A DNA stretch of 64,000 nucleotides, from NCBI GenBank assembly GCA_024679065.1, contig JAGIQG010000019.1:27404001-27468000 (forward strand), given 5' to 3'. The notes under the pieces were generated by a model that saw only the letters and a list, made by a program, of their open reading frames with translations, was not told where the DNA came from and searched no databases. This DNA comes from Sphyrna mokarran. Taxonomy: Eukaryota. The translations under genes and the position numbers were made by a program. Below, one piece after another: positions 1 to 64,000 of the stretch; positions within the stretch are counted from its first letter, which is position 1; every line of letters starts with the position of its first letter.

Positions 1-1520
1 TGGACAAGGAAACCTCCTGCTGATTACCACTGACCATCCCCTCCCTCTCAGTTGATGAATCAGTATTCCTCTGTGTTGAACACCATTCTGGAGAAAGCAC
101 TGAGGGCGACAAGAACATAGGGTGTGCTCTGGATAGGGGACTTTAATGTTCATCACCAAGAGTGATTCAGTGAGACCACTGCTGACCAAGCTAGCCAAGC
201 ATTAAAGGATATGGCAGCTAGTCAGGTTCTGCAGTTTATACCAAAAGAGGAGAGAAAAACCCACTTTACCTCACCCTGACTAATCTACCTGTTGCAGATG
301 CATCTGTCAATGACAGTGTTAATAGGAATGACAATTGCACTGTCACGTGAGATGGAGTCCTGCCTTCACATTGAAGATATTCTCTACTGTGTTGTGTATT
401 AAATGAAGAAGATTTCAAACAGATCTAGCAACTCAAAACTGGGCATCTATGAGAATTGCTGTGAGGCTGGAGTTACGTGTCTAAGCCTGAGACACTAACG
501 GCAATCAGCAGCAGCAAAATTGTATTTGACCACAATCATGGCCTGTCATTATGTCATTTGACTATTATCATCAGCCTGAGTTCAGTTGTGGACAACTAAC
601 TGAAAGAGGCTCCAAAAACTCACCTTTCTCAATGACGAACCTAATACATTAGTATAATAGATAAGGCTGAAGCATTTGCAACTGTATTCAATCAGTGGTG
701 CTGAGTGGGTGATCCATCGCTGTCTACTCTGGAGGTCCCCTTCATCACAGTTTTCAGCCAATTTGATGACATCAAGAAACAGTAGAAGGCACTGGATACT
801 TCAAAGCCTATAGATCCTGACAATATTCCGGCAACTGCACTGAAGACTTATGCTCCAGAACTTGCCACATTCCTGGCCAAACTGTTCCAGCAACACTGGC
901 ATTCACCCAGCAACGTCCAGTGTGTAAAAAGCAAAACAAATCCAACCCAATCAATCACCACTCCATCAAATCATCAATAAAGTGCTGGAAGAGGTCATCA
1001 GCAGTTCTATCAAGCAACATTTACTCAGCAATAATCTGAAGAAGCTGAAAATGGTTGGGTTTAGGTCACTGCCCTGAGAAACTCCTGCAGTGATATCCAG
1101 ACATTGAGATTGTTGACCTGAAAGAACCACAACCATCTTCTTTTCTGCTAACAATCACTCCACTCTGGGAGAGTTTTCTCCCTGATTTCAATTAACTTCA
1201 ATTTTTCCAGAACTTCTCGATGCCACATTTGATCAAAATGTTGGTTTGATGTCAACGGCAGTCACTCTCACCTCACCTCTGGAGTTCAGCTCTTTCATCC
1301 ATGTTTGAATGAATGTCTAATGAGGTCAGGAACTGCATGACCCGAACAAATCCTAAACCGAGCAATCAATGACCTTCCCTCCATCTAAGGCCGAAGTGGG
1401 GATGTTCATTGAAAATTATACAATGTTCGGAACCATTCACAATGACTCCAACGCTGAAGAGTTCATACCCACATGCACTATGAGCTGGATGATACATTTG
1501 GGCTGACAAACGGCATACAA
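1..1520 (+). mobile_element. Degenerate CR1-clade LINE relic (ORF2) with internal inversion ~1039-1364
   Basis: Decayed RT motifs (MVVVLSGQ..., DITAGVSQGS); paralogous to 21865-23250. Confidence 0.8.
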
Positions 1521-1601
1521 AAGGCTCACACAAAATTACACAGAGTTTTATGATATCATTACATAACGTGCTGAGTAAGTGAATCAATTATATAGTTATA
1601 C

Positions 1602-1709
1602 CTGATCAGCAGCTTCATAATCCACTGAGCTTACTGTAGAAATGGCACCCACCGTATCAATATCAAACAGTGTAAGAATACCCGATGTGGAGAGTGAGAG
1701 AATTGTATA
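1602..1709 (-). CDS. Exon 25 (108 nt; cassette A3, EC10)
   Basis: YTILSLSTSGILTLFDIDTVGAISTVSSVDYEAADQ; ttttacag| ... |gtataa. Confidence 0.9.
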
Positions 1710-4700
1710 CTGTAAAACATTGTTTTAAAAAGAACACACACACTGTTGTGAAAATGCGATGGTTATTGTTTCAAATAATCAAAATGTCATCAATTTGATG
1801 ACATTTATCTTTTGCATTAATAAGTATCAATCAAAGCAAATTGCATGCATCAGTCAACAATCAGTTTGATATTATTGCAAAAGTAAATGCAGTTAAAATA
1901 CATCTGACCCTGAGGGGACTTGACAGAATGAATGCTGACAATCTGCTTCCTATTGTGGGAGAGACTAGCACAAGGGAAACAGTTTAAAAATAAGGGATAT
2001 TCCATATCAGACAGAGATGAGACCATAAGATATAGGAGCAGAATTAAGCAACTTGGCCCATCGAGTTTGCTCCGTCATTCAATCATAGTTGACATTTTTC
2101 TCATCCCCATTCTCCTGCCTTTTCCCCATAACCCCTGAACCCCTTATTAATCAAGAACCTATCAATCACTGTCTTAAAAACACTTAATACCTGGTCTCCA
2201 CAGCCTCCTGCAGCAAAGAGTTCCACAGATTCATCACTTCCTGGTTGAAGATTTTCCTCCTCTGTTTTAAAGGATCATCCTTTTAATCCAAGGTTGTGCC
2301 CTCTGGTTCTAATTTTTCCTACTAGTGGAAACATCCTCTCCATGTCCACTCTATCCAGGCCTCACTGTATCATATAAATTTCAAGAAGATTCTACCCTCA
2401 TTCTTCTAAACTCCAACTGTTCCTCATATGACAAGCTCTTCATTCCAAGCATCGTTCCTAGACCTTTTCCAAGACCAGCACATCATTCCTTAGATATAGG
2501 GCCCAAAACTACTCACAATACTCCAAATGGGGTGTGACCAAGCCCTTATACAGCTTCAGCAGTACAACCCTGCTCTTACATTCTAGCTGTCTCTATGTGA
2601 ATACTAACATTGTATTTGCCTTCCTAACTGCCAACTGAACCTACACATTAACCTTAACAGAATCTTGAACAAGGACTCCCAGGTCCCTTTGTACTTCTGA
2701 TTTCTTAAGCATTTCTCCATTTAGAAAATTGTCTATGCCTTCATTCCTCTTCCAAAGTAAGTAACCTCATATTTTTCCACATTGTATTCCATCTGCCACT
2801 TCTTTGCCCCACTCTTAACCTAAATCCTTCTTCAGGCCCCCTGCTTCTCAATGCTACCTGTCCTTCTATATATCTTTGTATCGTCTGCAAACATAGCAAC
2901 AGTGCCTTCAGTTCCTTCTTCCAAATCATTAATATATATTGTGAAAAGTTGTGCTCCCACACTGACCTGTGAGGCGTACCACTAGTCACTGGCTGCCCCT
3001 TTATCGCCACTCTCTGCCTTCGCCTGAAGAAGACTACAAAAGCCGAAAGCTTTCAAGTTTACTATCAAAAAAAATCGGTTGGATTTAAAATTGGTGTTGT
3101 CAGACCTCTTACTGTGTTCTGTCAGTCAGCCAATCCTCTATCTATGCCAGGATCTTACTCTTAACACCATGGCCCTTAACTTATTTAACAGTCTCTGATA
3201 CGGCACCTTGTCAAAGGCCTTCTGGAAATCTAAATAAATCACTTCCACTAGTTTTCCTTTATCTAACTTTCTTGTTACCTCCTCAAAGAACTCTAACAGA
3301 TTTGTCAGACATGACCTCCCTTGATGAAGCCATGCTGACTCAGTCCTATTTTATCATGCACTTCCAAATATTCCGCACTCTCACATTTAATAATGGACTC
3401 TAAAATCTTGTCAGTGATCAAAGTGAGGCTAACCTGCCTATAATTTCCCAACTGCTGTCTCCCTCCCTTCTCAAACAGCAATTTTACATTGCCACTTTCC
3501 AATGGTGTGGGACCCTCCTTGACTCCTGTGATTCTTAAAAGATCATCACCAATGCCTTCACAGTTTTCTCAGCTACCTCTTATAGAACCCTGGAATGTAA
3601 TCCATCCAATCCAAGTGATTTATCCACCTTCAGACCTTTCAGTTTTTCCAGAACCTTTTCTTTAATGCCACCTGTGCCCCCGATTCTCCTGGAGCTCTTG
3701 CATCCCACGGGTGTCTTCCACTATGAAGATTGATACAAAGTAACTACTCAGTTTCTCTGCCATTTCTTTGCTTCCCATTATTACATCTCCAGCCTCATTT
3801 TCCAGTAGTCGAATGTCTATTCTCGCCTCTCTCTCACCTTTTAAATATTGAAAAAGACTCTTCCTATCTTTTATATTACTAGCTAGCTTACTCTCATATT
3901 TCATGTTATTGCTTTTTTAGTTGTGCTCTGCTTGCTTTTAACAGCTTCTCAATCTCCTGCCTTCCCACTAATCCTCACCACTTTGTATGCTTTTTTGCTG
4001 CCCTTGAAATGTCTCACCCTGCACACCACCATGCGCCCCCCCACCCCTTAGCATGTTTCCTCCTCCTTGGGATGAATTTCTGTTATGCCTCCTGAATAAC
4101 CTCCCCCAGAACTCCTGCCATTGCTGTTCCACTGTCTTTCCTGACAGGCTCCCTTTCCAATCAACTCTGACCAGCTCCTCCCTCATGTCTTTGTAGTTAC
4201 TTCTATTTAATTGTAATACCGTTACATTTGATTCCAGCTTCTCCCTCTCAAACTGCAGCATAAATTCAATCATACTGTGGTCACTGCTCCTTTAGGATTC
4301 CTTCACCTTAAGTTCCCTAATCAAGTCTGCCTCATTACACATCATCAAATTCCTGTTCCCTAATAGGCTTTGTCACAAGCTACTCCAAAAAGCCATCTCT
4401 TAGACATTCCACAAATTCCTTCTCTTGGGATTCACTACTAATCTGATTTCCCCTGTCCACCTGTATATTGAAGTCCCCCATGATTATTGTAATATTGCCT
4501 TTTTTTAATTTGCTTCTTCTATTTCCCGATTTATTTTCTGCCCTAGATCCTGACTACTGCTAGGGGGTTTGTACATAACTCCCAGCAGGGTCTTTTTACC
4601 TTTGTGATTCCTTAACTCCACCTGCAGAGATTCTATGCCTTCTGATCCTCTATCAGTTCTTGCTATTGACTTAACTTCATTCTTTATTAACAATGCAACC

Positions 4701-7700
4701 CCACCTATCTGCCTGTCCTTTCAATAGGACACATACTTTGGATATTCAGATCCCAGCCCTGATCGTTTTGCAATCATGTCACTATGACGGCCACAACATC
4801 GCACTGGTCAATTTCAATGTGTGCAACAAGCTCATTTACCTTGTTTCATACACTGCACGCTTTTAGGTATAACACCTTTAGTCATGTATTGACCACCTCC
4901 CTTCTCATACTTGTCACCTTTTTTGTTCTGCCTGAGGTTGGATTCCTGCCACCTTCTACGTAATCTGTTCTATTACATGGTCTGGAAACTTTACTAACCT
5001 CTCCTAAGCTGTCAGCTCTCTTAGCGCGTTGAAAGTAGCCTACTACTTCCACTCTCTCTTTTAACTTTAATTTTCTAATTCTCCAGACGACTGAACCCTC
5101 CCCTTTTTTTCCTCTCTGTGGTGTGAGTCTGTGGAATTCTCTTCCCCAGAGAGCAGTGGAGGCAGGGATATGGAATATTTTTAAGGCAGAAGGTGATAGA
5201 TTCTTGAGTCGAAAGTTACTGAGCACAAGTGGAATGGAAAATTAAGACCACAATCAGATCAGCCATGATCAGCTTACTCCTTCTTGCAGTTTGTATGTTT
5301 AGAAAGTGTTTAAAGTTCATCCACATTTTACTTGTATTGTAGGGATCACAATATGTGACCTGCCCATGCCAGTTTCATTGGATGTTGGCAAAAGGGAAAC
5401 TCCCAGTTCATTATCATGATTATAGTGGACAAACAAATGGATTGTTCACTGATGCCTCTGCAAATTATCAACTGGTTCTGGCCTCAATAGGGCCCCAAAG
5501 AATATTGTGCAGTGAGTTGGTGCTGCAGCCAGCCTTGTATTCTTAAAGGCAATCTGTCCCTCTCAATTGCACGCCATTATGAATAAAGATGCTGGAATTT
5601 AAATGATAATGAATGGAACAGCAGGGAAGATAGAGCAACTGGATGCATGAAACAAACAGTTGCAGTATATGTTCTAATATCACACTGGATTTTCATTTTG
5701 TATTATTCAAGATCATGTCAAACAAAGAAATGAAACTCACATTTAACAATTCATTTTCAGGGTCTGTTGCTGAGACTCTATAAACAAATTCTCCAATATT
5801 ATCGGTCTCAGAGATAGTCACGTTAGGTCCTGCATGAAACAGTAGCACGAGTTAACAGGTACTAAACTGTCCAGCATTGTACTCATTCAAGCAAGGATGA
5901 ATTTTATTAGTTTTCCTGTTGTTTGTGTGTAACAAGAATGGATGGGAAATCAGTATCTTAAACTGAATATAATCACTCAGGCTGGATTTTCAGTCTCAGA
6001 GACGAGTGGATGTCAAGAAAGTTTTCACCTGATCCCACACTCCTTTGGGCAAAATTGCCAAGAAAAATGGGAATTTCTGAGGGGAATACTGATAGGGGAC
6101 CTGTCCATAACTCCATCAGGATCTTTTTACCTTTGCAATTCCTCAATTCTACCCACAGAGATTCTATGCCTCCTGATCCTATATCAATTCTTGCTATCAA
6201 TTTAACTTAATTCCTTAGGTGATACATAATGGAACTTGACTGAAAACCCGAAAATCCGTTAGACAGTTTAAAAAAACTAAGCCCCAGAGAAAACACGGTG
6301 TGATTGACAGTGGTAGCTCTCTGATCTCTTCATCAATTGTGCTTTGTTAATTTACATAAGATAATGGGCAGAATTCTCCAGCTATTTAAGCCCCTGCTGC
6401 CAGTGAACGGAGAATTTGGCCTCAGCTCAATAAAGAGACCATGTCTATGGTTACTGATGACACAAAGACAGGAGAGAAAGTTATGAAAATGGCATAGGGG
6501 TCTACAAAGGGATACAGATAGTGAAAAAGAGCAAAACTTCAGCAGAAGGAGTATAATGCGGGAAAATGTGAACTTTTCCATTAAATTGTAGAGAAATTGC
6601 ATAATTCTGTGGTACAGAGGAATCTGGTATCTTGGTGCTTGTTTCACAAATGGTTAAGAAATAGGTAATTGGGAAGGTAAATGGAATGTTGTTCATTTTA
6701 AGAGCAGTAGAATGTAAGAGTAGAGAAGTTTTGCTACAGTTGTACAAGACAACATCTAGAGTACCATGTACATTTTCAGCCTCCTTCAGTGCAGAGAAGC
6801 TGGTTCCTGGGATGAAGAGGTTGTTGGATGAGGAAAGGTTTACAGATTGGAATTTAGAAGAATGAGATCTCATTGGACGCTGAAAGAATGTATCTCCTTG
6901 CGGGAGAGTCTTAAAAGAAGTTTTAATAAGAATGGATCTCCCACTTAAAATGGAGATAAGGAGAAATAGGCTCCAGCAGCTGAATGACCTAGTACTAATC
7001 TGTTTTGATGTGGTTGCATCAATACTCATTGCTGTTCAGGAACATCTAAAACTGCAGAAACTGCAGCAGGAAATAGTTGGGGACAGCTATTGGCAATCAT
7101 AGGAGATCTAAGTTTGGTTTGGTATCATGTAGCTGTTAGTGTGAGAGTGGGCTAGGTGGCAGGAGGATGCAGTGTTTGTGGATGGGAACAGAGAGATTGC
7201 AGCAGAAGATCTTTGAGAGATCAAGAAGAAAAATTCTTGCTCCTCTTGGTCTGCAGTCGGTGCTGGTAAAGTTCTTATCTGCTCAGTCTGACTGTCCCCC
7301 CTGGTTCTTTAGCTGATGCGTAACTGAGTTCTGGAGATCTAAATGAGCAGTCATCAATGTTTAATTTATTATTGCACATTCGTATAAAATTGTACCTAGT
7401 TGATCAAGTGGCATGAGAGTCCTGTGATTATATTCTTGACTCGAGTTCCTTTAGAGTGTACACTATTGCTAAAACATTAAACCTGTATGTTTGCCCTAAT
7501 GCGCTGTCACCATTTTCTGAAAGATGTCTCTTTGACATGGTTGGATTTCTTTTATTCTTTCACAGGAATTTGGCCTTGCTTGCTAGGCAAGCATTTGTTG
7601 CCTAATTGCCCCGAAAAGGATTCTGAGTTTTATTGCAGTAGAACATGGAGATCACAAAAATGAAACGTCATCATTCCTTTCTGCCAATGCTATGTTCTGG

Positions 7701-10700
7701 AATAATGCTCCCACATTTCCACCCTACTAATGGAAAGACCTGCATGCTTTTGGATTCATAACTGGAGCATGAGAAATGAAATTATGGTTGTGATTTTCCA
7801 ATCTTCATTGGGAGTCCAATTACTTCTGCTGGGTGTGCCCTAAACCTCATTCGGTGGGGCCAGAAAATCCTAGCCTGTGAGCAGGAAGTATTTGATTCCA
7901 AAGAAGAATTCAACTCATTGCAATCACTATTCAATATAGATAAAGATTAATCATTTAAATATCTTCACCCGCTATAAATTCAGCATCGCACACAGGATCC
8001 TCATCGACGGGAGTCAATGATACATTCAGGTTGCATGTGGCTGTGTTACCTCCCTGGTCTGTAACCACTACATTTAATGTGTAGAATTTGACAACAGACA
8101 CATCCTCATAGTCCAATACCAATGTATTGGTAATTATTACAGTGTCTCCAACTGAAAGATAAGAGATACATCTGTTTAATCAAATATAGCTCAGGTGAAT
8201 AAAATGCATTGCGTATACATCACCACAGACAAAGAAATGTAAGGAACTACAAAGAGGGCAAGAAATGAGAAAAGCTCCAAGCTGGTGTGACACACATCCA
8301 AATGTATACAACACTGAATTAAAATGAAACGTTTATTTATTAGTCAGAGGTAGGCTTACATTAACACTATAATGAAGTTACCATGAGAATCCCCTAGTCA
8401 CCACACTCCAGCATCTGTTTGGGTCAATGCAACTAACCAGCATGTTTTCAAAATGTGGGAACAAAACCAGAGCAAACTCACACTGACACAGGGAGAATAT
8501 GCAAACTCCACACAGAAAGTGACCTGAACCAGGAATTGAACATGGGTCCCTGACACTGTAGGGCAGCAGTACTAACCACTACTTACAACAATAAGCATAG
8601 CAACACACAGAGAGATGGAGCCATATATTCACAGAGATCGTGTCACAACACACAAAACAGAAATTATGCACATGTACAATCACTGAAATGTAGGGTGGAA
8701 TTTTACAAGATTTTTTTTCTAAGTATCCAGCTGGTGTGAAAAGGGAAGAGTTTCTGATTCATTTCTCGGATGAGTTCTCATGGCCAATCTTGTGCACTCA
8801 GTCTTTGAAAATATGGGCTGGACCATTGCTAGCCATGAGAGGCAGTGGGTGGAGCCAATTCATCAGAGAGCTAGCAGCTCAGATCAGACCTACAAACTAC
8901 ACATGTGCAGGAAAAGCAGAATAAAACAGCTCTATTGACAGATCACCCCTGGGACAGATACAGCTTCCACCTGCATCCTCCATGGCCATCAGTGACTCTT
9001 GCCACCCCCCCCCCACCCCCCCCCCCCCCCCCCCGGTTATTACTGACCTGCTTATTCCCCACAGCCCCTTCGTGCATCCCCTTACACAAGCACTCCTCAG
9101 CACTCCTGGTGGCCCCAATGGCTGACTGACATGTCCCTCTCCTTCCCATTTCCCCTATCATCATAGAGGTAGGGATCCCAACTCCGCCTCCATCAGCTGC
9201 AAATGCTGACTTGGTCTCTTCACTGGTGACAAGACAAACTGCATTAAATTCACTGAAATGCTCTAATGGGTGAGTGAGTACCCAAACTGCCTGCAGCTGA
9301 ACTGTCCTAACAGGGCACAGCTCTATAAAAACTCCAAGGATGGATAGACAGGCCAAGTTACTGGAGATGGTGGAGACAAGGTGGGACAACCTGTTCTGCC
9401 CAGCAAGAAGCTGTACCAGAGAAAGAGACTGAAATGCAACCAGAGCCCTGGCCAGGAGAACTGGAAAGCAATGCTGAAAAAGACTAAATGACCTAATCTG
9501 GTCAGCAAGGATGAATGTTTAACCTCATCTAGTCACAAATGTCTCCAGTGGCGGTTTGGAAGGATCCCATGGTGTAAAGGTTTAAGACCATTATGTAAGA
9601 AAACATCACATCCACAGATCCAAAAGCAGAGCAAAGAGAAACACAACACAGGACAAAGAAACACCAGAAGGCACAGAGAGAAAACAGAGTAAGAAACTTA
9701 ACATCCACATAATGTCACAGATACAAATATCATACACCAGACTTCACAATGGCCAATGTCCTGGGGGAATCGTTATAGTTAATTGAGTTCATACCTTGGT
9801 TAATTTCAAACGAAGGTTCATTTACTGCAAAACTAAACGTCAGGTTCTCATTGTCATCACCATCTGAGGCAGATAAAGTTATTAGTGTTGTCCCAGCAGC
9901 CACTTCCTCATTCAGGGTTAAGCTAGTCAATGGACAGGAACTGAAAATGAGACAAATATTCCTGTTTAATAAACCGAAGAAACATCAGTCGGAATGAGAA
10001 CTGATCTTGTCTGCCAACAGGGGAATAATATCTGACGTACCTGATGACTGGAACTTCATCATTGACATCAGTAATTGTGATCGTTACTGTGCCTGTGCAA
10101 GCGAGGCTTGGAGAGCCAGTGTCATTAACAGATACCACAGCATAGAAAAGCTGAAGGGAAAGAACAAAACTTTCAATTAAATCTGTCAATGAAATGTAGA
10201 TCCCAGTCTCTAAAATGACTGGAATAAAATCTGTGCTGAAGATATTCTCATTGTTCAGTAGTAATAATGTATCTCATACCATGTCACCATTTTCAAAATT
10301 CAAATCAGCTGCTGTGGTGATTAGACCCAAATTGTCCACGTCAAATAGTGCGCTGGTATTGGTGGAGGAGCTCGACAGGATGGAATACTGAAAGAAATCA
10401 GGAAGTTTTATTTCTGTCAGTGTTATATACAATTTATTTAGGTAAACATTTAGATAAACTTCATTTTCTGTCTTTTTTTTCCCATCTCAATTGTTGAGAT
10501 TAAACATAAGGAATGGGTATTGAGGTTTCTTCTGGATTCGGACTTGGATCTTACTATTGAGTGTCCTACCGGGCTCTCTGTGATAACCTCCAAAACTCCA
10601 CAATGAAAGACCATTGATTAAATCTTTGGGCACAATCCTACTGGTTGTTCACTCCTCGCTCCTACTACGGCAAGGTCGGAAAATCTGGGCACTCAGCCAA

Positions 10701-13700
10701 AGCTCTGTCCTTTGCAGCGGGATGGGGCAATTCCACCAGCCTAAACATCTGCAACATCTGTTTCTCTCCATAGATGTTGTCTGACTTGCTGAGCTTTTCC
10801 AGCCTTTTTATTCTTATTCCAAAGAGCAGATCTATTGGTGGGGGGTGGGGGGAAAATGACAGATGAAGTGGAGAATCGAGGTTAGGTTCCAAAACGGCTT
10901 TTACGCCAGTGGGATCCTTCCAGCTCACTCCCCCCATCTCGATTGTTCCCATCCCGAGTTATGTAACTGGGTTCCCGCCTCGCAATGATGGAAACCCTAT
11001 TATACTCCCATCAAATATAATTAGCTGGCCTCCCTGCTGTAACATCCACCCATGTAGTGTGACACCACTTTGGTACTCTTTAAAATAGGCTTTTAAAAAC
11101 AGGGCTGTGGCAAACAGAAGGCGCCAGAGGTGCACAGATAAGTTCAGAAGTACAGCCCTTGGGGGCAGAAGGTCATCCCCAGGCAGGAATCTGGCACTGC
11201 CAGGAAGGTTCCTTGGGAAAAGTGCTCTATGTTCTGTGGTGGGCGTGGGGTGAAGTGTGGGGGCACTATTGGTATTCTATGGGGCAGAAGCCGAGGGGGG
11301 ATAGTTAATTGTGAATTCCATGGTGGACATAGGAAGATTCGTTACTGGTGGGGGTTGGAGGAGGGGTTCCTTTGATCTATCTCTATTGTTCTGACATTGG
11401 GGCACCCTGATTGGTGAATAGCGGATGTTTCAGGTCAGGCAAGCCCTCTTTCATCATGGGAACTGGCTCCTTGATTTTTTAATGCAAGTTTTTAAAAGTA
11501 TGGCAGGTACAGTGGGCACTGCAGCCAGTGGGCTGGCATCTGCTTTCAACATCTGAGCTGACCTTTGGACAGAAAATAGAAAAAACTCCACTCACTTTCT
11601 ACCAGTTGATCCTTGGTGCCACTGCAGGGAAAAGTGTGGAGCTTCTGCTGTGTTTGTTGTCCAGCAAGGTTAATGTACGAGGAGAGAACTGAAAACAAAT
11701 GGAGATGGGGCAATGCGTGGACAGAGAGACAGCTGATGAGAGAAGATGCAGGGTGTGAGAGGAAAGGAAGACAGGAGAAGAGAAGAGAATAGATAAGAAG
11801 AACTGATGGATTGAGATAAGTATAGAGCCAGTTGGAGTGAAGAAATTTATATTGCTACAAGGAACAAAACGGTTCAAAATGCATGTCATAAGCTCAATGT
11901 AGAACTAAACCATCCGACAATGAGAAAGAACTTACCTGTAAAGCATTTCCATCAGGATTAGATGCTGTTATCTTATAGACAGACGTACCAATAGCAATGT
12001 CCTCAGCAATACTGACAGCGGGTCCTGTAACAAAGGAAAAGTGATTATTGTAAACAGGATCATGTCAATATGTATCTGATGGTGCTCATGATGGTAAATT
12101 AGTTTATGTTTATGATGAACCAATGATGAGGCATTTCAATGTCTTGAGCAGAATTCATCTTTGTAACTTTGGCATTCAGGTGATTATGGAAAAACAACAA
12201 ATGCTGGACTTGTCAGCAACAATCACATCCCATGAAAGAATAAAAGCACTTCTAATGCAACAATTAAATGTATTGCAATGATCTTTATCACTGAGTGCAA
12301 TCCCTCTATCCTAAAGTCAATTGCCTTTGTTTTAAACAGGCTCAATAATTTCAATCCTCATGCGGTCAGAGTTCCAAAGGTCTACCACTCACTGAGTGAA
12401 GAAATTCCTCATTATTTCAGTCCTCATCTCTGTCTTATTCTAAGACTCTTCAAAGTCTATTCAAGACTCCTCCACCAACCACCCCCCCCCACCTCTTCTC
12501 ACCTCCCCTTCTACCCACTTGAGCCTTTTAAGAATTTTGTACATTTCCACGAGATCATCTCTTAACTCTGGAAAGAACACAGGCCAGACTCCTCAACCTC
12601 TCTTCAGAGAACAATCCTGCTATCTCAGGATTCAGTCTGGTGAACTTCAGTTACACATCCTCTGTGGCCTTATGTAAAGAGACCAACATGGCACATAAGA
12701 CTCTTGATGCAGTCTCACTAGCGATCTTTTCAGTTTTAAAACCCACCGCCTCTAATGATGGGTTGGGCCAGAGCTCTCCACTGCTTCTTTCCACATCTCT
12801 GCTACTTGCCATGCCTCCATCTCTCTGTTTTTCCTTGCATCACCCATGGCTCGGTCACAACTTCCTCAGCTCCTCGCACTTTGGTTTTCCCTACTACCAT
12901 CAGCACATGCCCGTGTTCGGGCACTGCTAGGCTTCAGGCCTAACACCCAAATCTACAATCACAAATATCCTTAAATCCATATTCATTGATATTCACATCA
13001 ATGACCACATCCACTAACACACATTTACTAACACACACATGCATCGACCAAGGCTCTGTCCACTCCAGTTAGAAATCAGTCACCATCAGTGAATTAACCC
13101 AACATTCCACAAGTAAGCAGAATGGCAAAAATGATTGATGAGGGAAGGGCTGTAGATGTTATCTATATGGACTTTAGTAAAGCATTTGACAAGGTCTCTC
13201 ATGAGATTGGTACAAAAGATTAAATCTCACAAGGTCAGCAGTGAACTAGCTAGATGGATTCAGATCGGCTTGGTCAAAGAAGACAGAAGGTAACGGTTGA
13301 AGGGGTGTTTTTCTGAATGAAAGTCTGTAACTTGTGGTATTCTGCAGGAATCAGTGCTGGACCCTCTGCTGTTTGTAATATATATAAATGACTTGGAAGA
13401 AAACACAGCTGGTTACATTAGCAAGTTTGCAGTTGATACTAAGATTGGCGGAGTTGCAGATAATAATAAAAATAATCAGAGAATACAACAGGATATAGAT
13501 AGGCTGGAAAATTGGGCAGAGCAATGGCAGATGGAATTTAATCCAGACAAATACAAGGTGATGCTTTTTGGTAGATCAGCTAGGAGCTAAAATATAAATG
13601 GCAGACCCATGAGGAGCATAGACACACAGAGAGATCTGGGAATATAGGTCCACAGATCTTTAAAAGTGGCAGCGTAGGTGGAAAAGGTAGTGAAGAAAGC

Positions 13701-16700
13701 ATGTGGCATGTTTGTCTTTATTGGATGGGACAGCAAAATAAAAGTTGGCAAATTGTGCTATAGTTATATGTTAATTCGGCTACATTTGTAATACTGCTTC
13801 CAATTCTGGTCACCACACGACCAGAAAGATGTGGAGGCTCTGGAGAGAGTGCAGAAAATGTTTACTAGGATATTGTCTGTATGGAGGATATTATCTATGA
13901 AAAGTGATCGAATAAACTGGGATTATTCTCCCTGGAAAGAGGGATGACCTGATAGAAGTTTATAAAATTATGAGAGATATAGATAGGGTGAACAGTTGGA
14001 AGCTTTTTCGCAGGGCAGAAGTGACAATTAGAAGAGGGCACATGTTCAAGATAAGGGGGGAAAGGTTCAGTAGAGATGTGTAGGGGAATCTCTTTTACAC
14101 AGAGTGGTGGGGGCCTGAAATGCACTGCCAGGTGAGTTGGTTGAGGCAGCTACATTTATGACTTTCTTTGATAGACATTTGAACAGATGGGGAATAGAGG
14201 GATCTAAGCAGCTAGTTCAGATAGATAAATGTGATTGGTGCATGCTTGGAGGGACAAAGGGGCTGTATCTGTGCTGTATTGTCCAGATGAAAGCAAAAAC
14301 TTCCATTCGTGGCCTTTTGATCTCACAAAGGCCTTTGAATGCGAGCGACTGTGGAGCATCCTCCTTAAATTTGGCTGTCTGCAGAAACTCCTCACCATCC
14401 TTGCTGCACAATGGTATGCAAGCTACAATTAACATAGAACATAGAACATTACAGCGCAGAACAGGCCCTTCGGCCCTCGATGTTGCGCCGACCAATTAGG
14501 AACAAGCAGTGACCCTCTAACCTAAACCATTCCCCTTTCATCCATAAACTTATCTACGATCCTCTTAAATGCCATCAAACTTGGCGCATCTACAACTGAC
14601 GCAGGCAAGGCATTCCATACTCTTACCACCCTCTGGGTAAAGAACCTACCTCTGACATCTGTCCTAAAACCACCACCCCTTAATTTAAAACTATGTCCCC
14701 TCATAGAACATAGAACAATACAGCACAGAACAGGCCCTTCGGCCTTCGATGTTGTGCCGACCAAAATAAAAAGCAATGCCCCTCCTAACTAAACCATTCC
14801 CTTCTCATCCATATACTTATCAACTAACCTCGTAAACGCCACCAAACTTGGCGCATCCACAACAGCTGCAGGCAGGGCATTCCACTCCCTAATCACTCTT
14901 TGAGTAAAGAACCTACCTCTGATATCCGTCCTATAACTCATACCCCTTAATTTTAAGCTGTGTCCCCTCGTGCTAGCTTTCTCCATCCTAGGAAAAAGGC
15001 TATCACTGTCCACCCTATCTAAACCTCTAATCATCTTATATGTTTCGATCAGGTCCCCTCTTAGCCTCCTCCTTTCTAACGAAAAAAACCTCAAATCCCT
15101 CAGCCTCTCCTCATAAGACCTGCCCTCCATACCAGGCAACATCCTGGTAAACCTCCTCTGTACCCTCTCCAATGCCTCCACATCTTTCTTATAATGTGGC
15201 GACCCGAACTGCACACAATACTCCAAGTGCGGCCGCACTAGAGTTTTGTACAGTTGCAACATGATGCTGCGCTCCTAAATTCAATCCCCCTACCAATAAA
15301 AGCTAAGACTCCATATGCCTTCTTAACAACTTTATCCACTTGACTGCATACTTTCAGGGATCTATTGACACATACACCAAGATCCTTCTGTTCCTCAACA
15401 CTATTAAGAGCCCTACCATTAGCCCTATACTCTACACATTTATTGTTCCTGCCAAAGTGCATTACCTCACACTTTTCCACATTAAACTCCATTTGCCACC
15501 TCTCGGCCCAGCTCTGCAACTTGTTCAAGTCACTCTGTAAACTAAAACACCCCTCTTCACTATCTACCACTCCACCAACTTTATTATCATCTGCAAATTT
15601 ACTGATCCATCCCTCAATACCCTCATCCAGATCATTTATAAAAATTACAAACAGCAGGGGCCCCAAAACAGACCCTGAGGCACACCACTCGTCACCGAAC
15701 TCCACGATGAATATCTCCCATCAACCACCACCCTCTGTCTTCTATCTGCCAGCCAATTTCTAATCCAATTAGCTAAATCACCCTCTATTCCACACATCTG
15801 CATTTTCTGTAGAAGTCTTCCATGGGCCACCTTATCAAAAGCATTACTAAAGTCCATATATACTACATCAACCGCCTTACCCCCATCCACCTCTCTGGTC
15901 ACTTTCTCAAAAAACTCAATGAGGTTAGTAAGGCATGACCTACCCTTCACGAAACCATGCTGACTATCCCCAATCAATTCATTTCTCTATAAATAACTAT
16001 AAATCCTATCCCTAATAATTCTCTCCAATACCTTGCCCACAACAGAAGTAAGACTCACTGGCCTATAATTCCCTGGAAGGTCTCTCTTCCCCTTCTTAAA
16101 CAATGGGACCACATTCGCTATCCTCCAGTCCTCCGAACCACACCCGTAACCAACGAGGACCTGAAGATCAGAGCCAGAGGCTCTGCAATCTCCTCTCTTG
16201 CCTCCCAGAGAATCCTAGGGTAAATCCCGTCCGGCCCAGGGGACTTATCCAACTTCAAACCCTCGAGAATTTCTAACACACCCTCCCTATCTACTACAAT
16301 ACCCCCCAATTTGCAACCCTGTACCTCAGTGCTCTCCACAGCTACATTTCCAGCACTCTGCGTGAATACCGAAGAGAAATATTTATTCAGTGCCTAGCCA
16401 ATCTCTTCAGGCTCCACGCACAACTTCCCACTGCTATCTATGACTGGCCCTAATCTCGCCCTAACCAATCTTCTATTCTTAACATATTCTATTCTTACCA
16501 ACGAGTCTGTCTCAGGCCCAACCTGAGTATAACCAAGATTGTATCATCCCACTAACTCCCTTTTCCATCTTCCTCACTATACATTCCTCACCATCTTCAT
16601 GAAGCTCCGCACAGGAGTATTGCTATACGCACTGAGCTCTTCCTGCTAGCACACAGAAAACAGCAAAGACTCATCCTTCCATTCTATAGCAGAGCCTTCA

Positions 16701-19700
16701 CAGATATAGCCAAATATGTCCATAAGAGACACATAGCCTTGCACATTAACAGACTGACAGTCAAAGTACTCATTAATTCATTTTTCATCCTACTCACCTG
16801 CAACAAACTGAGGGTCACAAACAGGAGTTTCACTGACAGGATTTAAAGACACATTTAGATTACAGCTGGTGACATGAGATGCCAGGTCAGTGACAACGAT
16901 ATTTAGTTGGTAGTCTGTGATTGCAGAGGCATTCTCATAGTCCAAAATGGAATTAGTAATAATCCACGCGCCATTTCCAACTGTAAGTGAGAGATAAGTT
17001 GGTTAATATCAATCATTTATTTTACTGAAACAGTTTATCTATAATAGAACAAAGAACAAAGAACAAAACAGCATGGAAAACAGGCCCAACGAGCCCACGC
17101 CACCACCCCGATGTTCCCACCTCTACCCGCGATCCCTATCCATGTTCATAGATCTATGGATTAAAAACCAAATTTGAGACAATTTAGGGAGAATTTGTTT
17201 TGCCAATTAGCCTAAGAGCACATCTTTGGGATGTGGGAGGAAACCAGAGCTCCCGGAGAAAACCCACGCAAGCACGGGGAGAATGCGCAAACTCCCACAG
17301 GCACAGGCCCAAATCCATGTATCTGCACAGCACAGCGATAGTCACTGAGCTGTCGTGTTGCCCATCAGATGGTCCAGGTCAAGCATGCACTAACAACGTG
17401 AAGCAGTAGGATACTCTCGAAAAAGATCCAAGAGCAGTCCTCTCATGACCCATTGCGTGTATGCCCCTCGTTAGACAACAAGGTGGACCAAAGCACCTGT
17501 AGGATAAAAACAAGTACATCAATATCATCTATTTACACACTTCCCAGGGACTCCAAAGGCTCATGATCCCTAGTTTAAATCAGTTTTCTATACCCCTCCA
17601 TTCCCATTCTGTTCATGTGCCCATCTAAGTATTTCTTAAATAACTCCAGACTACCTGCCTCCACCACTTTACTTGGCAGTGCATTCCATACCCGCATCAC
17701 CCTCTGTGTGAAAAAACCCCCTCTAGCATCCAAATTACACCTTACCCCCCTCACCCTAAGCCCATGACCCCTCGTGCTATTTGAGTCCATCCTAGGAAAA
17801 AGCTTAACCCTGTTTACTCTATCTATCCCCTTCAAAATCTTGTATACCTCTATTAGATCTCCTCTAAGTCTACGTCTTTTTAAGGAAAACATTCCCAATT
17901 TGCCTAATCTCTCCTTGTAACTCAGACCGTCCATACCAGGCAGCATCCTTGTAAACCTCCTCTGCACTCTCTCCAGAGTCTCCATGTTCTTCCAGTAGTA
18001 AGGCGACCAGAACTGGATGCAGTATTCCAAATGAGGTCTAACCAGCGTTTTATACAACTGCAACATTAAAGGCCAACATTAATTGGCCATGATAAAATGC
18101 CCTTTGATGTCCCAAGATATACAGGTTAGGGCAATTAGTTGGATATGGATATACAGAGTTACATGGATAGGGCCAGTGTGCAAGACACTCTGTTGGTATC
18201 TTGCACACAGCTGGTGCCGAATTGATGAGTCCCAATGGCCTCCTTCTGCACTGTAGTGATTCTATGACATAAGTCTTGCTTTAATATCTTTGTACAAGGT
18301 AAACCGTGAAGACAAGGGCATCTCATTAAAAATTTAAATGAAGTCCAAGCCTCATTTTATGCATCTAAAGTTTGGGTGTCCCAATATTGACTGGAAAACC
18401 AGTCTGTGAGTTTGTGAATTCTTAGCATTCACCACATTCCATACGTGGATCTCCCACTAGATAATGGATATATCAGTATCAATAGACTATGGTGAAAAGA
18501 GGGAGTGAAAACAGGGAACAGAAACTGAGATGATAGCTTGTTCTGAATTCTCTCTTTGAAATGACTGAATGAAGAGATGTTAATTCCCTTACCTTGCTGA
18601 ATTTGGAAATCAGTTTCAGGAATTCCAAAGGAGAAAGTCAAGTTATCAGTGGTGTCATTATCAGAGGCTGAGAGAAAAGCTACAATTGTTCCAGCAGGTA
18701 ATTCTTCATCCACTGACACTGGACTCGAAGGACATTGACTAGAAAATGGATGCTCATTATTAACGTGCAACCTGGAATCTTTTGACATTGATCTTACTTA
18801 CCAATTGGATTAAGCTAAGTTATGATTACTAAAATAATTTACTCATAAAAAAGGCATAAATAGGAAGTGTAATTTCAATCTACCCTAATTATTAAGAAGG
18901 AAAATGTTTGACAATTTCTGGTGAGAATATTTATTTAAATTCAGAATTTATGATTCTCTCAAAGTATAAGTATTATAAAAAGCTAGTGCTTTTTCTCAAA
19001 TGTAATGTTATTTGAGAAAAATGTGGCCACATAAACCAGTTTAATAACAGACCTTATGACTGGAACTTCATCATTGACATCAGCAATGTGGATAGTTACA
19101 ATGCCAGTGCAGGTATTGCCTGCTGGGTCAGAAACAGAAACCATGGCATGATACTGCTGTAGCTGCAGAGAGACAAGATATAATCACATTTTCATTACTG
19201 GAAACCAACTAGAATTAATATATCTGCTACAATTCAGTCAATAACCATTTTGTATCAATAAACTTTTGCTGATGTGAGATGTTCTGGGCTTCATCACAAC
19301 AGCGGGCTGTATAACGACTTAAGTAATTGGTCAAAATTTAGTGGGTTGTTTTATATTATTTTCTCAAAGGATGTGGGCATCACCGACTTGACTAGAATTT
19401 ATTGTCAATCTCAAATTGCCCTTGAGATGGTAGTGATCAACCACCTTCTGAACTGCTGCAGTCCATGTGGTGTAGAAAGAAAGTGACATAATTTTGAACC
19501 CGTGGCACTGCTAGTTCCAAATCAGGATGGTGTGTGACTCCGAGAGCAACTTGGAGGTGATATAGATCTGTTGTCCGTGTCTTTCTAGATTACAGAAGTT
19601 GCAGGTTTGGAAAGTGCTGTGAAGCAAACCTCAATGAGTGGCTGTGATTAATCTTGATTTTCATGCACATTATCCAGGTTTAATTCTGAGAGAAATAAAT

Positions 19701-22700
19701 AAGATGAACAATTGGAAGTCTTTTCAATTACAAAGCCGCACAAGTTCAAGATAAGGAGGGAAGTGAATAGAGGCAGGTTATCTGAGCTTTGTTGTATCTT
19801 TGCCTCATGTGTGAAAGCCAGGGAAAAAAAGTCAAAAACATGGGAGACCTGTCATAGTTTTTCACTTGCTACATAACCAGAAGGCTGGAATTTCATAATG
19901 GCCCCAATTTGTTTGTTGTAACAAAGGCAGAGGTGTTTGTGTTCACATTCATTACAACTGAAAGCAATTTTTTGTGTTTGTACATGAAGAGTTAAAAATG
20001 GAAATAGGAGATTTTTGATGATGTTTTTGTGCTCCACAGCAAGTATTGGTGTCCCTATAAATGGAAACCTTTAGAGATTATTTGAATTAATGTGGATTTT
20101 CACTTTTATGCCATTAATCTCACCGTAAAAAAAACTTTGATAAAAGCTATGTCTTATTGAGTGAGGTGTAACTGGATTTTTAACAGCATGGTTACTGTTA
20201 ATCACACAATAGGACTGAGAAGGTAATATTTGTGAAATATCAAATTTTTTCATTTAGAAAAATAATCCAAAAATACTTAAAATAATACAAAGCTACTGTT
20301 AAAACATATCTTATGATATTTCAGCTTCTACCTCAATGTCCTGTGTACGTGAGAATATTTATTTCACTCCCAGTAAAATGTGACTGAACGTATGATCTCC
20401 AAATTTGCAGATGACACAAAGGTGGGAGGCTGAGTAATGAAGTGAATGCAGAGATGCTTCTGTGCGATTTGGACAGGCTAAGTCTGTGGGTATACACACG
20501 GCAGGTACAGTAAAATGTGGATAAATGTGAGGTTAGCCACTTTGGTAGCAATAATAGGAAGACAGATTATTACTTGAATGATTGCGAATAGTGAGAATTG
20601 GATACTCAACGAGAACATGCTGTCCTTGTGCATCAGTTATTAAAAGTAATTAGGCAGGTACAGCAGGCAATGAAGGTGGCAAATGGTATGTTGGCCTTCA
20701 CTGCGAGACAATTTGAGTGTAGGGATAGGAATCTTTTGCTGTAATTGTCTAGAGCATTGGTGAGGCCACACCTAGAGTATTGTATGCAGTTTTGTTATTC
20801 TTGTCTGAACAGGGATGCCCTTGCTATAAAAGGAACGCAGTGAGTCTACCAGGCTGTTTCCTGGAAGATAAGTCTGTCATATGAGGAGAGAATAAGTCAC
20901 TTAGGATTATATTCACTGGAGTTTAGAAGAGTGAGAGGATTTCAGAGAACTTATAAAATTCTAAAATGTTCAGAACGAATATTCCTAATGGTGGGGAGAT
21001 CCAGAACCATGGCTCATCGTTTGAGGATAAAGAGAAAACGTTTTAGAACTGAGGGGAGGAGAAATTTCTTTACCCAGAGGGTGGTGAATGTGTGGAATTC
21101 ACGACCACAGAAAGTAATTGAGTCCAAAACATTGCCTGATTTCAAGAAGAAATTAGATATAGCTCTTGGGGCAATAGGGATCAAGGGAAATGGGGGGAAG
21201 CGGGGAATCAGGATATTGTATTAGATGATCAGCCATGATCAAAATGAATGGTGGAGCAGACTCGAACGTCTACATGGCTTACTCCTGCTTCTAGTTTCTA
21301 TGTTTCAATGTGATGTATTGGGTGAGATTTCCTGACCCCTCCATGTCATGTTTTTTGATTGTGGGAGGTGGCCTGCCATTGGCCAGTATAGGGATCTTGG
21401 AGCTGAAAAATGAGGCAGTTGCCGACAAGGAAATCCATTTACCAAAACATCACAACTGTTCACTGAGGATATCAGAAGATCTGAAGGTCACAAGTACATA
21501 AAGATTGACCTGTGTGTTACAGTGCAATAAACAACACTTGTGGGACAAAGTTGGAGACCACAAAGATCAGGCTGTGGGAGGGAATCTTTTACTCTCTCTG
21601 TGGTGAGCTTGGAGATGGGAAGGGTATTTAATTAGTCTGGATGGTGGATTATCAGAAGGCTACCACCTTCCTATCTCGGCCAGAATTTAACTGGGCAAGA
21701 AGGCCCATGGTTGATCTTCCCACCCTGGTGCTAATCATAGAATCTCTAGAGTGCAGAAGAGGCCATTTGGCCCCTTATGTCTGCACTGACTCTCTGACAG
21801 AGTATCTTACTCAGGCCCTCAACGCTGCCCTATCTCCTTTCAAGACCTTTAAATAGTATTATCGCAGCTGCAGATGGATCTGCAATTAAAACAATGTAAC
21901 CAGTTTACCATCTCCAGGCTTATCCCTTGATGAAAGGCATTCAGTATCTGATTGAGGGACTGAACATCAGGAAACAGGGAGCTGCCAAACTTTCTGCACC
22001 CCTTCCTCCACAACACTTGGAGTCCTCAGCTTTGACTCTGGATCCCATGAAGTCTCATGGTATCAGGTAAAACATGCAGAAAGAAACCTCCTGCTGATTA
22101 CCGTCTACCATTCCCTCTCAGTTGATGAATCAGTACTCCTCCAGTTGGAGGGAGCACTGAGGGTGACAAGAGCAAGGAATGTAATCTGGCTGGGAGACTT
22201 CAACATTTTTCACAAAGAATGACTCAGTAAGACCACTGCTGACCAAGCCCTAAAAGGACATAGCAGCTAGTCAGGTTTTGCAGTTGGTACTGAAGGAATT
22301 GACAGAAGAGAAAAATCCACCTGACCTTGCCCTGACTGATCTACCTGTTGCAGATGCATCTGTCAATGACAGTGTTAGTGGGAGTAATCATTGCACAGTC
22401 CTTGTGGAGATAGAGTCCTGCCTTCACATTGAAGATACCCTCCATTTTGTTGTGTACTAAATGGGGAAGATTTCAAATACATCTAACAACTCAAAACTGG
22501 ACATTTATAAGAATTGTTGTGGGTCTGGAGTCATGCGTGTAGGTCAGAGCACTATGGACTATTGACAGCACAGAATTGTGTTTGACCACAATCTGTACCT
22601 CATGGCCTGTCATTACTCCACTTGACCACTAGCCAAACTACATTGGCATCTACTCGGCAATGTGGAAAGTATCCAGATATGTCTAGTGCACAAAAAGCAG

Positions 22701-25700
22701 GACAAATCCAACTCAACCAAACACCAATCCATCAGATTACTAATAACATGGTGGAAGAGGTCATCAACAGTTCTATCAATTTACTCAGCAATAATTTGTT
22801 TACTGACGCTCAGTTTAGCTTTGTTAGGGTCACCCCTAAATGCTGACCTCATTTTAAAATGGATGAAAGAGCTGAACTGCAGAGTGAGGCGACAATGATT
22901 GCCCTCGACATCAAACCAGCATCTGACCAAGTGTGGCAGCGAAGAACTGTAGAAAAATTGAAGTTAACTGGAATCAGAAGGAAACTCTCCCCTGGATGGA
23001 GTGATAGATGCACAAAGAAAGATGGTTGTGGTTCTTTCAGGTCAGCAATCACAACTTCCGAACATCATTGCAGGAATTCCTCAGCTCAACCATTTTCAAC
23101 CTCTTCATCAATGGTTTTCCCTACATCGAAGGCCAGAAATGAGGTTGTTCACTGAAAATTACACAATGTTCAGAACCGTTCACAATGACTCAGATACTGA
23201 GGAATTCGTACCCATATGCGCCATAAATGGGACATTACACTCGGATTGATAAAAGGCACACACAAAATTAGAGTTTTGTGATGCCATTACATAATATGCT
23301 GAGTAAATGAATAGGATGTCATACCTGATCAGTAGCTTCATAATCCACTGAGCTTACTGTAGAAATTGCACCCACCGTATCAATATCAAACAGTGTAAGA
23401 ATACCCGATGTGGAGAGTGAGAGAATTGTATACTGTAAAATATTGTTTTAAAAAACACACACATTATTGTGAAAATGCAATGGTTATTGTGTCAAATAAT
23501 CAGAATGTTACACATTTGGTGTAGGAATATAACATTTCATTCCTTAATAAATATCAAATCGAGGCAAATTGCATGTACCAGTTAACTGTCAGATTGATAG
23601 CATTGCAAAAGCAAATGAAGTTAAAACACATCTGACCCTGAGGGGACTTGACAGAGTGAATGCTGACAGTCTGCTTCCCATTGTGGGGGAGACTAGCACT
23701 AGGGAAACAGTTTAAAAATAAGGGATATCCCATTCGTAGATCAAGAAAGTGTTTAAAGTTCATCTACATTTTATTTGAGTTGTAGGGGTTACAATGTGAC
23801 CTGCCCATTCCAGTTTCATTGGACATTGGCAAGAAGGAAACTTGGTGTTCCCAGTTCATGACCATGAATATACTGTACAACCAAATGGGTTGTTCCCGGA
23901 TTCCACATCAACCTATCAACCGAATCTGGCCTCACTGGTGGTCCAAAGAGTATTGTGCACTGAGTTAGCGCTGCAGCCAGCGTTCTATTGTGAAAGGTAA
24001 TCAGTACCTCTCAAGGGGATGCCACAGTGAATAAAGGTGCTGGAATTTAAAGCATGTTGAATGGAACAGCAGGGAAGATAGATTATTGTTCAGCAACTGA
24101 ATGCATGAAACAAACAGATGGGGTATATGTTCTAACATCACATTGGATTTCCATTACCTATTATTCAATCATAGCAAACAAAGAAACTCACATTTAACAA
24201 CTCATTTTCAGGGTCTGTTGCTGAGACTCTATAAACAAATTCTCCAATATTATCAGTCTCAGAGATAGTCACGTTAGGTCCTGAATGAAACAGTAGCAAG
24301 AATTAGCAGGTACTAAACTGTCCAGCGTTATACAAACTTTAAAAAGGATGGATTTCCCATTTAAAATGGAGATGAAGAGGAAGAGGCTCCAGCAGCTGAA
24401 TAGCCTATTCCTAACCTGGTTACACCTTCACATATTCACTGCTGTCAGGAACATCTGTACCAAAAACCTGCAGCAGGACAGAGTTGGGGACAGCCATTGG
24501 CAATCAGAGAAAATCTAAGGCTGGTTTGGTATCATATAGCTAATACTGTGGAAGTGAAGAAGGTGGGATAGGTGATAGAAGGATGGTGCACTTGTGGATG
24601 GGAATGGAGAGATTGCATCAGAAGATCTTTGAGAGGCCGAGAAGAAGGACTCTTGCTCCTCCTGGTCTGCAGTCATTGCTGGAGAAGTTCTTACCTGCTC
24701 AATCTGACTGTCCCCCATCCCTGGCCCTTTAGCTGCTATGTTCCTGAGTTCTGATGATCTAAATGATCAGCCATCAATGTTTAATTTATTATTGCACATT
24801 CCATAAAACTATACCTGGTTGATCAATTGGCACGAGAGTCCTGTGATTATATCCTTCGTTCAAGTTCCTTTAGAGTGAAAATTATTGCTGAAACATTAAA
24901 CCTATATTTTTGTGCCCTAATATGCTGTCATCATTTTCTAAATGCTGGCAGGACTTCACAGAAACCCTACAATGCAGAAGGACGCCATTTGGTACATTAC
25001 AGACTGCACCAAAAACAATTCCACAACAGGCCCTATCCCCATAGGACAACACATTTACCCTACTTTTCCCTCTAATACATCCCAGGACTCTAAAGCGGAA
25101 TTTAGCATGGCCAATCCACCTAATACACACATCTTTGGACAGTGGGAAGAAACCAGAACACCCAGAGGAAACCCATGCAGACACAGGGAGAATGTACAAA
25201 CTCCACACAGACAATGACCCAAGCCAAAAATCGAACCTAGGACTCTGGAGTTGCAAGGCATCAGTGCTAACCACTGTGCTACCATGCCTTCCTCTGTGCT
25301 GTCTCTTAGACATGATTGGATTTTGTTTATGTTTTCACAGGAATTCAACATTGCTTGCCAGAAAAGCATCTATTGCCTAATCCCTAATTGCCCCTGGGAA
25401 GGGCTCTGAGTCTTATTGCAGTATGGAGATTACAAGAACAAAGCATTATTCATTCCAACGAGACAGATTTTCCACTTTCTGCCAATGTTATATTCAGGAA
25501 TAATGCCGTCACATTCCCACCCTACAAATGGAAAGATCTGCATGCTTTCTGGGTTGATAATTGGTGCATGAGAAATGAAATCATGGCTGCGATTTTCCAG
25601 TCCTGCCCACCACCAGAATCTTCCAATCTTGTCAGAAGTCCAATTACTTCTCGTTGACGGGACCAGAAAATTTTAGCTTGTGAGCAGGAAGTATTTGATT

Positions 25701-28700
25701 CCAGAGAAGAACTCAACTCATTGCAATCACTATTCAACATAGGTCAAGAGTAATCATTTAAATATCTTCACCTGCTATAAATTCAGCATCGCACACAGGA
25801 TCCTCATCGACGGGAGTCAATGATACATTCAGGTTGCATGTGGCTGTGTTACCTCCCTGGTCTGTAACCACTACATTTAATGTGTAGAATTTGACAACAG
25901 ACACATCCTCATAGTCCAATACCAATGTATTGGTAATTATTACAGTATCTCCAACTGAAAGATAAGAGATACATCTGTTTAATCAAATGCAGCTCAGGTG
26001 AACAATATGCATTGCGTATACATCACCGCAGACAAAGAAATGTAAGGAACTAAAAAGAGGGCAAGAAATGAGAAAACTCTGAGCTGTGTATCACACATCG
26101 TTAGGCATACAACACTGAATTAAAATGAGATCACAACAACAACACACAGAGAGATGAAACCACATGTTCACAGAGATCATGTCACAATACGCAGAACAGA
26201 GATTGTGCACATGTACAGTCACTGAGATATAGGGCAGAATTTTATGAGTTTTTTTTTAATTGTCCAGCTAGTATGAAAATGGGAGAGTTCCTGATGCATT
26301 TTCTGGGTGAATTTTCACACCCAATCTTTGCACTCAATCTTTGAAAATATGGGCTGAACTGTTTCTAGCTGATAATGCAGTGAGTGGAGTCTAATTCGCC
26401 AGACAGCTAACAGTTCAGATTGAAGCCACAAACTGCATTTGCGCAGAAAAAACAGAAGAAAAACAGCCCTACTGACAGAGCACTCCTGGGCCACATACAG
26501 CCTCCCCCTGCCCTCCTGGGCCACATACAGCCTCCCCCTGCCCTCCATGGACGTTAGAGACTCCACCCCCAACATTACTGATTCTCTTACTCCCTCTTTG
26601 ACCTCTTCAGTGACCCCCCCATTCCCATGCATTCCACTACACAAGGCCCCCTTAGCATAGCCCCGATAGCTGACTGACATGTCCCTCTCTTTCCCCTGCC
26701 CATCCCCACTGATAATCTCAGAGGTGCAAATCTCCCTCTTCCATCAGCACACCTGCAAGTGCTGACTTGCCTTCTGCTCCATGGTAACAAGGCAAACTGA
26801 ATTACACTCACTAGAATGCTCTAACGGGTGCGTGACTCTCCCAAACTGCCTATGGCTGAACTGCTGTAACAAGGCACAGCTCCATAAAAACTCCAAGGAT
26901 AGAGAAATATACAGGTAATGCAGGAAGAAGTAGCCTCCAGAAAGAGAGCCCCCGTTATTTAGATGTTGATCTGGCCAAGTTACTGGAAGTGGTGGAGGCA
27001 AGGTGGGAAACCCTCTTTCCCCCAACAGGAAGCTATCCCAGAGAAAGGGATGGAAGCGCAGCCAGAAAGGTGTTGGCAGTGTGTGTTAGTGCCAAGGTAC
27101 TGGGCGAGAGAACTGGCAAGCATCACTGCAAAACACTAGAGCTCATGAACAACAGCAACTCCCCACCTGCAACACCACCAATCCCCCTCCCCACACCGCC
27201 ATACACATACACGCAGGCTCCCCCTGACCTGAAACACAACATGGCCACCACTAAACAATTCCCTCTGAGTAATACAAAAAGCAGAGACTTAATTCCTCGC
27301 TCAGCCTCTCTGACCACGTGCCTGAATGTGACTTTTACATATGAGGTGTTTTCCTGACTGATCCTGCCGCAGTGAACAAGGTGTTTAAGTCAGGTGAGCT
27401 GGCACGATTGGGGATGAAGCTCATTAATACATTGTAATGAATGCAAATAAAATGCAACTTGATGTTTTGCCCCTTTTGGGTGGGGCCCCAATAGTACCGA
27501 TCTTTTAATGTATTGGTAAAATGGAAATGGGCATACTAGTTGCATAGTACTCAACTTTATCACACTTTTCTGCAGCAAAACAGGCTCAACGAGATCCTAA
27601 AATTCCACCCATTGTGTAAGAAAACATCACATCCACAGATCCAAATGCAGAAACAAAAGCATAGCAAAGAGAAACACAACACAGGACAAAGAAACACCAG
27701 AAGGCACAGGGAGAAAACAGAGTAAAAAAACTTAACATCCACATAATGTCACAGATACAAATATCATACACCAGACTTCACAATGGCCATTATCCTGGGG
27801 GATTCACTATAGTTAATTGAGTTCATACCTTGGTTAATTTCAAAAGAAGGTTCATTTACTGCAAAACTAAACGTCAGGTTCTCATTGTCATCACCATCTG
27901 AGGCAGATAAAGTTATTAGTGTTGTCCCAGCAGCCACTTCCTCATTCAGGGTTAAGCTAGTCAATGGACAGGAGCTGAAAATGAGACAAATATTCCTGTT
28001 TAATAAACCGAAGAAACATCAGTCGGAATGAGAACTGATCTTGTCTGCCAACAGGGGAATAATATCTGACGTACCTGATGACTGGAACTTCATCATTGAC
28101 ATCAGTAATTGTGATCGTTACTGTGCCTGTGCAAGCGAGGCTTGGAGAGCCAGTGTCATTAACAGATATCACAGCATAGAAAAGCTGAAGGGAAAGAACA
28201 AAACTCAAGATAAATTGACCAATGAAATCTAGATCCCAGTCTGTAAAATGACTGGAATAAAGTCTCTGTGCTGAAGATATTCTCATTGTTCAGTAGTAAT
28301 AATGTATCTCATACCATGTCACCGTTTTCAAAATTCAAATCAGCTGCTGTGGTGATTAGACCCAAATTGTCCACGTCAAATAGTGCACTGGTATTGGTGG
28401 AGGAGCTCGACAGGATGGAATACTGAAAGAAATCAGGAAGTTATTAGAGAATCATAGAACACCTACAGTGCAGAAGGAGGCCATTCAGCCCATTAAATCT
28501 GCACAATGAATTTCCCATCCCAGGCCCGATCATCACAATCGCACACATTGACCCTGCTAATCTCTCTAACTGAAGGATCCCGGGACACTATGGGTCAATT
28601 CGTATGGCCAATTAAACTAATCCGCACATTTTTGGACAGTGGGAGGAAAACAGAGCACCCGGAGGAAATCCACGCAGACACAAGGAGCATGTGCAAACTC

Positions 28701-31700
28701 CACACGGACAGTGACCCATGCAGGGAATTGAACCCATGTCATTGGAGCTGTGAGGCAGCAGTGCTAACACCTGTGCCACCGAGTTGTCCAATATTTCATC
28801 AATGTTATGTAGTTCATTTTCTGCCTCATTTCAATTTTTCTGCCTCATTTCAATTTTAATTTGTTAAGATTAAACATAAGGAATGAGAATTGAGGTTTCT
28901 TTCAGATTCAGATTTGGATCCTGTTATCAGCGAGTCTCATTCTTGGATCTTCGTGATTAAACTCCAAAGCTCTGATATAAAGTTGTTCACTTGAAACATT
29001 AATGGTCATTCTCTTCATAGATGCTGTCTGTTCTGCTGAGTTTTTCCAGCATTTTCTATTCTTATTCTGAAGTGAAGATCAAGTGTCTTCTAGTTGATTC
29101 TTTTGCTGTTGTTCAGGATATTCAAGAATCTGCATGGCGTCTAGGTTGAAAAGGTATGGAGAGACAACCAGTGTCCAATAGTGTTGGGACAACGTGAGTG
29201 GACAGAGCGATTCAGTGGATTTAGCATGGGGAGACAGCTGGGGTGTGAGAATAAAGGAAGAAAGGACCAGCTAAGAAGAATTCAACAACTGAGATTTATT
29301 TGGATATGACTGGGGTGAACAAGGAAGAAGAAAGCAGACTGGGCGAAAGCTGTTTGGAGCAGTTAGGGCTATGGTAAAATGGGGTCGGCAATGAGAATGA
29401 GAGAAGGAGAAAGAAAAGGATTAAACTCAGAAAACGAGATGAAGAGAAACATGAGTGAACGACAGAATGCCAGAGAATTGGTGATCACTGGACAGGAGAG
29501 CAGGAAGGAAAATGGGAAAGAAGGAAGGAATGAGGTGAGGAGGAAGGGGGCACAAACTGTAGCTATCTGCAAAAAAAAGAAGTAATGTGCGGTGCTGATC
29601 ACAATGCCACTACTATCAACAATTTGGGAATCTCCATTCACCAGAACTTAAACTGGATCAACCATGTTAACACTGTCACTGCATGCAGGGCACAGATTGG
29701 TGGTCACTGGATCACCTCTTTTCTCTCAATGGTCCTGGAATACCTTACATAAAACATTTGTGTACAAGAACTGAAAGGTTCAAAATGAGAGTGAAAACTT
29801 AGATTGCATGTTTTAAGCTCAAAAAAAAAGAGCAAAAACAGCCTATTATTAAAAAGAACTTACTTGTAAATCATTTCCATCGGGGTCAGATGCTGTTATC
29901 TTATAGACAGAGGCACCATTAACAATGTCCTCAGAGATAGTGACAGAAGGTCCTGCACCAAAAGGAATGTGATTATTGTAACTAGTATTCCATCAATATG
30001 ATGCAAATCAGTTTATGTTTAACATTTACCAATGATGAAGTATTTCAATAACTCAAGTGGAATTTATCACTGTGACTTACGCATAAGGGTGATTATGGAA
30101 ATGCAACAAACACTGTCAGCAAAGATCAGAGAATAAAAGAATCCTCATGCAACTGATCAATTGTAATGGCCTTCAGCACTGACGGTTAAAGATTTTGTGA
30201 TCCTATTTTGTTTCTTCTTGAGGATCAAAGGGTTACTACCTTCATGAAAATTAACTTGGGACACATTTTGGTTGTGAGCCAGAAGAGTTGCGCATATTTC
30301 TGAAGGCCAGTTGGCTGTTGACTGGAAAAGCCTGCAGCAGCAGGCCGTAACTATGGATCACTAGGAACAGGCCCAGATAATTTGACAGGATTTGGGGTTG
30401 TCGAGAGTGCTTGGGAGTGTGGAAACTAGATGAGATGAAGAATTACATCAAAATGGAGTAGAATCACAGAGAAAAGGAGAGATGGGGGCCGAATGCATCC
30501 TTGAGAGCATGGAAATGGCCCACAAGCCATGCACTAAAAGTACTTACCTGCTGGATTTGGTAACCACCACTTCCCTTTAATTTCTAAGTTTCCCTAGCCT
30601 TCGAAGTCTGGGCCAGAAACATCAAGTTGAAATGGCTCCTTCTGAATTTGAGGAATAGAATCTCAGTTAACTGCAGTCCTATCTAGCTCTCTGCCCATTG
30701 GAATTCACTAACTAGAATTTCTGATGTTCTCCTAATACAAATTGTCATTTTATCAACTAGAATTACTTATGAAGTTATCTCTTAGTTGTATGCTTGCATT
30801 GTTTATAACTTTGATTTATGTTTTCATGCACTGTTGAAGATGAGAAGTGAAGAGAAAACTGTTCTTTTCTTCCTAAGTGCCTGTGTATTAGTTAATGCTG
30901 CATGCATAGAGCTGTATTCTACTGGTAAATTGAACTTTCCATGAACTAAGATTTTTGATTCCATATATCCACCAATTTCCTGTGTAATTATGACACCCTC
31001 CTCAGGAATAGCTTACTTAAACACCCCGAAATGTAACATGTGTTAGAGCAGAAAAAGGAAAGATTACATAGATTGCTATTGTGTTTCAAATTTTTAACAA
31101 TTTAACGTACAACAGAGTTAAAATGCTCTCTTATGTCTGATTATAAGATTCCCAAAATATCTTCTGAGTGAACTGCAATCTGGATACCAGGATTGATGGG
31201 GACAGAAAACACTTTAAAATGTTGCAATCTCAACCCTGATACCTGGCAAGAAATATCCATCAACAGCCCCCTATGTTCTCACATCTGAATGAATGAATCT
31301 GAAGCTGCCACATGTGTTTGCCAAATGTCTGACATGCAAGGCAACACACTGATCTGCTTCATCGAGCTTTCAATGCATTATGTACAGGGCAAGCATGTTT
31401 CACTGCCCAGCACTGAGCTCTTCCCAGTAGCACACTGAAAATAGCAAAGACTCATCCTTCCATTCTATAGCAGAACCTCTGTAGATACGAGTTAGATGTC
31501 TCCACAAGAGACAGATATGCTTGCACATCAACAGACTGACAGTCAACGTACTGATTAATTCATTTTCACCCTACTCACCTGCTTCAAATTGAGGGTCACA
31601 AGCAGGAGCTTCGTTGACATTATTTAAAGACACATTTAGATTACAGCTGGCGACTTGAGATGCCAGATCAGTGACAATTATATTTAGTTGGTAATCTGTC

Positions 31701-34700
31701 GTTGCAGAGGTATTTTCATAGTCCAAAACGGCATTAGTAAGGATCCATGCGTTATTTCCAACTGAAAGTGCAAAATAAGTTGGTTAATATCAATCATTTA
31801 CTTTACTAAACCAGTTTATCTATAAAACATACGATCTTAGTATTATTTTATTTCATATAGCTTAGTTGTTGAAGCTGCTTCAACCTTTTTTTAAACATTC
31901 ATGTGACATGGCATCGCTGGATGTCCAACATTTATTACCCGTTCTTAGTTGCCCTTGAAACTGATTGACTTGCTAAGCCATTTCTGAGGGCAGTTCAGAG
32001 TCAACCACGTTGCTGTGGCTCTGGAGTCACACGTGGGCCAGACCAGGTAAGGACAGTCGATTTCCTTCCCTAAAGGACATTAATGAACTAGTTGGGTTTT
32101 TCCGACAATCGACAATAGTTTCGTGTACCAGTAGATTCTTAATTCCAGATACTTTTTGTTGAATTCAAATTTCACCATCTGCTGTGGTGGGATCTAGTTC
32201 GAGATGCACCAGTTCTGTGAAATTAGTTTCTTAAGCGTTCATGTTTCATTAATCCATTAGTTAAGTTGCTGGCCAGGTTAATAACTTAGGCTGACATGCC
32301 ACACCCATAACTTTCCCAAATTCCCTCTTTGAAATGACTAAATGAAGGATGTCAATACCTTGCTGAATTTGGAAATCAGTTTCAGGGATTCCAAAGGAGA
32401 AAGTCAAGGTATCAGTGGTGTCATTGTCATAGGCTGTGAGAAAAGCTACAATTGTTCCAGCAGGTAATTCTTCATCCACTGACACTGGACTCAAAGGACA
32501 TTCACTAGAAAATGGATACTTGTTATTAATGTGCAACCTGAGATCTTTTGAAGCTGATCTTACTTTTCAATTGTTTTGAACTAAGTTTTGATTATTAAAG
32601 CATCAGTAGAAAAAAAACAATGGGAGAAAGCAGAAATGTAAATTAAAGTACTATCAGGGTGCACTAACATGAATCTCAGCCTTTCTGCTGCTCATTACGA
32701 AATTACCATTTTTATCTGCACTGACATATACACATGCACATCCTTGTAAACCAAAAAACACTACTGCCCATGTCTTAACTTGCAGCAAAACCTATTCCCA
32801 TATTATCGCTGTGCTCCCTGACCTACACTGACTTCTGCTCTAAATAAAACTTGACTTTAAAATTCTTATTCCGATTTTCAAATCCCTTTATGGTTTTGTC
32901 CTTCCCTATCTCTGTAATCACGACGAGCCTTCTAGCATTCCAGTATATCTGCACAACGCTAATCCAGACTGCTTGTCATTCCCAATTATAATTGTTGCAT
33001 CATTTGGGGCAAAGTCTCCAATTGTTGAGGCTCTAAAGCTCTAGAATTCCCTCCCTATTCTTCTCTGATTCGCTACCTAGCTTTTCCTCTTTAGGATATT
33101 CCTTAAAATCTTTCACTTTCCCCAGGGGTACATGCATCTTTCCTAATATCCCCTTATGTGGCTTTCTGTCACACTTGATTTCACGAGGCTGCTTTGAAGC
33201 ACCTGGGGCATTTTGTGACATTAAAGGCATCATATAAATGTTTTTATTTTTGACATTGCGAGTTAGAATATGATTAAGGATAAATGACAGATGGATGAGC
33301 TACAATAAGACTACAAATCATGGTGCTTTTCAGAATCTGAACCTAGTTAACACAGGTCAGGACCGTTTCTGTCAAATCACTTTCTATAGCTGCAGATATA
33401 AAATCCTGCTATTTTAGACTCTAATATGTGACTTTTATTCGTTCGAAACTTTGAATGAGCTGTTGTAGTTGTTTAAGCATACTTCTAAACTCTGAAATCA
33501 TTTTCTATTTTTACTCATTCTGTCCTAGGATCTCAGAACTCCATAAACCCTGAGCCTTTTAAACGATAAAGAGTTTCACAATTCAAGTTGTGACTTAATC
33601 ATTGCTCTCTTGATTTATCTCTTTTTTTGCCCCCCCCCAATCTTTTAAACCTAGTTGTATCCTTGATTACTGTCCGAGGATTTACATAGGACTTTTAGCT
33701 TTAATAAAAGGCTAAATTTTAAAAGTTTTTTTTAACTATGTGGGACCACAAGAATTATTTCAGTGACATGTAATGCTTCATTCTGAAACTAAATCTCAGA
33801 CAAATTTATGAGATTATAACATTTCAGATTTTCATTTTTAACAGAAAACATGTCAGAAAGAGGAAAATGAACATCTCCTGCAATTATTCGGAAGAAATGT
33901 ACATTTGAGTTCAGAATTTATGATCTACCCAAGTTTTTAAATATTATATACAAGAACAAAGCTGACTCTTTTTGCCAAATAACCCAAAATGAGCTCTACA
34001 TAAAAACGTTTCAACACAAACCTTATGACTGGAACTTCATCATTGACATCAGCAATGTAGATAGTAACCAAACCTGTGCAGGTATTGCCTGCTGGATCAG
34101 CAACAGAAACCACTGCGTGATACTGCTTTAGCTGCAGAGAAACACAACGCGAGTACATTTTCATTATGAAGACCAGCTGGAATCAATGGGCAGAATTTTC
34201 CTGTTGTGATGGACTTCTTCCAGCTAACTACAGGAGACACAGGGATAAGTTACTATAGCTACTTCGTGATTTAACCATGGAGGGAACTAACCCTGAGAAA
34301 CCTCTGAAGCAGCAATCTCCTCGAATACAGCTCTCAGCATAAACCCATCTCTCTCCAACAAGTCACAGATACAAACTGTTTCTTCAAGAGTTGAAATTGC
34401 TGGGCCTCTAACAGAAATCTTTTGTTTCCTTGTTATCCACTAACCAGAGGATTGGGGAATAGCCAATGTTGTCTTGTTATTTAAGAGGGGTAGCAAGAAT
34501 AACCTGAGTAATTATAGGCCAGTGAGCTTGACTCAGAGATAGTGAAATTGTTGGAAAAGATTCTTAGTGACAGGGGCTAGACACATTTGGTACTGAATGG
34601 TCTTGTTAGCGACTGACAGCTTGGTTTTGTACCAGGGAAGTCATGTCTCACTAATTTAATTGAGTTTTTTTGAGGAGGTGACAAAAATGATTGACGAGGA

Positions 34701-37700
34701 AAGGGCTGTGGATATTGTCTACATGAACTTTAGTAAGGCATTTGACAAGGTCCCTCATGGCAGGCTGGTGCAAAAGATTCAATCTCATGGGGTGAACTAG
34801 CTAGAGGGAAGCAGAATTGGCTTTGCCATGGAAGACAAAGGATAGCAGTGGAAGGGTGTTTTTTTCTGAATGGAGATCTGTAACTAATGGTATTCACATT
34901 AAGAAGTCTCACAGCACCAGGTTAAAATCCGACAGGTTTATTTGTAGCAAATGCCACAACAAATAAAGCTGTTGGACTTTAACCTGATGTCGTGAGACTA
35001 CTTACTGTGTTTATCCCAGTCCAATGCCAGTATCTCCACATCGTGAATAGTAGTGTTCCTCAGGGATCAGTGCTGGGACCTCTGCTGTTTGCATTTAAAA
35101 TGAAGAAAACGTAGTTGGTCTAATTAGCACGTTTGCGGATGATACTAAGATTGGCAGAGTTACAGATAGTGATGAAGATTGTCAGAACTTACAGCAGGAT
35201 ATCGATGGGCTGAAAAATTGGACAGAGAAATGGCAGATGGAATTTAATTCAGACAAATTCGGATGGGAGCTATAAAGTAAATGGCAGAACCATCAGGAAT
35301 ATAGATACACAGAGGGAACTGGAAGCACAGGTCCACAGGTCCTTCAAAGTGGCAGCACAGGTGGAAAAGTTGATGAAGAAAGCAGATGGCATGTTTGCTT
35401 TCACCAAAGAGGGCATCGAGTACAAAAGTTGACAATTATGTTACAGTTATATAAAACATTGGTTAGGCCATATTTGGAATACTATCTCCAAGTCTGGTCA
35501 TCAGGATGTGGAGGTTTTGGAGATTGTACAGGAAAAGTTTACCAGGATGTTGCCTGGTAAACAGGATATTAGCTATGTGGAGAGATTGAATAAATGGGGA
35601 TTGCTCTCCTTGGAAAGCTAGAGGCTAAGGGACAATCTGATAGAAGCTTATAAAATAATGAGAGGTAGGGATAGGGTGAACAGTTGGAAGCTTTTTCCCA
35701 GGCAAAAATGACAATTACAATGGGGCACGAGTTCAAGATAAGGTGGAGAAAGGTTCAGTGATGGTGTGCAGGGGAAATTTTTTAAACAGGATGGTGGGGG
35801 CCTGGAATACACTGCCAAGAGAGGTGGCTGAGGCAGATACATTAGTGATATTTAAGAGTTATCTGGATAGGCACATAAACAGATGGGGAAATCAAGGGAT
35901 ATTAGTCGTTGGGCTGGATAGGACAAAATAGTCAACGTGGGCTTGGAGAACTGAAGGGAATGTTCCTGTACTGTCTGTACCATTCTTTGTTCTACAGTTA
36001 GTCAGAATACAGAACATTGCTTTAAAATTCAACCTGGTCGACATGGATTTATATCAAACCTTCACAGTCTCTCTTCAATTCCATAAGCATTAGTTATTGT
36101 AAGATGGTGGGCCAGTCTTTATCTACTTCTAGTCTTCAGATCTTCAGTATTCAGACAGCCTTACTATACTGTGGCATCTGGTATCTTAGCAACTGTGTCT
36201 CTAAATTAATGCCTGACTCTTATATGGCGCAGTTCATTTTGTTCACGATGAAACATAATGCTTCCTTTCTTTTGGTGCATTTGACTTGAACATTGAAAGT
36301 TTAGATTAGGGAATGTTTGCTGATAAGTGTGAACAAGTCTCTATTAACCCAAAGAATCATCTGCATGATGGTGGAACGGACAGATCGGCAAATGTGGAGC
36401 CAGGCTTCTACCCATTTCATTGCATACAGATTTATGTTTAAATTGCATATGGATTTATAGTTAAAGATTTGGATAGAAATTAGAAAAATCATATTGCAGA
36501 TCTGTTGACATAAGATTAAAGGACTTGAATTTTCTGTGAGCTGGGTGATGATTAGCCAACTTTTCAGGACAGTTTCAGAACAAGTGATAATAGTCATCCA
36601 ATTGATCAGCATTCAACGACCTTACTTCAGTCTATTTTCCAATTCATTGATCTTTTTCACCCAAATATCTTTTCTGTCTCTATCACAGGAGGTATTTGAA
36701 ACTAATAAACAATTACACAATGAGTTTTATGATGCCATTACATATAAAGAGCTGAGGAAGTGAATAGATTGTCATAGTTGTACCTGATCGGTAGCTTCAT
36801 AATCCACTGAGCTTATTGTAGAAATGGCACCCACTGTATCAATATCAAACAGAGTAAGAATACCCAATGTGGAGAGTGAGAGAATCGTATACTGTAAAAC
36901 ATAGTTTTTCAAAGAATATTGTTGTAAAAGATGCAATGGTACTGTTTTGAATGACTTGAATGTCATACATTTGGTGTAAAAATATGACACTTTGTTCATT
37001 AATAAATATCAAAATCAGTAAGTTATATGCATCAGTCAACAGTCAAATTGATTTCATTGCCAAAGTTAATGAGGTTCTAAAAAGTTGTTATAAGATCATC
37101 CACAATATATATTTGTTGAGGATTGTGATTTATGAATCAGTTCCACTGAAACATAGGAAGAGGAATAGGCTATTCAGCCCATTGAATATGTTCCACCATT
37201 CAATAAGATCATGGCTGATCATTGACTTCAATGCCTTTTACACATCTCATCCCCATAACCCTTTATGTTACTGTTAATCAGAAATCTCTGCTTTAAACAT
37301 TCTCAATGATTGAACTTCAACAGCCCTCTGGAGTAGAGAATTCCAAAGATTCACTACTCCTTGTGCAATAAAGATAATTTCCATTAACCGTTCTGCACCT
37401 GCATCTTAACCTTGAGTGCGTTATGGACAAGAACATGCAGGTCCCTTTATACATCTACACTTTTTATGTCTTACCATTTCAGAAATAGTTTGCATATCTG
37501 TTCCTTCTGGCAAAGTGGATTGTCTCATATTTTCCACATTATATTCCATCTGCCATGTTTTTGTCCATTCACTAAGTCTGCCCAAATCCTCTTGTAGCCA
37601 GTTTACAATTTCTTCACAGCACAGATTCCCACCTAGCTTTGTATCATCTATGAATTCGGAAACATTACATTTGGTCCCCACATCCAAATCATTGATACAT

Positions 37701-40700
37701 ATTGTGAACAAATGGAGTCCAAGTACTGATCCTTGTGGTACCCCACTAGCCATAGCCTGCCACCACGAGAATGACTTGTTTATTCCTACGCTCTGCTTTC
37801 TGCCTGATATCCAATCCTTAATCCACACCAGTGTATTGCCTCAGCACATATACGTTTATTTTGCTTAACAACCTCCTGTAGAGGACTTTATCAAAAACCT
37901 TCTGAAAATCCAAATATAGAACAAAGAACAAAACAGCACGGGAAACAGGCCCTTCGGCCCAATGAACCCACGCCGCCACCCCGATGTTCCCACCTCTACC
38001 CGCGATCCCTGTCCACGTTTATAGATCTATGGATTAAAAACCAAATTTGAGACAATTTAGGGAGAATTTGTTTTGCCAATTAGCCTAAGTACTGATCATT
38101 ACTTTCTGGCCATCCATGATGACAGGATTCTCCAGTCCCGCTGCAGTGAATGCAGATTTGGCTGAGCACCAAATTTTCCATTCTCATTTGCAGAGGTGGC
38201 AGGGCATGAATAGTCGGAAAATTGTGGCTACCATCTCCATTGCCTCTCCTTTGTCAATGTTAGTAACATCCTCAAATAACTCAAACAAGTTCGCAAACAT
38301 CATTTCCCATTCGTAAATCCATGTTGATTCTGCCCAATCAGATCCTGATTGTCCAATTGTCCATTTATCACAACATTAACAATGGATTCTAACATTTCCC
38401 CAAATATTGATACAAGGCTTACAGGACAGGGGATTGAGGTTCGAATCCCACCTCCGCAGATAGTGGGATTTAAATTCAACAAAAGTCTGGAGTTAGAAGC
38501 TTAACAATGACCATGAAACCTTGTCAATTGTTGTCAAACCTATCTAATTTCCTAATGTTCTTTAGGCAAGGAACCTGGTCTGGCCTACAAGTGACTCCAT
38601 GTACACAGCAATTTGCTTGACTTTTAAATGCCCCCTGAAATGTTCCCAGCAAGCCACTCAGTTCAAGGACAGTTAGGGATGGATCATGACTACTGCTCCA
38701 GCCAGTGATGCCCACATCCCACACCAGTCTTTCTCGTGCTTTTTTATCTCTCCAGTTCTGCTTTCACTCTCTCACACTCCGGTATACTCCTGACTTTACT
38801 CTCAGTCTTGCTCTTTCTTGCGCTCTTTTTTTCTCCCCATCTTTGTTCTCACTCGATTTCTTTTTTGTGCTCTTTTATCCTCCCTACCTGTATCACTCCC
38901 TCTCACACTCTTCTATCCTCCCTGTGCAGCTCACTGGCTCGGAGGTTATGAGCGACTGTAACACTAAGCCAGCAGCTGGTCGCCACTGGAAAGATTGGTG
39001 AGGCTGGAAAGTCACTGATCTCAGGCAGGGAAAGGGGTGCAATAGACGGTCTGTAATCCTGGGTGTGATGGACAGGGGCAGTTTCAAGGGTAACAGTGCT
39101 TGTGGTGGGGGGGGGGGGGGGGGCGGAGTTTGGTGGTGGTTGGTGGACAGAGTGGTGATGATGATATCTGGGAGTTGAGGAGGGCAGTGCTGGGAATTAG
39201 ATGATCCCTGGGGTGCAGGGGGAGCTCCTCAATTTCCAGATGATATGGAAAGGAAAGGTGGGATTTTACAGCCTCGTCCAAGCGAGACCAGAAATTTCTG
39301 TCCAAGGTCAACAGATTTTCTATTTTCTACCCCTGATCTGCTCCGATTCTGTGGCAGCCAGGTGGTAGAATTCCAGCAGAAATCTAACAGTAAAAACTTA
39401 GTTCAGCAGTTGATTGCATGAAATTAGCAGTTGAAGTAGATGTTCTAATATCACACTGAATTTTCATTCTGTTGTTCCAAAACCACATCAAACAAAAAAA
39501 AGCCACTCACATTTAACAAAGCGCCTTCAGGATCTGATGCTGAGAATCGATAAACAAATTCTCCAATATTATTGGTCTCAGAGATCGTTACATTAGGTTC
39601 TGCATGAAACAACAGCAAGAGTTAACAGGTACTAAACTGCCCAGCATTGTACTCTTTCAAACAAGGTTGACTTTTGTTATTTTTCCTGCTGTTTGTGTGC
39701 ATTAGAAGTGGATGAGAAATCAGCACCTTGATCTCAGGGCTGGATTCTCATTGTTAAAGTGGGAGTATTGCATGCAGTTCTGGTCACCTCACTACCAGAA
39801 GGACGTGGAAGCTTTGGAGAGAGCGCAAAGAAGGTTATTTCCTGATCTCGAGGGTATTGGCTATGAGCAGAGGTTGAATAAACTAGGATTGTTTTCACTG
39901 GAAAGACAGAGGTTGAAGAGAGACCGGATAGAGGTCTGCAACATTATGAGGCATTCACAAGCTGGATATTCAGAGGCTTTTTCCAAAGCTGGAAGTGTCA
40001 ATTACAAGGGGTCACAGATTCAAGGTGAGAGGAGGAAAGTTTAAGGGAAATCTCCAAGGGAAAATTTTCACACAGAGAGTGGTGGGTGTCTGGAAAGCAA
40101 TGCCAGAAAATGTGATGGAAGCAAGTTTGAAAGGCATCTGGATGGGTACATGAATATGGAGGAAGTAGTAGGATATGGACTAAGTAAGGGCAGAAGATTT
40201 TTAGTTAAGGCATCATGATTGGTGAAGGGCTGAAGGGCCTGTTCCTGTGCTGTACTGTTCTTTGTCTTTGTTCTAGACCTACTAACTTCTATATGACTAA
40301 TCATTGCACAGTACTCCAGTTTTCCCAATCTTTGGGCATTTAGTTTTCATTTGGGAGAATCCTGGCCTCTATCTCTAAACTTCTGCTTTGATGAAAGGTC
40401 ATCCAGACTCAAAATGTTGGCTCTATTCTCTCTTCCTTCCTAGATGCTGTCAGACTAGCTAAGATTTTCCAGCATTTTCTGTTTTTGTTTCAGATTCCAT
40501 CTTCTGCAGTATTTTGCTTTTATCTCCACATTTCATGTTATTGTTAATCAGGAATTTATCTCACTCTGCTTTAAACATACTCAATAACTGAGATTCCACA
40601 GCCCTCTGGTGCAGAGAATTCCAAAGACTCGTAACCCCACTGTGTAAAGAAATGTTTTTCCTTGCCTCAATCCTAAGTAGCATTCCCCACACTTTGAAAT

Positions 40701-43700
40701 TATGCCCCATTGTTCTAGACTCCCCAACCAAGGGAAATATCTTACCTGCATCAACCTTTCATTATTTTGTAGGCTTCAATGAGATCATCTCTCATTCTTC
40801 GAAACTCTAGAGAATACAAGCCCGTTTCCCCAATCTGTCTTCATAAGATAGTCTGCAGAACAAGTCTGGTGACCCTTCATTGCACTCTCTCTATGGAAAT
40901 AAATCCTAAGGTAAGGGGATGTAGTTGGACTTTCATAATGTTCCCTTGTACCATTAACAACTAGCCATATATTCCAGTAATGTATGCAGAGAAGAAATGA
41001 TTCAATTGTTAATTATTAAACATCTTTGGGCAAACAGAAGATGCTTGAATTGGATCTGTCTATTTCCAGCAGTCTAGTTATTCTCTTTCTGTTTCTTGAT
41101 GGCTGTAATAGGTTTCTCAGGAGCTGCGTATTAGAAAATATCTTTTAATACAGGAGTCTCAATGGGGCACAGACTACCCATAATAAGATACATATAATGT
41201 CTTTATATTTATGTATAATATCAGCCTAAGTCAAATTCCTGTCATCCCTACATGTCTCTCCAACAGGCCCTATACAGCAACTAATGGCTAATGACTCTCA
41301 AAGAACTGGAAGACTGCTTTCGGGCTGAAGATGCTTAAACTGTGCATTAAATCCAACTGCACTGTTTTAGTTTTCATTACTGCCTGTAATATAAGAACAC
41401 TGACTTGTATTTATGTAATGCCTTCAATGTGATAAAACATCCCAAAGTGCTTTATGATATTAGTTCATGGCCAAAAGCTTGGCTGAATTAGAATAAAAGG
41501 AGCATCTTAAAGGAGAAAAATAGAGGGAGAGAGGTTTAGCCAGTGCATCGAGATAATAGTTTTAACATAGAAAGGTATTTCAAATCACTCTGCAAACATG
41601 CTCTTCCCCTAAAACAGACACACCAGCTTAGGGTGGGTCACCTTGCAACACTAAGAATCTAGATGTTTAGCAGAGATTATTAATAAGCTTTATTACACAA
41701 ACCTAAGCAAGCCAAAGTTCAGTGTTTTCTGCATCGTGCTTTACCTTCTCCATTAACGACTGAAGTACATTCAGGAGGTTCATCAACATCGGTGAGTGAT
41801 ACCGTCAGAGTTTGGGAGGCACTATATGAGCCATTTGCAGCTTGCACCACAAGTAGGTATGATTTAGGTATATGGTCCTCATAGTTAAAATCTACAACAG
41901 TTTTAATAATTCCAGTTGCTGAAACAAAATGCATAAAACAAGTTTTTACTCAGCAATATTCTGCGAACAGAAAAAAACCACGAGAGTACATTTCCCTTTG
42001 ACCTAAACCCAGGGATTCAAGGGCCTCCTGAGATATTGACCCTGTAGATACGTGTAAGGTCCAAACCCAGCATTGTTATAAAAATGTGGTGGCAGAGGCA
42101 GTTCGAAGATGACAAATGATCCAGCTCACCAGCTACGTTCTGTCTCTACCAGCATGATCTTCGGGTGTCAGACGTTTTAGCCACTGTCCTCCAGCCGTCA
42201 GCAGATGTTGACCAGTGAAGTTGTACCTATAGAGCTGTATATAGAGATTCCTCTTTGCTGAAATCTGGGCTTGCACTGATTATGACAAGGCTATGCCTCT
42301 GACCCAAGACTGGGACTTTCTTTGTTCTCTCCTATGACAAACACATACCGAGGAAAACCAAGCCTAGTATTTGTTTTAAAGATATCCAAAACAGCGACCG
42401 ATCTCTTATGTAAAAGCAGAAGGTGCTGGAAATCCAAACCAATTTCTACATTCTACTATCTGATTGCTCAATGTGTCACAGCTCATCAGCAAATTGGCTG
42501 GATTGCTGTGATACGGTAATAGCCTCAAACAGCCTTAATCAAACATGGACATTTCCTCACAACATTTAAGAAGTATTTGATGAGCACTCAAAACACCATA
42601 CAGGCTACAGACTAAATGCTGGAAAATGGGATTAGAATAGCTTGGTGTTGAACGGCCACTGCAGATCTGATGGGTCAAATGGCCTCTTTCTGTGCAATAA
42701 AGCTCTATGACACTATGGACTAAAGAACTGAACTTCAGTAGTGAGATGGGAGTGACTGCCAAGGCAGCATTTGATCAGCTATGGCATCAAAGAGCCCTCG
42801 TAAAATCGGAATCATTGGGAATTAACGGGAAAGCTCTCTACATGTCTGAGTCATGCCAAACACAAAGGAAGTTGGTTGTGGTGGTTAGAGATCAATCATC
42901 ACAGTTCTGGAAAATCACTGCAGAGTTCCTCAGCGAGTGTCCCAGGCACGACAATCTTCAGTTGCTTCATCAACGACATTCCTTCTGTCATAAGGTAGAA
43001 GTAGGGATCTTTGCTGATGACTACACAATGTTCAGCACCATTTGTGATGGCCCCTCAAATACCTGAAGCTGTCCATGTCTTTGTACAGTAAGATCTGGAC
43101 AACATTCAGGTTTGGGATAATAAACAGCAAAGTACAATTCGGACCCCACAACCACCTGAATGGACGAATCACACCCTATGATTTCAGGGGTGGGTGTTAA
43201 CTAGAGCAGCAAGGTTTAAAATGGCAGGTTAAGTGTCAAATCAGTGTTAGAAGCAGAGTGATATCATAATCTGTCCACTTTGTATCTTTTCAGTGTGCAC
43301 ATAATCCTTGTCCTAATGCCCACAACAACATGACATCAACATGAGCCACAGTGGCCAGCAGTGACACTAACTTAATTTTTCACATCATCTGTTACCCATA
43401 ACACTGAAGCCACTGCAATTCCAGAGGCTTTAACTGTATGGAGCAATGATATTTTTTGATATAAATTTATCAGATTTTGTTGCATATTTGTCCTTTACAA
43501 AGGAAAGTACAAGGGGAAAAGAAAACTTCAGAAAGCTGTATAATGAAGTAAGTGTGCACTTAACTGGGAAACACTGGACAATCACTCCAGTCTTTTCCAG
43601 TTTATGACATACTCCTTTGACCTTTGCTTGAATTGTGCTGATAGAATCCTTACCATTTTCAATATCAAAATTTGAATTGCTTCCTAGAAAGGTGAATTCT

Positions 43701-44413
43701 GTAGCATCAAAGTCATCACTTGTTGTTGCAACTACTGTGCCAATGGGTACTTCCTCAGGCAGTGTGGCTGGATTTGATGAGAATGAAACATTTGCTTCAC
43801 TGATTTTCCAAATTCCTGTAAAACGGCAAGGAGCAGAAAGATTTGTTTTAAGAAAATAGGATTCAGTATTGGAAACATTATTGAATTAAATCCTATTTTT
43901 CAATCAATGCCCTACATAAACATCTTAATACTTCTTCAAATAGAAATACCATCATCAAATGTTCTTAAAGAGGTGTTTTTGTGTTTGAGTCAAATATTGC
44001 GAAGACGCACTTACATTAATCATAAAATCCCAACAATACAGAGAAACGCCATTCGGCCCATCAAGCTTCCACTGACAACAATCCCATATGGGCCCTTCTC
44101 CTGTAATCCCACATATTTACTCCAGTAAACCCCCCAATCAAACTAACCCACACACTTTTGGAGTGTGGAAGAAAACCAGAGCAACCCACAGGCACAGGGA
44201 GAACTTGAAATTCCATACAGACAGTCTCCCAAGATGAGTATTGAACTCAGATTCCTCATGTTGTGAGACAGCAGTGCTAACCTCTGTACCACCATTAGAA
44301 TAAGTAGTAATAAACAAATATTTATTAAATGTCTTGTCTGTAACATTTCCATAAAATGGGCTTGGAAAATACATACCTTGAAATAGAAGTATTGCTGTGA
44401 TCAAAATATTCAT
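1602..44413 (-). CDS. Multi-exon cadherin-repeat gene, 5' part (signal peptide + EC1 to part of EC10; continues beyond the left edge). Cadherin-related (CDHR3/CDHR4-like or Fat-like) protein, orthology not established
   Basis: 25 exons with GT-AG boundaries and matching phases join into one stop-free ORF of 3114 nt. Cadherin motifs present: PEE/DEE/ISE, A-x-D-x-D, LDYE, DVNDE.P. No transmembrane exon in the window. Confidence 0.93.
2021..5100 (-). mobile_element. CR1-type LINE, degenerate ORF2 (endonuclease + RT), nested in an older CR1 3' remnant (1900-2020 / 5105-5300, +)
   Basis: ORF fragments VELRNHKGKKTLLGVMYKPPSS, GNYRQVSLT, SQHGFIKG; CR1 3' tail at 2021. Confidence 0.9.
3022..3117 (+). 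mobile_element. Short Penelope-like 3'/pLTR fragment inserted in CR1
   Basis: cctgaaga...cgaaagc followed by gttggattt..tggtgttgtcagac..cttactgtg; same family as 34895 and 51890. Confidence 0.55.
5741..5829 (-). CDS. Exon 24 (89 nt; cassette A3, EC10)
   Basis: GPNVTISETDNIGEFVYRVSATDPENELLN; catgcag| ... |gtgagt. Confidence 0.9.
6430..7000 (+). mobile_element. Decayed CR1 LINE RT 3' fragment
   Basis: Resembles the CR1 RT C-terminus (ctacagttgtacaagac..., CR1-type tail). Confidence 0.65.
7969..8151 (-). CDS. Exon 23 (183 nt; cassette B2, end of EC9)
   Basis: Paralog of 25772-25954, same peptide; GT-AG. Confidence 0.92.
8330..8582 (-). mobile_element. HE1-like tRNA-derived V-SINE
   Basis: A-box (agtggttagtact), B-box-like gttcaattcc, V-domain remnant. 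Confidence 0.8.
8693..9590 (+). mobile_element. Harbinger/PIF DNA transposon relic (Myb/SANT-like ORF remnant); paralog of 26232-27610
   Basis: Left TIR gggtggaatttta; decayed AKLLEMVETRWDNLF...RTGKQC.KRLNDL. Confidence 0.65.
9795..9940 (-). CDS. Exon 22 (146 nt; cassette B2, EC9)
   Basis: SSCPLTSLTLNEEVAAGTTLITLSASDGDDNENLTFSFAVNEPSFEINQ; GT-AG. Confidence 0.92.
10041..10150 (-). CDS. Exon 21 (110 nt; cassette B2, end of EC8)
   Basis: LFYAVVSVNDTGSPSLACTGTVTITITDVNDEVPVI; GT-AG. Confidence 0.92.
10280..10387 (-). CDS. Exon 20 (108 nt; cassette B2, EC8)
   Basis: Paralog of 28315-28422; same peptide YSILSSSSTNTSALFDVDNLGLITTAADLNFENGDM; GT-AG. Confidence 0.9.
11936..12024 (-). CDS. Exon 19 (89 nt; cassette B2, EC8)
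   Basis: tgttacag| ... |gtaagt; GPAVSIAEDIAIGTSVYKITASNPDGNALQ. Confidence 0.9.
13120..14283 (+). mobile_element. CR1 LINE RT 3' fragment
   Basis: LDPLLFVIYINDLE...ISKFAVDTKIGG...WAEQWQMEFN. Confidence 0.9.
14431..14702 (-). mobile_element. Short 5'-truncated young CR1 copy
   Basis: RGHSFKLRGG.FRTDVRGRFFTQRVVRVWNALP...; 3' tail (ttctatg)n. Confidence 0.88.
14703..16490 (-). mobile_element. Young 5'-truncated CR1 (HER1-like) LINE, RT with a few frameshifts
   Basis: KSPGPDGIYPR, SQHGFVKGRSCLTNL, YMDFSNAFDKV, SKFADD, LYKTLVRPHLEYC. Confidence 0.95.
16798..16980 (-). CDS. Exon 18 (183 nt; cassette A2, end of EC7)
   Basis: cacttacag| ... |gtgagt; VGNGAWIITNSILDYENASAITDYQLNIVVTDLASHVTSCNLNVSLNPVSETPVCDPQFVA. 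Confidence 0.92.
17045..18075 (-). mobile_element. CR1 LINE 3' end with a long 3' UTR containing a V-SINE-derived body
   Basis: ORF2 C-terminus 17575-18066, then ~530 nt UTR with V-domain and (ttctttg)n tail. Confidence 0.9.
18593..18738 (-). CDS. Exon 17 (146 nt; cassette A2, EC7)
   Basis: attttctag| ... |gtaagg; SQCPSSPVSVDEELPAGTIVAFLSASDNDTTDNLTFSFGIPETDFQIQQ. Confidence 0.88.
19053..19162 (-). CDS. Exon 16 (110 nt; cassette A2, end of EC6)
   Basis: ctctgcag| ... |gtctgt; LQQYHAMVSVSDPAGNTCTGIVTIHIADVNDEVPVI. Confidence 0.9.
20380..21305 (+). mobile_element. CR1 LINE RT 3' fragment
   Basis: SKFADD-like motif, FFTQRVVNVWNS, tail ttctagtttctatgtttc. Confidence 0.88.
21865..23250 (+). mobile_element. 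Degenerate CR1-clade LINE relic
   Basis: ALDIKPASDQVW, MVVVLSGQQS; paralog of 1-1520. Confidence 0.8.
23325..23432 (-). CDS. Exon 15 (108 nt; cassette A2, EC6)
   Basis: ttttacag| ... |gtatga; YTILSLSTSGILTLFDIDTVGAISTVSSVDYEATDQ. Confidence 0.9.
24192..24280 (-). CDS. Exon 14 (89 nt; cassette A2, EC6)
   Basis: tcattcag| ... |gtgagt; GPNVTISETDNIGEFVYRVSATDPENELLN. Confidence 0.9.
24955..25290 (-). mobile_element. HE1-like V-SINE with CR1-type tail
   Basis: tRNA head, V-domain and tail; absent from the paralogous intron near 7520. Confidence 0.88.
25772..25954 (-). CDS. Exon 13 (183 nt; cassette B1, end of EC5)
   Basis: tctttcag| ... |gtgaag; VGDTVIITNTLVLDYEDVSVVKFYTLNVVVTDQGGNTATCNLNVSLTPVDEDPVCDAEFIA. 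Confidence 0.92.
26232..27610 (+). mobile_element. Harbinger/PIF DNA transposon relic with TIRs and Myb/SANT-like ORF remnant
   Basis: TIRs gggcagaatttta ... taaaattccaccc; DLAKLLEVVEARWETLFP...VSAKVLGERTGK. Confidence 0.7.
27829..27974 (-). CDS. Exon 12 (146 nt; cassette B1, EC5)
   Basis: cattttcag| ... |gtatga; SSCPLTSLTLNEEVAAGTTLITLSASDGDDNENLTFSFAVNEPSFEINQ. Confidence 0.92.
28075..28184 (-). CDS. Exon 11 (110 nt; cassette B1, end of EC4)
   Basis: cccttcag| ... |gtacgt; LFYAVISVNDTGSPSLACTGTVTITITDVNDEVPVI. Confidence 0.92.
28315..28422 (-). CDS. Exon 10 (108 nt; cassette B1, EC4)
   Basis: tctttcag| ... |gtatga; YSILSSSSTNTSALFDVDNLGLITTAADLNFENGDM. Confidence 0.9.
28446..28788 (-). 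mobile_element. HE1-like V-SINE
   Basis: Full tRNA head, V-domain and CR1-type tail; absent from the paralogous position ~10408. Confidence 0.9.
29864..29952 (-). CDS. Exon 9 (89 nt; cassette B1, EC4)
   Basis: ggtgcag| ... |gtaagt; GPSVTISEDIVNGASVYKITASDPDGNDLQ. Confidence 0.9.
31579..31761 (-). CDS. Exon 8 (183 nt; cassette A1, end of EC3)
   Basis: actttcag| ... |gtgagt; VGNNAWILTNAVLDYENTSATTDYQLNIIVTDLASQVASCNLNVSLNNVNEAPACDPQFEA. Confidence 0.92.
32359..32504 (-). CDS. Exon 7 (146 nt; cassette A1, EC3)
   Basis: attttctag| ... |gtattg; SECPLSPVSVDEELPAGTIVAFLTAYDNDTTDTLTFSFGIPETDFQIQQ. Confidence 0.88.
32745..33240 (+). mobile_element. L2-clade LINE 3' remnant
   Basis: Decayed L.DLHWL...DFKIL..FK motif and tail gaagcacctggggc..ttaaaggc..tataaatg. 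Confidence 0.7.
34022..34131 (-). CDS. Exon 6 (110 nt; cassette A1, end of EC2)
   Basis: ctctgcag| ... |gtttgt; LKQYHAVVSVADPAGNTCTGLVTIYIADVNDEVPVI. Confidence 0.9.
34440..35995 (+). mobile_element. CR1 LINE RT fragment interrupted by a Penelope-like insert
   Basis: NYRPVSLT, FSKAFDKV and FADDTK motifs recognisable. Confidence 0.88.
34895..35045. mobile_element. Penelope-like inverted-repeat element
   Basis: ~50-bp imperfect inverted arms within 34895-35009. Confidence 0.6.
36784..36891 (-). CDS. Exon 5 (108 nt; cassette A1, EC2)
   Basis: ttttacag| ... |gtacaa; YTILSLSTLGILTLFDIDTVGAISTISSVDYEATDQ. Confidence 0.9.
37150..38430 (-). mobile_element. Decayed CR1 LINE carrying a nested 3'-tail copy (37917-38089) of the V-SINE-tailed CR1 family
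   Basis: SGVPQGSVLG..FTICINDLD; nested segment nearly identical to 17045-17216. Confidence 0.85.
39511..39599 (-). CDS. Exon 4 (89 nt; cassette A1, EC2)
   Basis: catgcag| ... |gtgagt; EPNVTISETNNIGEFVYRFSASDPEGALLN. Confidence 0.9.
39755..40275 (+). mobile_element. CR1 LINE 3' fragment
   Basis: EYCMQFWSPHYQKDVEALER; 3' gaagggcctgttcctgtgctg tail. Confidence 0.85.
40385..40525 (+). mobile_element. Penelope-like element 3' remnant (related copies at ~10745, ~28965, ~50350)
   Basis: tgatgaaaggtcatccagactcaaaatgttgg...gatgctgtcagac...ccagcattttctgttttt. Confidence 0.6.
41745..41918 (-). CDS. Exon 3 (174 nt; second half of EC1)
   Basis: gtttcag| ... |gtaaag; ATGIIKTVVDFNYEDHIPKSYLLVVQAANGSYSASQTLTVSLTDVDEPPECTSVVNGE. 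Confidence 0.92.
43654..43815 (-). CDS. Exon 2 (162 nt; end of signal peptide + first half of EC1)
   Basis: ttttacag| ... |gtaagg; GIWKISEANVSFSSNPATLPEEVPIGTVVATTSDDFDATEFTFLGSNSNFDIEN. Confidence 0.88.
44020..44295 (-). mobile_element. HE1-like V-SINE
   Basis: V-domain remnant and CR1-type tail. Confidence 0.8.
44377..44413 (-). CDS. Cadherin gene coding exon 1 (signal peptide start, MNILITAILLFQ-G)
   Basis: AAAATG start, hydrophobic stretch, donor CAAG|gtatgt in phase 1, which joins exon 2 to give MNILITAILLFQGIWKISEA, a plausible signal peptide. Confidence 0.75.
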
Positions 44414-45029
44414 TTTAAAGGCATTCGGCAGAATGATTACCCTGAGCCTCTGCACAGTTCCACAATGCGTTCCTCGTTCGAGGGACAGAACTGTACAACT
44501 ACTGTCACTTGACACCACCTTAATTTCAATGTTTAAAAAATTATTTGAAAACAAATAACCAAACATGTAATTACAGTATCACATAACCAGCATAGGAAAA
44601 CTATTTAAGCATTATATATATCCTGTGTATTGTAGTTCATCGCCTAGAAACGGCTCCAAATCTCCAAAGCAGAAACCATTGACATTTGCCATTATTAACC
44701 AAATACTGCCTTACAGTGCCAGGATCCCAGCTTGGGTGATTGTCTGTGCAGAGTTTGCACATTCTCCTTGTGTCTGCGTGGGTTTCCTCCCTTAGTCCGA
44801 AAGATGTGCTGGTTAGGTGCATTGGCCATGCATAAGCGTATTTGTGACATGAGTAAATAAACTAAACTTAAAAAAAATTCTTGTTTGGAAAAGTGACTGA
44901 GAATTTTTATACCAAGTTCAAGCAGCAGATGTCATGTAAGATTTCTCACAAATGAAAATTGCAACAAAGCCGATCAAAGTAGCAAAGATGATTTCTTTGA
45001 TTAAAAAAAAGGCAACCTTTATCATTTCA

Positions 45030-45330
45030 AGTTTATTTATTATTTCTTTTTATTAGTGTCACAAGTAGGCTTGCACTAACACTGCAATAAGGTTACTGTG
45101 AAAATTCCCTAGTCGGCGCATTCAGGCACCTGTTTGAGTACACTGAGGGAGAATTTAGCACGGCCAATCACCTAACCAACATGTCTTTAGGACTGTCAGA
45201 GGAAACTGGAGCACCGGAAGATATGGGAAAACATGAAGACTCTGCACAGACAGTGACCAAAGCTGGGAACGGAATCCGGGTCGCTGGCACTGAGAGGCAA
45301 CAGTGCTAACCTCTGCGCCGCTGTGCCACC
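45030..45330 (-). mobile_element. V-SINE (alternative-tail subfamily)
   Basis: tRNA head at ~45330; tail ...gcagtgttagtgcaagcctacttgtgacactaataaa. Confidence 0.8.
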
Positions 45331-45447
45331 ATTGTATAACAACATTGCTACATTACTTGTACTGCTGCAGGTGGGTAAAACTACAGGCTGCAATTTGACA
45401 TTTCAATGTCACTGTGCGATTGCACTCTTCAAATTAAAAAAAATTTG

Positions 45448-45985
45448 AGACCATAAGACGTAGGAGCAGAATTCGGCCACTCGGCCCATCGAGTCTGCTC
45501 CACCATTCATCATGGCTGATTGTTTATCGCATCCCCATTCTCCTACCTTTTCCCCAGAACCACTGATCCCTTTATTAATCAAAAACCTATCTCTGTCTTA
45601 AAGACACCAAATGATCTGACCTCCACAGCCTTCTGTGGCAAAAGATTCCACAGATTCACTACTCTCTGGCTGAAGAAATTCCTCTTCATCTCTATTTTAT
45701 AGGATCGTCCTTTTAACCTGAGGTTGTGCCCTCTGGTTCTAGTTTTTCCTACTATTGGAAACTTCCTCTCCACGTCTACTCTATCCAGACCTCACAGTAT
45801 CAGTAAGTTTCAATAAGATCCCCTCCTCATCCTTCTAAACTCCAATGAGTACAGACAGAGTTCTCAACCGTTCCTCATATGCCAAGCTCTTCATTCCAGG
45901 ATCATTCTTGTGAACATCCTCTGGACCCTTTCCAAGGCCAGCACATCCTTCTTCCGATTTGGAGCCCAAAACTGCTCACAATTTG
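45448..45985 (-). mobile_element. CR1 3' fragment, same family as 2021-5100
   Basis: RNFFSQRVVNLWNLLPQK; tail matches 2021-2520. Confidence 0.88.
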
Positions 45986-48454
45986 GCAATTGCTTTTACT
46001 ATCATCAAACATAACATGCTTACATCCTAATAATCTGAGAGACCTGGGGATAGCTCTGGAACATATTCATCTCAATGCCACAGGTTGAATATTGAGCTAT
46101 TTCTGATCAATAAATCTATTTCATTTCATAAAGCTTTCACTCAAATAATCTAATACAAACAAAGAGTGAGATTGATTTATTATCTGCACAAGCCCACAGG
46201 TAATATGAATTCATGCAGTCCATAACCAATCAGGTTAAAAATATACAGTCGATGGAGCCCTGTTTGACCTTGTAAAATCAACAGAAATAAGATGCATTGA
46301 TTCCATTACATCTAATCAAAATGACAAAATTTTTCTGCCATTCTGATCTGAAACAAAAACATCATGTTACAACATATAGGTTAAACACTTCAATTCACCA
46401 TTTCTTTCTTTGTATGCACATTATCACTCTTGGTTTCATAGAAAGAGTATTAGTGTATTTGCCAGCAAGAACAGAAAGAAAGGGAAGGGTTGGGAACGCA
46501 TTCCTGATAAGAACATTGGTGAAAAAACCTCAACTAGGTCCATGAGGTTGGCTTCTTAAGCTCCCTGATGGAATGGTAAATGTCTGCTCAATCAGGGAGT
46601 CTAACCTCTGTACATGATGAAACATATCAGTTCTCTGTTTCTGAATTTGGACCTGAAGCACTCTTCAGAGCAGAGTTAACTTTATAAATGAAGAGAATCT
46701 GGTGGGGGAACACCAGCCTCTGTGGAGGTATTTTGATTAGAAAGAGAAGTAAACCATTTAGCCACTCAAGCCTGTTGTACCATTCAATTAGATCATGACC
46801 AATCAATAACTCAATTCCATTTACTCCCATATATCGTAACTTTATCAAAATCAATCAATCTTATTTTTGAAAATTTCAATTATCCAGCATCCACATTCTT
46901 TTAAGGGCAACATTTCAGACTCCCAAAGCCTCATGTGGAAAAAACGTTTCCTGATTCCCCTTCTAAGTTACCTAACTCACTCTGTAAGATCCTTGTTCTC
47001 AGTTCCCCAACAAAGGGAACATTTTCTGCTGCATTTACACTATTGAAATCTTTTATGATTTTCAAGATGCCAATTAGATTGACCTTCCAGTTTTAATTCC
47101 AGGGAATTTAACCCATGTTTGTATAGCTTCTATTCTCAATTTAACTCAACATTAGTTTCAACATTGTTTTTGTTCCTGTCCAACAGATTTTAGTAATTGA
47201 GTCGCACAGCTCCCAAATCTCTCTGTTCCTCTGCAGTTCCTCAGTATTGGAAATACTTGTTTTTATCTATCTCGCCTTATTGTGTGGTTATGATAGCTTA
47301 ATGCAAGATTCTCCGGCCTCCCAACCACATGCCTCCTACTGGCGGGAGGTGGCACATTGTTTGCTAGCAGTGGGATTCTCTGGTCCCGCTATCATCAATA
47401 GAAATTCCTTTTGATATCATCCATGCCAGCAGGAAACCCACGGACACGGGTGTACTGCTAGTGGGACTGGAAAATCCCAACAGCGTGAAAGGCTGGAGAA
47501 TTCTGGCCGTCATGTGTAGACCAGATAGTCAAGCAAATATTGGGGTAACATGGGTACAAAAGGAGTCGCGTGTTAGGAGTGCGGGAATTCTCCCTGGAGC
47601 GTGGGCAGACACACAGCTCAGTCTTGTTAATAAACCTTTATTGTTGTCAGTCCCTCATGGCCTGTTATTGCAACCCAGTATTTTTGCAAAATTAATTCCT
47701 CTTGGCATCACATTAGTTGAAAGAATCTTGTTCTTGAAACTGCCAGAAATCACTACGTGACAAATATTTTAAAAAGGTGACATAAATGAAAACCCCCTCC
47801 AGTAGTCCTGCACCTTGGTAAAGAAACATGATACTTCTCCAGCTAATCTTTACTATTAATCATACGAAGCAAACACTGTGCAATGTATGTAAGTTGAGCT
47901 GCTGCCCGTGTAAATGTTTATCCAGAAATTTTCTATATTAAAAACATGCTTTGTTCGTATATAAGTTGAGAAATGATCCCACCAGAGACAGCAAGGGTAA
48001 GTTCAATTAGTGAAGAACAAGCAATGAGGGAAGAATTTTAACGGCTACATTCTGGGCATTTATCCAGCATACTCAGTAATATATTCTGCAATGTATTTTT
48101 GAAGGTGTGCTTTAATTACTGTGTATATATACCATTTATATATTATATTTCCATACAAGTCCATCTTCATTTCCCTTGCATAACTGAAAAAAGAGCCAAG
48201 GAACACATTGTTGGTCAGTATTAGCTGTGTTCCATTGGTGCACAATATGTCATAAGTTAAATTTTGAGAGACCCACGTCAAAGATTTTAGAGAAGGCTGC
48301 AGATTCATTTTAACCAAAGATATTTTGGAAAGAGTTCAGTCAGACTGTAGGAACTGAATGCTCAGTTTGTCAGCTAAATCTTAAAATGAGGGTGTTTTAA
48401 AATTGCGTGTGCTGTGTAGTTAATATGTTGATGGTATTATGTTAGCTCACCTCT

Positions 48455-51400
48455 CTAGGTTCCTCTGACTTCGGACAAAGTGACCACCAAGTAGACTAAC
48501 AAATGAATGATTATTAAGGTACATAACTATGTACATACAGATATAAAGGTTACCATACTAAAGATCCAACTTTTTTGAATACATTTGCTCATTGGTAACT
48601 TGACAGGTATAAGACGTGTGGGATGACACGTGGCATTGTTCTATAGGTGATGAGGAAACTGACTATTTTAGAATTATAGAATCCTTACAGAACAGAAGGA
48701 AGCCATTTGACTCATCAAGTCTGCACCGACAACAATCCCACCCCAGACTCTATCCCTGTAACCCCACCTATTTATACAGCCAGTCCCCCTGACACTAAGG
48801 GGCAATTTAGCATGGCTAATCCACCTAACCTGAACATCTTTTGACTATGTGGGGAAACCGGATAGAAATCCACACAGACATGAGGAGAATGTGCAAACTC
48901 TACACAGTCACCTGAAGCTGGAATGGAACCCAGGTCCCTGGTATTGTGAGGCAGCAGTGCTAACTACTGTGCCACTCTGCTGTCCCTTTGATTTGTAGAG
49001 AGACTGATTACTGTTCCTTCGCGGTGGCTTTGAATGTTTGAACACCTCTGTCAGCCAGTCCATCTGAAGCAGAGTGATAAAGTACAGCTTGAATATGGTG
49101 AAATCCATTGGTTCCCATGAAATGCTGGATTTTTTCACCAGTGAAAGCAGTCCCATTATTGGATATTAGCACTTCAAGCAACCCGTGGATGACTAATGGT
49201 TGTCGCAATGTCTCCACCATAGCTGATGAAGTTGTGGATTTTGTTCTGTTCATATCCAACCATTTGGAGCGTGCACCTATTATGAGCAGGAACATGGTGC
49301 TCATTACTGGGCCCATAAGAGCAATGTGTAATCACACCCATGGGCAATCTGGTCATTCACAAAGGTGCACTGGGACCACAGATGGCAATTTCTGCTGTAT
49401 TTAACATTGAAAATCTGGTCAAATAGAATTACTAATATCGGTATCTAGCCTGGGTCACCAAATAAAACAATGTGTGAGCATCTTTCTCATACCAGGACAG
49501 GCACTTAACAATAGCTTTCGAGCAGGAGTGGGAATGACCACCCTTGCACTCCATAACAATACACCGTCCTCACAACTTTACTCATTTTTTTCTTATCTGA
49601 AAAAGTCTTACTTCTTCAGATGTTATCACAATGACAGCTGTGGAGGAACGTACACTTGGCTCGACATAATATAGAGTTTTTCTGAGTCCACCTGACATGT
49701 CCCACCAACACAAGCAATGTGTCAAGAACGTTTAAGGCAAGAACAATGTTCCGTGGTAGGGCAGAGACGATAAACTTTCAGGTAGGAGAAGATAGTTTAA
49801 AGCAGTCATAATTGAAATGTGTGAGCCAGGCCTATGTTAAAAAGACCCATAGACTGGTAGTGATAGAGCCCACTGTTGAACCCAATTAGCTTTACACTGT
49901 AAGCTAGAAAATTGCAGACACTGATGAAACTCCCAAGGGTAGCTGAGTATACTGATATAAGCCTGTAAGGTATTCAGATTCTGCTCTAACTGTCATATGC
50001 CTGGCTCATATAAAGTTCAGTATCAGTTAAGCCTCCTGTTAATCTGGCATACAAATCTTCAATTCTTGATACTGGGTAGCAATCTTATTTTACTGCTTGA
50101 TTCATTATTAATATGTAATTCCCACATATCCTAATGGTTCTATCTAGTTTACCTACTGTCATGATGGAAGACTCCCCCTCTGAAAACTATGCAGGCTTGA
50201 TGATGCCTAATTCTCCCAATCACTTGAGTTCAGGCTCAACCTTATCAGGTGAGGCACATGGCACAGATTGGGCTCTGTACAACTTGTGGCGTTGTCTCAG
50301 GATCCACTTAAGGTTTTGCTTTTAATCCCGAATATTGCCTAACTCATTCTGGAACACAAAAGAAAAATGCAGGAAAATTCCAGCAGGTCTGGGCAGCATT
50401 TGTAAGGAGAGAAAAAAAGCTGACGTTTTTGAGTCCGGATGACCCTTTGTCAAAACTCCTGTCATCTTGGAACGCCTTTGGGTATTTTCTTAAGATATCA
50501 TGGAAGCTTCCATTATTGAATTTAAAGATTTTGAACCAATTTAACCTAATTTAGTAAAGCCAATCTCAGCTCACCAGACTAGGCCCTTTGTCCCCTTTTA
50601 CTATATGGAACAGTTGAACTGATCAATGCTGGTAGCTTACAGCATTTGTTGTTATTCATAGGATCCTTAAAGAATCCTCAGTATATGTTGCTGGCCTGAC
50701 CATTATGCTTCTTAAATTTAGGGGTTGAAGCCCTCTGTAAATAAAAGTTTATTACCCTACAACTGGTGTGAAGGCACTTGCGTTCACTTCCAGAGAAAGT
50801 AACTGACTGTTTATCATCAACATTATTGCAACTGGGGCCATGTTGTCCACTTTATTAGTTGTTTAACTGGTATATATCAGTATCATTTTCAGAGTTATTT
50901 TGATTTGATTTATTATTGTCACACATATTAACATACATTAAAATATTAGTTCTTGTGTGCTATATAGACAAAACATACTGTTCATAGAGAAGGAAATGCG
51001 ACAGTGTAGAATATATTATTAATCATAGCTAGGTATAGAGAAAGATCAACGTAATGCAGGTAAGGCTATTCAAAAGTCTAACAGCAGCAGGAAAAAAAGC
51101 TGTTCTTGAGTTGGTTGATACATGACCTTAGACTTTTATATCTTTTTCCCAAAGGAAGAAGGTGAAAGAGAGAATATCCAGAAAGCATGGGGCCTTTACT
51201 GATGTTGGCTGCTTTACCAAGGTAATGAGAAGTGTAGACAGAATCAATGGATGGGAGGCTGTATGAGAGCTGGACTTTGCTTGCCCCCGTAGGCTCTGCT
51301 TAGTCTTGCACTGCTCTTAATGTTGCCCTTCCTAATGCAGGCTTCCCTGAATTTGCATCTCTCCTGGGGGCATCTCCCCCACATTGGTAGCATTCTTCAT

Positions 51401-52780
51401 AATCCCTGGTCTGTGAAGCAAATTCCCTATATCTCTGCATTCTCTTATGTTCTGAGCCAATTTGCTGATTACTTTCTGTGGCCGCCTCCCTGGTGCTTCA
51501 ACTGCCAGTAGCTTCCTGCCAGATTTGGTGAACCTTGCCTGCTTGCACACTGCGCACTACCCAACCAGCACCATTTTGGCACTTTCTTTCTTTAGCCTGG
51601 GCAACATCTAATACCTTCTTTAAAATAATATCTACCTCTACTAATAATTTCTTTTGTATAATTATGTTGTTAACACGACAGACTAACCTCTCTCCCAACA
51701 TGTTGTTGAGTGCAGGCCCGAACTCTCACATTTCAGCTGTTTTTCTTTGGCACATCATGAATATCACTATCGACTCCCTAGCAGTGATACAAATTAAAAT
51801 TGTATCACTGCTTTTTCATTGACAGCTTTTGTCCCTTAACTAATTCCACAACCTCCTTGAAAGTTTTGGAGCTGGTAGCAGCTGGTGAACATGATGTAGA
51901 GATGCCAGCATTGGACTGGGGTAAGCACAGTAAGAAGTCTCACAACACCAGGTTAGTGGGATTACTATCAAATAAACCGGTTGGACTTTAACCTGGTGTT
52001 GTGAGACTTCTTGCAGCACCTGGTGAAGTCAGACTCCTTAGTAGGCTGTTAAAAGGATACTCATGGCCTTTCTCCTTCTCCTATTTTATTGACCTTAAAA
52101 AAAAGCAAAGGAATTTGATATATTGCACCCCCTTCTCCGTGTTGAATCGGCCTACCTTGCCACTCTCAGGCTGTGACTGATTCGAAAAGGCTTTTTCAAG
52201 GGGTTTGCTTCCTGATTTCTGCAACAGGAGTATTGATCCTCATTGTCAAATGCAGTATCCTCCAAAGGCCAGCAACCATCAAGCAGATTAACGAATGAGT
52301 GGTTTATCAAATTAAGTAACTAAGTTAACATTAAAGTTCATTTATTAGTCGCATAGGCTTACATTCACACTATGATGAAGTTACTGTGGATATCCCCTAG
52401 TCGTCATATTCCAGCACCTATTTGGGTACATTGAAAGAGAATTTAACATGGCTAATGCATCTAACCAGCATGTCTTTGTACTGTGGGAGGAAACTGGAGC
52501 ACCCAGAGAAAACACACGCAGACAAAGGGAGAATGTGCAAACTCCACACAGGTCGTGGCCTAAGCTGGTAATTGAACCCAGGTCCCTAGTACTTGAGGCA
52601 GCAGTGCTAACCACTGTACCAGCCATAACTATGTATAGAGAATGATATAAAGGCTTTTGTACTCACAACTCCAGACTCCTACCGAGCAAGTAAAATCCAC
52701 ACTCAGCTCCAAGACTCCAGCCTAATTGGCTGAATTAGTCACATGATTCTCTGAGCACATTCCATTTAAAGGGGCATACT
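48455..52780 (-). mobile_element. Highly decayed Gypsy-type LTR retrotransposon with nested SINEs (48695-48980, 52335-52625) and other inserts
   Basis: Integrase remnant SKWLD...HGLLEVLISNNGTAFT...YHSASDGLADRGVQTFK (49008-49360); gag-like remnant ~51500-51900; similar LTR-like segments at ~48455-48550 and ~52250-52660. Confidence 0.75.
51890..52012. mobile_element. Penelope-like inverted-repeat element
   Basis: Perfect 24-bp inverted repeat, 51932-51955 / 51989-52012. Confidence 0.65.
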
Positions 52781-53739
52781 ATCATAATTCTCTAATCAAA
52801 CCTAAATTTGATTTGGACAGCTTAACAGTGATTTATACCAATGTCAACCCAAAACTCCCACACAGGTACGTAACTAGTCTGTTAGAGGCATGTCTGTGTT
52901 AGTAAATTAGAATCTAACCTTCGTCTTATGTTTATTTTGAGGTCTAGCTGGTGAGATGAAAGCCTGTTTGGTCCACTGGCTGTAAAGTGCTCATGGGGTC
53001 AGTTTTTAGTATAACATACTCAGACTGGGTGAGAGGCAGGGTAACTTCTCCACCTGCCTAATGATATTACCAGCAAGGAATATTTTTCTGAGGATATCTC
53101 ATTTATATCTGAGTTGTAAGCTGCTAATAGTACAGCCAGCATGACTTTTCTTGGAACATTGATCCAGCAAATTCCATCAGCAATTAGAATCAGTGTAGTG
53201 TGGACTATTTGCACTCTGAAGAGGAAACTCAGGTATCTGAAAGCTGGGGGGAGATCTTCAGTGTAGGCTGGTTGATGATGGCAGGGGACAGACTGCACAA
53301 ATTAGCTAATGGTAAGTTTCTCCACATGGATGATCTAGTTTGTGACAGTCTCTCTGCAAAAAGGCACTGCTTCTCTGAAATGTTCAGACACGTAATTCTG
53401 TATTGGGAGACTAAGGATTTCTTAAATCCTCCTGGCTCCTCCTCCTCATCTCTCTGTTGCTGCTGGTGACCTTCCCTCTATTCCTATTCTACTTCCCAGC
53501 TGTCATTGAGTCAGGATGGAATGGCCAGACGATTATCCATTTGGAGAAAGAGAATGCTGTCAGTATTCCCCTGAAACTTCCTGACTCGCTGTCCAGCAGT
53601 GACACTGCTGATACGTACATGAGGTGCACACTCAGAGCTGGGGCAGGAATTGTTGATGGGCAACCGGCAAGCGGGAGTTGCCCAGAGTTTAAGTGCAGGA
53701 TGTCTTCCCATCCAGCAGTGATTGAGAGCCTGTCCATTT

Positions 53740-53945
53740 GCTGGGCAGGGTAGTCTATCTGTCTGCTGTGGGAGGTGGTAGTCTGCCAGTCTGCTGGGTG
53801 AACAGTCTGTCTGTCTGCTGGGCAAGGCAGTCTGCCTATCTGCTGAGTGAACAGTCTGTCTGTCTGTGGGCAGGGCAGTCTGTCTGTCTGCTGGACAGGT
53901 CAGCCTCCCTGTCTGCTGGATGAACAGCCTGTCTGTCTGCTGAGT
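53740..53945. repeat. ~24-bp minisatellite (ctgggcagggcagtctgtctgtctg-like), about 8 degenerate units
   Basis: Visible tandem repetition. Confidence 0.8.
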
Positions 53946-56549
53946 GGGGGAGCCTACAGAAAAAGGCAAAGCCTAGGAACGAAAGGTATTAGTCCCCAAG
54001 GGGAGATTGCAGTCTGGCAATCACTAGACAAGAAGGGGTAAAATCACTGGGATGGGTCTAGGTGGACAGATCATGGTCAGAGGTGTAGGCAGTGATTAGT
54101 AGCGTCTCTTGGTCATTCTTGTGAGGAAGAGCATTGTTAAGGGGTGACAATCTGGAGTTGGGAAGAAAGCCTGAGATCATGTTGATGATATGGCAGAGCT
54201 ATAACACATGTAAACTTGTTGGGCTTGTAGGAAATAATCCCGTTCCTCTTAATCCACGAGTAGTGCTGTAAATGAATACCTCATGGATCCCATCCTCCTC
54301 ATCTCATTTTATCGAAGAGTTTGCTGAGATCTAAGATCCAGGTTACCGACCTTTCTGTTTCCATTAAAAATCAGAAGTGAATGAGTTTGATGTGGGTGTG
54401 AAATTTTCAAAAACCTTAACTTCTCAGTTGTGCTAAAGCCACCCATTAATTGGCAATGAAATGAATGATTCTGTACCCGAAGACAACAGAAAAAAGTGTG
54501 TACATTTTGAGGTGATCATTGAAATGAAAACAGCTCATGGTACGTATCATCAATACCAGTTACTGCTTGGACTATGGACGATTAGTGGATGGGTCTAGAT
54601 TCCAGCAGCAGACTTTGCAGACTCCAGCTACTCCAGGTAGGCCCATTCACAGGGTGAAAGGGAGAACAATTTGGCCCTAATGTTTATTGGTTCAGTTCTT
54701 GTTTAAGTTCTATAGTGACACTGAGGCGAAACTGATATGACATTGGCAATGTCATTGAGAGATGCTAGAAGATGGCTGTGCCCAGAATGAACAGATATAA
54801 TAGAATCAACAGACAATGCTTATTGGTGATACCTAGTGGGGGAGGGTTTTACTTTAGCCATGCCATATCTGACTTGATAGAGTTTGCTATCTCTTATGTA
54901 TGATGCATAGCCCCTTTAAGGGAATGGATCATGTGACCTCAGATGTGGGTTGAACAGTTGAGATCCACACAGTGGGCAATCAATGTTTGGAGTGCAGAGC
55001 GAATGGATGTAATAAAGAGTTGTGTTCCCTGACACCTAATTGTGCAGCAGTTATTGAGGAGAAGCCTTGGTACAATGCATTTAACAGTATCTGAAATGAA
55101 ATACGTTCTGATTTCTTATATCAACTTCCCTCAACTTACTCAGCACAAAATTAAACAGTTTTCAATGTTATTATGGTAGCCTGCTATTTCTATAGGCATC
55201 AGGGGATGAGCCGGTCACAGTGGGCTCAGTCAGATTAAGTTACAGATGGTCTGTTCTGTCCTGTATAAATATGCATGTCTGTGGCAGCACACTCCTATAT
55301 ATGCAAAATTTAACCTCAATGTAGCATCTTAAACAAATCAAAAATATGTTTTGCTCTTAATTATTAATTGTTAAATTATAGACCATCTGTTTGGAGTCGT
55401 ATTGCGTGTTTATATTATATAAAGTTTATATTTTCTAAATAATATTGTAAATCAGATAGGAACAGCACATGACATTCAGGGCACTATTTTACATATGTTT
55501 TATTGCATCTTACCACAGAAGATTTCTGGAACAATATTTTTTCGGCATCAAGTCAAACCACACACATTGATCACTGAAATTAATAATTGGATAGAGTGAA
55601 TTGTGGAACCCATTAGCATTGAATACTAGCGTAGCGATGGTCAATATTAGAGAATGAACATGTGAAATTCAATTGCTTAGTGTCTCTAAAAAGGTCTAGC
55701 TGGTGTGTTCTTGCCTGTGGAGTTCCTCTGGCTGCCTGTTCAAAAAGATCGAGGGTGACTCAACGGCTTGAATTAACAAAGGCTCATTGCCAAATAAAAA
55801 AAAATAGTTAACAAATTCAGACTAAATTGCAATGCGGCTGCTCTACTCCATTCCTGGCTTCAACTGCAAGTACCTCCTCGACCCGTGGTAACTCTCCTGC
55901 AGATTGGCTGAGCTTCCCCCTTCCTGCCAGGATAATCCATAGTGTCCTCACTGATCCATAGGGACCGTGAGAAACACCCTGCCCTCCGCCCTTTAAGGGC
56001 CATGTTACCATCACTATGAATTGGAATGTTATACGCAAAGAGAGTTCCCTGTCACTCCAAATACATTGATTGCATTTTATTGACGTGAACAGGCTGCTAT
56101 ATCACCAGTAGATGAATATTGGCCAAGAGTTTCCTTATTCGCTACTTAAACAACAAGTATTATGAAGTGGACTCTGTTCTGAGACTATTCAAAAGGCTCG
56201 CCTTGAGTCGCAGTGAAGTGCTTTTGATTCTATTGTACAGACGCACTGTGGTGAATTGCTGGAAGAATTTGAAGGTTTCTACTGACCACAGAAAGACAGA
56301 GAATCGCATTATTTTGTATTGGTGTGTTGTCGCAGTGCCTCTTGTTCTACAACAGGAACAATATATGCAGAAGAAGCTGGAACTGTGGAACCTCAGCAAG
56401 TAAGAAGAGGAGAGTTCTCCTTCGAAAACCCGACCCGCAATGTATCTTCCGGATACGCACTCCCACACTGGGATAGCAAGGAGCAGTGCTTCAGGAGGCT
56501 TCACTTCCCAAAGGAATTGTCACCTCTGAGTTGCACTCACGTGAGGGTG

Positions 56550-57810
56550 TCCTTGATACCTTTCCAAGTCAGGATGATGAGTGGCTTGGAGGAGAACTCA
56601 CAGGTGGTGGTGTTCCCATGTATGTGCTGCCCTTGACAGTGGTTACAGGTTTGGAAGATATTGTCTAAGGAACATTGGTGAGTTGCTGCGGTGCCATCTT
56701 ATAGATGATACACCTCCTCTGCCAGTGGCAATGGGAGTGGAAGTTTGTGGATATGATGCCAATTAAGTGGGCTGCTTTGTCCTGGATGGTGCCGAGTTTC
56801 TTGGGTGTGTTGGAGCTGCACCGAACCAGGCAAGGGGAGAATATTCCATCAGATTCCTGACTTGTGGTTTGTATCTGGTGGACAGACTTTGGGAAATTAG
56901 GAGATGAATTACTCACCACAGGATTCTTAGCCTCTGACCTGCTCTTGTAGCTAGAATATTTACATGGCTAGTGCATTTCAGCTTCTGGTCAATGATAACT
57001 CCCTGGATGTTGATAATGGGGGGCTCAGTGATGGTAAAGCCAGTGACTGTGAAGCAGTTGGATTGTCTCTTGTGTGGCAGGAATGCTACTTACCACTTGT
57101 TAGCTCAAGCCTGGATATTTTCCAGATTTTTCTGTATTTGGGCATGGACTGCCTCAATGTGTGTGGAATCACAAATAGTACTGAATATTGTGCAGTCATT
57201 GCTGAATATCCCCACTTCTGATGTTATGATGGAAAAGAATCATTGATGAAGGAGCTGAAGATGGTTGAGCACAGGGACAATACCCTGAGGGACTCCTGCA
57301 GTGATGTCCTGGAGCTGTGATGATTGACCTCCAATCACCACAACTATCTTTCTTTGCGCCGGTCATGACTTCAACTTGTGGAGGGTTTTCCCCGATTCTC
57401 ATTGACATCAGATTTGCTCAGGTTCCGTGATGCCACACTTGGCCAAGTGCTGTCTTGATGTCAAAGGCAGTTACTCTCACCTACTTCTGGAGTCCAGCTC
57501 TTTTGTCCATGTTTGAACCAAGGCTCTAATGAGTTCAGGAGCCGAGTGATCCTGGTGAAACCCAAACTGAGCATTAGTGAGCAGGTTGTTGCTGAGGAAG
57601 TGCCGCTTTAAATTAATGAAAGGGATCTTCAACAGTGCTATCAAGTGGCAAAAGCTTGCCACACTTCTAAGCCAAGTACAGCTACCACATTGGCATCTAC
57701 CTGGCAGTGTGGAATGTCTCTCAGGTGTATTCTGTAAATAAAAAACTGGACAAATCCAACCCATCAACCTGATCATTAGTAAATTGATGAAAGGCATCAT
57801 CTACAGCTAT
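56550..57810 (-). mobile_element. Degenerate CR1-clade LINE relic (same family as 1-1520, 21865-23250, 42700-43140)
   Basis: NNLLTNAQFGFHQDHSAPELI.ALVQTWTKELDSR. Confidence 0.8.
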
Positions 57811-59254
57811 CCCGATGGTCAGGAGTTGACTGATGGCTTAGATTTGACCTGTTTTTGTTTACAGGATATTTTTGGGTAACATTCCAGATTGGTATGTGCC
57901 TGGCAATGTGATAGCTGTGCTTGGCTTAGGGGTATGGCAAGTTTTGGAACACAAGCCGGGAATCGAACGTAGGTCTCTGGCACTGTGAGGCAGCAGTGCT
58001 AACCACTGTGCCACCACTGTACTCTGATACATACCTGAGAGTCCGTACATATCAGATTCCCCTTCAAAAAATCCCTTTGGCCAACATCATTCAGTAAAGA
58101 CCTCCAGCTCAACAACTTCACTCAACAACTTTATCCAGCTAAACGCCAATCATGCAACAAAGATGATAAGAACTAATCATACTTGTATCCCTTAGTGTCT
58201 GTCTTGCAGGTGCTTTACCTGCCTTAATGCTCCTATGCAGCATTACCTTAACGGCTGTTGCATGGCAGGTGGAGCACTGAAGATTTCTGCTCGGAAAGAC
58301 TGTGGATGACCTGCAGAACAGTCCTGAGCCTACATGGCCTGGCTTCAGGCTGCATCATGGGAGGTAACAGTATGAGTTGGCTGACTAAGAAGCAGCAGCA
58401 GAGATAAGGGCAGAATGGCAGGGGTACAGCAAGAATTCTGTCTTCTTGAAAGAGCGCATAAAGCTCACTCTCACCGGTAACCTTTTGGAGCACAGTTTGC
58501 TGAATAGTTGGAAGGGTTTGCATTCCCTTCCGAGCACTCAGATCCACATCCATGATGGTGACTATCTGAGACTAGAAGTGAGCAACCATGGGTCTCATGA
58601 CCTGCGCCTGATCTTCCTCTTCAGCTGTGCCAATGCGGGAAGTCTATTCTGCAGCTGAGACAACAGCAACCATCATGGGTACATCTAGAAGTGCTGCCAT
58701 GGAGGTCCCCAACTGTTTCATAGTGCAGGATACCCTGTGCCACGGTGGAGCCAAACTCCTCCTTTTAGAGAATCTTGCCAGCCCGCCAATGCACTAAGCA
58801 TCTCCTAAAGTGGCACCATCAATGTTTCACCCAATAAGATCCTCATCTGAGGCTCCTGCAGCAGAACTGCGGTGTGACATCATCCTCCAGGATGTTCGGG
58901 TGTGAGCTAACATGTTATCATGGCTGCAGATCTCTTCCGCCTCCCCCCACCCCCTTAAAAAAGGGAAGCCCAACTGAAATAAGTTCTTTCTTTTCCTAGG
59001 CTACCCAATCCGCTGCAGTGCACAAAGGATGCCAGGCAGCACAGTAAAGCCCAGGGCAGCAGAGGAGTCCTTCAAAGCAAATAAGGTGGTTGTGCTGCCC
59101 GCACTGTTTCCAACCAGCATGGACAGGTCACCAGTCACAGTCTCTGCACCCAATGATCAGGACCAATTCTAACCCCTTCCCTTTGGCCACAAGAATTCCT
59201 TAAATCCTGTTGGTCAGTAAAGATGAGGTGCTGGTTGGAGAAAAGCTGCACACT

Positions 59255-59555
59255 TAAAAGCATGGTGACACTGTGGTTAGCACTGCTGCCTCACATCACA
59301 AGGGACCCAGGTTCAATTCCTGGCTTGGGTCACTGCCTGTGTGGAGTCTGCATGTTCTCCCCATGTCCGTATGGGTTTTCTCCAGGTTCTCCGATTTGCT
59401 CCCACAATCCAAAAGATGTGCTGATTAGGTATATTGGCCATACTAAATACTCCCTCAGTGACCCAAACAGGCACCCGAGTGTCTGATGAGAGGGCTTTCA
59501 CAATAACTTCATTGCAGTGTTAATATAAAACAACTTGTGACAATAATAAATAAAC
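59255..59555 (+). mobile_element. V-SINE (alternative-tail subfamily)
   Basis: tgtggttagcactgctgcctcac...ggttcaattcc, V-domain, tail ttcattgcagtgttaat...aataaataaact. Confidence 0.88.
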
Positions 59556-60445
59556 TTTAGGAGGAGAATTTTTTAAAAAATCAGAGCATAAATCCCTCCC
59601 ATTCTTGATTTAGTGAAAAATAGCTGCCTCCTCCACTGCCTTCTCTCTCCAAACGCTTTCAGCAAAGGAGCGACATCTGATTTGTGGGTATTTGAGAAAA
59701 GTAAGAACAAACACCCAGAATGTGATAAAGTGACTATAAGGGGACACTGTGGGACATATTTTGCATTGAGTAGCTTGCGGGGTTCATCACTGCAGTTTTC
59801 CATTTCACATGATTGGACATGGGGGAGGTCATGGTGGATTCTGGGACTCGAGGCAGATCAAAATCAAAAATAACCCAATGCATTTAAAAATCTTTTGTAT
59901 AGTGGTGGTGGGTTGGAGTGGAGGGGCAGAGGGGGGAGTGATTCAACAGCCACTTTGGAAGGAACCTTAGCCAGAAAATGTTATCCTCTTTGCTCTTCAG
60001 TGGAATGAAGCCTGTACCATTCTCCAGAACTTGGAGACAGGAATTCTGTTTATTATCCAATCTGGAGACAAACTGATTTGAATTTAAGGGAATGTCTGAC
60101 AGACAACATACAGAGCATTGTCATCTTTGCTGCAGCTGTCGTCTTAGCTCTCTGATGCTAATAAATTACTCAAGACAACAGTGTAATTCTTCCAAAAACA
60201 TTTCAACCATATACAAAGCATGTTGCTGGCCTGATTTGTGTGTATTTGAGGGATAGTTTACTTCGGATCTCAAACTGATAATGTCATAGTTGAGACAACC
60301 TCCATCTGTAGTTGTGATTCTTTGTATCTGCTCTTCTTCATGAGCAATCAGAATGAATACTGAGTTTCTGACTTCTCAGCAATTAAAATAAAAATCACTG
60401 GAGAAAGGATTTTGCAAGTGTGACAAAGACTCTCAAATTATATAT

Positions 60446-61525
60446 CAAAGAACAAAACAGCATGGGAAACAGGCCCTTCGGCCCAACGAGACCGTGCCAC
60501 CATCCCGATGTTCCCACCTCTACCCGTGATCCCTGTCCATGTTTATTGATCTATGGATTAAAAACCAAATTTGAGACAATTTAGGGAGACTTTGTTTTGC
60601 CAATTAGCCTAAGAGCACATCTTTGGGATGTGGCAGGAAACCAGAGCACCCGGAGAAAACCCACGCAAGCACGGGGGGAATGCGCAAACTCCCACAGACA
60701 CAGGCCCAAATCCATGTATCTGCACAGCACAGCGATAGTCACTGAACTGTCATGTTGCCCATCAGATGGTCCAGGTCAAGCGTACACTAATGCCGTGAAG
60801 CACTAGGATACTCTCAACAAAAAAATCCAAAAGCAGCCCTCTCACGATCCATCGCGTGTATGCCCCTTGTTAGACAACAAGGTGGACCAAAGCACCTGTA
60901 GGATAAAAACAAGTACATCAATATCATCATCTATTTACACATTTCCCGGGAACTCCCAAGGTTCATGGTCCCTATTTTAAATCAGTTTTCTATACCCCTT
61001 CATTCCCATTCTGTTTATGTGCCCATCTAAGTATTTCTTAAATAACTCCAGAATGCCTGCCTCCACCACTTTACTTGGCAGCGCATTCCATACCCCCACA
61101 ACCCTCTGTGTGAAAAAACTCCCTCTAGCATCCAAATTATACCTCACCCCCCTCACCCTAAGTCCGTGACCCCTCGTGCTATTCGAGTCCATCCTAGGAA
61201 AAAGCTTAACCCTGTTTACTCTATCTATACCTCTCATAATCTTGTACACCTCTATTAGATCTCCTCTAAGTCTATGTCTTTCTAAGGAAAACATTCCCAA
61301 TTTGCCTAACCTCTCCTCGTAACTCAGACCTTCCATACCAGGCAGCATCCTGGTAAATCTCCTCTGCACTCTCTCCAGAATCTCCATGTCCTTCCGGTGG
61401 TAGGGTGACCAGAACTGGACGCAGTATTCCAAATGAGGTCTAACCATAGTTTTATACAACTGCATCATTAAAGGCCAGCTCTTGTACTCTATATCCCTTC
61501 CTATAAAGGCTAGCATACCATATGC
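60446..61525 (-). mobile_element. CR1 LINE 3' end with V-SINE-derived 3' UTR (second long copy)
   Basis: ORF ending ...GYRKLI* at 60977; UTR highly similar to 17045-17574. Confidence 0.9.
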
Positions 61526-61644
61526 ATACAAAAGAAACTTATCATACAAAAAAAACTTAAATCAGAATATTTCTATTGCATTGACAATCTCTATGATACC
61601 CATCACTTACATAAGGCCAAAAAATGTTTCAGTGCACAGGTGAT

Positions 61645-61935
61645 GGATGGCACAATAGTTAGCACTATTGCCTCACAGCTAGGGACCTAGGTTCAATTTC
61701 AGCCTCAGGTGACTCTCTGTGTGGAGTCTGTACATTCTCTCCATGTTTGTGTGTTGCCTCTGCATGCTCCAGTTTCCACCCACATTACAAAAATGTATTG
61801 ACTATGGTAAATTAGTGTCAGGGGGACCAGCAAGATAAATATGTGGGCCTGTAGGGGATAGGGCATAGGTGGGATAGTTGTTGGTGCAATTTCAATAGGC
61901 TGAATGTCCTCCTTCTTCACTGTAGGAAATCTATG
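61645..61935 (+). mobile_element. HE1-like V-SINE
   Basis: tRNA head, V-domain, CR1-type tail. Confidence 0.8.
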
Positions 61936-62799
61936 TCCACGTCATGTAGAACACCATGTGTCTCATATTTAGGGCCTCCCAACAGAGCCCTGGCCTTTGT
62001 TCCTCACCCAGTGTTGTGCTTGTACCTTCATAGGCTGACATTTATGAAGAAAGCAAGGTGTTCAGTGTGAATAGTCCAATTACATCCAAATTCATATTAT
62101 TCTACCTCCTTACTGTGTTCCTGCTCAACAAGAGTTAATACATGTCAATGACATGAACTGACAGCCTCATTTACATTACAACAACATATTACTGACACAG
62201 GTGATTACAATTACTGGTGCTGATCTCATCACAAACATATTGGATGATCTTCAACAATACAAAACTCCAATCCTGACCCGAAGCATCCAATTTCCCCTTC
62301 TGTTACATCAGCCTAAGATTAGATTTCCATATTTGGTACAATCTATTTGAATGGGATAGCTGATTACATTTCAGTACTGATCCATTGAACCATTCCCTTG
62401 TTCCCAAGATGTATTTAGCCCTGTCCATTGGAATATATTCACAGGATGTGTTTTTGTTGAGCTCTTTATTGGAAAGGAGTTAGGACTGTAGTGACTCATG
62501 GTAACATTTGCAATGTGCTTCCATCATCCAACACTGAACACAATATAAATAAAATAATTAACAGTGCAGAGTTTGGCAATAAGACAAACCCTCCAAAGTA
62601 TATCACATCATCAATTACATAAAAGCATCTAGTTTTGAAGAATGTGATTGCTTTACTTCGTTGTGGATTATTTCTGAAGATTCTTTATAAATGTTATCTA
62701 AACAATCATTATAAATACAAAAGACTCAATTCCTGATTGGTCTTCAATCAAAACTTTCATTGTCATGCCAGCACCGAGGGAGACCTGCACTGTCAGAAT

Positions 62800-63030
62800 A
62801 GTGTTCTTTGCAGCTCAGTTGGCTGGATAGCTGGTTAGTGATACAGATCAACACCAATAGCATCGGATCAATTCCTGTACCAACTGAGATTATCCATGAA
62901 GGTCCTACCTTTCAATCTTGCCCTCACCAGAAGTGCAGTGATCCTCAGGTTAAATCACTGCCAGTCAGTTCTCTCTCTCAAAGGGAAAGGCAGCCTCGGG
63001 TCATTGAGACTATGGCGCTTTTACTTATTC
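62800..63030 (+). mobile_element. Old tRNA-derived SINE of a different family
   Basis: A-box gcagctcagttgg and B-box-like ggatcaattcc. Confidence 0.5.
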
Positions 63031-63280
63031 ATTGTCGTGCACATAATTTATGTTATTTCTTACTGCCCATGATCACCGTGTTTGTGAGGAAGGTGTGTTT
63101 TGTTAGCCTTGGACTGATTGTCCCAATTAAAATATTTCTAGTAGCAAGCTTTAGCTTTTTTGTGGATTTAAAAATAAGGGAGGTTAATCATTACCATACA
63201 ATTGCCCCTGAGGTTTAAAAATGTGACAACTAAATCACTAGACTCACCCAAACCAGCACTCCACAAGAATTAGATATAGA

Positions 63281-63710
63281 TAGAACAAAGAGCAACACAG
63301 CACGGGAAACAGGCCCTTCGGCCCAACGAGCCCACGCCGCCGTCCTAACGTCTTAATGACTTTAGGCTATGCCTATTGTGGAAGATTCCCATATACGGAC
63401 CAATATAGGGACAATTTGTTACCCAATCAGCCTAAGAGCACATTTTTGGGATGTGGGAGGAAACCGGAGCACCCGGAGAAAACCCATGCAACCACGGGGA
63501 GAACGCGCAAACTCCCGCAGACACAGGCCCAAATCTATGTGTCTGCACAGCAACAGCGATAGTCTCTGAACTGTCATGTTGCCCATCAGATGGTCCAGTT
63601 TAAGCATACACTAATGACTTGAAGCACTAGGCCACTCCTGAAGCAACATCCAAGAGCAGCCCTCACACGACCTGCTGAATGCATGCACCTTGTTGGTCAA
63701 CAAGGTGAGG
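63281..63710 (-). mobile_element. Divergent-subfamily copy of the V-SINE-tailed CR1 3' UTR
   Basis: Same UTR/V-domain layout as 17045 and 60446, with a different segment near the tail. Confidence 0.82.
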
Positions 63711-64000
63711 AAACAATATACAGTTACGGCTCACGATTGTCTCAATCTTGTTTGTGGCGGGCCTGCAGTTTCTTAGACGAGTTAATACTTTGGTTAAAGT
63801 GAAGGTCTTGTAATATAAAGGATTCTCAGTAAGCTGTGAAATGTTTGTCATTAAATATCCAGGAGGCTTATTTTCAGCTGAATTCAAAGTCATTTCAGTT
63901 TGGAGAAACTCTTTCTATTTGTTAAAAATCTTCCACTTTCAAGGCATTGCTATTTATGCCTTGGCTGTTTGGGTGTCTTGCAGTAGATTGATGTATTTTT

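Follow-up and report, generated by a model that had tools for sequence, protein, structure and literature searches.

A predicted 30-domain cadherin of the Cdhr17 clade in Sphyrna mokarran, with thirteen copies of a five-exon cassette in its gene

A 78-exon gene and its cassette array

The window analysed here, a 64,000-nt stretch of the Sphyrna mokarran genome, holds exons 1-25 of a cadherin gene on the minus strand, which in our spliced model comprises 78 exons over 153 kb; the remaining 53 exons lie to the left of the window and end at a stop codon at G000:C760:27295068. All 77 introns of the full model are GT-AG, and the exons join into a single open frame of 3,334 aa with no internal stop in 10,005 nt, the product and its full-length splicing being a predicted gene model read from genomic DNA. 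Among 24 sequencing runs none was listed as RNA; four smaller runs behaved as genomic DNA, and none of 15 rows (of ~1,090) carried a splice joint. The original prediction, made from the letters of the window alone, had named or implied 25 exons, and all of them were recovered on the minus strand, each with canonical splice sites; its cassette starts (39599, 24280 and 5829 for type A; 29952 and 12024 for type B) were likewise correct. The start codon is at 44413 and is followed by EC1 exons of 162 and 174 nt (Table 1). The exon-size cycle of 89/108/110/146/183 nt that it described runs in one frame through 22 exons, from 39599 down to 1602, giving 4.4 cassettes of 636 nt (212 codons) in the window.

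As it had also anticipated, the array was still repeating at the window edge; extension to the left brought the count to 13 cassettes, and the leftward search that it recommended for a transmembrane segment and cytoplasmic tail located one helix (a single strong stretch, residues 3263-3281) and a tail of 49 residues. The predicted protein consists of EC1, 13 five-exon, two-domain cassettes, three further EC domains, the transmembrane (TM) helix and the tail, with 30 EC domains in total and an ectodomain split over more than 70 exons. The domain formula of 1 + 2 x cassettes + 3, which gives 30 here, gives 22 for the Scyliorhinus torazame protein P0007 and 8 for the neighbouring gene of Mustelus, both exactly equal to their Pfam Cadherin counts. 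Pfam Cadherin matched 22 times in P0007 and 12 times in P0001, and gave weak matches for three of the four window exons tried as single-exon queries; the tandem EC domains with calcium-binding linker motifs that define the cadherin superfamily are present. A broken partial exon copy sits in one intron of the gene.

The full cassette order is A B A B A B B B B B C D E. The alternation of two types reported for the window therefore holds for the first six cassettes and breaks down leftward, where five B cassettes in a row are followed by three older ones. Exons of types A and B are 46-66% identical at the DNA level, and those of the second and third A copies 97.8-100%. Intron homology along the 6-14,200 / 22,080-35,900 diagonal indicates that a 10-exon unit was duplicated together with its introns, as had been proposed, albeit in a shifted register: the copies are exons 10-19 and 20-29, and the unit begins within a cassette, with the 108-nt exon of B, the second copy starting at 10387 and continuing past the left window edge. 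These copies differ at 21 of 1,272 exon nucleotides and 1,581 of 9,775 aligned intron nucleotides. A homogenised B core occurs in seven copies: five others match the first at 93-97% over ~630-660 nt, and the last, interrupted by a longer intron, matches in two pieces (97% and 85%); a genome search found B blocks exactly seven times, every one in this gene. A run of five consecutive exons taken anywhere in the array has a length divisible by three and the same phase at its start and end.

Table 1. Features of the cadherin gene within the 64,000-nt window (EC, extracellular cadherin domain)
Feature	Positions	Strand	Basis or remark
Exon 1: ATG and signal peptide, 37 nt coding	44377..44413	-	matches start of S. 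torazame protein P0007
Exon 2, 162 nt, first half of EC1	43654..43815	-	gene model
Exon 3, 174 nt, second half of EC1	41745..41918	-	gene model
Cassette 1, type A, EC2-3	31579..39599	-	exons 39599-39511, 36891-36784, 34131-34022, 32504-32359, 31761-31579
Cassette 2, type B, EC4-5	25772..29952	-	exons 29952-29864, 28422-28315, 28184-28075, 27974-27829, 25954-25772
Cassette 3, type A, EC6-7	16798..24280	-	exons 24280-24192, 23432-23325, 19162-19053, 18738-18593, 16980-16798
Cassette 4, type B, EC8-9	7969..12024	-	exons 12024-11936, 10387-10280, 10150-10041, 9940-9795, 8151-7969
Cassette 5, type A, EC10-11, first two exons	1602..5829	-	exons 5829-5741, 1709-1602
10-exon higher-order unit, first copy, exons 10-19	11936..28422	-	intron diagonal and exon comparison
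Homogenised B core: 108-nt exon, 130-nt intron, 110-nt exon, 100-nt intron, 146-nt exon	27829..28422	-	
Homogenised B core, second in-window copy	9795..10387	-	self-comparison and genome search
High-copy SINE-like repeat in B-to-A junction intron	24913..25298	.	skipped in contig of organism F

Homogenisation and composition of the repeats

Our comparison of the young copies revealed an exon divergence of 1.7% against an intron divergence of 16%. Four-fold sites in the duplicated unit differ at 5 of 198 positions, compared with 16.2% of positions in its introns (binomial p 5e-10), and the older A pair differs at 13 of 89. Among the seven B copies, four-fold rates were 0.015, 0.013 and 0.045 in the core exons and 0.29 and 0.18 in the outer two, with identity falling off over 30-100 nt of intron beside the exons. 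For the 110-nt exon, identity is 94.6-98.9% among copies of one species and 83.8-88.8% across species, with 5-13 fixed columns per species pair, and B cassettes cluster mostly by species, while C, D and E cluster by position. The pattern of exon versus intron divergence points to gene conversion and, judged from these comparisons, the near-identity of the exons is a matter of homogenisation more than of recent origin. Conversion through an RNA template was rejected: the B core is homogenised in its short introns as well, and identity reaches into the intron flanks. Selection on synonymous sites as the sole cause is unlikely, because the same exon classes diverge normally among older copies and between species. 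One non-synonymous and six synonymous changes separate the second and third A cassettes, and pN/pS between the first two A cassettes is ~0.4.

The young EC domains are acidic (Lys+Arg 0.7%, compared with 5-9% in 8-EC relatives; Asp+Glu 14.1%; net charge -13 per 100 aa), with 22% Ser+Thr and 2.3 sequons per 100 aa; 63 sequons were counted. Some non-vertebrate relatives come close in their scarcity of Lys/Arg (2.2% in P0016), suggesting that this trait may go with length in general. The Cys pair of the even domains is invariant in 27 of 27 rows, and a second pair was gained in the young copies. Of 49 cassettes, 20 carry both of its cysteines, 29 carry neither, and a lone cysteine never occurs; the pair has one origin, so that the 20 cassettes are not independent events. 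Both this extra pair and the low Lys/Arg content are kept in all 20 young cassettes of four shark species, and sequence register together with co-occurrence makes disulfides in the young domains likely. The D/N-x-N-D-E motif is kept at 13 of 13 even-to-odd linkers, whereas odd-to-even linkers mostly lack the first Asp, the weakest motifs falling at EC7-8 and EC11-12. In the tail, the family motif FDG...DP.SG..Y.FN..TG..W is complete in catshark, bamboo-shark and Heptranchias orthologues; in the gene of the window it can be recognised but is modified and truncated, with an Asp-to-Ala change in the FDG triplet and a stop at the site where other sharks keep Trp.

Clade placement and ancestry of the cassette

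A tree of the last three EC domains, TM helix and tail (38 rows, quick method) placed the long shark genes, the shark neighbour genes and a bony-vertebrate set with mouse and rat Cdhr17 in one 23-row group (SH-aLRT 98), and the Cdhr17 grouping recurred in a second quick tree (SH-aLRT 93; 13 of 22 rows). AU tests, whose groups were picked after viewing the first tree, rejected the joining of the long shark genes with CDHR4 (p 0.00016) or with teleost CDHR3 (three rows; p 0.024). These trees, whose rows included neither human CDHR3 nor any identified Cdhr18, support membership of the Cdhr17 clade, not sisterhood of the two shark genes. On this sequence basis, the gene is assigned to the Cdhr17 clade, as is its 8-EC paralogue, which lies tail-to-tail 4.4 kb away and is apparently intact. 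Gene order on contig C760 runs from a multi-kringle gene (27.12-27.15 Mb) through the neighbour and the long gene to a Sema gene (27.75), a CD36-family gene (27.82-27.84) and two G-alpha genes (27.89-28.04), the flanking genes being named by Pfam family rather than by orthology. It resembles the HGF-SEMA3C-CD36-GNAT3-GNAI1 block, the location of mouse Cdhr17; the clade is pseudogenised in humans.

CDHR4 was rejected as the identity by the AU test and because C760 carries no IP6K gene, the true CDHR4 lying on contig C882 near IP6K and a kringle gene; CDHR3 was rejected likewise, a CDHR3-like exon being found on contig C1437. In Pfam scans of orthologues with a C-terminus, no EGF or laminin-G domain was found, and there is one TM helix, against seven in CELSR, which sets aside Fat and CELSR; the same scans found no beta-catenin-binding tail (PF01049) of the kind that classical cadherins carry along with a prodomain and five EC domains. 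Cadherin-23 and Dachsous were set aside on the short tail and on pairwise identities of ~30% for long cadherins, compared with 41-54% for the Cdhr17 set, and clustered protocadherins on their single large ectodomain exon. A protein-atlas query with the TM helix and tail returned every match below 0.9, including those to the classical cadherin family, and a search of solved structures returned generic cadherin matches only. The cadherin-related identity first proposed thus stands at the level of the CDHR3/4/17 subfamily and is refined by the tree to the Cdhr17 clade rather than CDHR3 or CDHR4. The suspected mis-annotation was real: orthologues are named "cadherin-23-like" in Mustelus and Chiloscyllium plagiosum, and "Protocadherin Fat 4" is the UniRef name in S. 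torazame and C. punctatum. Protein searches excluded orthologues above 2,000 aa, and P0007 was reached via a cluster look-up only.

Mouse Cdhr17 (NP_001365537.1; UniRef "Cadherin related family member 17") and a hamster member named Gm28710 belong to the same clade. The mouse protein and its unnamed vertebrate orthologues are 45-50% identical to the shark product over the last three EC domains and TM helix and have in common with it a T-rich stalk and a TM-proximal motif; their two cassettes match shark D and E. They differ in having 8 EC domains rather than 30 and ~7% Lys/Arg, and in lacking the young near-identical repeats and the odd-domain Cys pair; rodent models lack two exons of cassette 2. 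CDHR3 and CDHR4 have the same resolvable exon skeleton and tail motif and, like the shark gene, no beta-catenin-binding domain, but they carry six EC domains and one cassette and are 28-35% identical in the C-terminal part.

The cassette is, from these comparisons, the ancestral EC2-EC3 unit of the family and not a new invention. One copy is found in CDHR3/4, two in bony-vertebrate Cdhr17, three to four in lamprey, nine in one catshark model and 13 here; the neighbour and CDHR4 share the exon sizes of the long gene wherever resolvable. In the tree, the counterparts of D and E are cassettes 1 and 2, both in bony Cdhr17 and in the neighbour; D joins cassette 1 with a support of 98, and E falls, less resolved, among the cassette-2 rows. 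The idea of a lineage-specific, length-expanded cadherin is therefore upheld in that the expansion is limited to sharks among the sequences found, but not for the cassette itself, which is ancestral and has extra copies in lamprey. Orthologous repeats occur in four named shark species, and EC1 and the membrane-proximal part remain as single copies and are conserved (94.5% against Mustelus across 403 aa).

Proposed growth of the gene and function of its product

We consider it probable, from sequence, that a shark member of the Cdhr17 clade multiplied an ancestral cassette to 13 copies, likely by unequal crossing-over with later conversion, and that its product is a single-pass, acidic stalk of 30 EC domains, likely a tether or spacer on an epithelial surface. 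Cdhr17 would have duplicated into the tail-to-tail pair, of which one copy stayed at 8 EC domains. In-frame five-exon steps mean that mispairing of cassettes adds or removes two domains without a frame break, and growth may have proceeded by cassette C, then A and B, then the B run and then whole A-B units. The exons would have stayed similar enough to pair, with conversion at the DNA level overwriting them ~30-100 nt into the introns. The resulting two-domain units would be stiffened by calcium and linked by weaker joints, each young domain being clamped by a disulfide from first strand to last and covered by N-glycans and negative charge; such charged, glycosylated repeats would repel rather than adhere. 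At ~4.5 nm per EC domain, the repeats would hold a single-copy tip (EC1 and the first cassette) ~130-140 nm off the membrane. An apical site on ciliated epithelium may be proposed by analogy with CDHR3, which PMC6301718 describes as mainly apical on ciliated airway cells, with an unknown role of its own, and as a receptor used by rhinovirus C. Strict RFX-type X-box matches numbered seven in 464 kb, none near this promoter, the best being 15 kb upstream of the neighbour.

The same gene history could have yielded a protein without a tip partner: a brush on gill, skin or gut that is mucin-like, prevents adhesion or binds microbes. The charge, Ser+Thr and sequon content and the decayed tail motif fit such a glycocalyx or decoy, as does the viral use of CDHR3 reported in PMC6301718; we nevertheless judge it unlikely, given that calcium motifs persist at all even-to-odd linkers, that the single-copy ends are conserved and that the repeats show no sign of diversifying change (second and third A). 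The tail damage weakens the case for a tether that depends on firm cytoplasmic anchoring and is consistent with relaxed selection. It could also accompany nearly neutral, recombination-driven growth of a redundant duplicate, its length not itself selected, which the apparently intact paralogue, the variable cassette number among sharks and the broken exon copy would suit. This is rather more doubtful, with the frame open across 78 exons, pN/pS ~0.4 between the first two A cassettes, and the new Cys pair and low Lys/Arg held across species, although conversion can keep the latter traits passively and their retention is thus not decisive.

A pool of cassettes for alternative splicing, yielding shorter proteins of varied length or A/B content, is a far less plausible reading. 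Twelve of the 13 cassettes are multiples of three with phase 1 at both ends, and database models of orthologues are often partial; against this, all splice sites are canonical, near-identical copies offer little diversity for selection, and partial models are expected where near-identical exons defeat read placement. That the locus is an assembly artefact, a possibility the original prediction had itself raised, or a pseudogene is hardly credible. Exon identity is often as high as 98-100%, and the tail stops early, but the copies have introns that diverge by ~16% or more, with different insertions, and the seven B blocks are confined to this gene. Contigs from run X1, possibly the source sample itself, span 23700-26292, each piece showing 0-3 differences; stretches of the B-to-A junction-type intron were recovered in organisms B, D and F at ~88-92%, and the shark orthologues carry the repeats too.

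Beyond the tether proposed above, we suggest tentatively, again from the predicted protein, a link cadherin longer than cadherin-23, disulfide-clamped and charge-repelling in every young domain and with recurrent calcium-poor hinges, that might form long filaments bridging cilia, microvilli or sensory processes. It would be tuned in length in two-domain steps, varying by species and perhaps by individual, with independent extension in lamprey, and the Cdhr17 clade would then constitute a molecular-ruler series. Cadherin-23, with 27 EC domains in the tip link, offers a working analogy, being likewise a long single-pass ectodomain of many exons; its matches are at the generic cadherin level, its repeats are anciently diverged, and its long scaffold-binding tail is absent here. 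Fat and Dachsous, with ~27-34 EC domains, are the source of wrong database names for the shark orthologues; the shark gene differs in its small exons in a strict five-exon cycle, in its short tail and in the absence of EGF and laminin-G domains from the Pfam scans of its orthologues.

The growth of CDH23, Fat and Dachsous is so ancient that its steps are erased; in the shark gene they can still be read, as copies of single cassettes, a higher-order copy of A-B and homogenisation centred on exons, and homologues with 1, 2, 3-4, 9 and 13 cassettes make the purpose of cadherin length directly testable. The placement supplies the right name for shark proteins filed as Fat 4, cadherin-23 or CDHR3/4-like and points to a little-known, vertebrate-wide Cdhr17 clade without main-text mention in the literature searched. 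Similar block duplication is known from LPA kringle IV-2, the CR1 long homologous repeats and NBPF Olduvai triplets. In a survey (PMC1553488), cadherins are placed among proteins with repeats of low similarity between all domains, of which the shark gene is the opposite; nebulin super-repeats, described there as four exons per seven domains, resemble it as a multi-exon, multi-domain block copied as a unit, in a different domain family.

The minus-strand gene and its cassette array

Splice-site scans and translated searches on the minus strand recovered every exon of the original prediction exactly, and its observation, a cadherin ectodomain built from tandem copies of a five-exon cassette, is real and correctly described. 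EC1 is encoded by exons 2-3 (minus strand), after which the proposed cycle of 89/108/110/146/183 nt runs through 22 exons down to position 1602, with exons 1-3 of each cycle encoding one EC domain and exons 4-5 the next; the alternation of A and B cassettes in the window was also as stated. Self-comparison of the window revealed homology between introns along a diagonal of approximately 18-22 kb, indicating that duplication of the unit took place at the level of genomic DNA and bearing out the claim that introns were included. Positions 45,000-64,000 contained, apart from an upstream minisatellite, dispersed repeats only (self-comparison), and several young copies of the interspersed repeat that ends in the tandem pair at 14433-14969 lie within introns of the gene.

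Examination of 300 kb leftward and 100 kb rightward of the window carried the array beyond its left edge and located the gene end (position 27295068 of contig C760, on which the window occupies 27404001-27468000), the transmembrane stretch, and the tail. The complete gene comprises 78 exons over 153,346 nt, with GT-AG borders at 77/77 introns and a coding length of 10,005 nt (3,334 aa) with no internal stops. Its cassettes follow the order A B A B A B B B B B C D E, in which the fifth exon measures 186-189 nt in the later B copies, and are succeeded by three EC domains, a Thr-rich stalk, a single transmembrane stretch (3263-3281), and a 49-residue tail. Counting EC domains as 1 + 2n + 3, where n is the number of cassettes, gives the same totals as Pfam for two homologues (22 and 8) and yields 30 for this gene. 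In genome searches, the first A exon had three copies and the B core (the 108-, 110-, and 146-nt exons with two short introns) had seven, every one inside this gene. A disrupted fragment of a 183-type exon lies within an intron (C760 ~27372580-27372680) and is probably the remnant of an incomplete duplication. Over some parts of the repeat (window 25774-26076 and 24355-25888; sequencing runs X1 and X11), contig depth exceeded that of other B-type contigs two- to threefold, which hints faintly at a collapse of near-identical copies; depth is no measure of copy number.

Features in and around the window, with coordinates on the window or on the named contig
Feature	Coordinates	Strand	Remarks
Exon 1	window 44413-44377	minus	ATG and signal peptide
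Last two exons	C760 27295068-27295292		Asp-to-Ala in tail motif; stop where other sharks keep Trp
Minisatellite, 24/49-nt period	window 53727-53946		upstream of the gene
267-nt tandem pair	window 14433-14969		end of interspersed repeat
Neighbour paralogue, 8 EC	C760 27226385 to about 27290660	plus	left of window; tail to tail, 4.4 kb from the gene
CDHR4 orthologue	C882 79.69-79.74 Mb		near IP6K and a kringle gene

Family placement and history of the array

A C-terminal exon query matched five proteins among 41 candidates, sharks in every case, and the anticipated mis-annotation was evident in their names: cadherin-23-like, CDHR4-like, CDHR3-like, or hypothetical / Protocadherin Fat 4. The nearest protein was that of Mustelus (99% on the C-terminal exon, 94.5% over 403 aa). 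A profile search retrieved ~1,000-aa proteins spread across the vertebrates (bichir, amphibians, a lizard, marsupials, and placentals; coelacanth in fragments), among them mouse and rat "Cadherin related family member 17." Quick-search trees of the C-terminal region outside the repeats, which left out human CDHR3 and Cdhr18 and do not settle branching within the clade, united the long shark genes with the Cdhr17 set and a second shark gene and separated them from CDHR4 and teleost CDHR3 (SH-aLRT 98). Grouping the long shark genes with CDHR4 or with teleost CDHR3 was rejected (AU p 0.00016 and 0.024, respectively). The gene represents a new form within an established family that has received little study, and we consider its identity and genomic mechanism, taken jointly, to be highly secure.

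The second shark gene is the neighbour, whose layout of EC1, two cassettes, and three EC domains is the ancestral Cdhr17 layout, and matching proteins in Mustelus and skate are named CDHR3-like. Next to the gene pair lie a multi-kringle gene in one direction and, in the other, Sema, CD36-family, and two G-alpha genes; this arrangement would correspond to the HGF to GNAI1 block, the site of mouse Cdhr17, and human has a CDHR17P pseudogene. The exon sizes of the CDHR4 orthologue on contig C882 equal those of the C-terminal exons of the long gene where the skeleton is resolvable, and a CDHR3-like exon was found on contig C1437.

The literature searched yielded no paper treating CDHR4 together with shark and no joint CDHR3/CDHR4 phylogenetic treatment in the cadherin superfamily. 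The names Cdhr17, Gm28710, and CDHR17P were absent from the main texts searched, a scope outside which supplements and subscription cadherin-evolution papers fall, and titles and abstract starts from further searches held nothing on the gene; a gene table, for instance, could already mention it. PMC1553488 describes multi-domain duplication in general and classes cadherins among repeats of low mutual similarity, and the available parts of PMC7733274 and PMC5418766 contained nothing decisive for this gene.

With the cassette profile, the majority of CDHR3/4 proteins showed a single weak copy. Bony Cdhr17 and the shark neighbour have two copies, lamprey models three to four, the Scyliorhinus torazame (catshark) model nine (A B B B B B C D E), and the present gene 13, the Mustelus and Chiloscyllium models being truncated at the N-terminus. 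D clustered with the first cassette of the 8-EC proteins and E fell among the cassette-2 rows; the cassette-1 side gave rise to A, B, C, and three lamprey cassettes. These copy counts and groupings indicate an old unit that underwent renewed amplification, probably independently in lamprey and sharks. The most recent higher-order copy comprises exons 10-19 and exons 20-29. An intron stretch specific to the B-to-A junction was present in three other organisms at ~88-92% identity, in one of them (organism F) on a single contig that starts inside the last B exon and stops 75 nt before the A exon; this assembly is therefore not alone in carrying the A-B repeat, whose lack in the catshark model might be genuine or might stem from assembly. 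Among the lamprey models, P0166, P0169, and P0168 include a 3-4-cassette protein and 1-cassette family proteins, one database model being a fusion of two. In rodent Cdhr17 models (P0219, P0300, and others), cassette 2 is missing its first part, so that half a domain remains.

Homogenisation of exon copies

Exons of the duplicated unit differed at 21/1,272 nt and its aligned introns at 1,581/9,775; at four-fold sites the difference was 5/198, far under the intron rate (p 5e-10), and the older A pair differed at 13/89 such sites. Across the seven B copies, near-identity extended over the three central exons plus their two short introns, and divergence was 18-30% in the outer exons and long introns. 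In the flanks of isolated exons, mismatch was 2-10% within 30 nt and reached background by 60-100 nt. The central exon was more alike within than between species, each species having its own fixed residues, and B copies grouped by species in the cassette tree (6/7 in the window gene, 4/5 in catshark, 3/3 in bamboo shark); C, D, and E grouped according to position. The simplest reading of these sequence patterns would be exon-centred gene conversion at the DNA level.

Predicted protein, possible roles, and the tail

EC2-21 of the predicted protein contain 0.7% Lys+Arg, 14.1% Asp+Glu, and 22% Ser+Thr, with 2.3 N-glycan sequons per 100 aa; Lys+Arg amounts to 5-9% in the 8-EC relatives and 1.2-1.4% in the young repeats of catshark and bamboo shark. 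The even domains all carry one Cys close to either end, without exception in 27/27 aligned rows, and a second pair occurs in the odd domain of 20/20 young cassettes (four species), neither residue of which was found in any of 29 older cassettes. The Cys spacing would fit a disulfide between the first and last strands. Calcium sites appear near-canonical in the even-to-odd linkers and reduced in the odd-to-even linkers, the weakest being those of EC7-8 and EC11-12.

From this predicted anatomy, together with analogy to CDHR3, we tentatively favour a long stalk keeping a conserved tip at a distance, which might serve as a tether or spacer at an apical epithelial surface. According to PMC6301718, CDHR3 has six EC domains and is mostly apical on ciliated cells, and its role is not known. 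The protein might instead form a mucin-like brush, or the gene might be a redundant duplicate whose growth was near-neutral; under another alternative, the cassettes would provide a pool of splice isoforms.

The tail motif common to CDHR3/4 proteins is altered and shortened in this gene, and the Mustelus model lacks the last two exons. Cadherins of 2,200-3,800 aa (P0016, P0027, P0050, P0065, and P0155, one from a limpet) end in the same tail motif, and because these five long proteins carry it, long forms may be old in this cadherin family.

Follow-up and report, generated by a model that had tools for sequence, protein, structure and literature searches.

Homogenisation of repeat units within a gene is known from dumpy, the abalone egg receptor VERL and filaggrin. 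For the cadherins, gene conversion has been described in fugu Pcdh2, in a paper that cites Noonan et al. 2004. According to the accessible part of the Pcdh2 paper, cadherin ectodomain coding sequence is homogenised within the lineage (99% in fugu) with sharp borders and unconverted neighbours, as in the shark gene studied here; in fugu the process acts between separate genes, in one large intron-free exon, with raised GC3 (PMC1852091). The accessible text on the Argiope MaSp silk genes describes intragenic concerted evolution of repeated exon-intron units, whose copies group by gene or species, again as in the shark gene (PMC9779670). The rate of interlocus gene conversion depends on identity and on its length, its tracts measure 50 to several hundred bp, and it interplays with selection, as stated in the available portions of two articles (PMC3966226, PMC3924818). 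A working threshold for the length of identity lies near 200 bp, according to the part available of the latter (PMC3924818).

In this study, we analysed a shark cadherin gene built of old tandem five-exon modules. Its paralogous stretches are very probably kept alike by repeated intragenic non-allelic gene conversion together with purifying selection.

Results

The window, i.e., the whole stretch of 64,000 nucleotides analysed, contains a minus-strand shark cadherin gene with 25 exons, 3114 nt and 1038 stop-free codons in the window. The gene is made of five-exon, two-domain modules, with exons e1-e5 in the X modules and e6-e10 in the Y modules.

1602..44413, minus strand: 5' part of a multi-cadherin gene (CDHR17-like group), open past the left end of the window
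44377..44413, minus strand: first coding exon, with ATG and the start of a likely signal peptide; resembles the start of zebra shark P0004
41745..43815 (43815-43654, 41918-41745), minus strand: two exons of the first, unrepeated cadherin domain
31579..39599 (39599-39511, 36891-36784, 34131-34022, 32504-32359, 31761-31579), minus strand: module X1, e1-e5, not homogenised with module X2
25772..29952 (29952-29864, 28422-28315, 28184-28075, 27974-27829, 25954-25772), minus strand: module Y1, e6-e10, e6 not homogenised
16798..24280 (24280-24192, 23432-23325, 19162-19053, 18738-18593, 16980-16798), minus strand: module X2, e1-e5
7969..12024 (12024-11936, 10387-10280, 10150-10041, 9940-9795, 8151-7969), minus strand: module Y2, e6-e10
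1602..5829 (5829-5741, 1709-1602), minus strand: start of module X3, e1-e2

The 22 module exons in the window have kept their phases and lengths, and none has lost an intron. No neighbouring gene was seen within the window, and an Rfam scan of its 64,000 bases gave 0 matches.

By sequence comparison, the gene belongs to the CDHR17 (Gm28710) group; this link runs through the repeats, the C-terminal core lying outside the window. The C-terminal core of four shark orthologues formed a clade with CDHR17 at 100/100 in a tree that had four outgroup rows and contained no confirmed CDHR3 or CDHR4 sequence. A shorter paralogue of sharks and rays falls inside the CDHR17 clade too. The window exons have matches of 57-79% in zebra shark P0004, and PF00028 was found in 9-12 stretches of the orthologues P0001-P0003. 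None of three single window exons scored any family against Pfam. With the X-type exon e5 as the query, a protein search yielded none of 11 candidates, which is a weak blank since P0004 does contain an X module. Comparison with solved structures gave general cadherin matches only, the best being CELSR1. The automatic database names in the group are 'CDHR3-like', 'CDHR4-like', 'cadherin-23-like' and 'Fat 4-like'. Orthology to CDH23 or FAT4, as such names imply, was rejected because cadherin-23 and Fat rows from other animals showed 24-31% identity versus 38-52% for the CDHR17-like group.

Vertebrate CDHR17 / Gm28710 proteins are 41-50% identical to the unrepeated C-terminal part of the shark orthologues. 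They have ~850-1050 aa in most rows, whereas the zebra shark long form has 2468 aa, with one X and five Y modules in addition, and the lineage of the window has more X-Y repeats than that form. We predict that the protein is a single-pass cadherin of great length, serving in adhesion or as a spacer, with middle domains that evolve jointly. No paper on Cdhr17, Gm28710 or this shark gene was found in the literature searched, which is short on subscription papers.

A preliminary description of this DNA had reported six consecutive paralogous exon pairs (28315/10280, 28075/10041, 27829/9795, 25772/7969, 24192/5741 and 23325/1602) that differ at 11 of 744 nt, 9 of the differences being synonymous, and our recount gave exactly the same numbers. 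The exons lie on the minus strand with AG/GT ends and are 98.5% identical, with 2, 1, 2, 2, 2 and 2 differences. Nine synonymous differences over 185.7 sites correspond to a dS of 0.050, and two non-synonymous ones over 558.3 sites to a dN of 0.0036. The 100-nt intron at 9941-10040, also said to be identical to 27975-28074, indeed matches it at 100 of 100 sites. The longest identical run of silent sites was 160, whereas 10,000 shuffles gave 46 on average and 97 at most (p = 1e-4). GC3 was barely raised (88/245, 0.36, versus 73/238, 0.31, and 56/173, 0.32).

In the long paralogous introns, 465 of 2639 aligned sites are different (17.6%); the two pieces of one intron that adjoin exons (9/207 and 15/174) are not part of this count. 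Their lengths (1874/1643, 1491/2139 and 759/4031) differ through private insertions, which we take to be SINEs and LINEs. These unequal lengths and the 17.6% divergence agree with the earlier statement that the long introns are much more diverged than the exons and carry insertions of their own. The exon synonymous sites (9/186) and the intron sites (465/2639) differ significantly (Fisher p = 7e-7); a dS of 0.05 is far under 0.18, and the equality of dS and intron divergence that would argue against exchange was not found. The six pairs next upstream (39599-29864 versus 24280-11936), missing from the preliminary description, differ at 81 of 725 nt with a dS of 0.23, and their alignable intron pieces differ at 186 of 1026 sites (0.18). 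Since dS reaches 0.23 in these unhomogenised pairs, the gene's synonymous sites are not inherently slow to change.

Purifying selection alone, acting on the protein, splice enhancers or codon use with no exchange between copies, is very unlikely to account for the six pairs. It is consistent with their dN/dS of ~0.07, and at e1 and e2, where the synonymous deficit is weak, selection and chance may suffice. However, it does not account for an entire identical intron, for the silent run of 160 sites (p = 1e-4) or for the dS of 0.23 in other pairs of the same gene. The homogenised patches in the window are the following.

27609..28442, unstranded: main homogenised block, copy 1, with e7, a 130-nt intron, e8, a 100-nt intron, e9 and ~220 bp of the next intron
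9588..10407, unstranded: main homogenised block, copy 2, partner of 27609..28442
25772..26053, unstranded: second homogenised patch, with e10 and ~100 bp of the upstream intron; partner 7969-8250; 173-nt exact run

The copies of the main block are 95.2% identical over 836 continuous columns with 22 substitutions, and their longest exact runs are 194 and 128 nt. The block takes in three of the six exons, two whole introns and ~220 bp of a third; it crosses a domain boundary and tracks the short introns. In e7-e9 alone, 4 of 90 synonymous sites differ (p = 2e-4). In e1 and e2, 3 of 50 differ (p = 0.016), the longest exact runs are 53 and 73 nt and the flanks are near background. Divergence climbs away from the exons, from 0.015 in exons and 0.035 in short introns to 0.10 in the first 50 bp and 0.19 beyond 400 bp, and contigs of four runs break at the tract borders. 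The homogenisation signal is strong for the ~830-bp three-exon block, where all lineages checked show it, moderate for the 183-nt exon e10 and weak for the short isolated e1 and e2. The homogenisation had been called exon-focused. This is partly right: the firm signal is one block of three exons including short introns, the support from e1 and e2 is weak and was not seen in some relatives, and 6 of the 12 adjacent-unit exon pairs are not homogenised.

At e1 and e2 the likeness ends near the splice sites (the 200 bases of intron closest to them hold 26 differences) and retroelement copies abound in the region, as would be expected if a reverse-transcribed message had overwritten exons and spared introns. 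Such RNA-templated conversion is highly improbable because the main block covers two whole introns and ~220 bp of a third, because the 22 module exons show no intron loss, and because e6 and e3-e5 belong to the same message yet are not homogenised in the pairs seen.

The age of the duplication can be judged from the introns, including one insertion.

24956..25288, minus strand: dispersed short repeat, presumably a SINE, in the intron of copy 1 and absent from copy 2; junction also in runs X2, X7 and X9

Contigs of runs X2, X7 and X9 extend 22-25 bases into this copy-1-private repeat. Since it is common to related sharks, the duplication predates their split. Orthologous intron pieces differ from the window at 85 of 1083 sites in run X2 and at 89 of 1156 in run X7, i.e., ~8% with pieces below 90% filtered out and 10-12% at an 80% filter; those of run X9 contain exon sequence and were left out of the 8% figure. 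Orthologous divergence (~8-12%) is thus lower than the paralogous 17.6%. The duplication had been called old, and the 17.6% between introns and the private insertions, one of them common to relatives, bear this out.

A recent duplication of whole units, or unequal crossing-over, combined with introns that simply evolve fast, is therefore a most improbable explanation: introns diverge about twice as much between the paralogues as between orthologues of different species, an insertion private to one copy is common to relatives, and whole-unit exchange would also homogenise the long introns. In line with duplication of whole units, the six pairs follow one another directly, probably representing the younger of two duplications, and unit number does vary (one X module in the zebra shark, three in the window).

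In run X2, one 595-nt contig covers e7-e9 at a depth of 83.4 versus 10.4-16.2 for single-copy flanks; these depths compare single contigs, and summed per-bin depth was not taken as copy number. At 12 listed sites this contig has a letter found in neither window copy, and at 11 of these the other letter is absent from run X1. Sites 27959 and 28009 are changed in runs X2 and X5 but not in run X7, and 28191 in run X2 only. In the intron 27975-28074, contigs of the related runs are unlike both window copies at 27987, and at 28009 in two of three runs. Lineage-specific amino-acid changes occur at 27957, 27963 and 28136. Most e7-e9 copies in each lineage examined bear that lineage's own letters; 'most' is used instead of 'all', and contig depth is no measured copy number, because Logan contigs drop minor paths (the letters of copy 2 matching 28169 and 23367 are unseen in run X1). 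Site 23367 was rejected as a lineage-fixed difference, since the window's own two copies are not alike at it and the contig depth agrees with a lost minor path. In run X7, the two e2 copies are not identical and e1 has single depth, as have both e1 and e10 in run X9. Sharing of species-specific changes between copies was observed in e7-e9 and partly in e10 (runs X1 and X2 only), but not in e1 and e2.

Between zebra and bamboo sharks, the nearest e6 was the same-position copy in 4 of 4 cases (0.80 at the same position, 0.68 at the other), and no position effect was seen at e7 (0.82/0.82), e8 (0.93/0.92) or e9 (0.82/0.82). In e7-e9 trees, the five zebra shark copies group together (85/91), and the bamboo shark copies form no single supported group (8% of bootstrap trees). 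P0003, a second model from the same species as P0001, was left out of the identity means and trees, and P0123, with one partial module, out of the module trees. The clustering by species that had been predicted thus holds for e7-e9 in the zebra/bamboo shark comparison. Since three lineage differences alter amino acids, constraint on the ancestral protein cannot explain them. Together with the lineage-specific letters in most copies and the lack of grouping by position, this largely refutes selection alone for e7-e9.

Run X1 may be the source sample of the window and the blocks are similar enough for cross-mapping, which raises the question of whether reads of one copy were written over the other in assembly or polishing. 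The probability of such an artefact is close to negligible. Contigs of run X1 have single-copy depth in the copy-1 introns, from which they differ at 0-2 positions in 256-765 nt, and they stop right at the exons. The same block is collapsed at 4-9x flank depth in four runs from four studies, and the same likeness within a species is found in independent proteins from three further sharks. The diverged introns recur with hardly a changed letter in an independent run, which comes from the same species or a very close one, so the window is not a collapsed assembly. In relatives assembled apart, the same block is collapsed.

Discussion

The proposal of patchy gene conversion plus purifying selection is supported; dS equal to intron divergence and a collapsed assembly were both looked for, and neither was found. 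Protein-level selection would slow exon divergence and purge indels, and exons would remain good repair templates between copies. Short introns may fuse three exons into a ~830-bp homology run in which conversion would persist and introns would be carried along. Exons isolated by long, insertion-laden introns would be converted occasionally (e10, perhaps e1 and e2), and e6 and the pairs of modules X1 and X2 appear to have escaped conversion. Persistence of conversion is likely set by the length of unbroken homology rather than by exon targeting, an account based on the introns of the window. By sequence alone, conversion and double unequal crossover look the same.

It is unlikely that selection also sorts conversions, driving the e7-e9 half to identity, new amino acids included, to keep repeats interchangeable while e6 is held position-specific as a module address. 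If true, constant and positional parts would make up a code at exon level in an adhesion protein specific to sharks.

The gene conversion proposed here offers a clean natural experiment: converted and escaped exons adjoin in the same modules, in at least five copies, in several shark lineages and with variants in mid-spread. How conversion depends on the length of homology and the size of introns becomes directly testable in a vertebrate. The gene also points to an expansion, undescribed so far, of a vertebrate cadherin in sharks that has received little study. It is a warning, too, that genes of this type lie in pieces and under wrong names in databases and mislead trees built from repeats.

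Concerted evolution by gene conversion is a textbook process, and what is new is this gene as a case. Compared with the available account of fugu Pcdh2, the shark gene differs in that homogenisation acts between modules of one gene and over many small exons, follows intron length and barely raises GC3 (PMC1852091). In MaSp2, as far as the accessible text describes it, introns are homogenised too, whereas the shark gene has homogenised short introns only, its long introns having escaped, and its units fold into globular domains (PMC9779670). Set against the homology-dependent interlocus gene conversion outlined in the portions available (PMC3966226, PMC3924818), the shark gene is the same in kind, a natural case in which converted and escaped exons lie side by side.

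Results

The window carries an old, interrupted tandem duplication, with its copies at 1-19 kb (copy 2) and 22-40 kb (copy 1). In the window self-comparison, 9588-10407 and 27609-28442 are 95.2% identical, and the other duplicated pieces 73-88%. The gene is made up as follows:

39599 to 1602, minus strand, 22 module exons (exon-peptide search, AG/GT ends fixed)
Up to the ATG at 44413, minus strand, 3 further upstream exons (total 1038 codons, stop-free)

Module exon sizes cycle strictly through 89, 108, 110, 146 and 183 nt in a single open frame. Five exons form a 212-residue module, which we take to be two cadherin domains from motifs and from Pfam on orthologues. Types X (exons e1-e5) and Y (e6-e10) alternate as X1 Y1 X2 Y2 X3, and the window edge falls inside X3. 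By eye no other gene was found in 44414-50900 and 52100-64000, and no Rfam match was found in the window.

Several other repeats were observed. Two copies of a 1-kb retroelement end (17057-18075 and 60446-61477, 91.7% identity) form the window's youngest pair of dispersed repeats. A LINE-like element in the intron that follows X2 e5 has a 269-bp tandem duplication at its 3' end (14433-14969, 83%). A decayed minus-strand stretch at ~48990-50330 is presumably LTR retrotransposon pol-like, judged by eye, and the degenerate tandem repeat at 53727-53942 shows offsets of 77 and 126 bp.

A search with e10 matched three shark proteins among 36 candidates. When the unrepeated end from one of these was used as query, it led to a zebra shark orthologue, full-length at 2468 aa, and to a vertebrate group at 38-52% identity, in which some rows bear the names CDHR17 and Gm28710. 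The zebra shark protein begins in the same way, carries one X and five Y modules and the unrepeated core, and matches the window exons at 57-79%. In a core tree of 21 rows, without confirmed CDHR3 and CDHR4, four long shark proteins, a shorter shark/ray paralogue and bony-vertebrate CDHR17-like rows formed one clade (100/100). The window's Y exons e7 and e9 share 94% identity with Mustelus and 74-76% with Chiloscyllium (bamboo shark), which makes a ground shark the likely species. The X-Y higher-order repeat likely arose later, because it is absent from zebra shark. Mustelus has a second member of the group, of 968 aa; its two members (protein rows P0002 and P0014) are likely on the same chromosome, because both contigs measure 85,659,579. 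The short type is also present in a ray. No paper on a CDHR17-like shark gene was found in the literature searched.

The preliminary description had singled out six exon pairs, e7-e10 of Y1/Y2 and e1 and e2 of X2/X3, as kept alike by patchy gene conversion plus purifying selection. Its counts were exact: 11/744 nt differ, 9 of them synonymously (dS 0.050, dN 0.0036). The 100-nt intron is indeed identical between copies, the 130-nt intron differs at 8/127 sites, and the long introns differ at 465/2639, so that dS is well under, and not equal to, long-intron divergence. Six pairs just upstream (X1/X2 e1-e5 and Y1/Y2 e6), absent from that description, served as controls and differ at 81/725 nt (dS 0.23); their few alignable intron pieces differ at 186/1026, near that dS. 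Synonymous sites of this gene are not inherently slow, as the control pairs show (9/186 differences in the six pairs vs 36/179, p = 1e-5). Among the control pairs, e4 (32359-32504 and 18593-18738) differs at just 2 of 34 synonymous sites and has an exact run of 55 nt, perhaps from an older conversion.

The six pairs are unequal in degree of homogenisation. Exons e7, e8 and e9 share a single 836-column block, in which 22 substitutions occur and the longest exact runs are 194 and 128 nt. For e10 the exact run is 173 nt, and ~100 bp of intron upstream is similar as well; e1 and e2 have exact runs of just 53 and 73 nt. Synonymous deficits are 4/90 for e7-e9 (p = 2e-4), 2/45 for e10 (p = 0.009) and 3/50 for e1 and e2 (p = 0.016). 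The longest identical run among 3698 silent columns was 160; in 10,000 shuffles of these columns none exceeded 97. Divergence increased away from the exons (0.015, 0.035, 0.10, up to 0.19). At 25947, 28324, 28387 and 24302, relatives carry copy 2's letter, and copy 1's is absent or nearly so in sequencing run X1 (Logan contigs) and the relatives; thus, of the 11 differences, some may be peculiar to this individual or be errors, and the copies may be even closer.

Collapsed assembly could also have produced identical tracts, and no sign of it was found. Run X1, which contains 0.80 of sampled window words (23 other runs, 0.05-0.12), yielded contigs with 0, 0, 2 and 0 differences from copy 1 introns over 256, 595, 765 and 541 nt. 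These contigs have depth 12-17 and end at exons. Contig depth over e7-e9 was 79-84 in run X1, 83.4 in run X2, 46.1 in run X5 and 48-52 in run X7, which is 4 to 9 times that of single-copy flanks in four runs from four studies, a rough ratio that gives no copy number. It is compatible with an array of the zebra shark's five Y modules together with the additional ones of the window.

Between the window and orthologous intron pieces, 85/1083 sites differ in run X2 and 89/1156 in run X7 (90% filter), or 10-12% at an 80% filter, lower than the paralogous 17.6%. A dispersed 333-bp repeat occurs in the copy 1 intron only, and contigs of runs X2, X7 and X9 extend 22-25 bases into it. Since orthologous introns are closer than paralogous ones and the repeat junction is common to these runs, the copies were already separate before the split of the species behind them.

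A 595-nt contig of run X2 (e7-e9; mean depth ~6x single copy) differs from both window copies at at least 12 sites, with letters that hold for most copies, not all, since minor paths are lost from contigs. Of its 561 words, 255 overlap a differing site, and at 11/12 sites its letter is wholly absent from run X1. Three of the lineage-specific differences change amino acids. Narrower changes occur at 27959 and 28009 (runs X2 and X5, absent in run X7) and at 28191 (run X2 only). Run X1 is mixed at 27820 (44.6/115), 27866 (25/217) and 27984 (30/96), where both window copies agree; these letters probably belong to variants still spreading through the array or to modules beyond the window. For e10, run X2 has one 235-nt contig (depth 28.2, flanks 13.7 and 14.8) that differs from the window at 11 positions; e10 depth is 21.3 vs 13.1 in run X1, near single in run X7 and single in run X9. 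In run X7 the e2 copies differ from each other. The uneven e10 depths and differing e2 copies thus indicate that homogenisation of isolated exons is episodic.

Modules of zebra shark, with five copies, were also compared with those of bamboo shark, with four or five. For e6 the same-position copy was nearest in 4/4, with four position-diagnostic residues and zero species-diagnostic ones. For e7-e9 there were five species-diagnostic columns and zero position-diagnostic ones, and identity was equal for same and other positions; e10 was intermediate (0.85 vs 0.80). The same modules thus hold one exon that tracks ancestry and one block that tracks species. In the e7-e9 tree the expected clustering by species held for the copies from zebra shark (85/91) and for the two in the window (99/96), but the bamboo shark copies formed no single supported group; e6 goes by position.

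Discussion

The age of the duplication, the excess likeness, its patchiness and its lineage-specific sharing are all demonstrated, and the preliminary observation is real and its interpretation right in outline. From these sequence patterns we infer that modules lying 18 kb from each other probably undergo non-allelic conversion. Purifying selection would keep the exons alignable. Conversion would need a near-identity run, for which PMC3924818 gives ~200 bp as a working figure, with shorter runs possible. Short introns may join e7-e9 into such a run, making it self-renewing, while long introns would gain insertions and escape, leaving their exons isolated. Selection at the level of the domain could also keep exons alike; homology length fits better, because the block spans a domain boundary and divergence climbs with distance from the exons.

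Clustered protocadherins are a known case of conversion in cadherin ectodomain sequence (PMC1852091), intragenic homogenisation is known in silk genes (PMC9779670), and the interplay of conversion and selection has been reviewed (PMC3966226). The present case adds a further example to an already known phenomenon.
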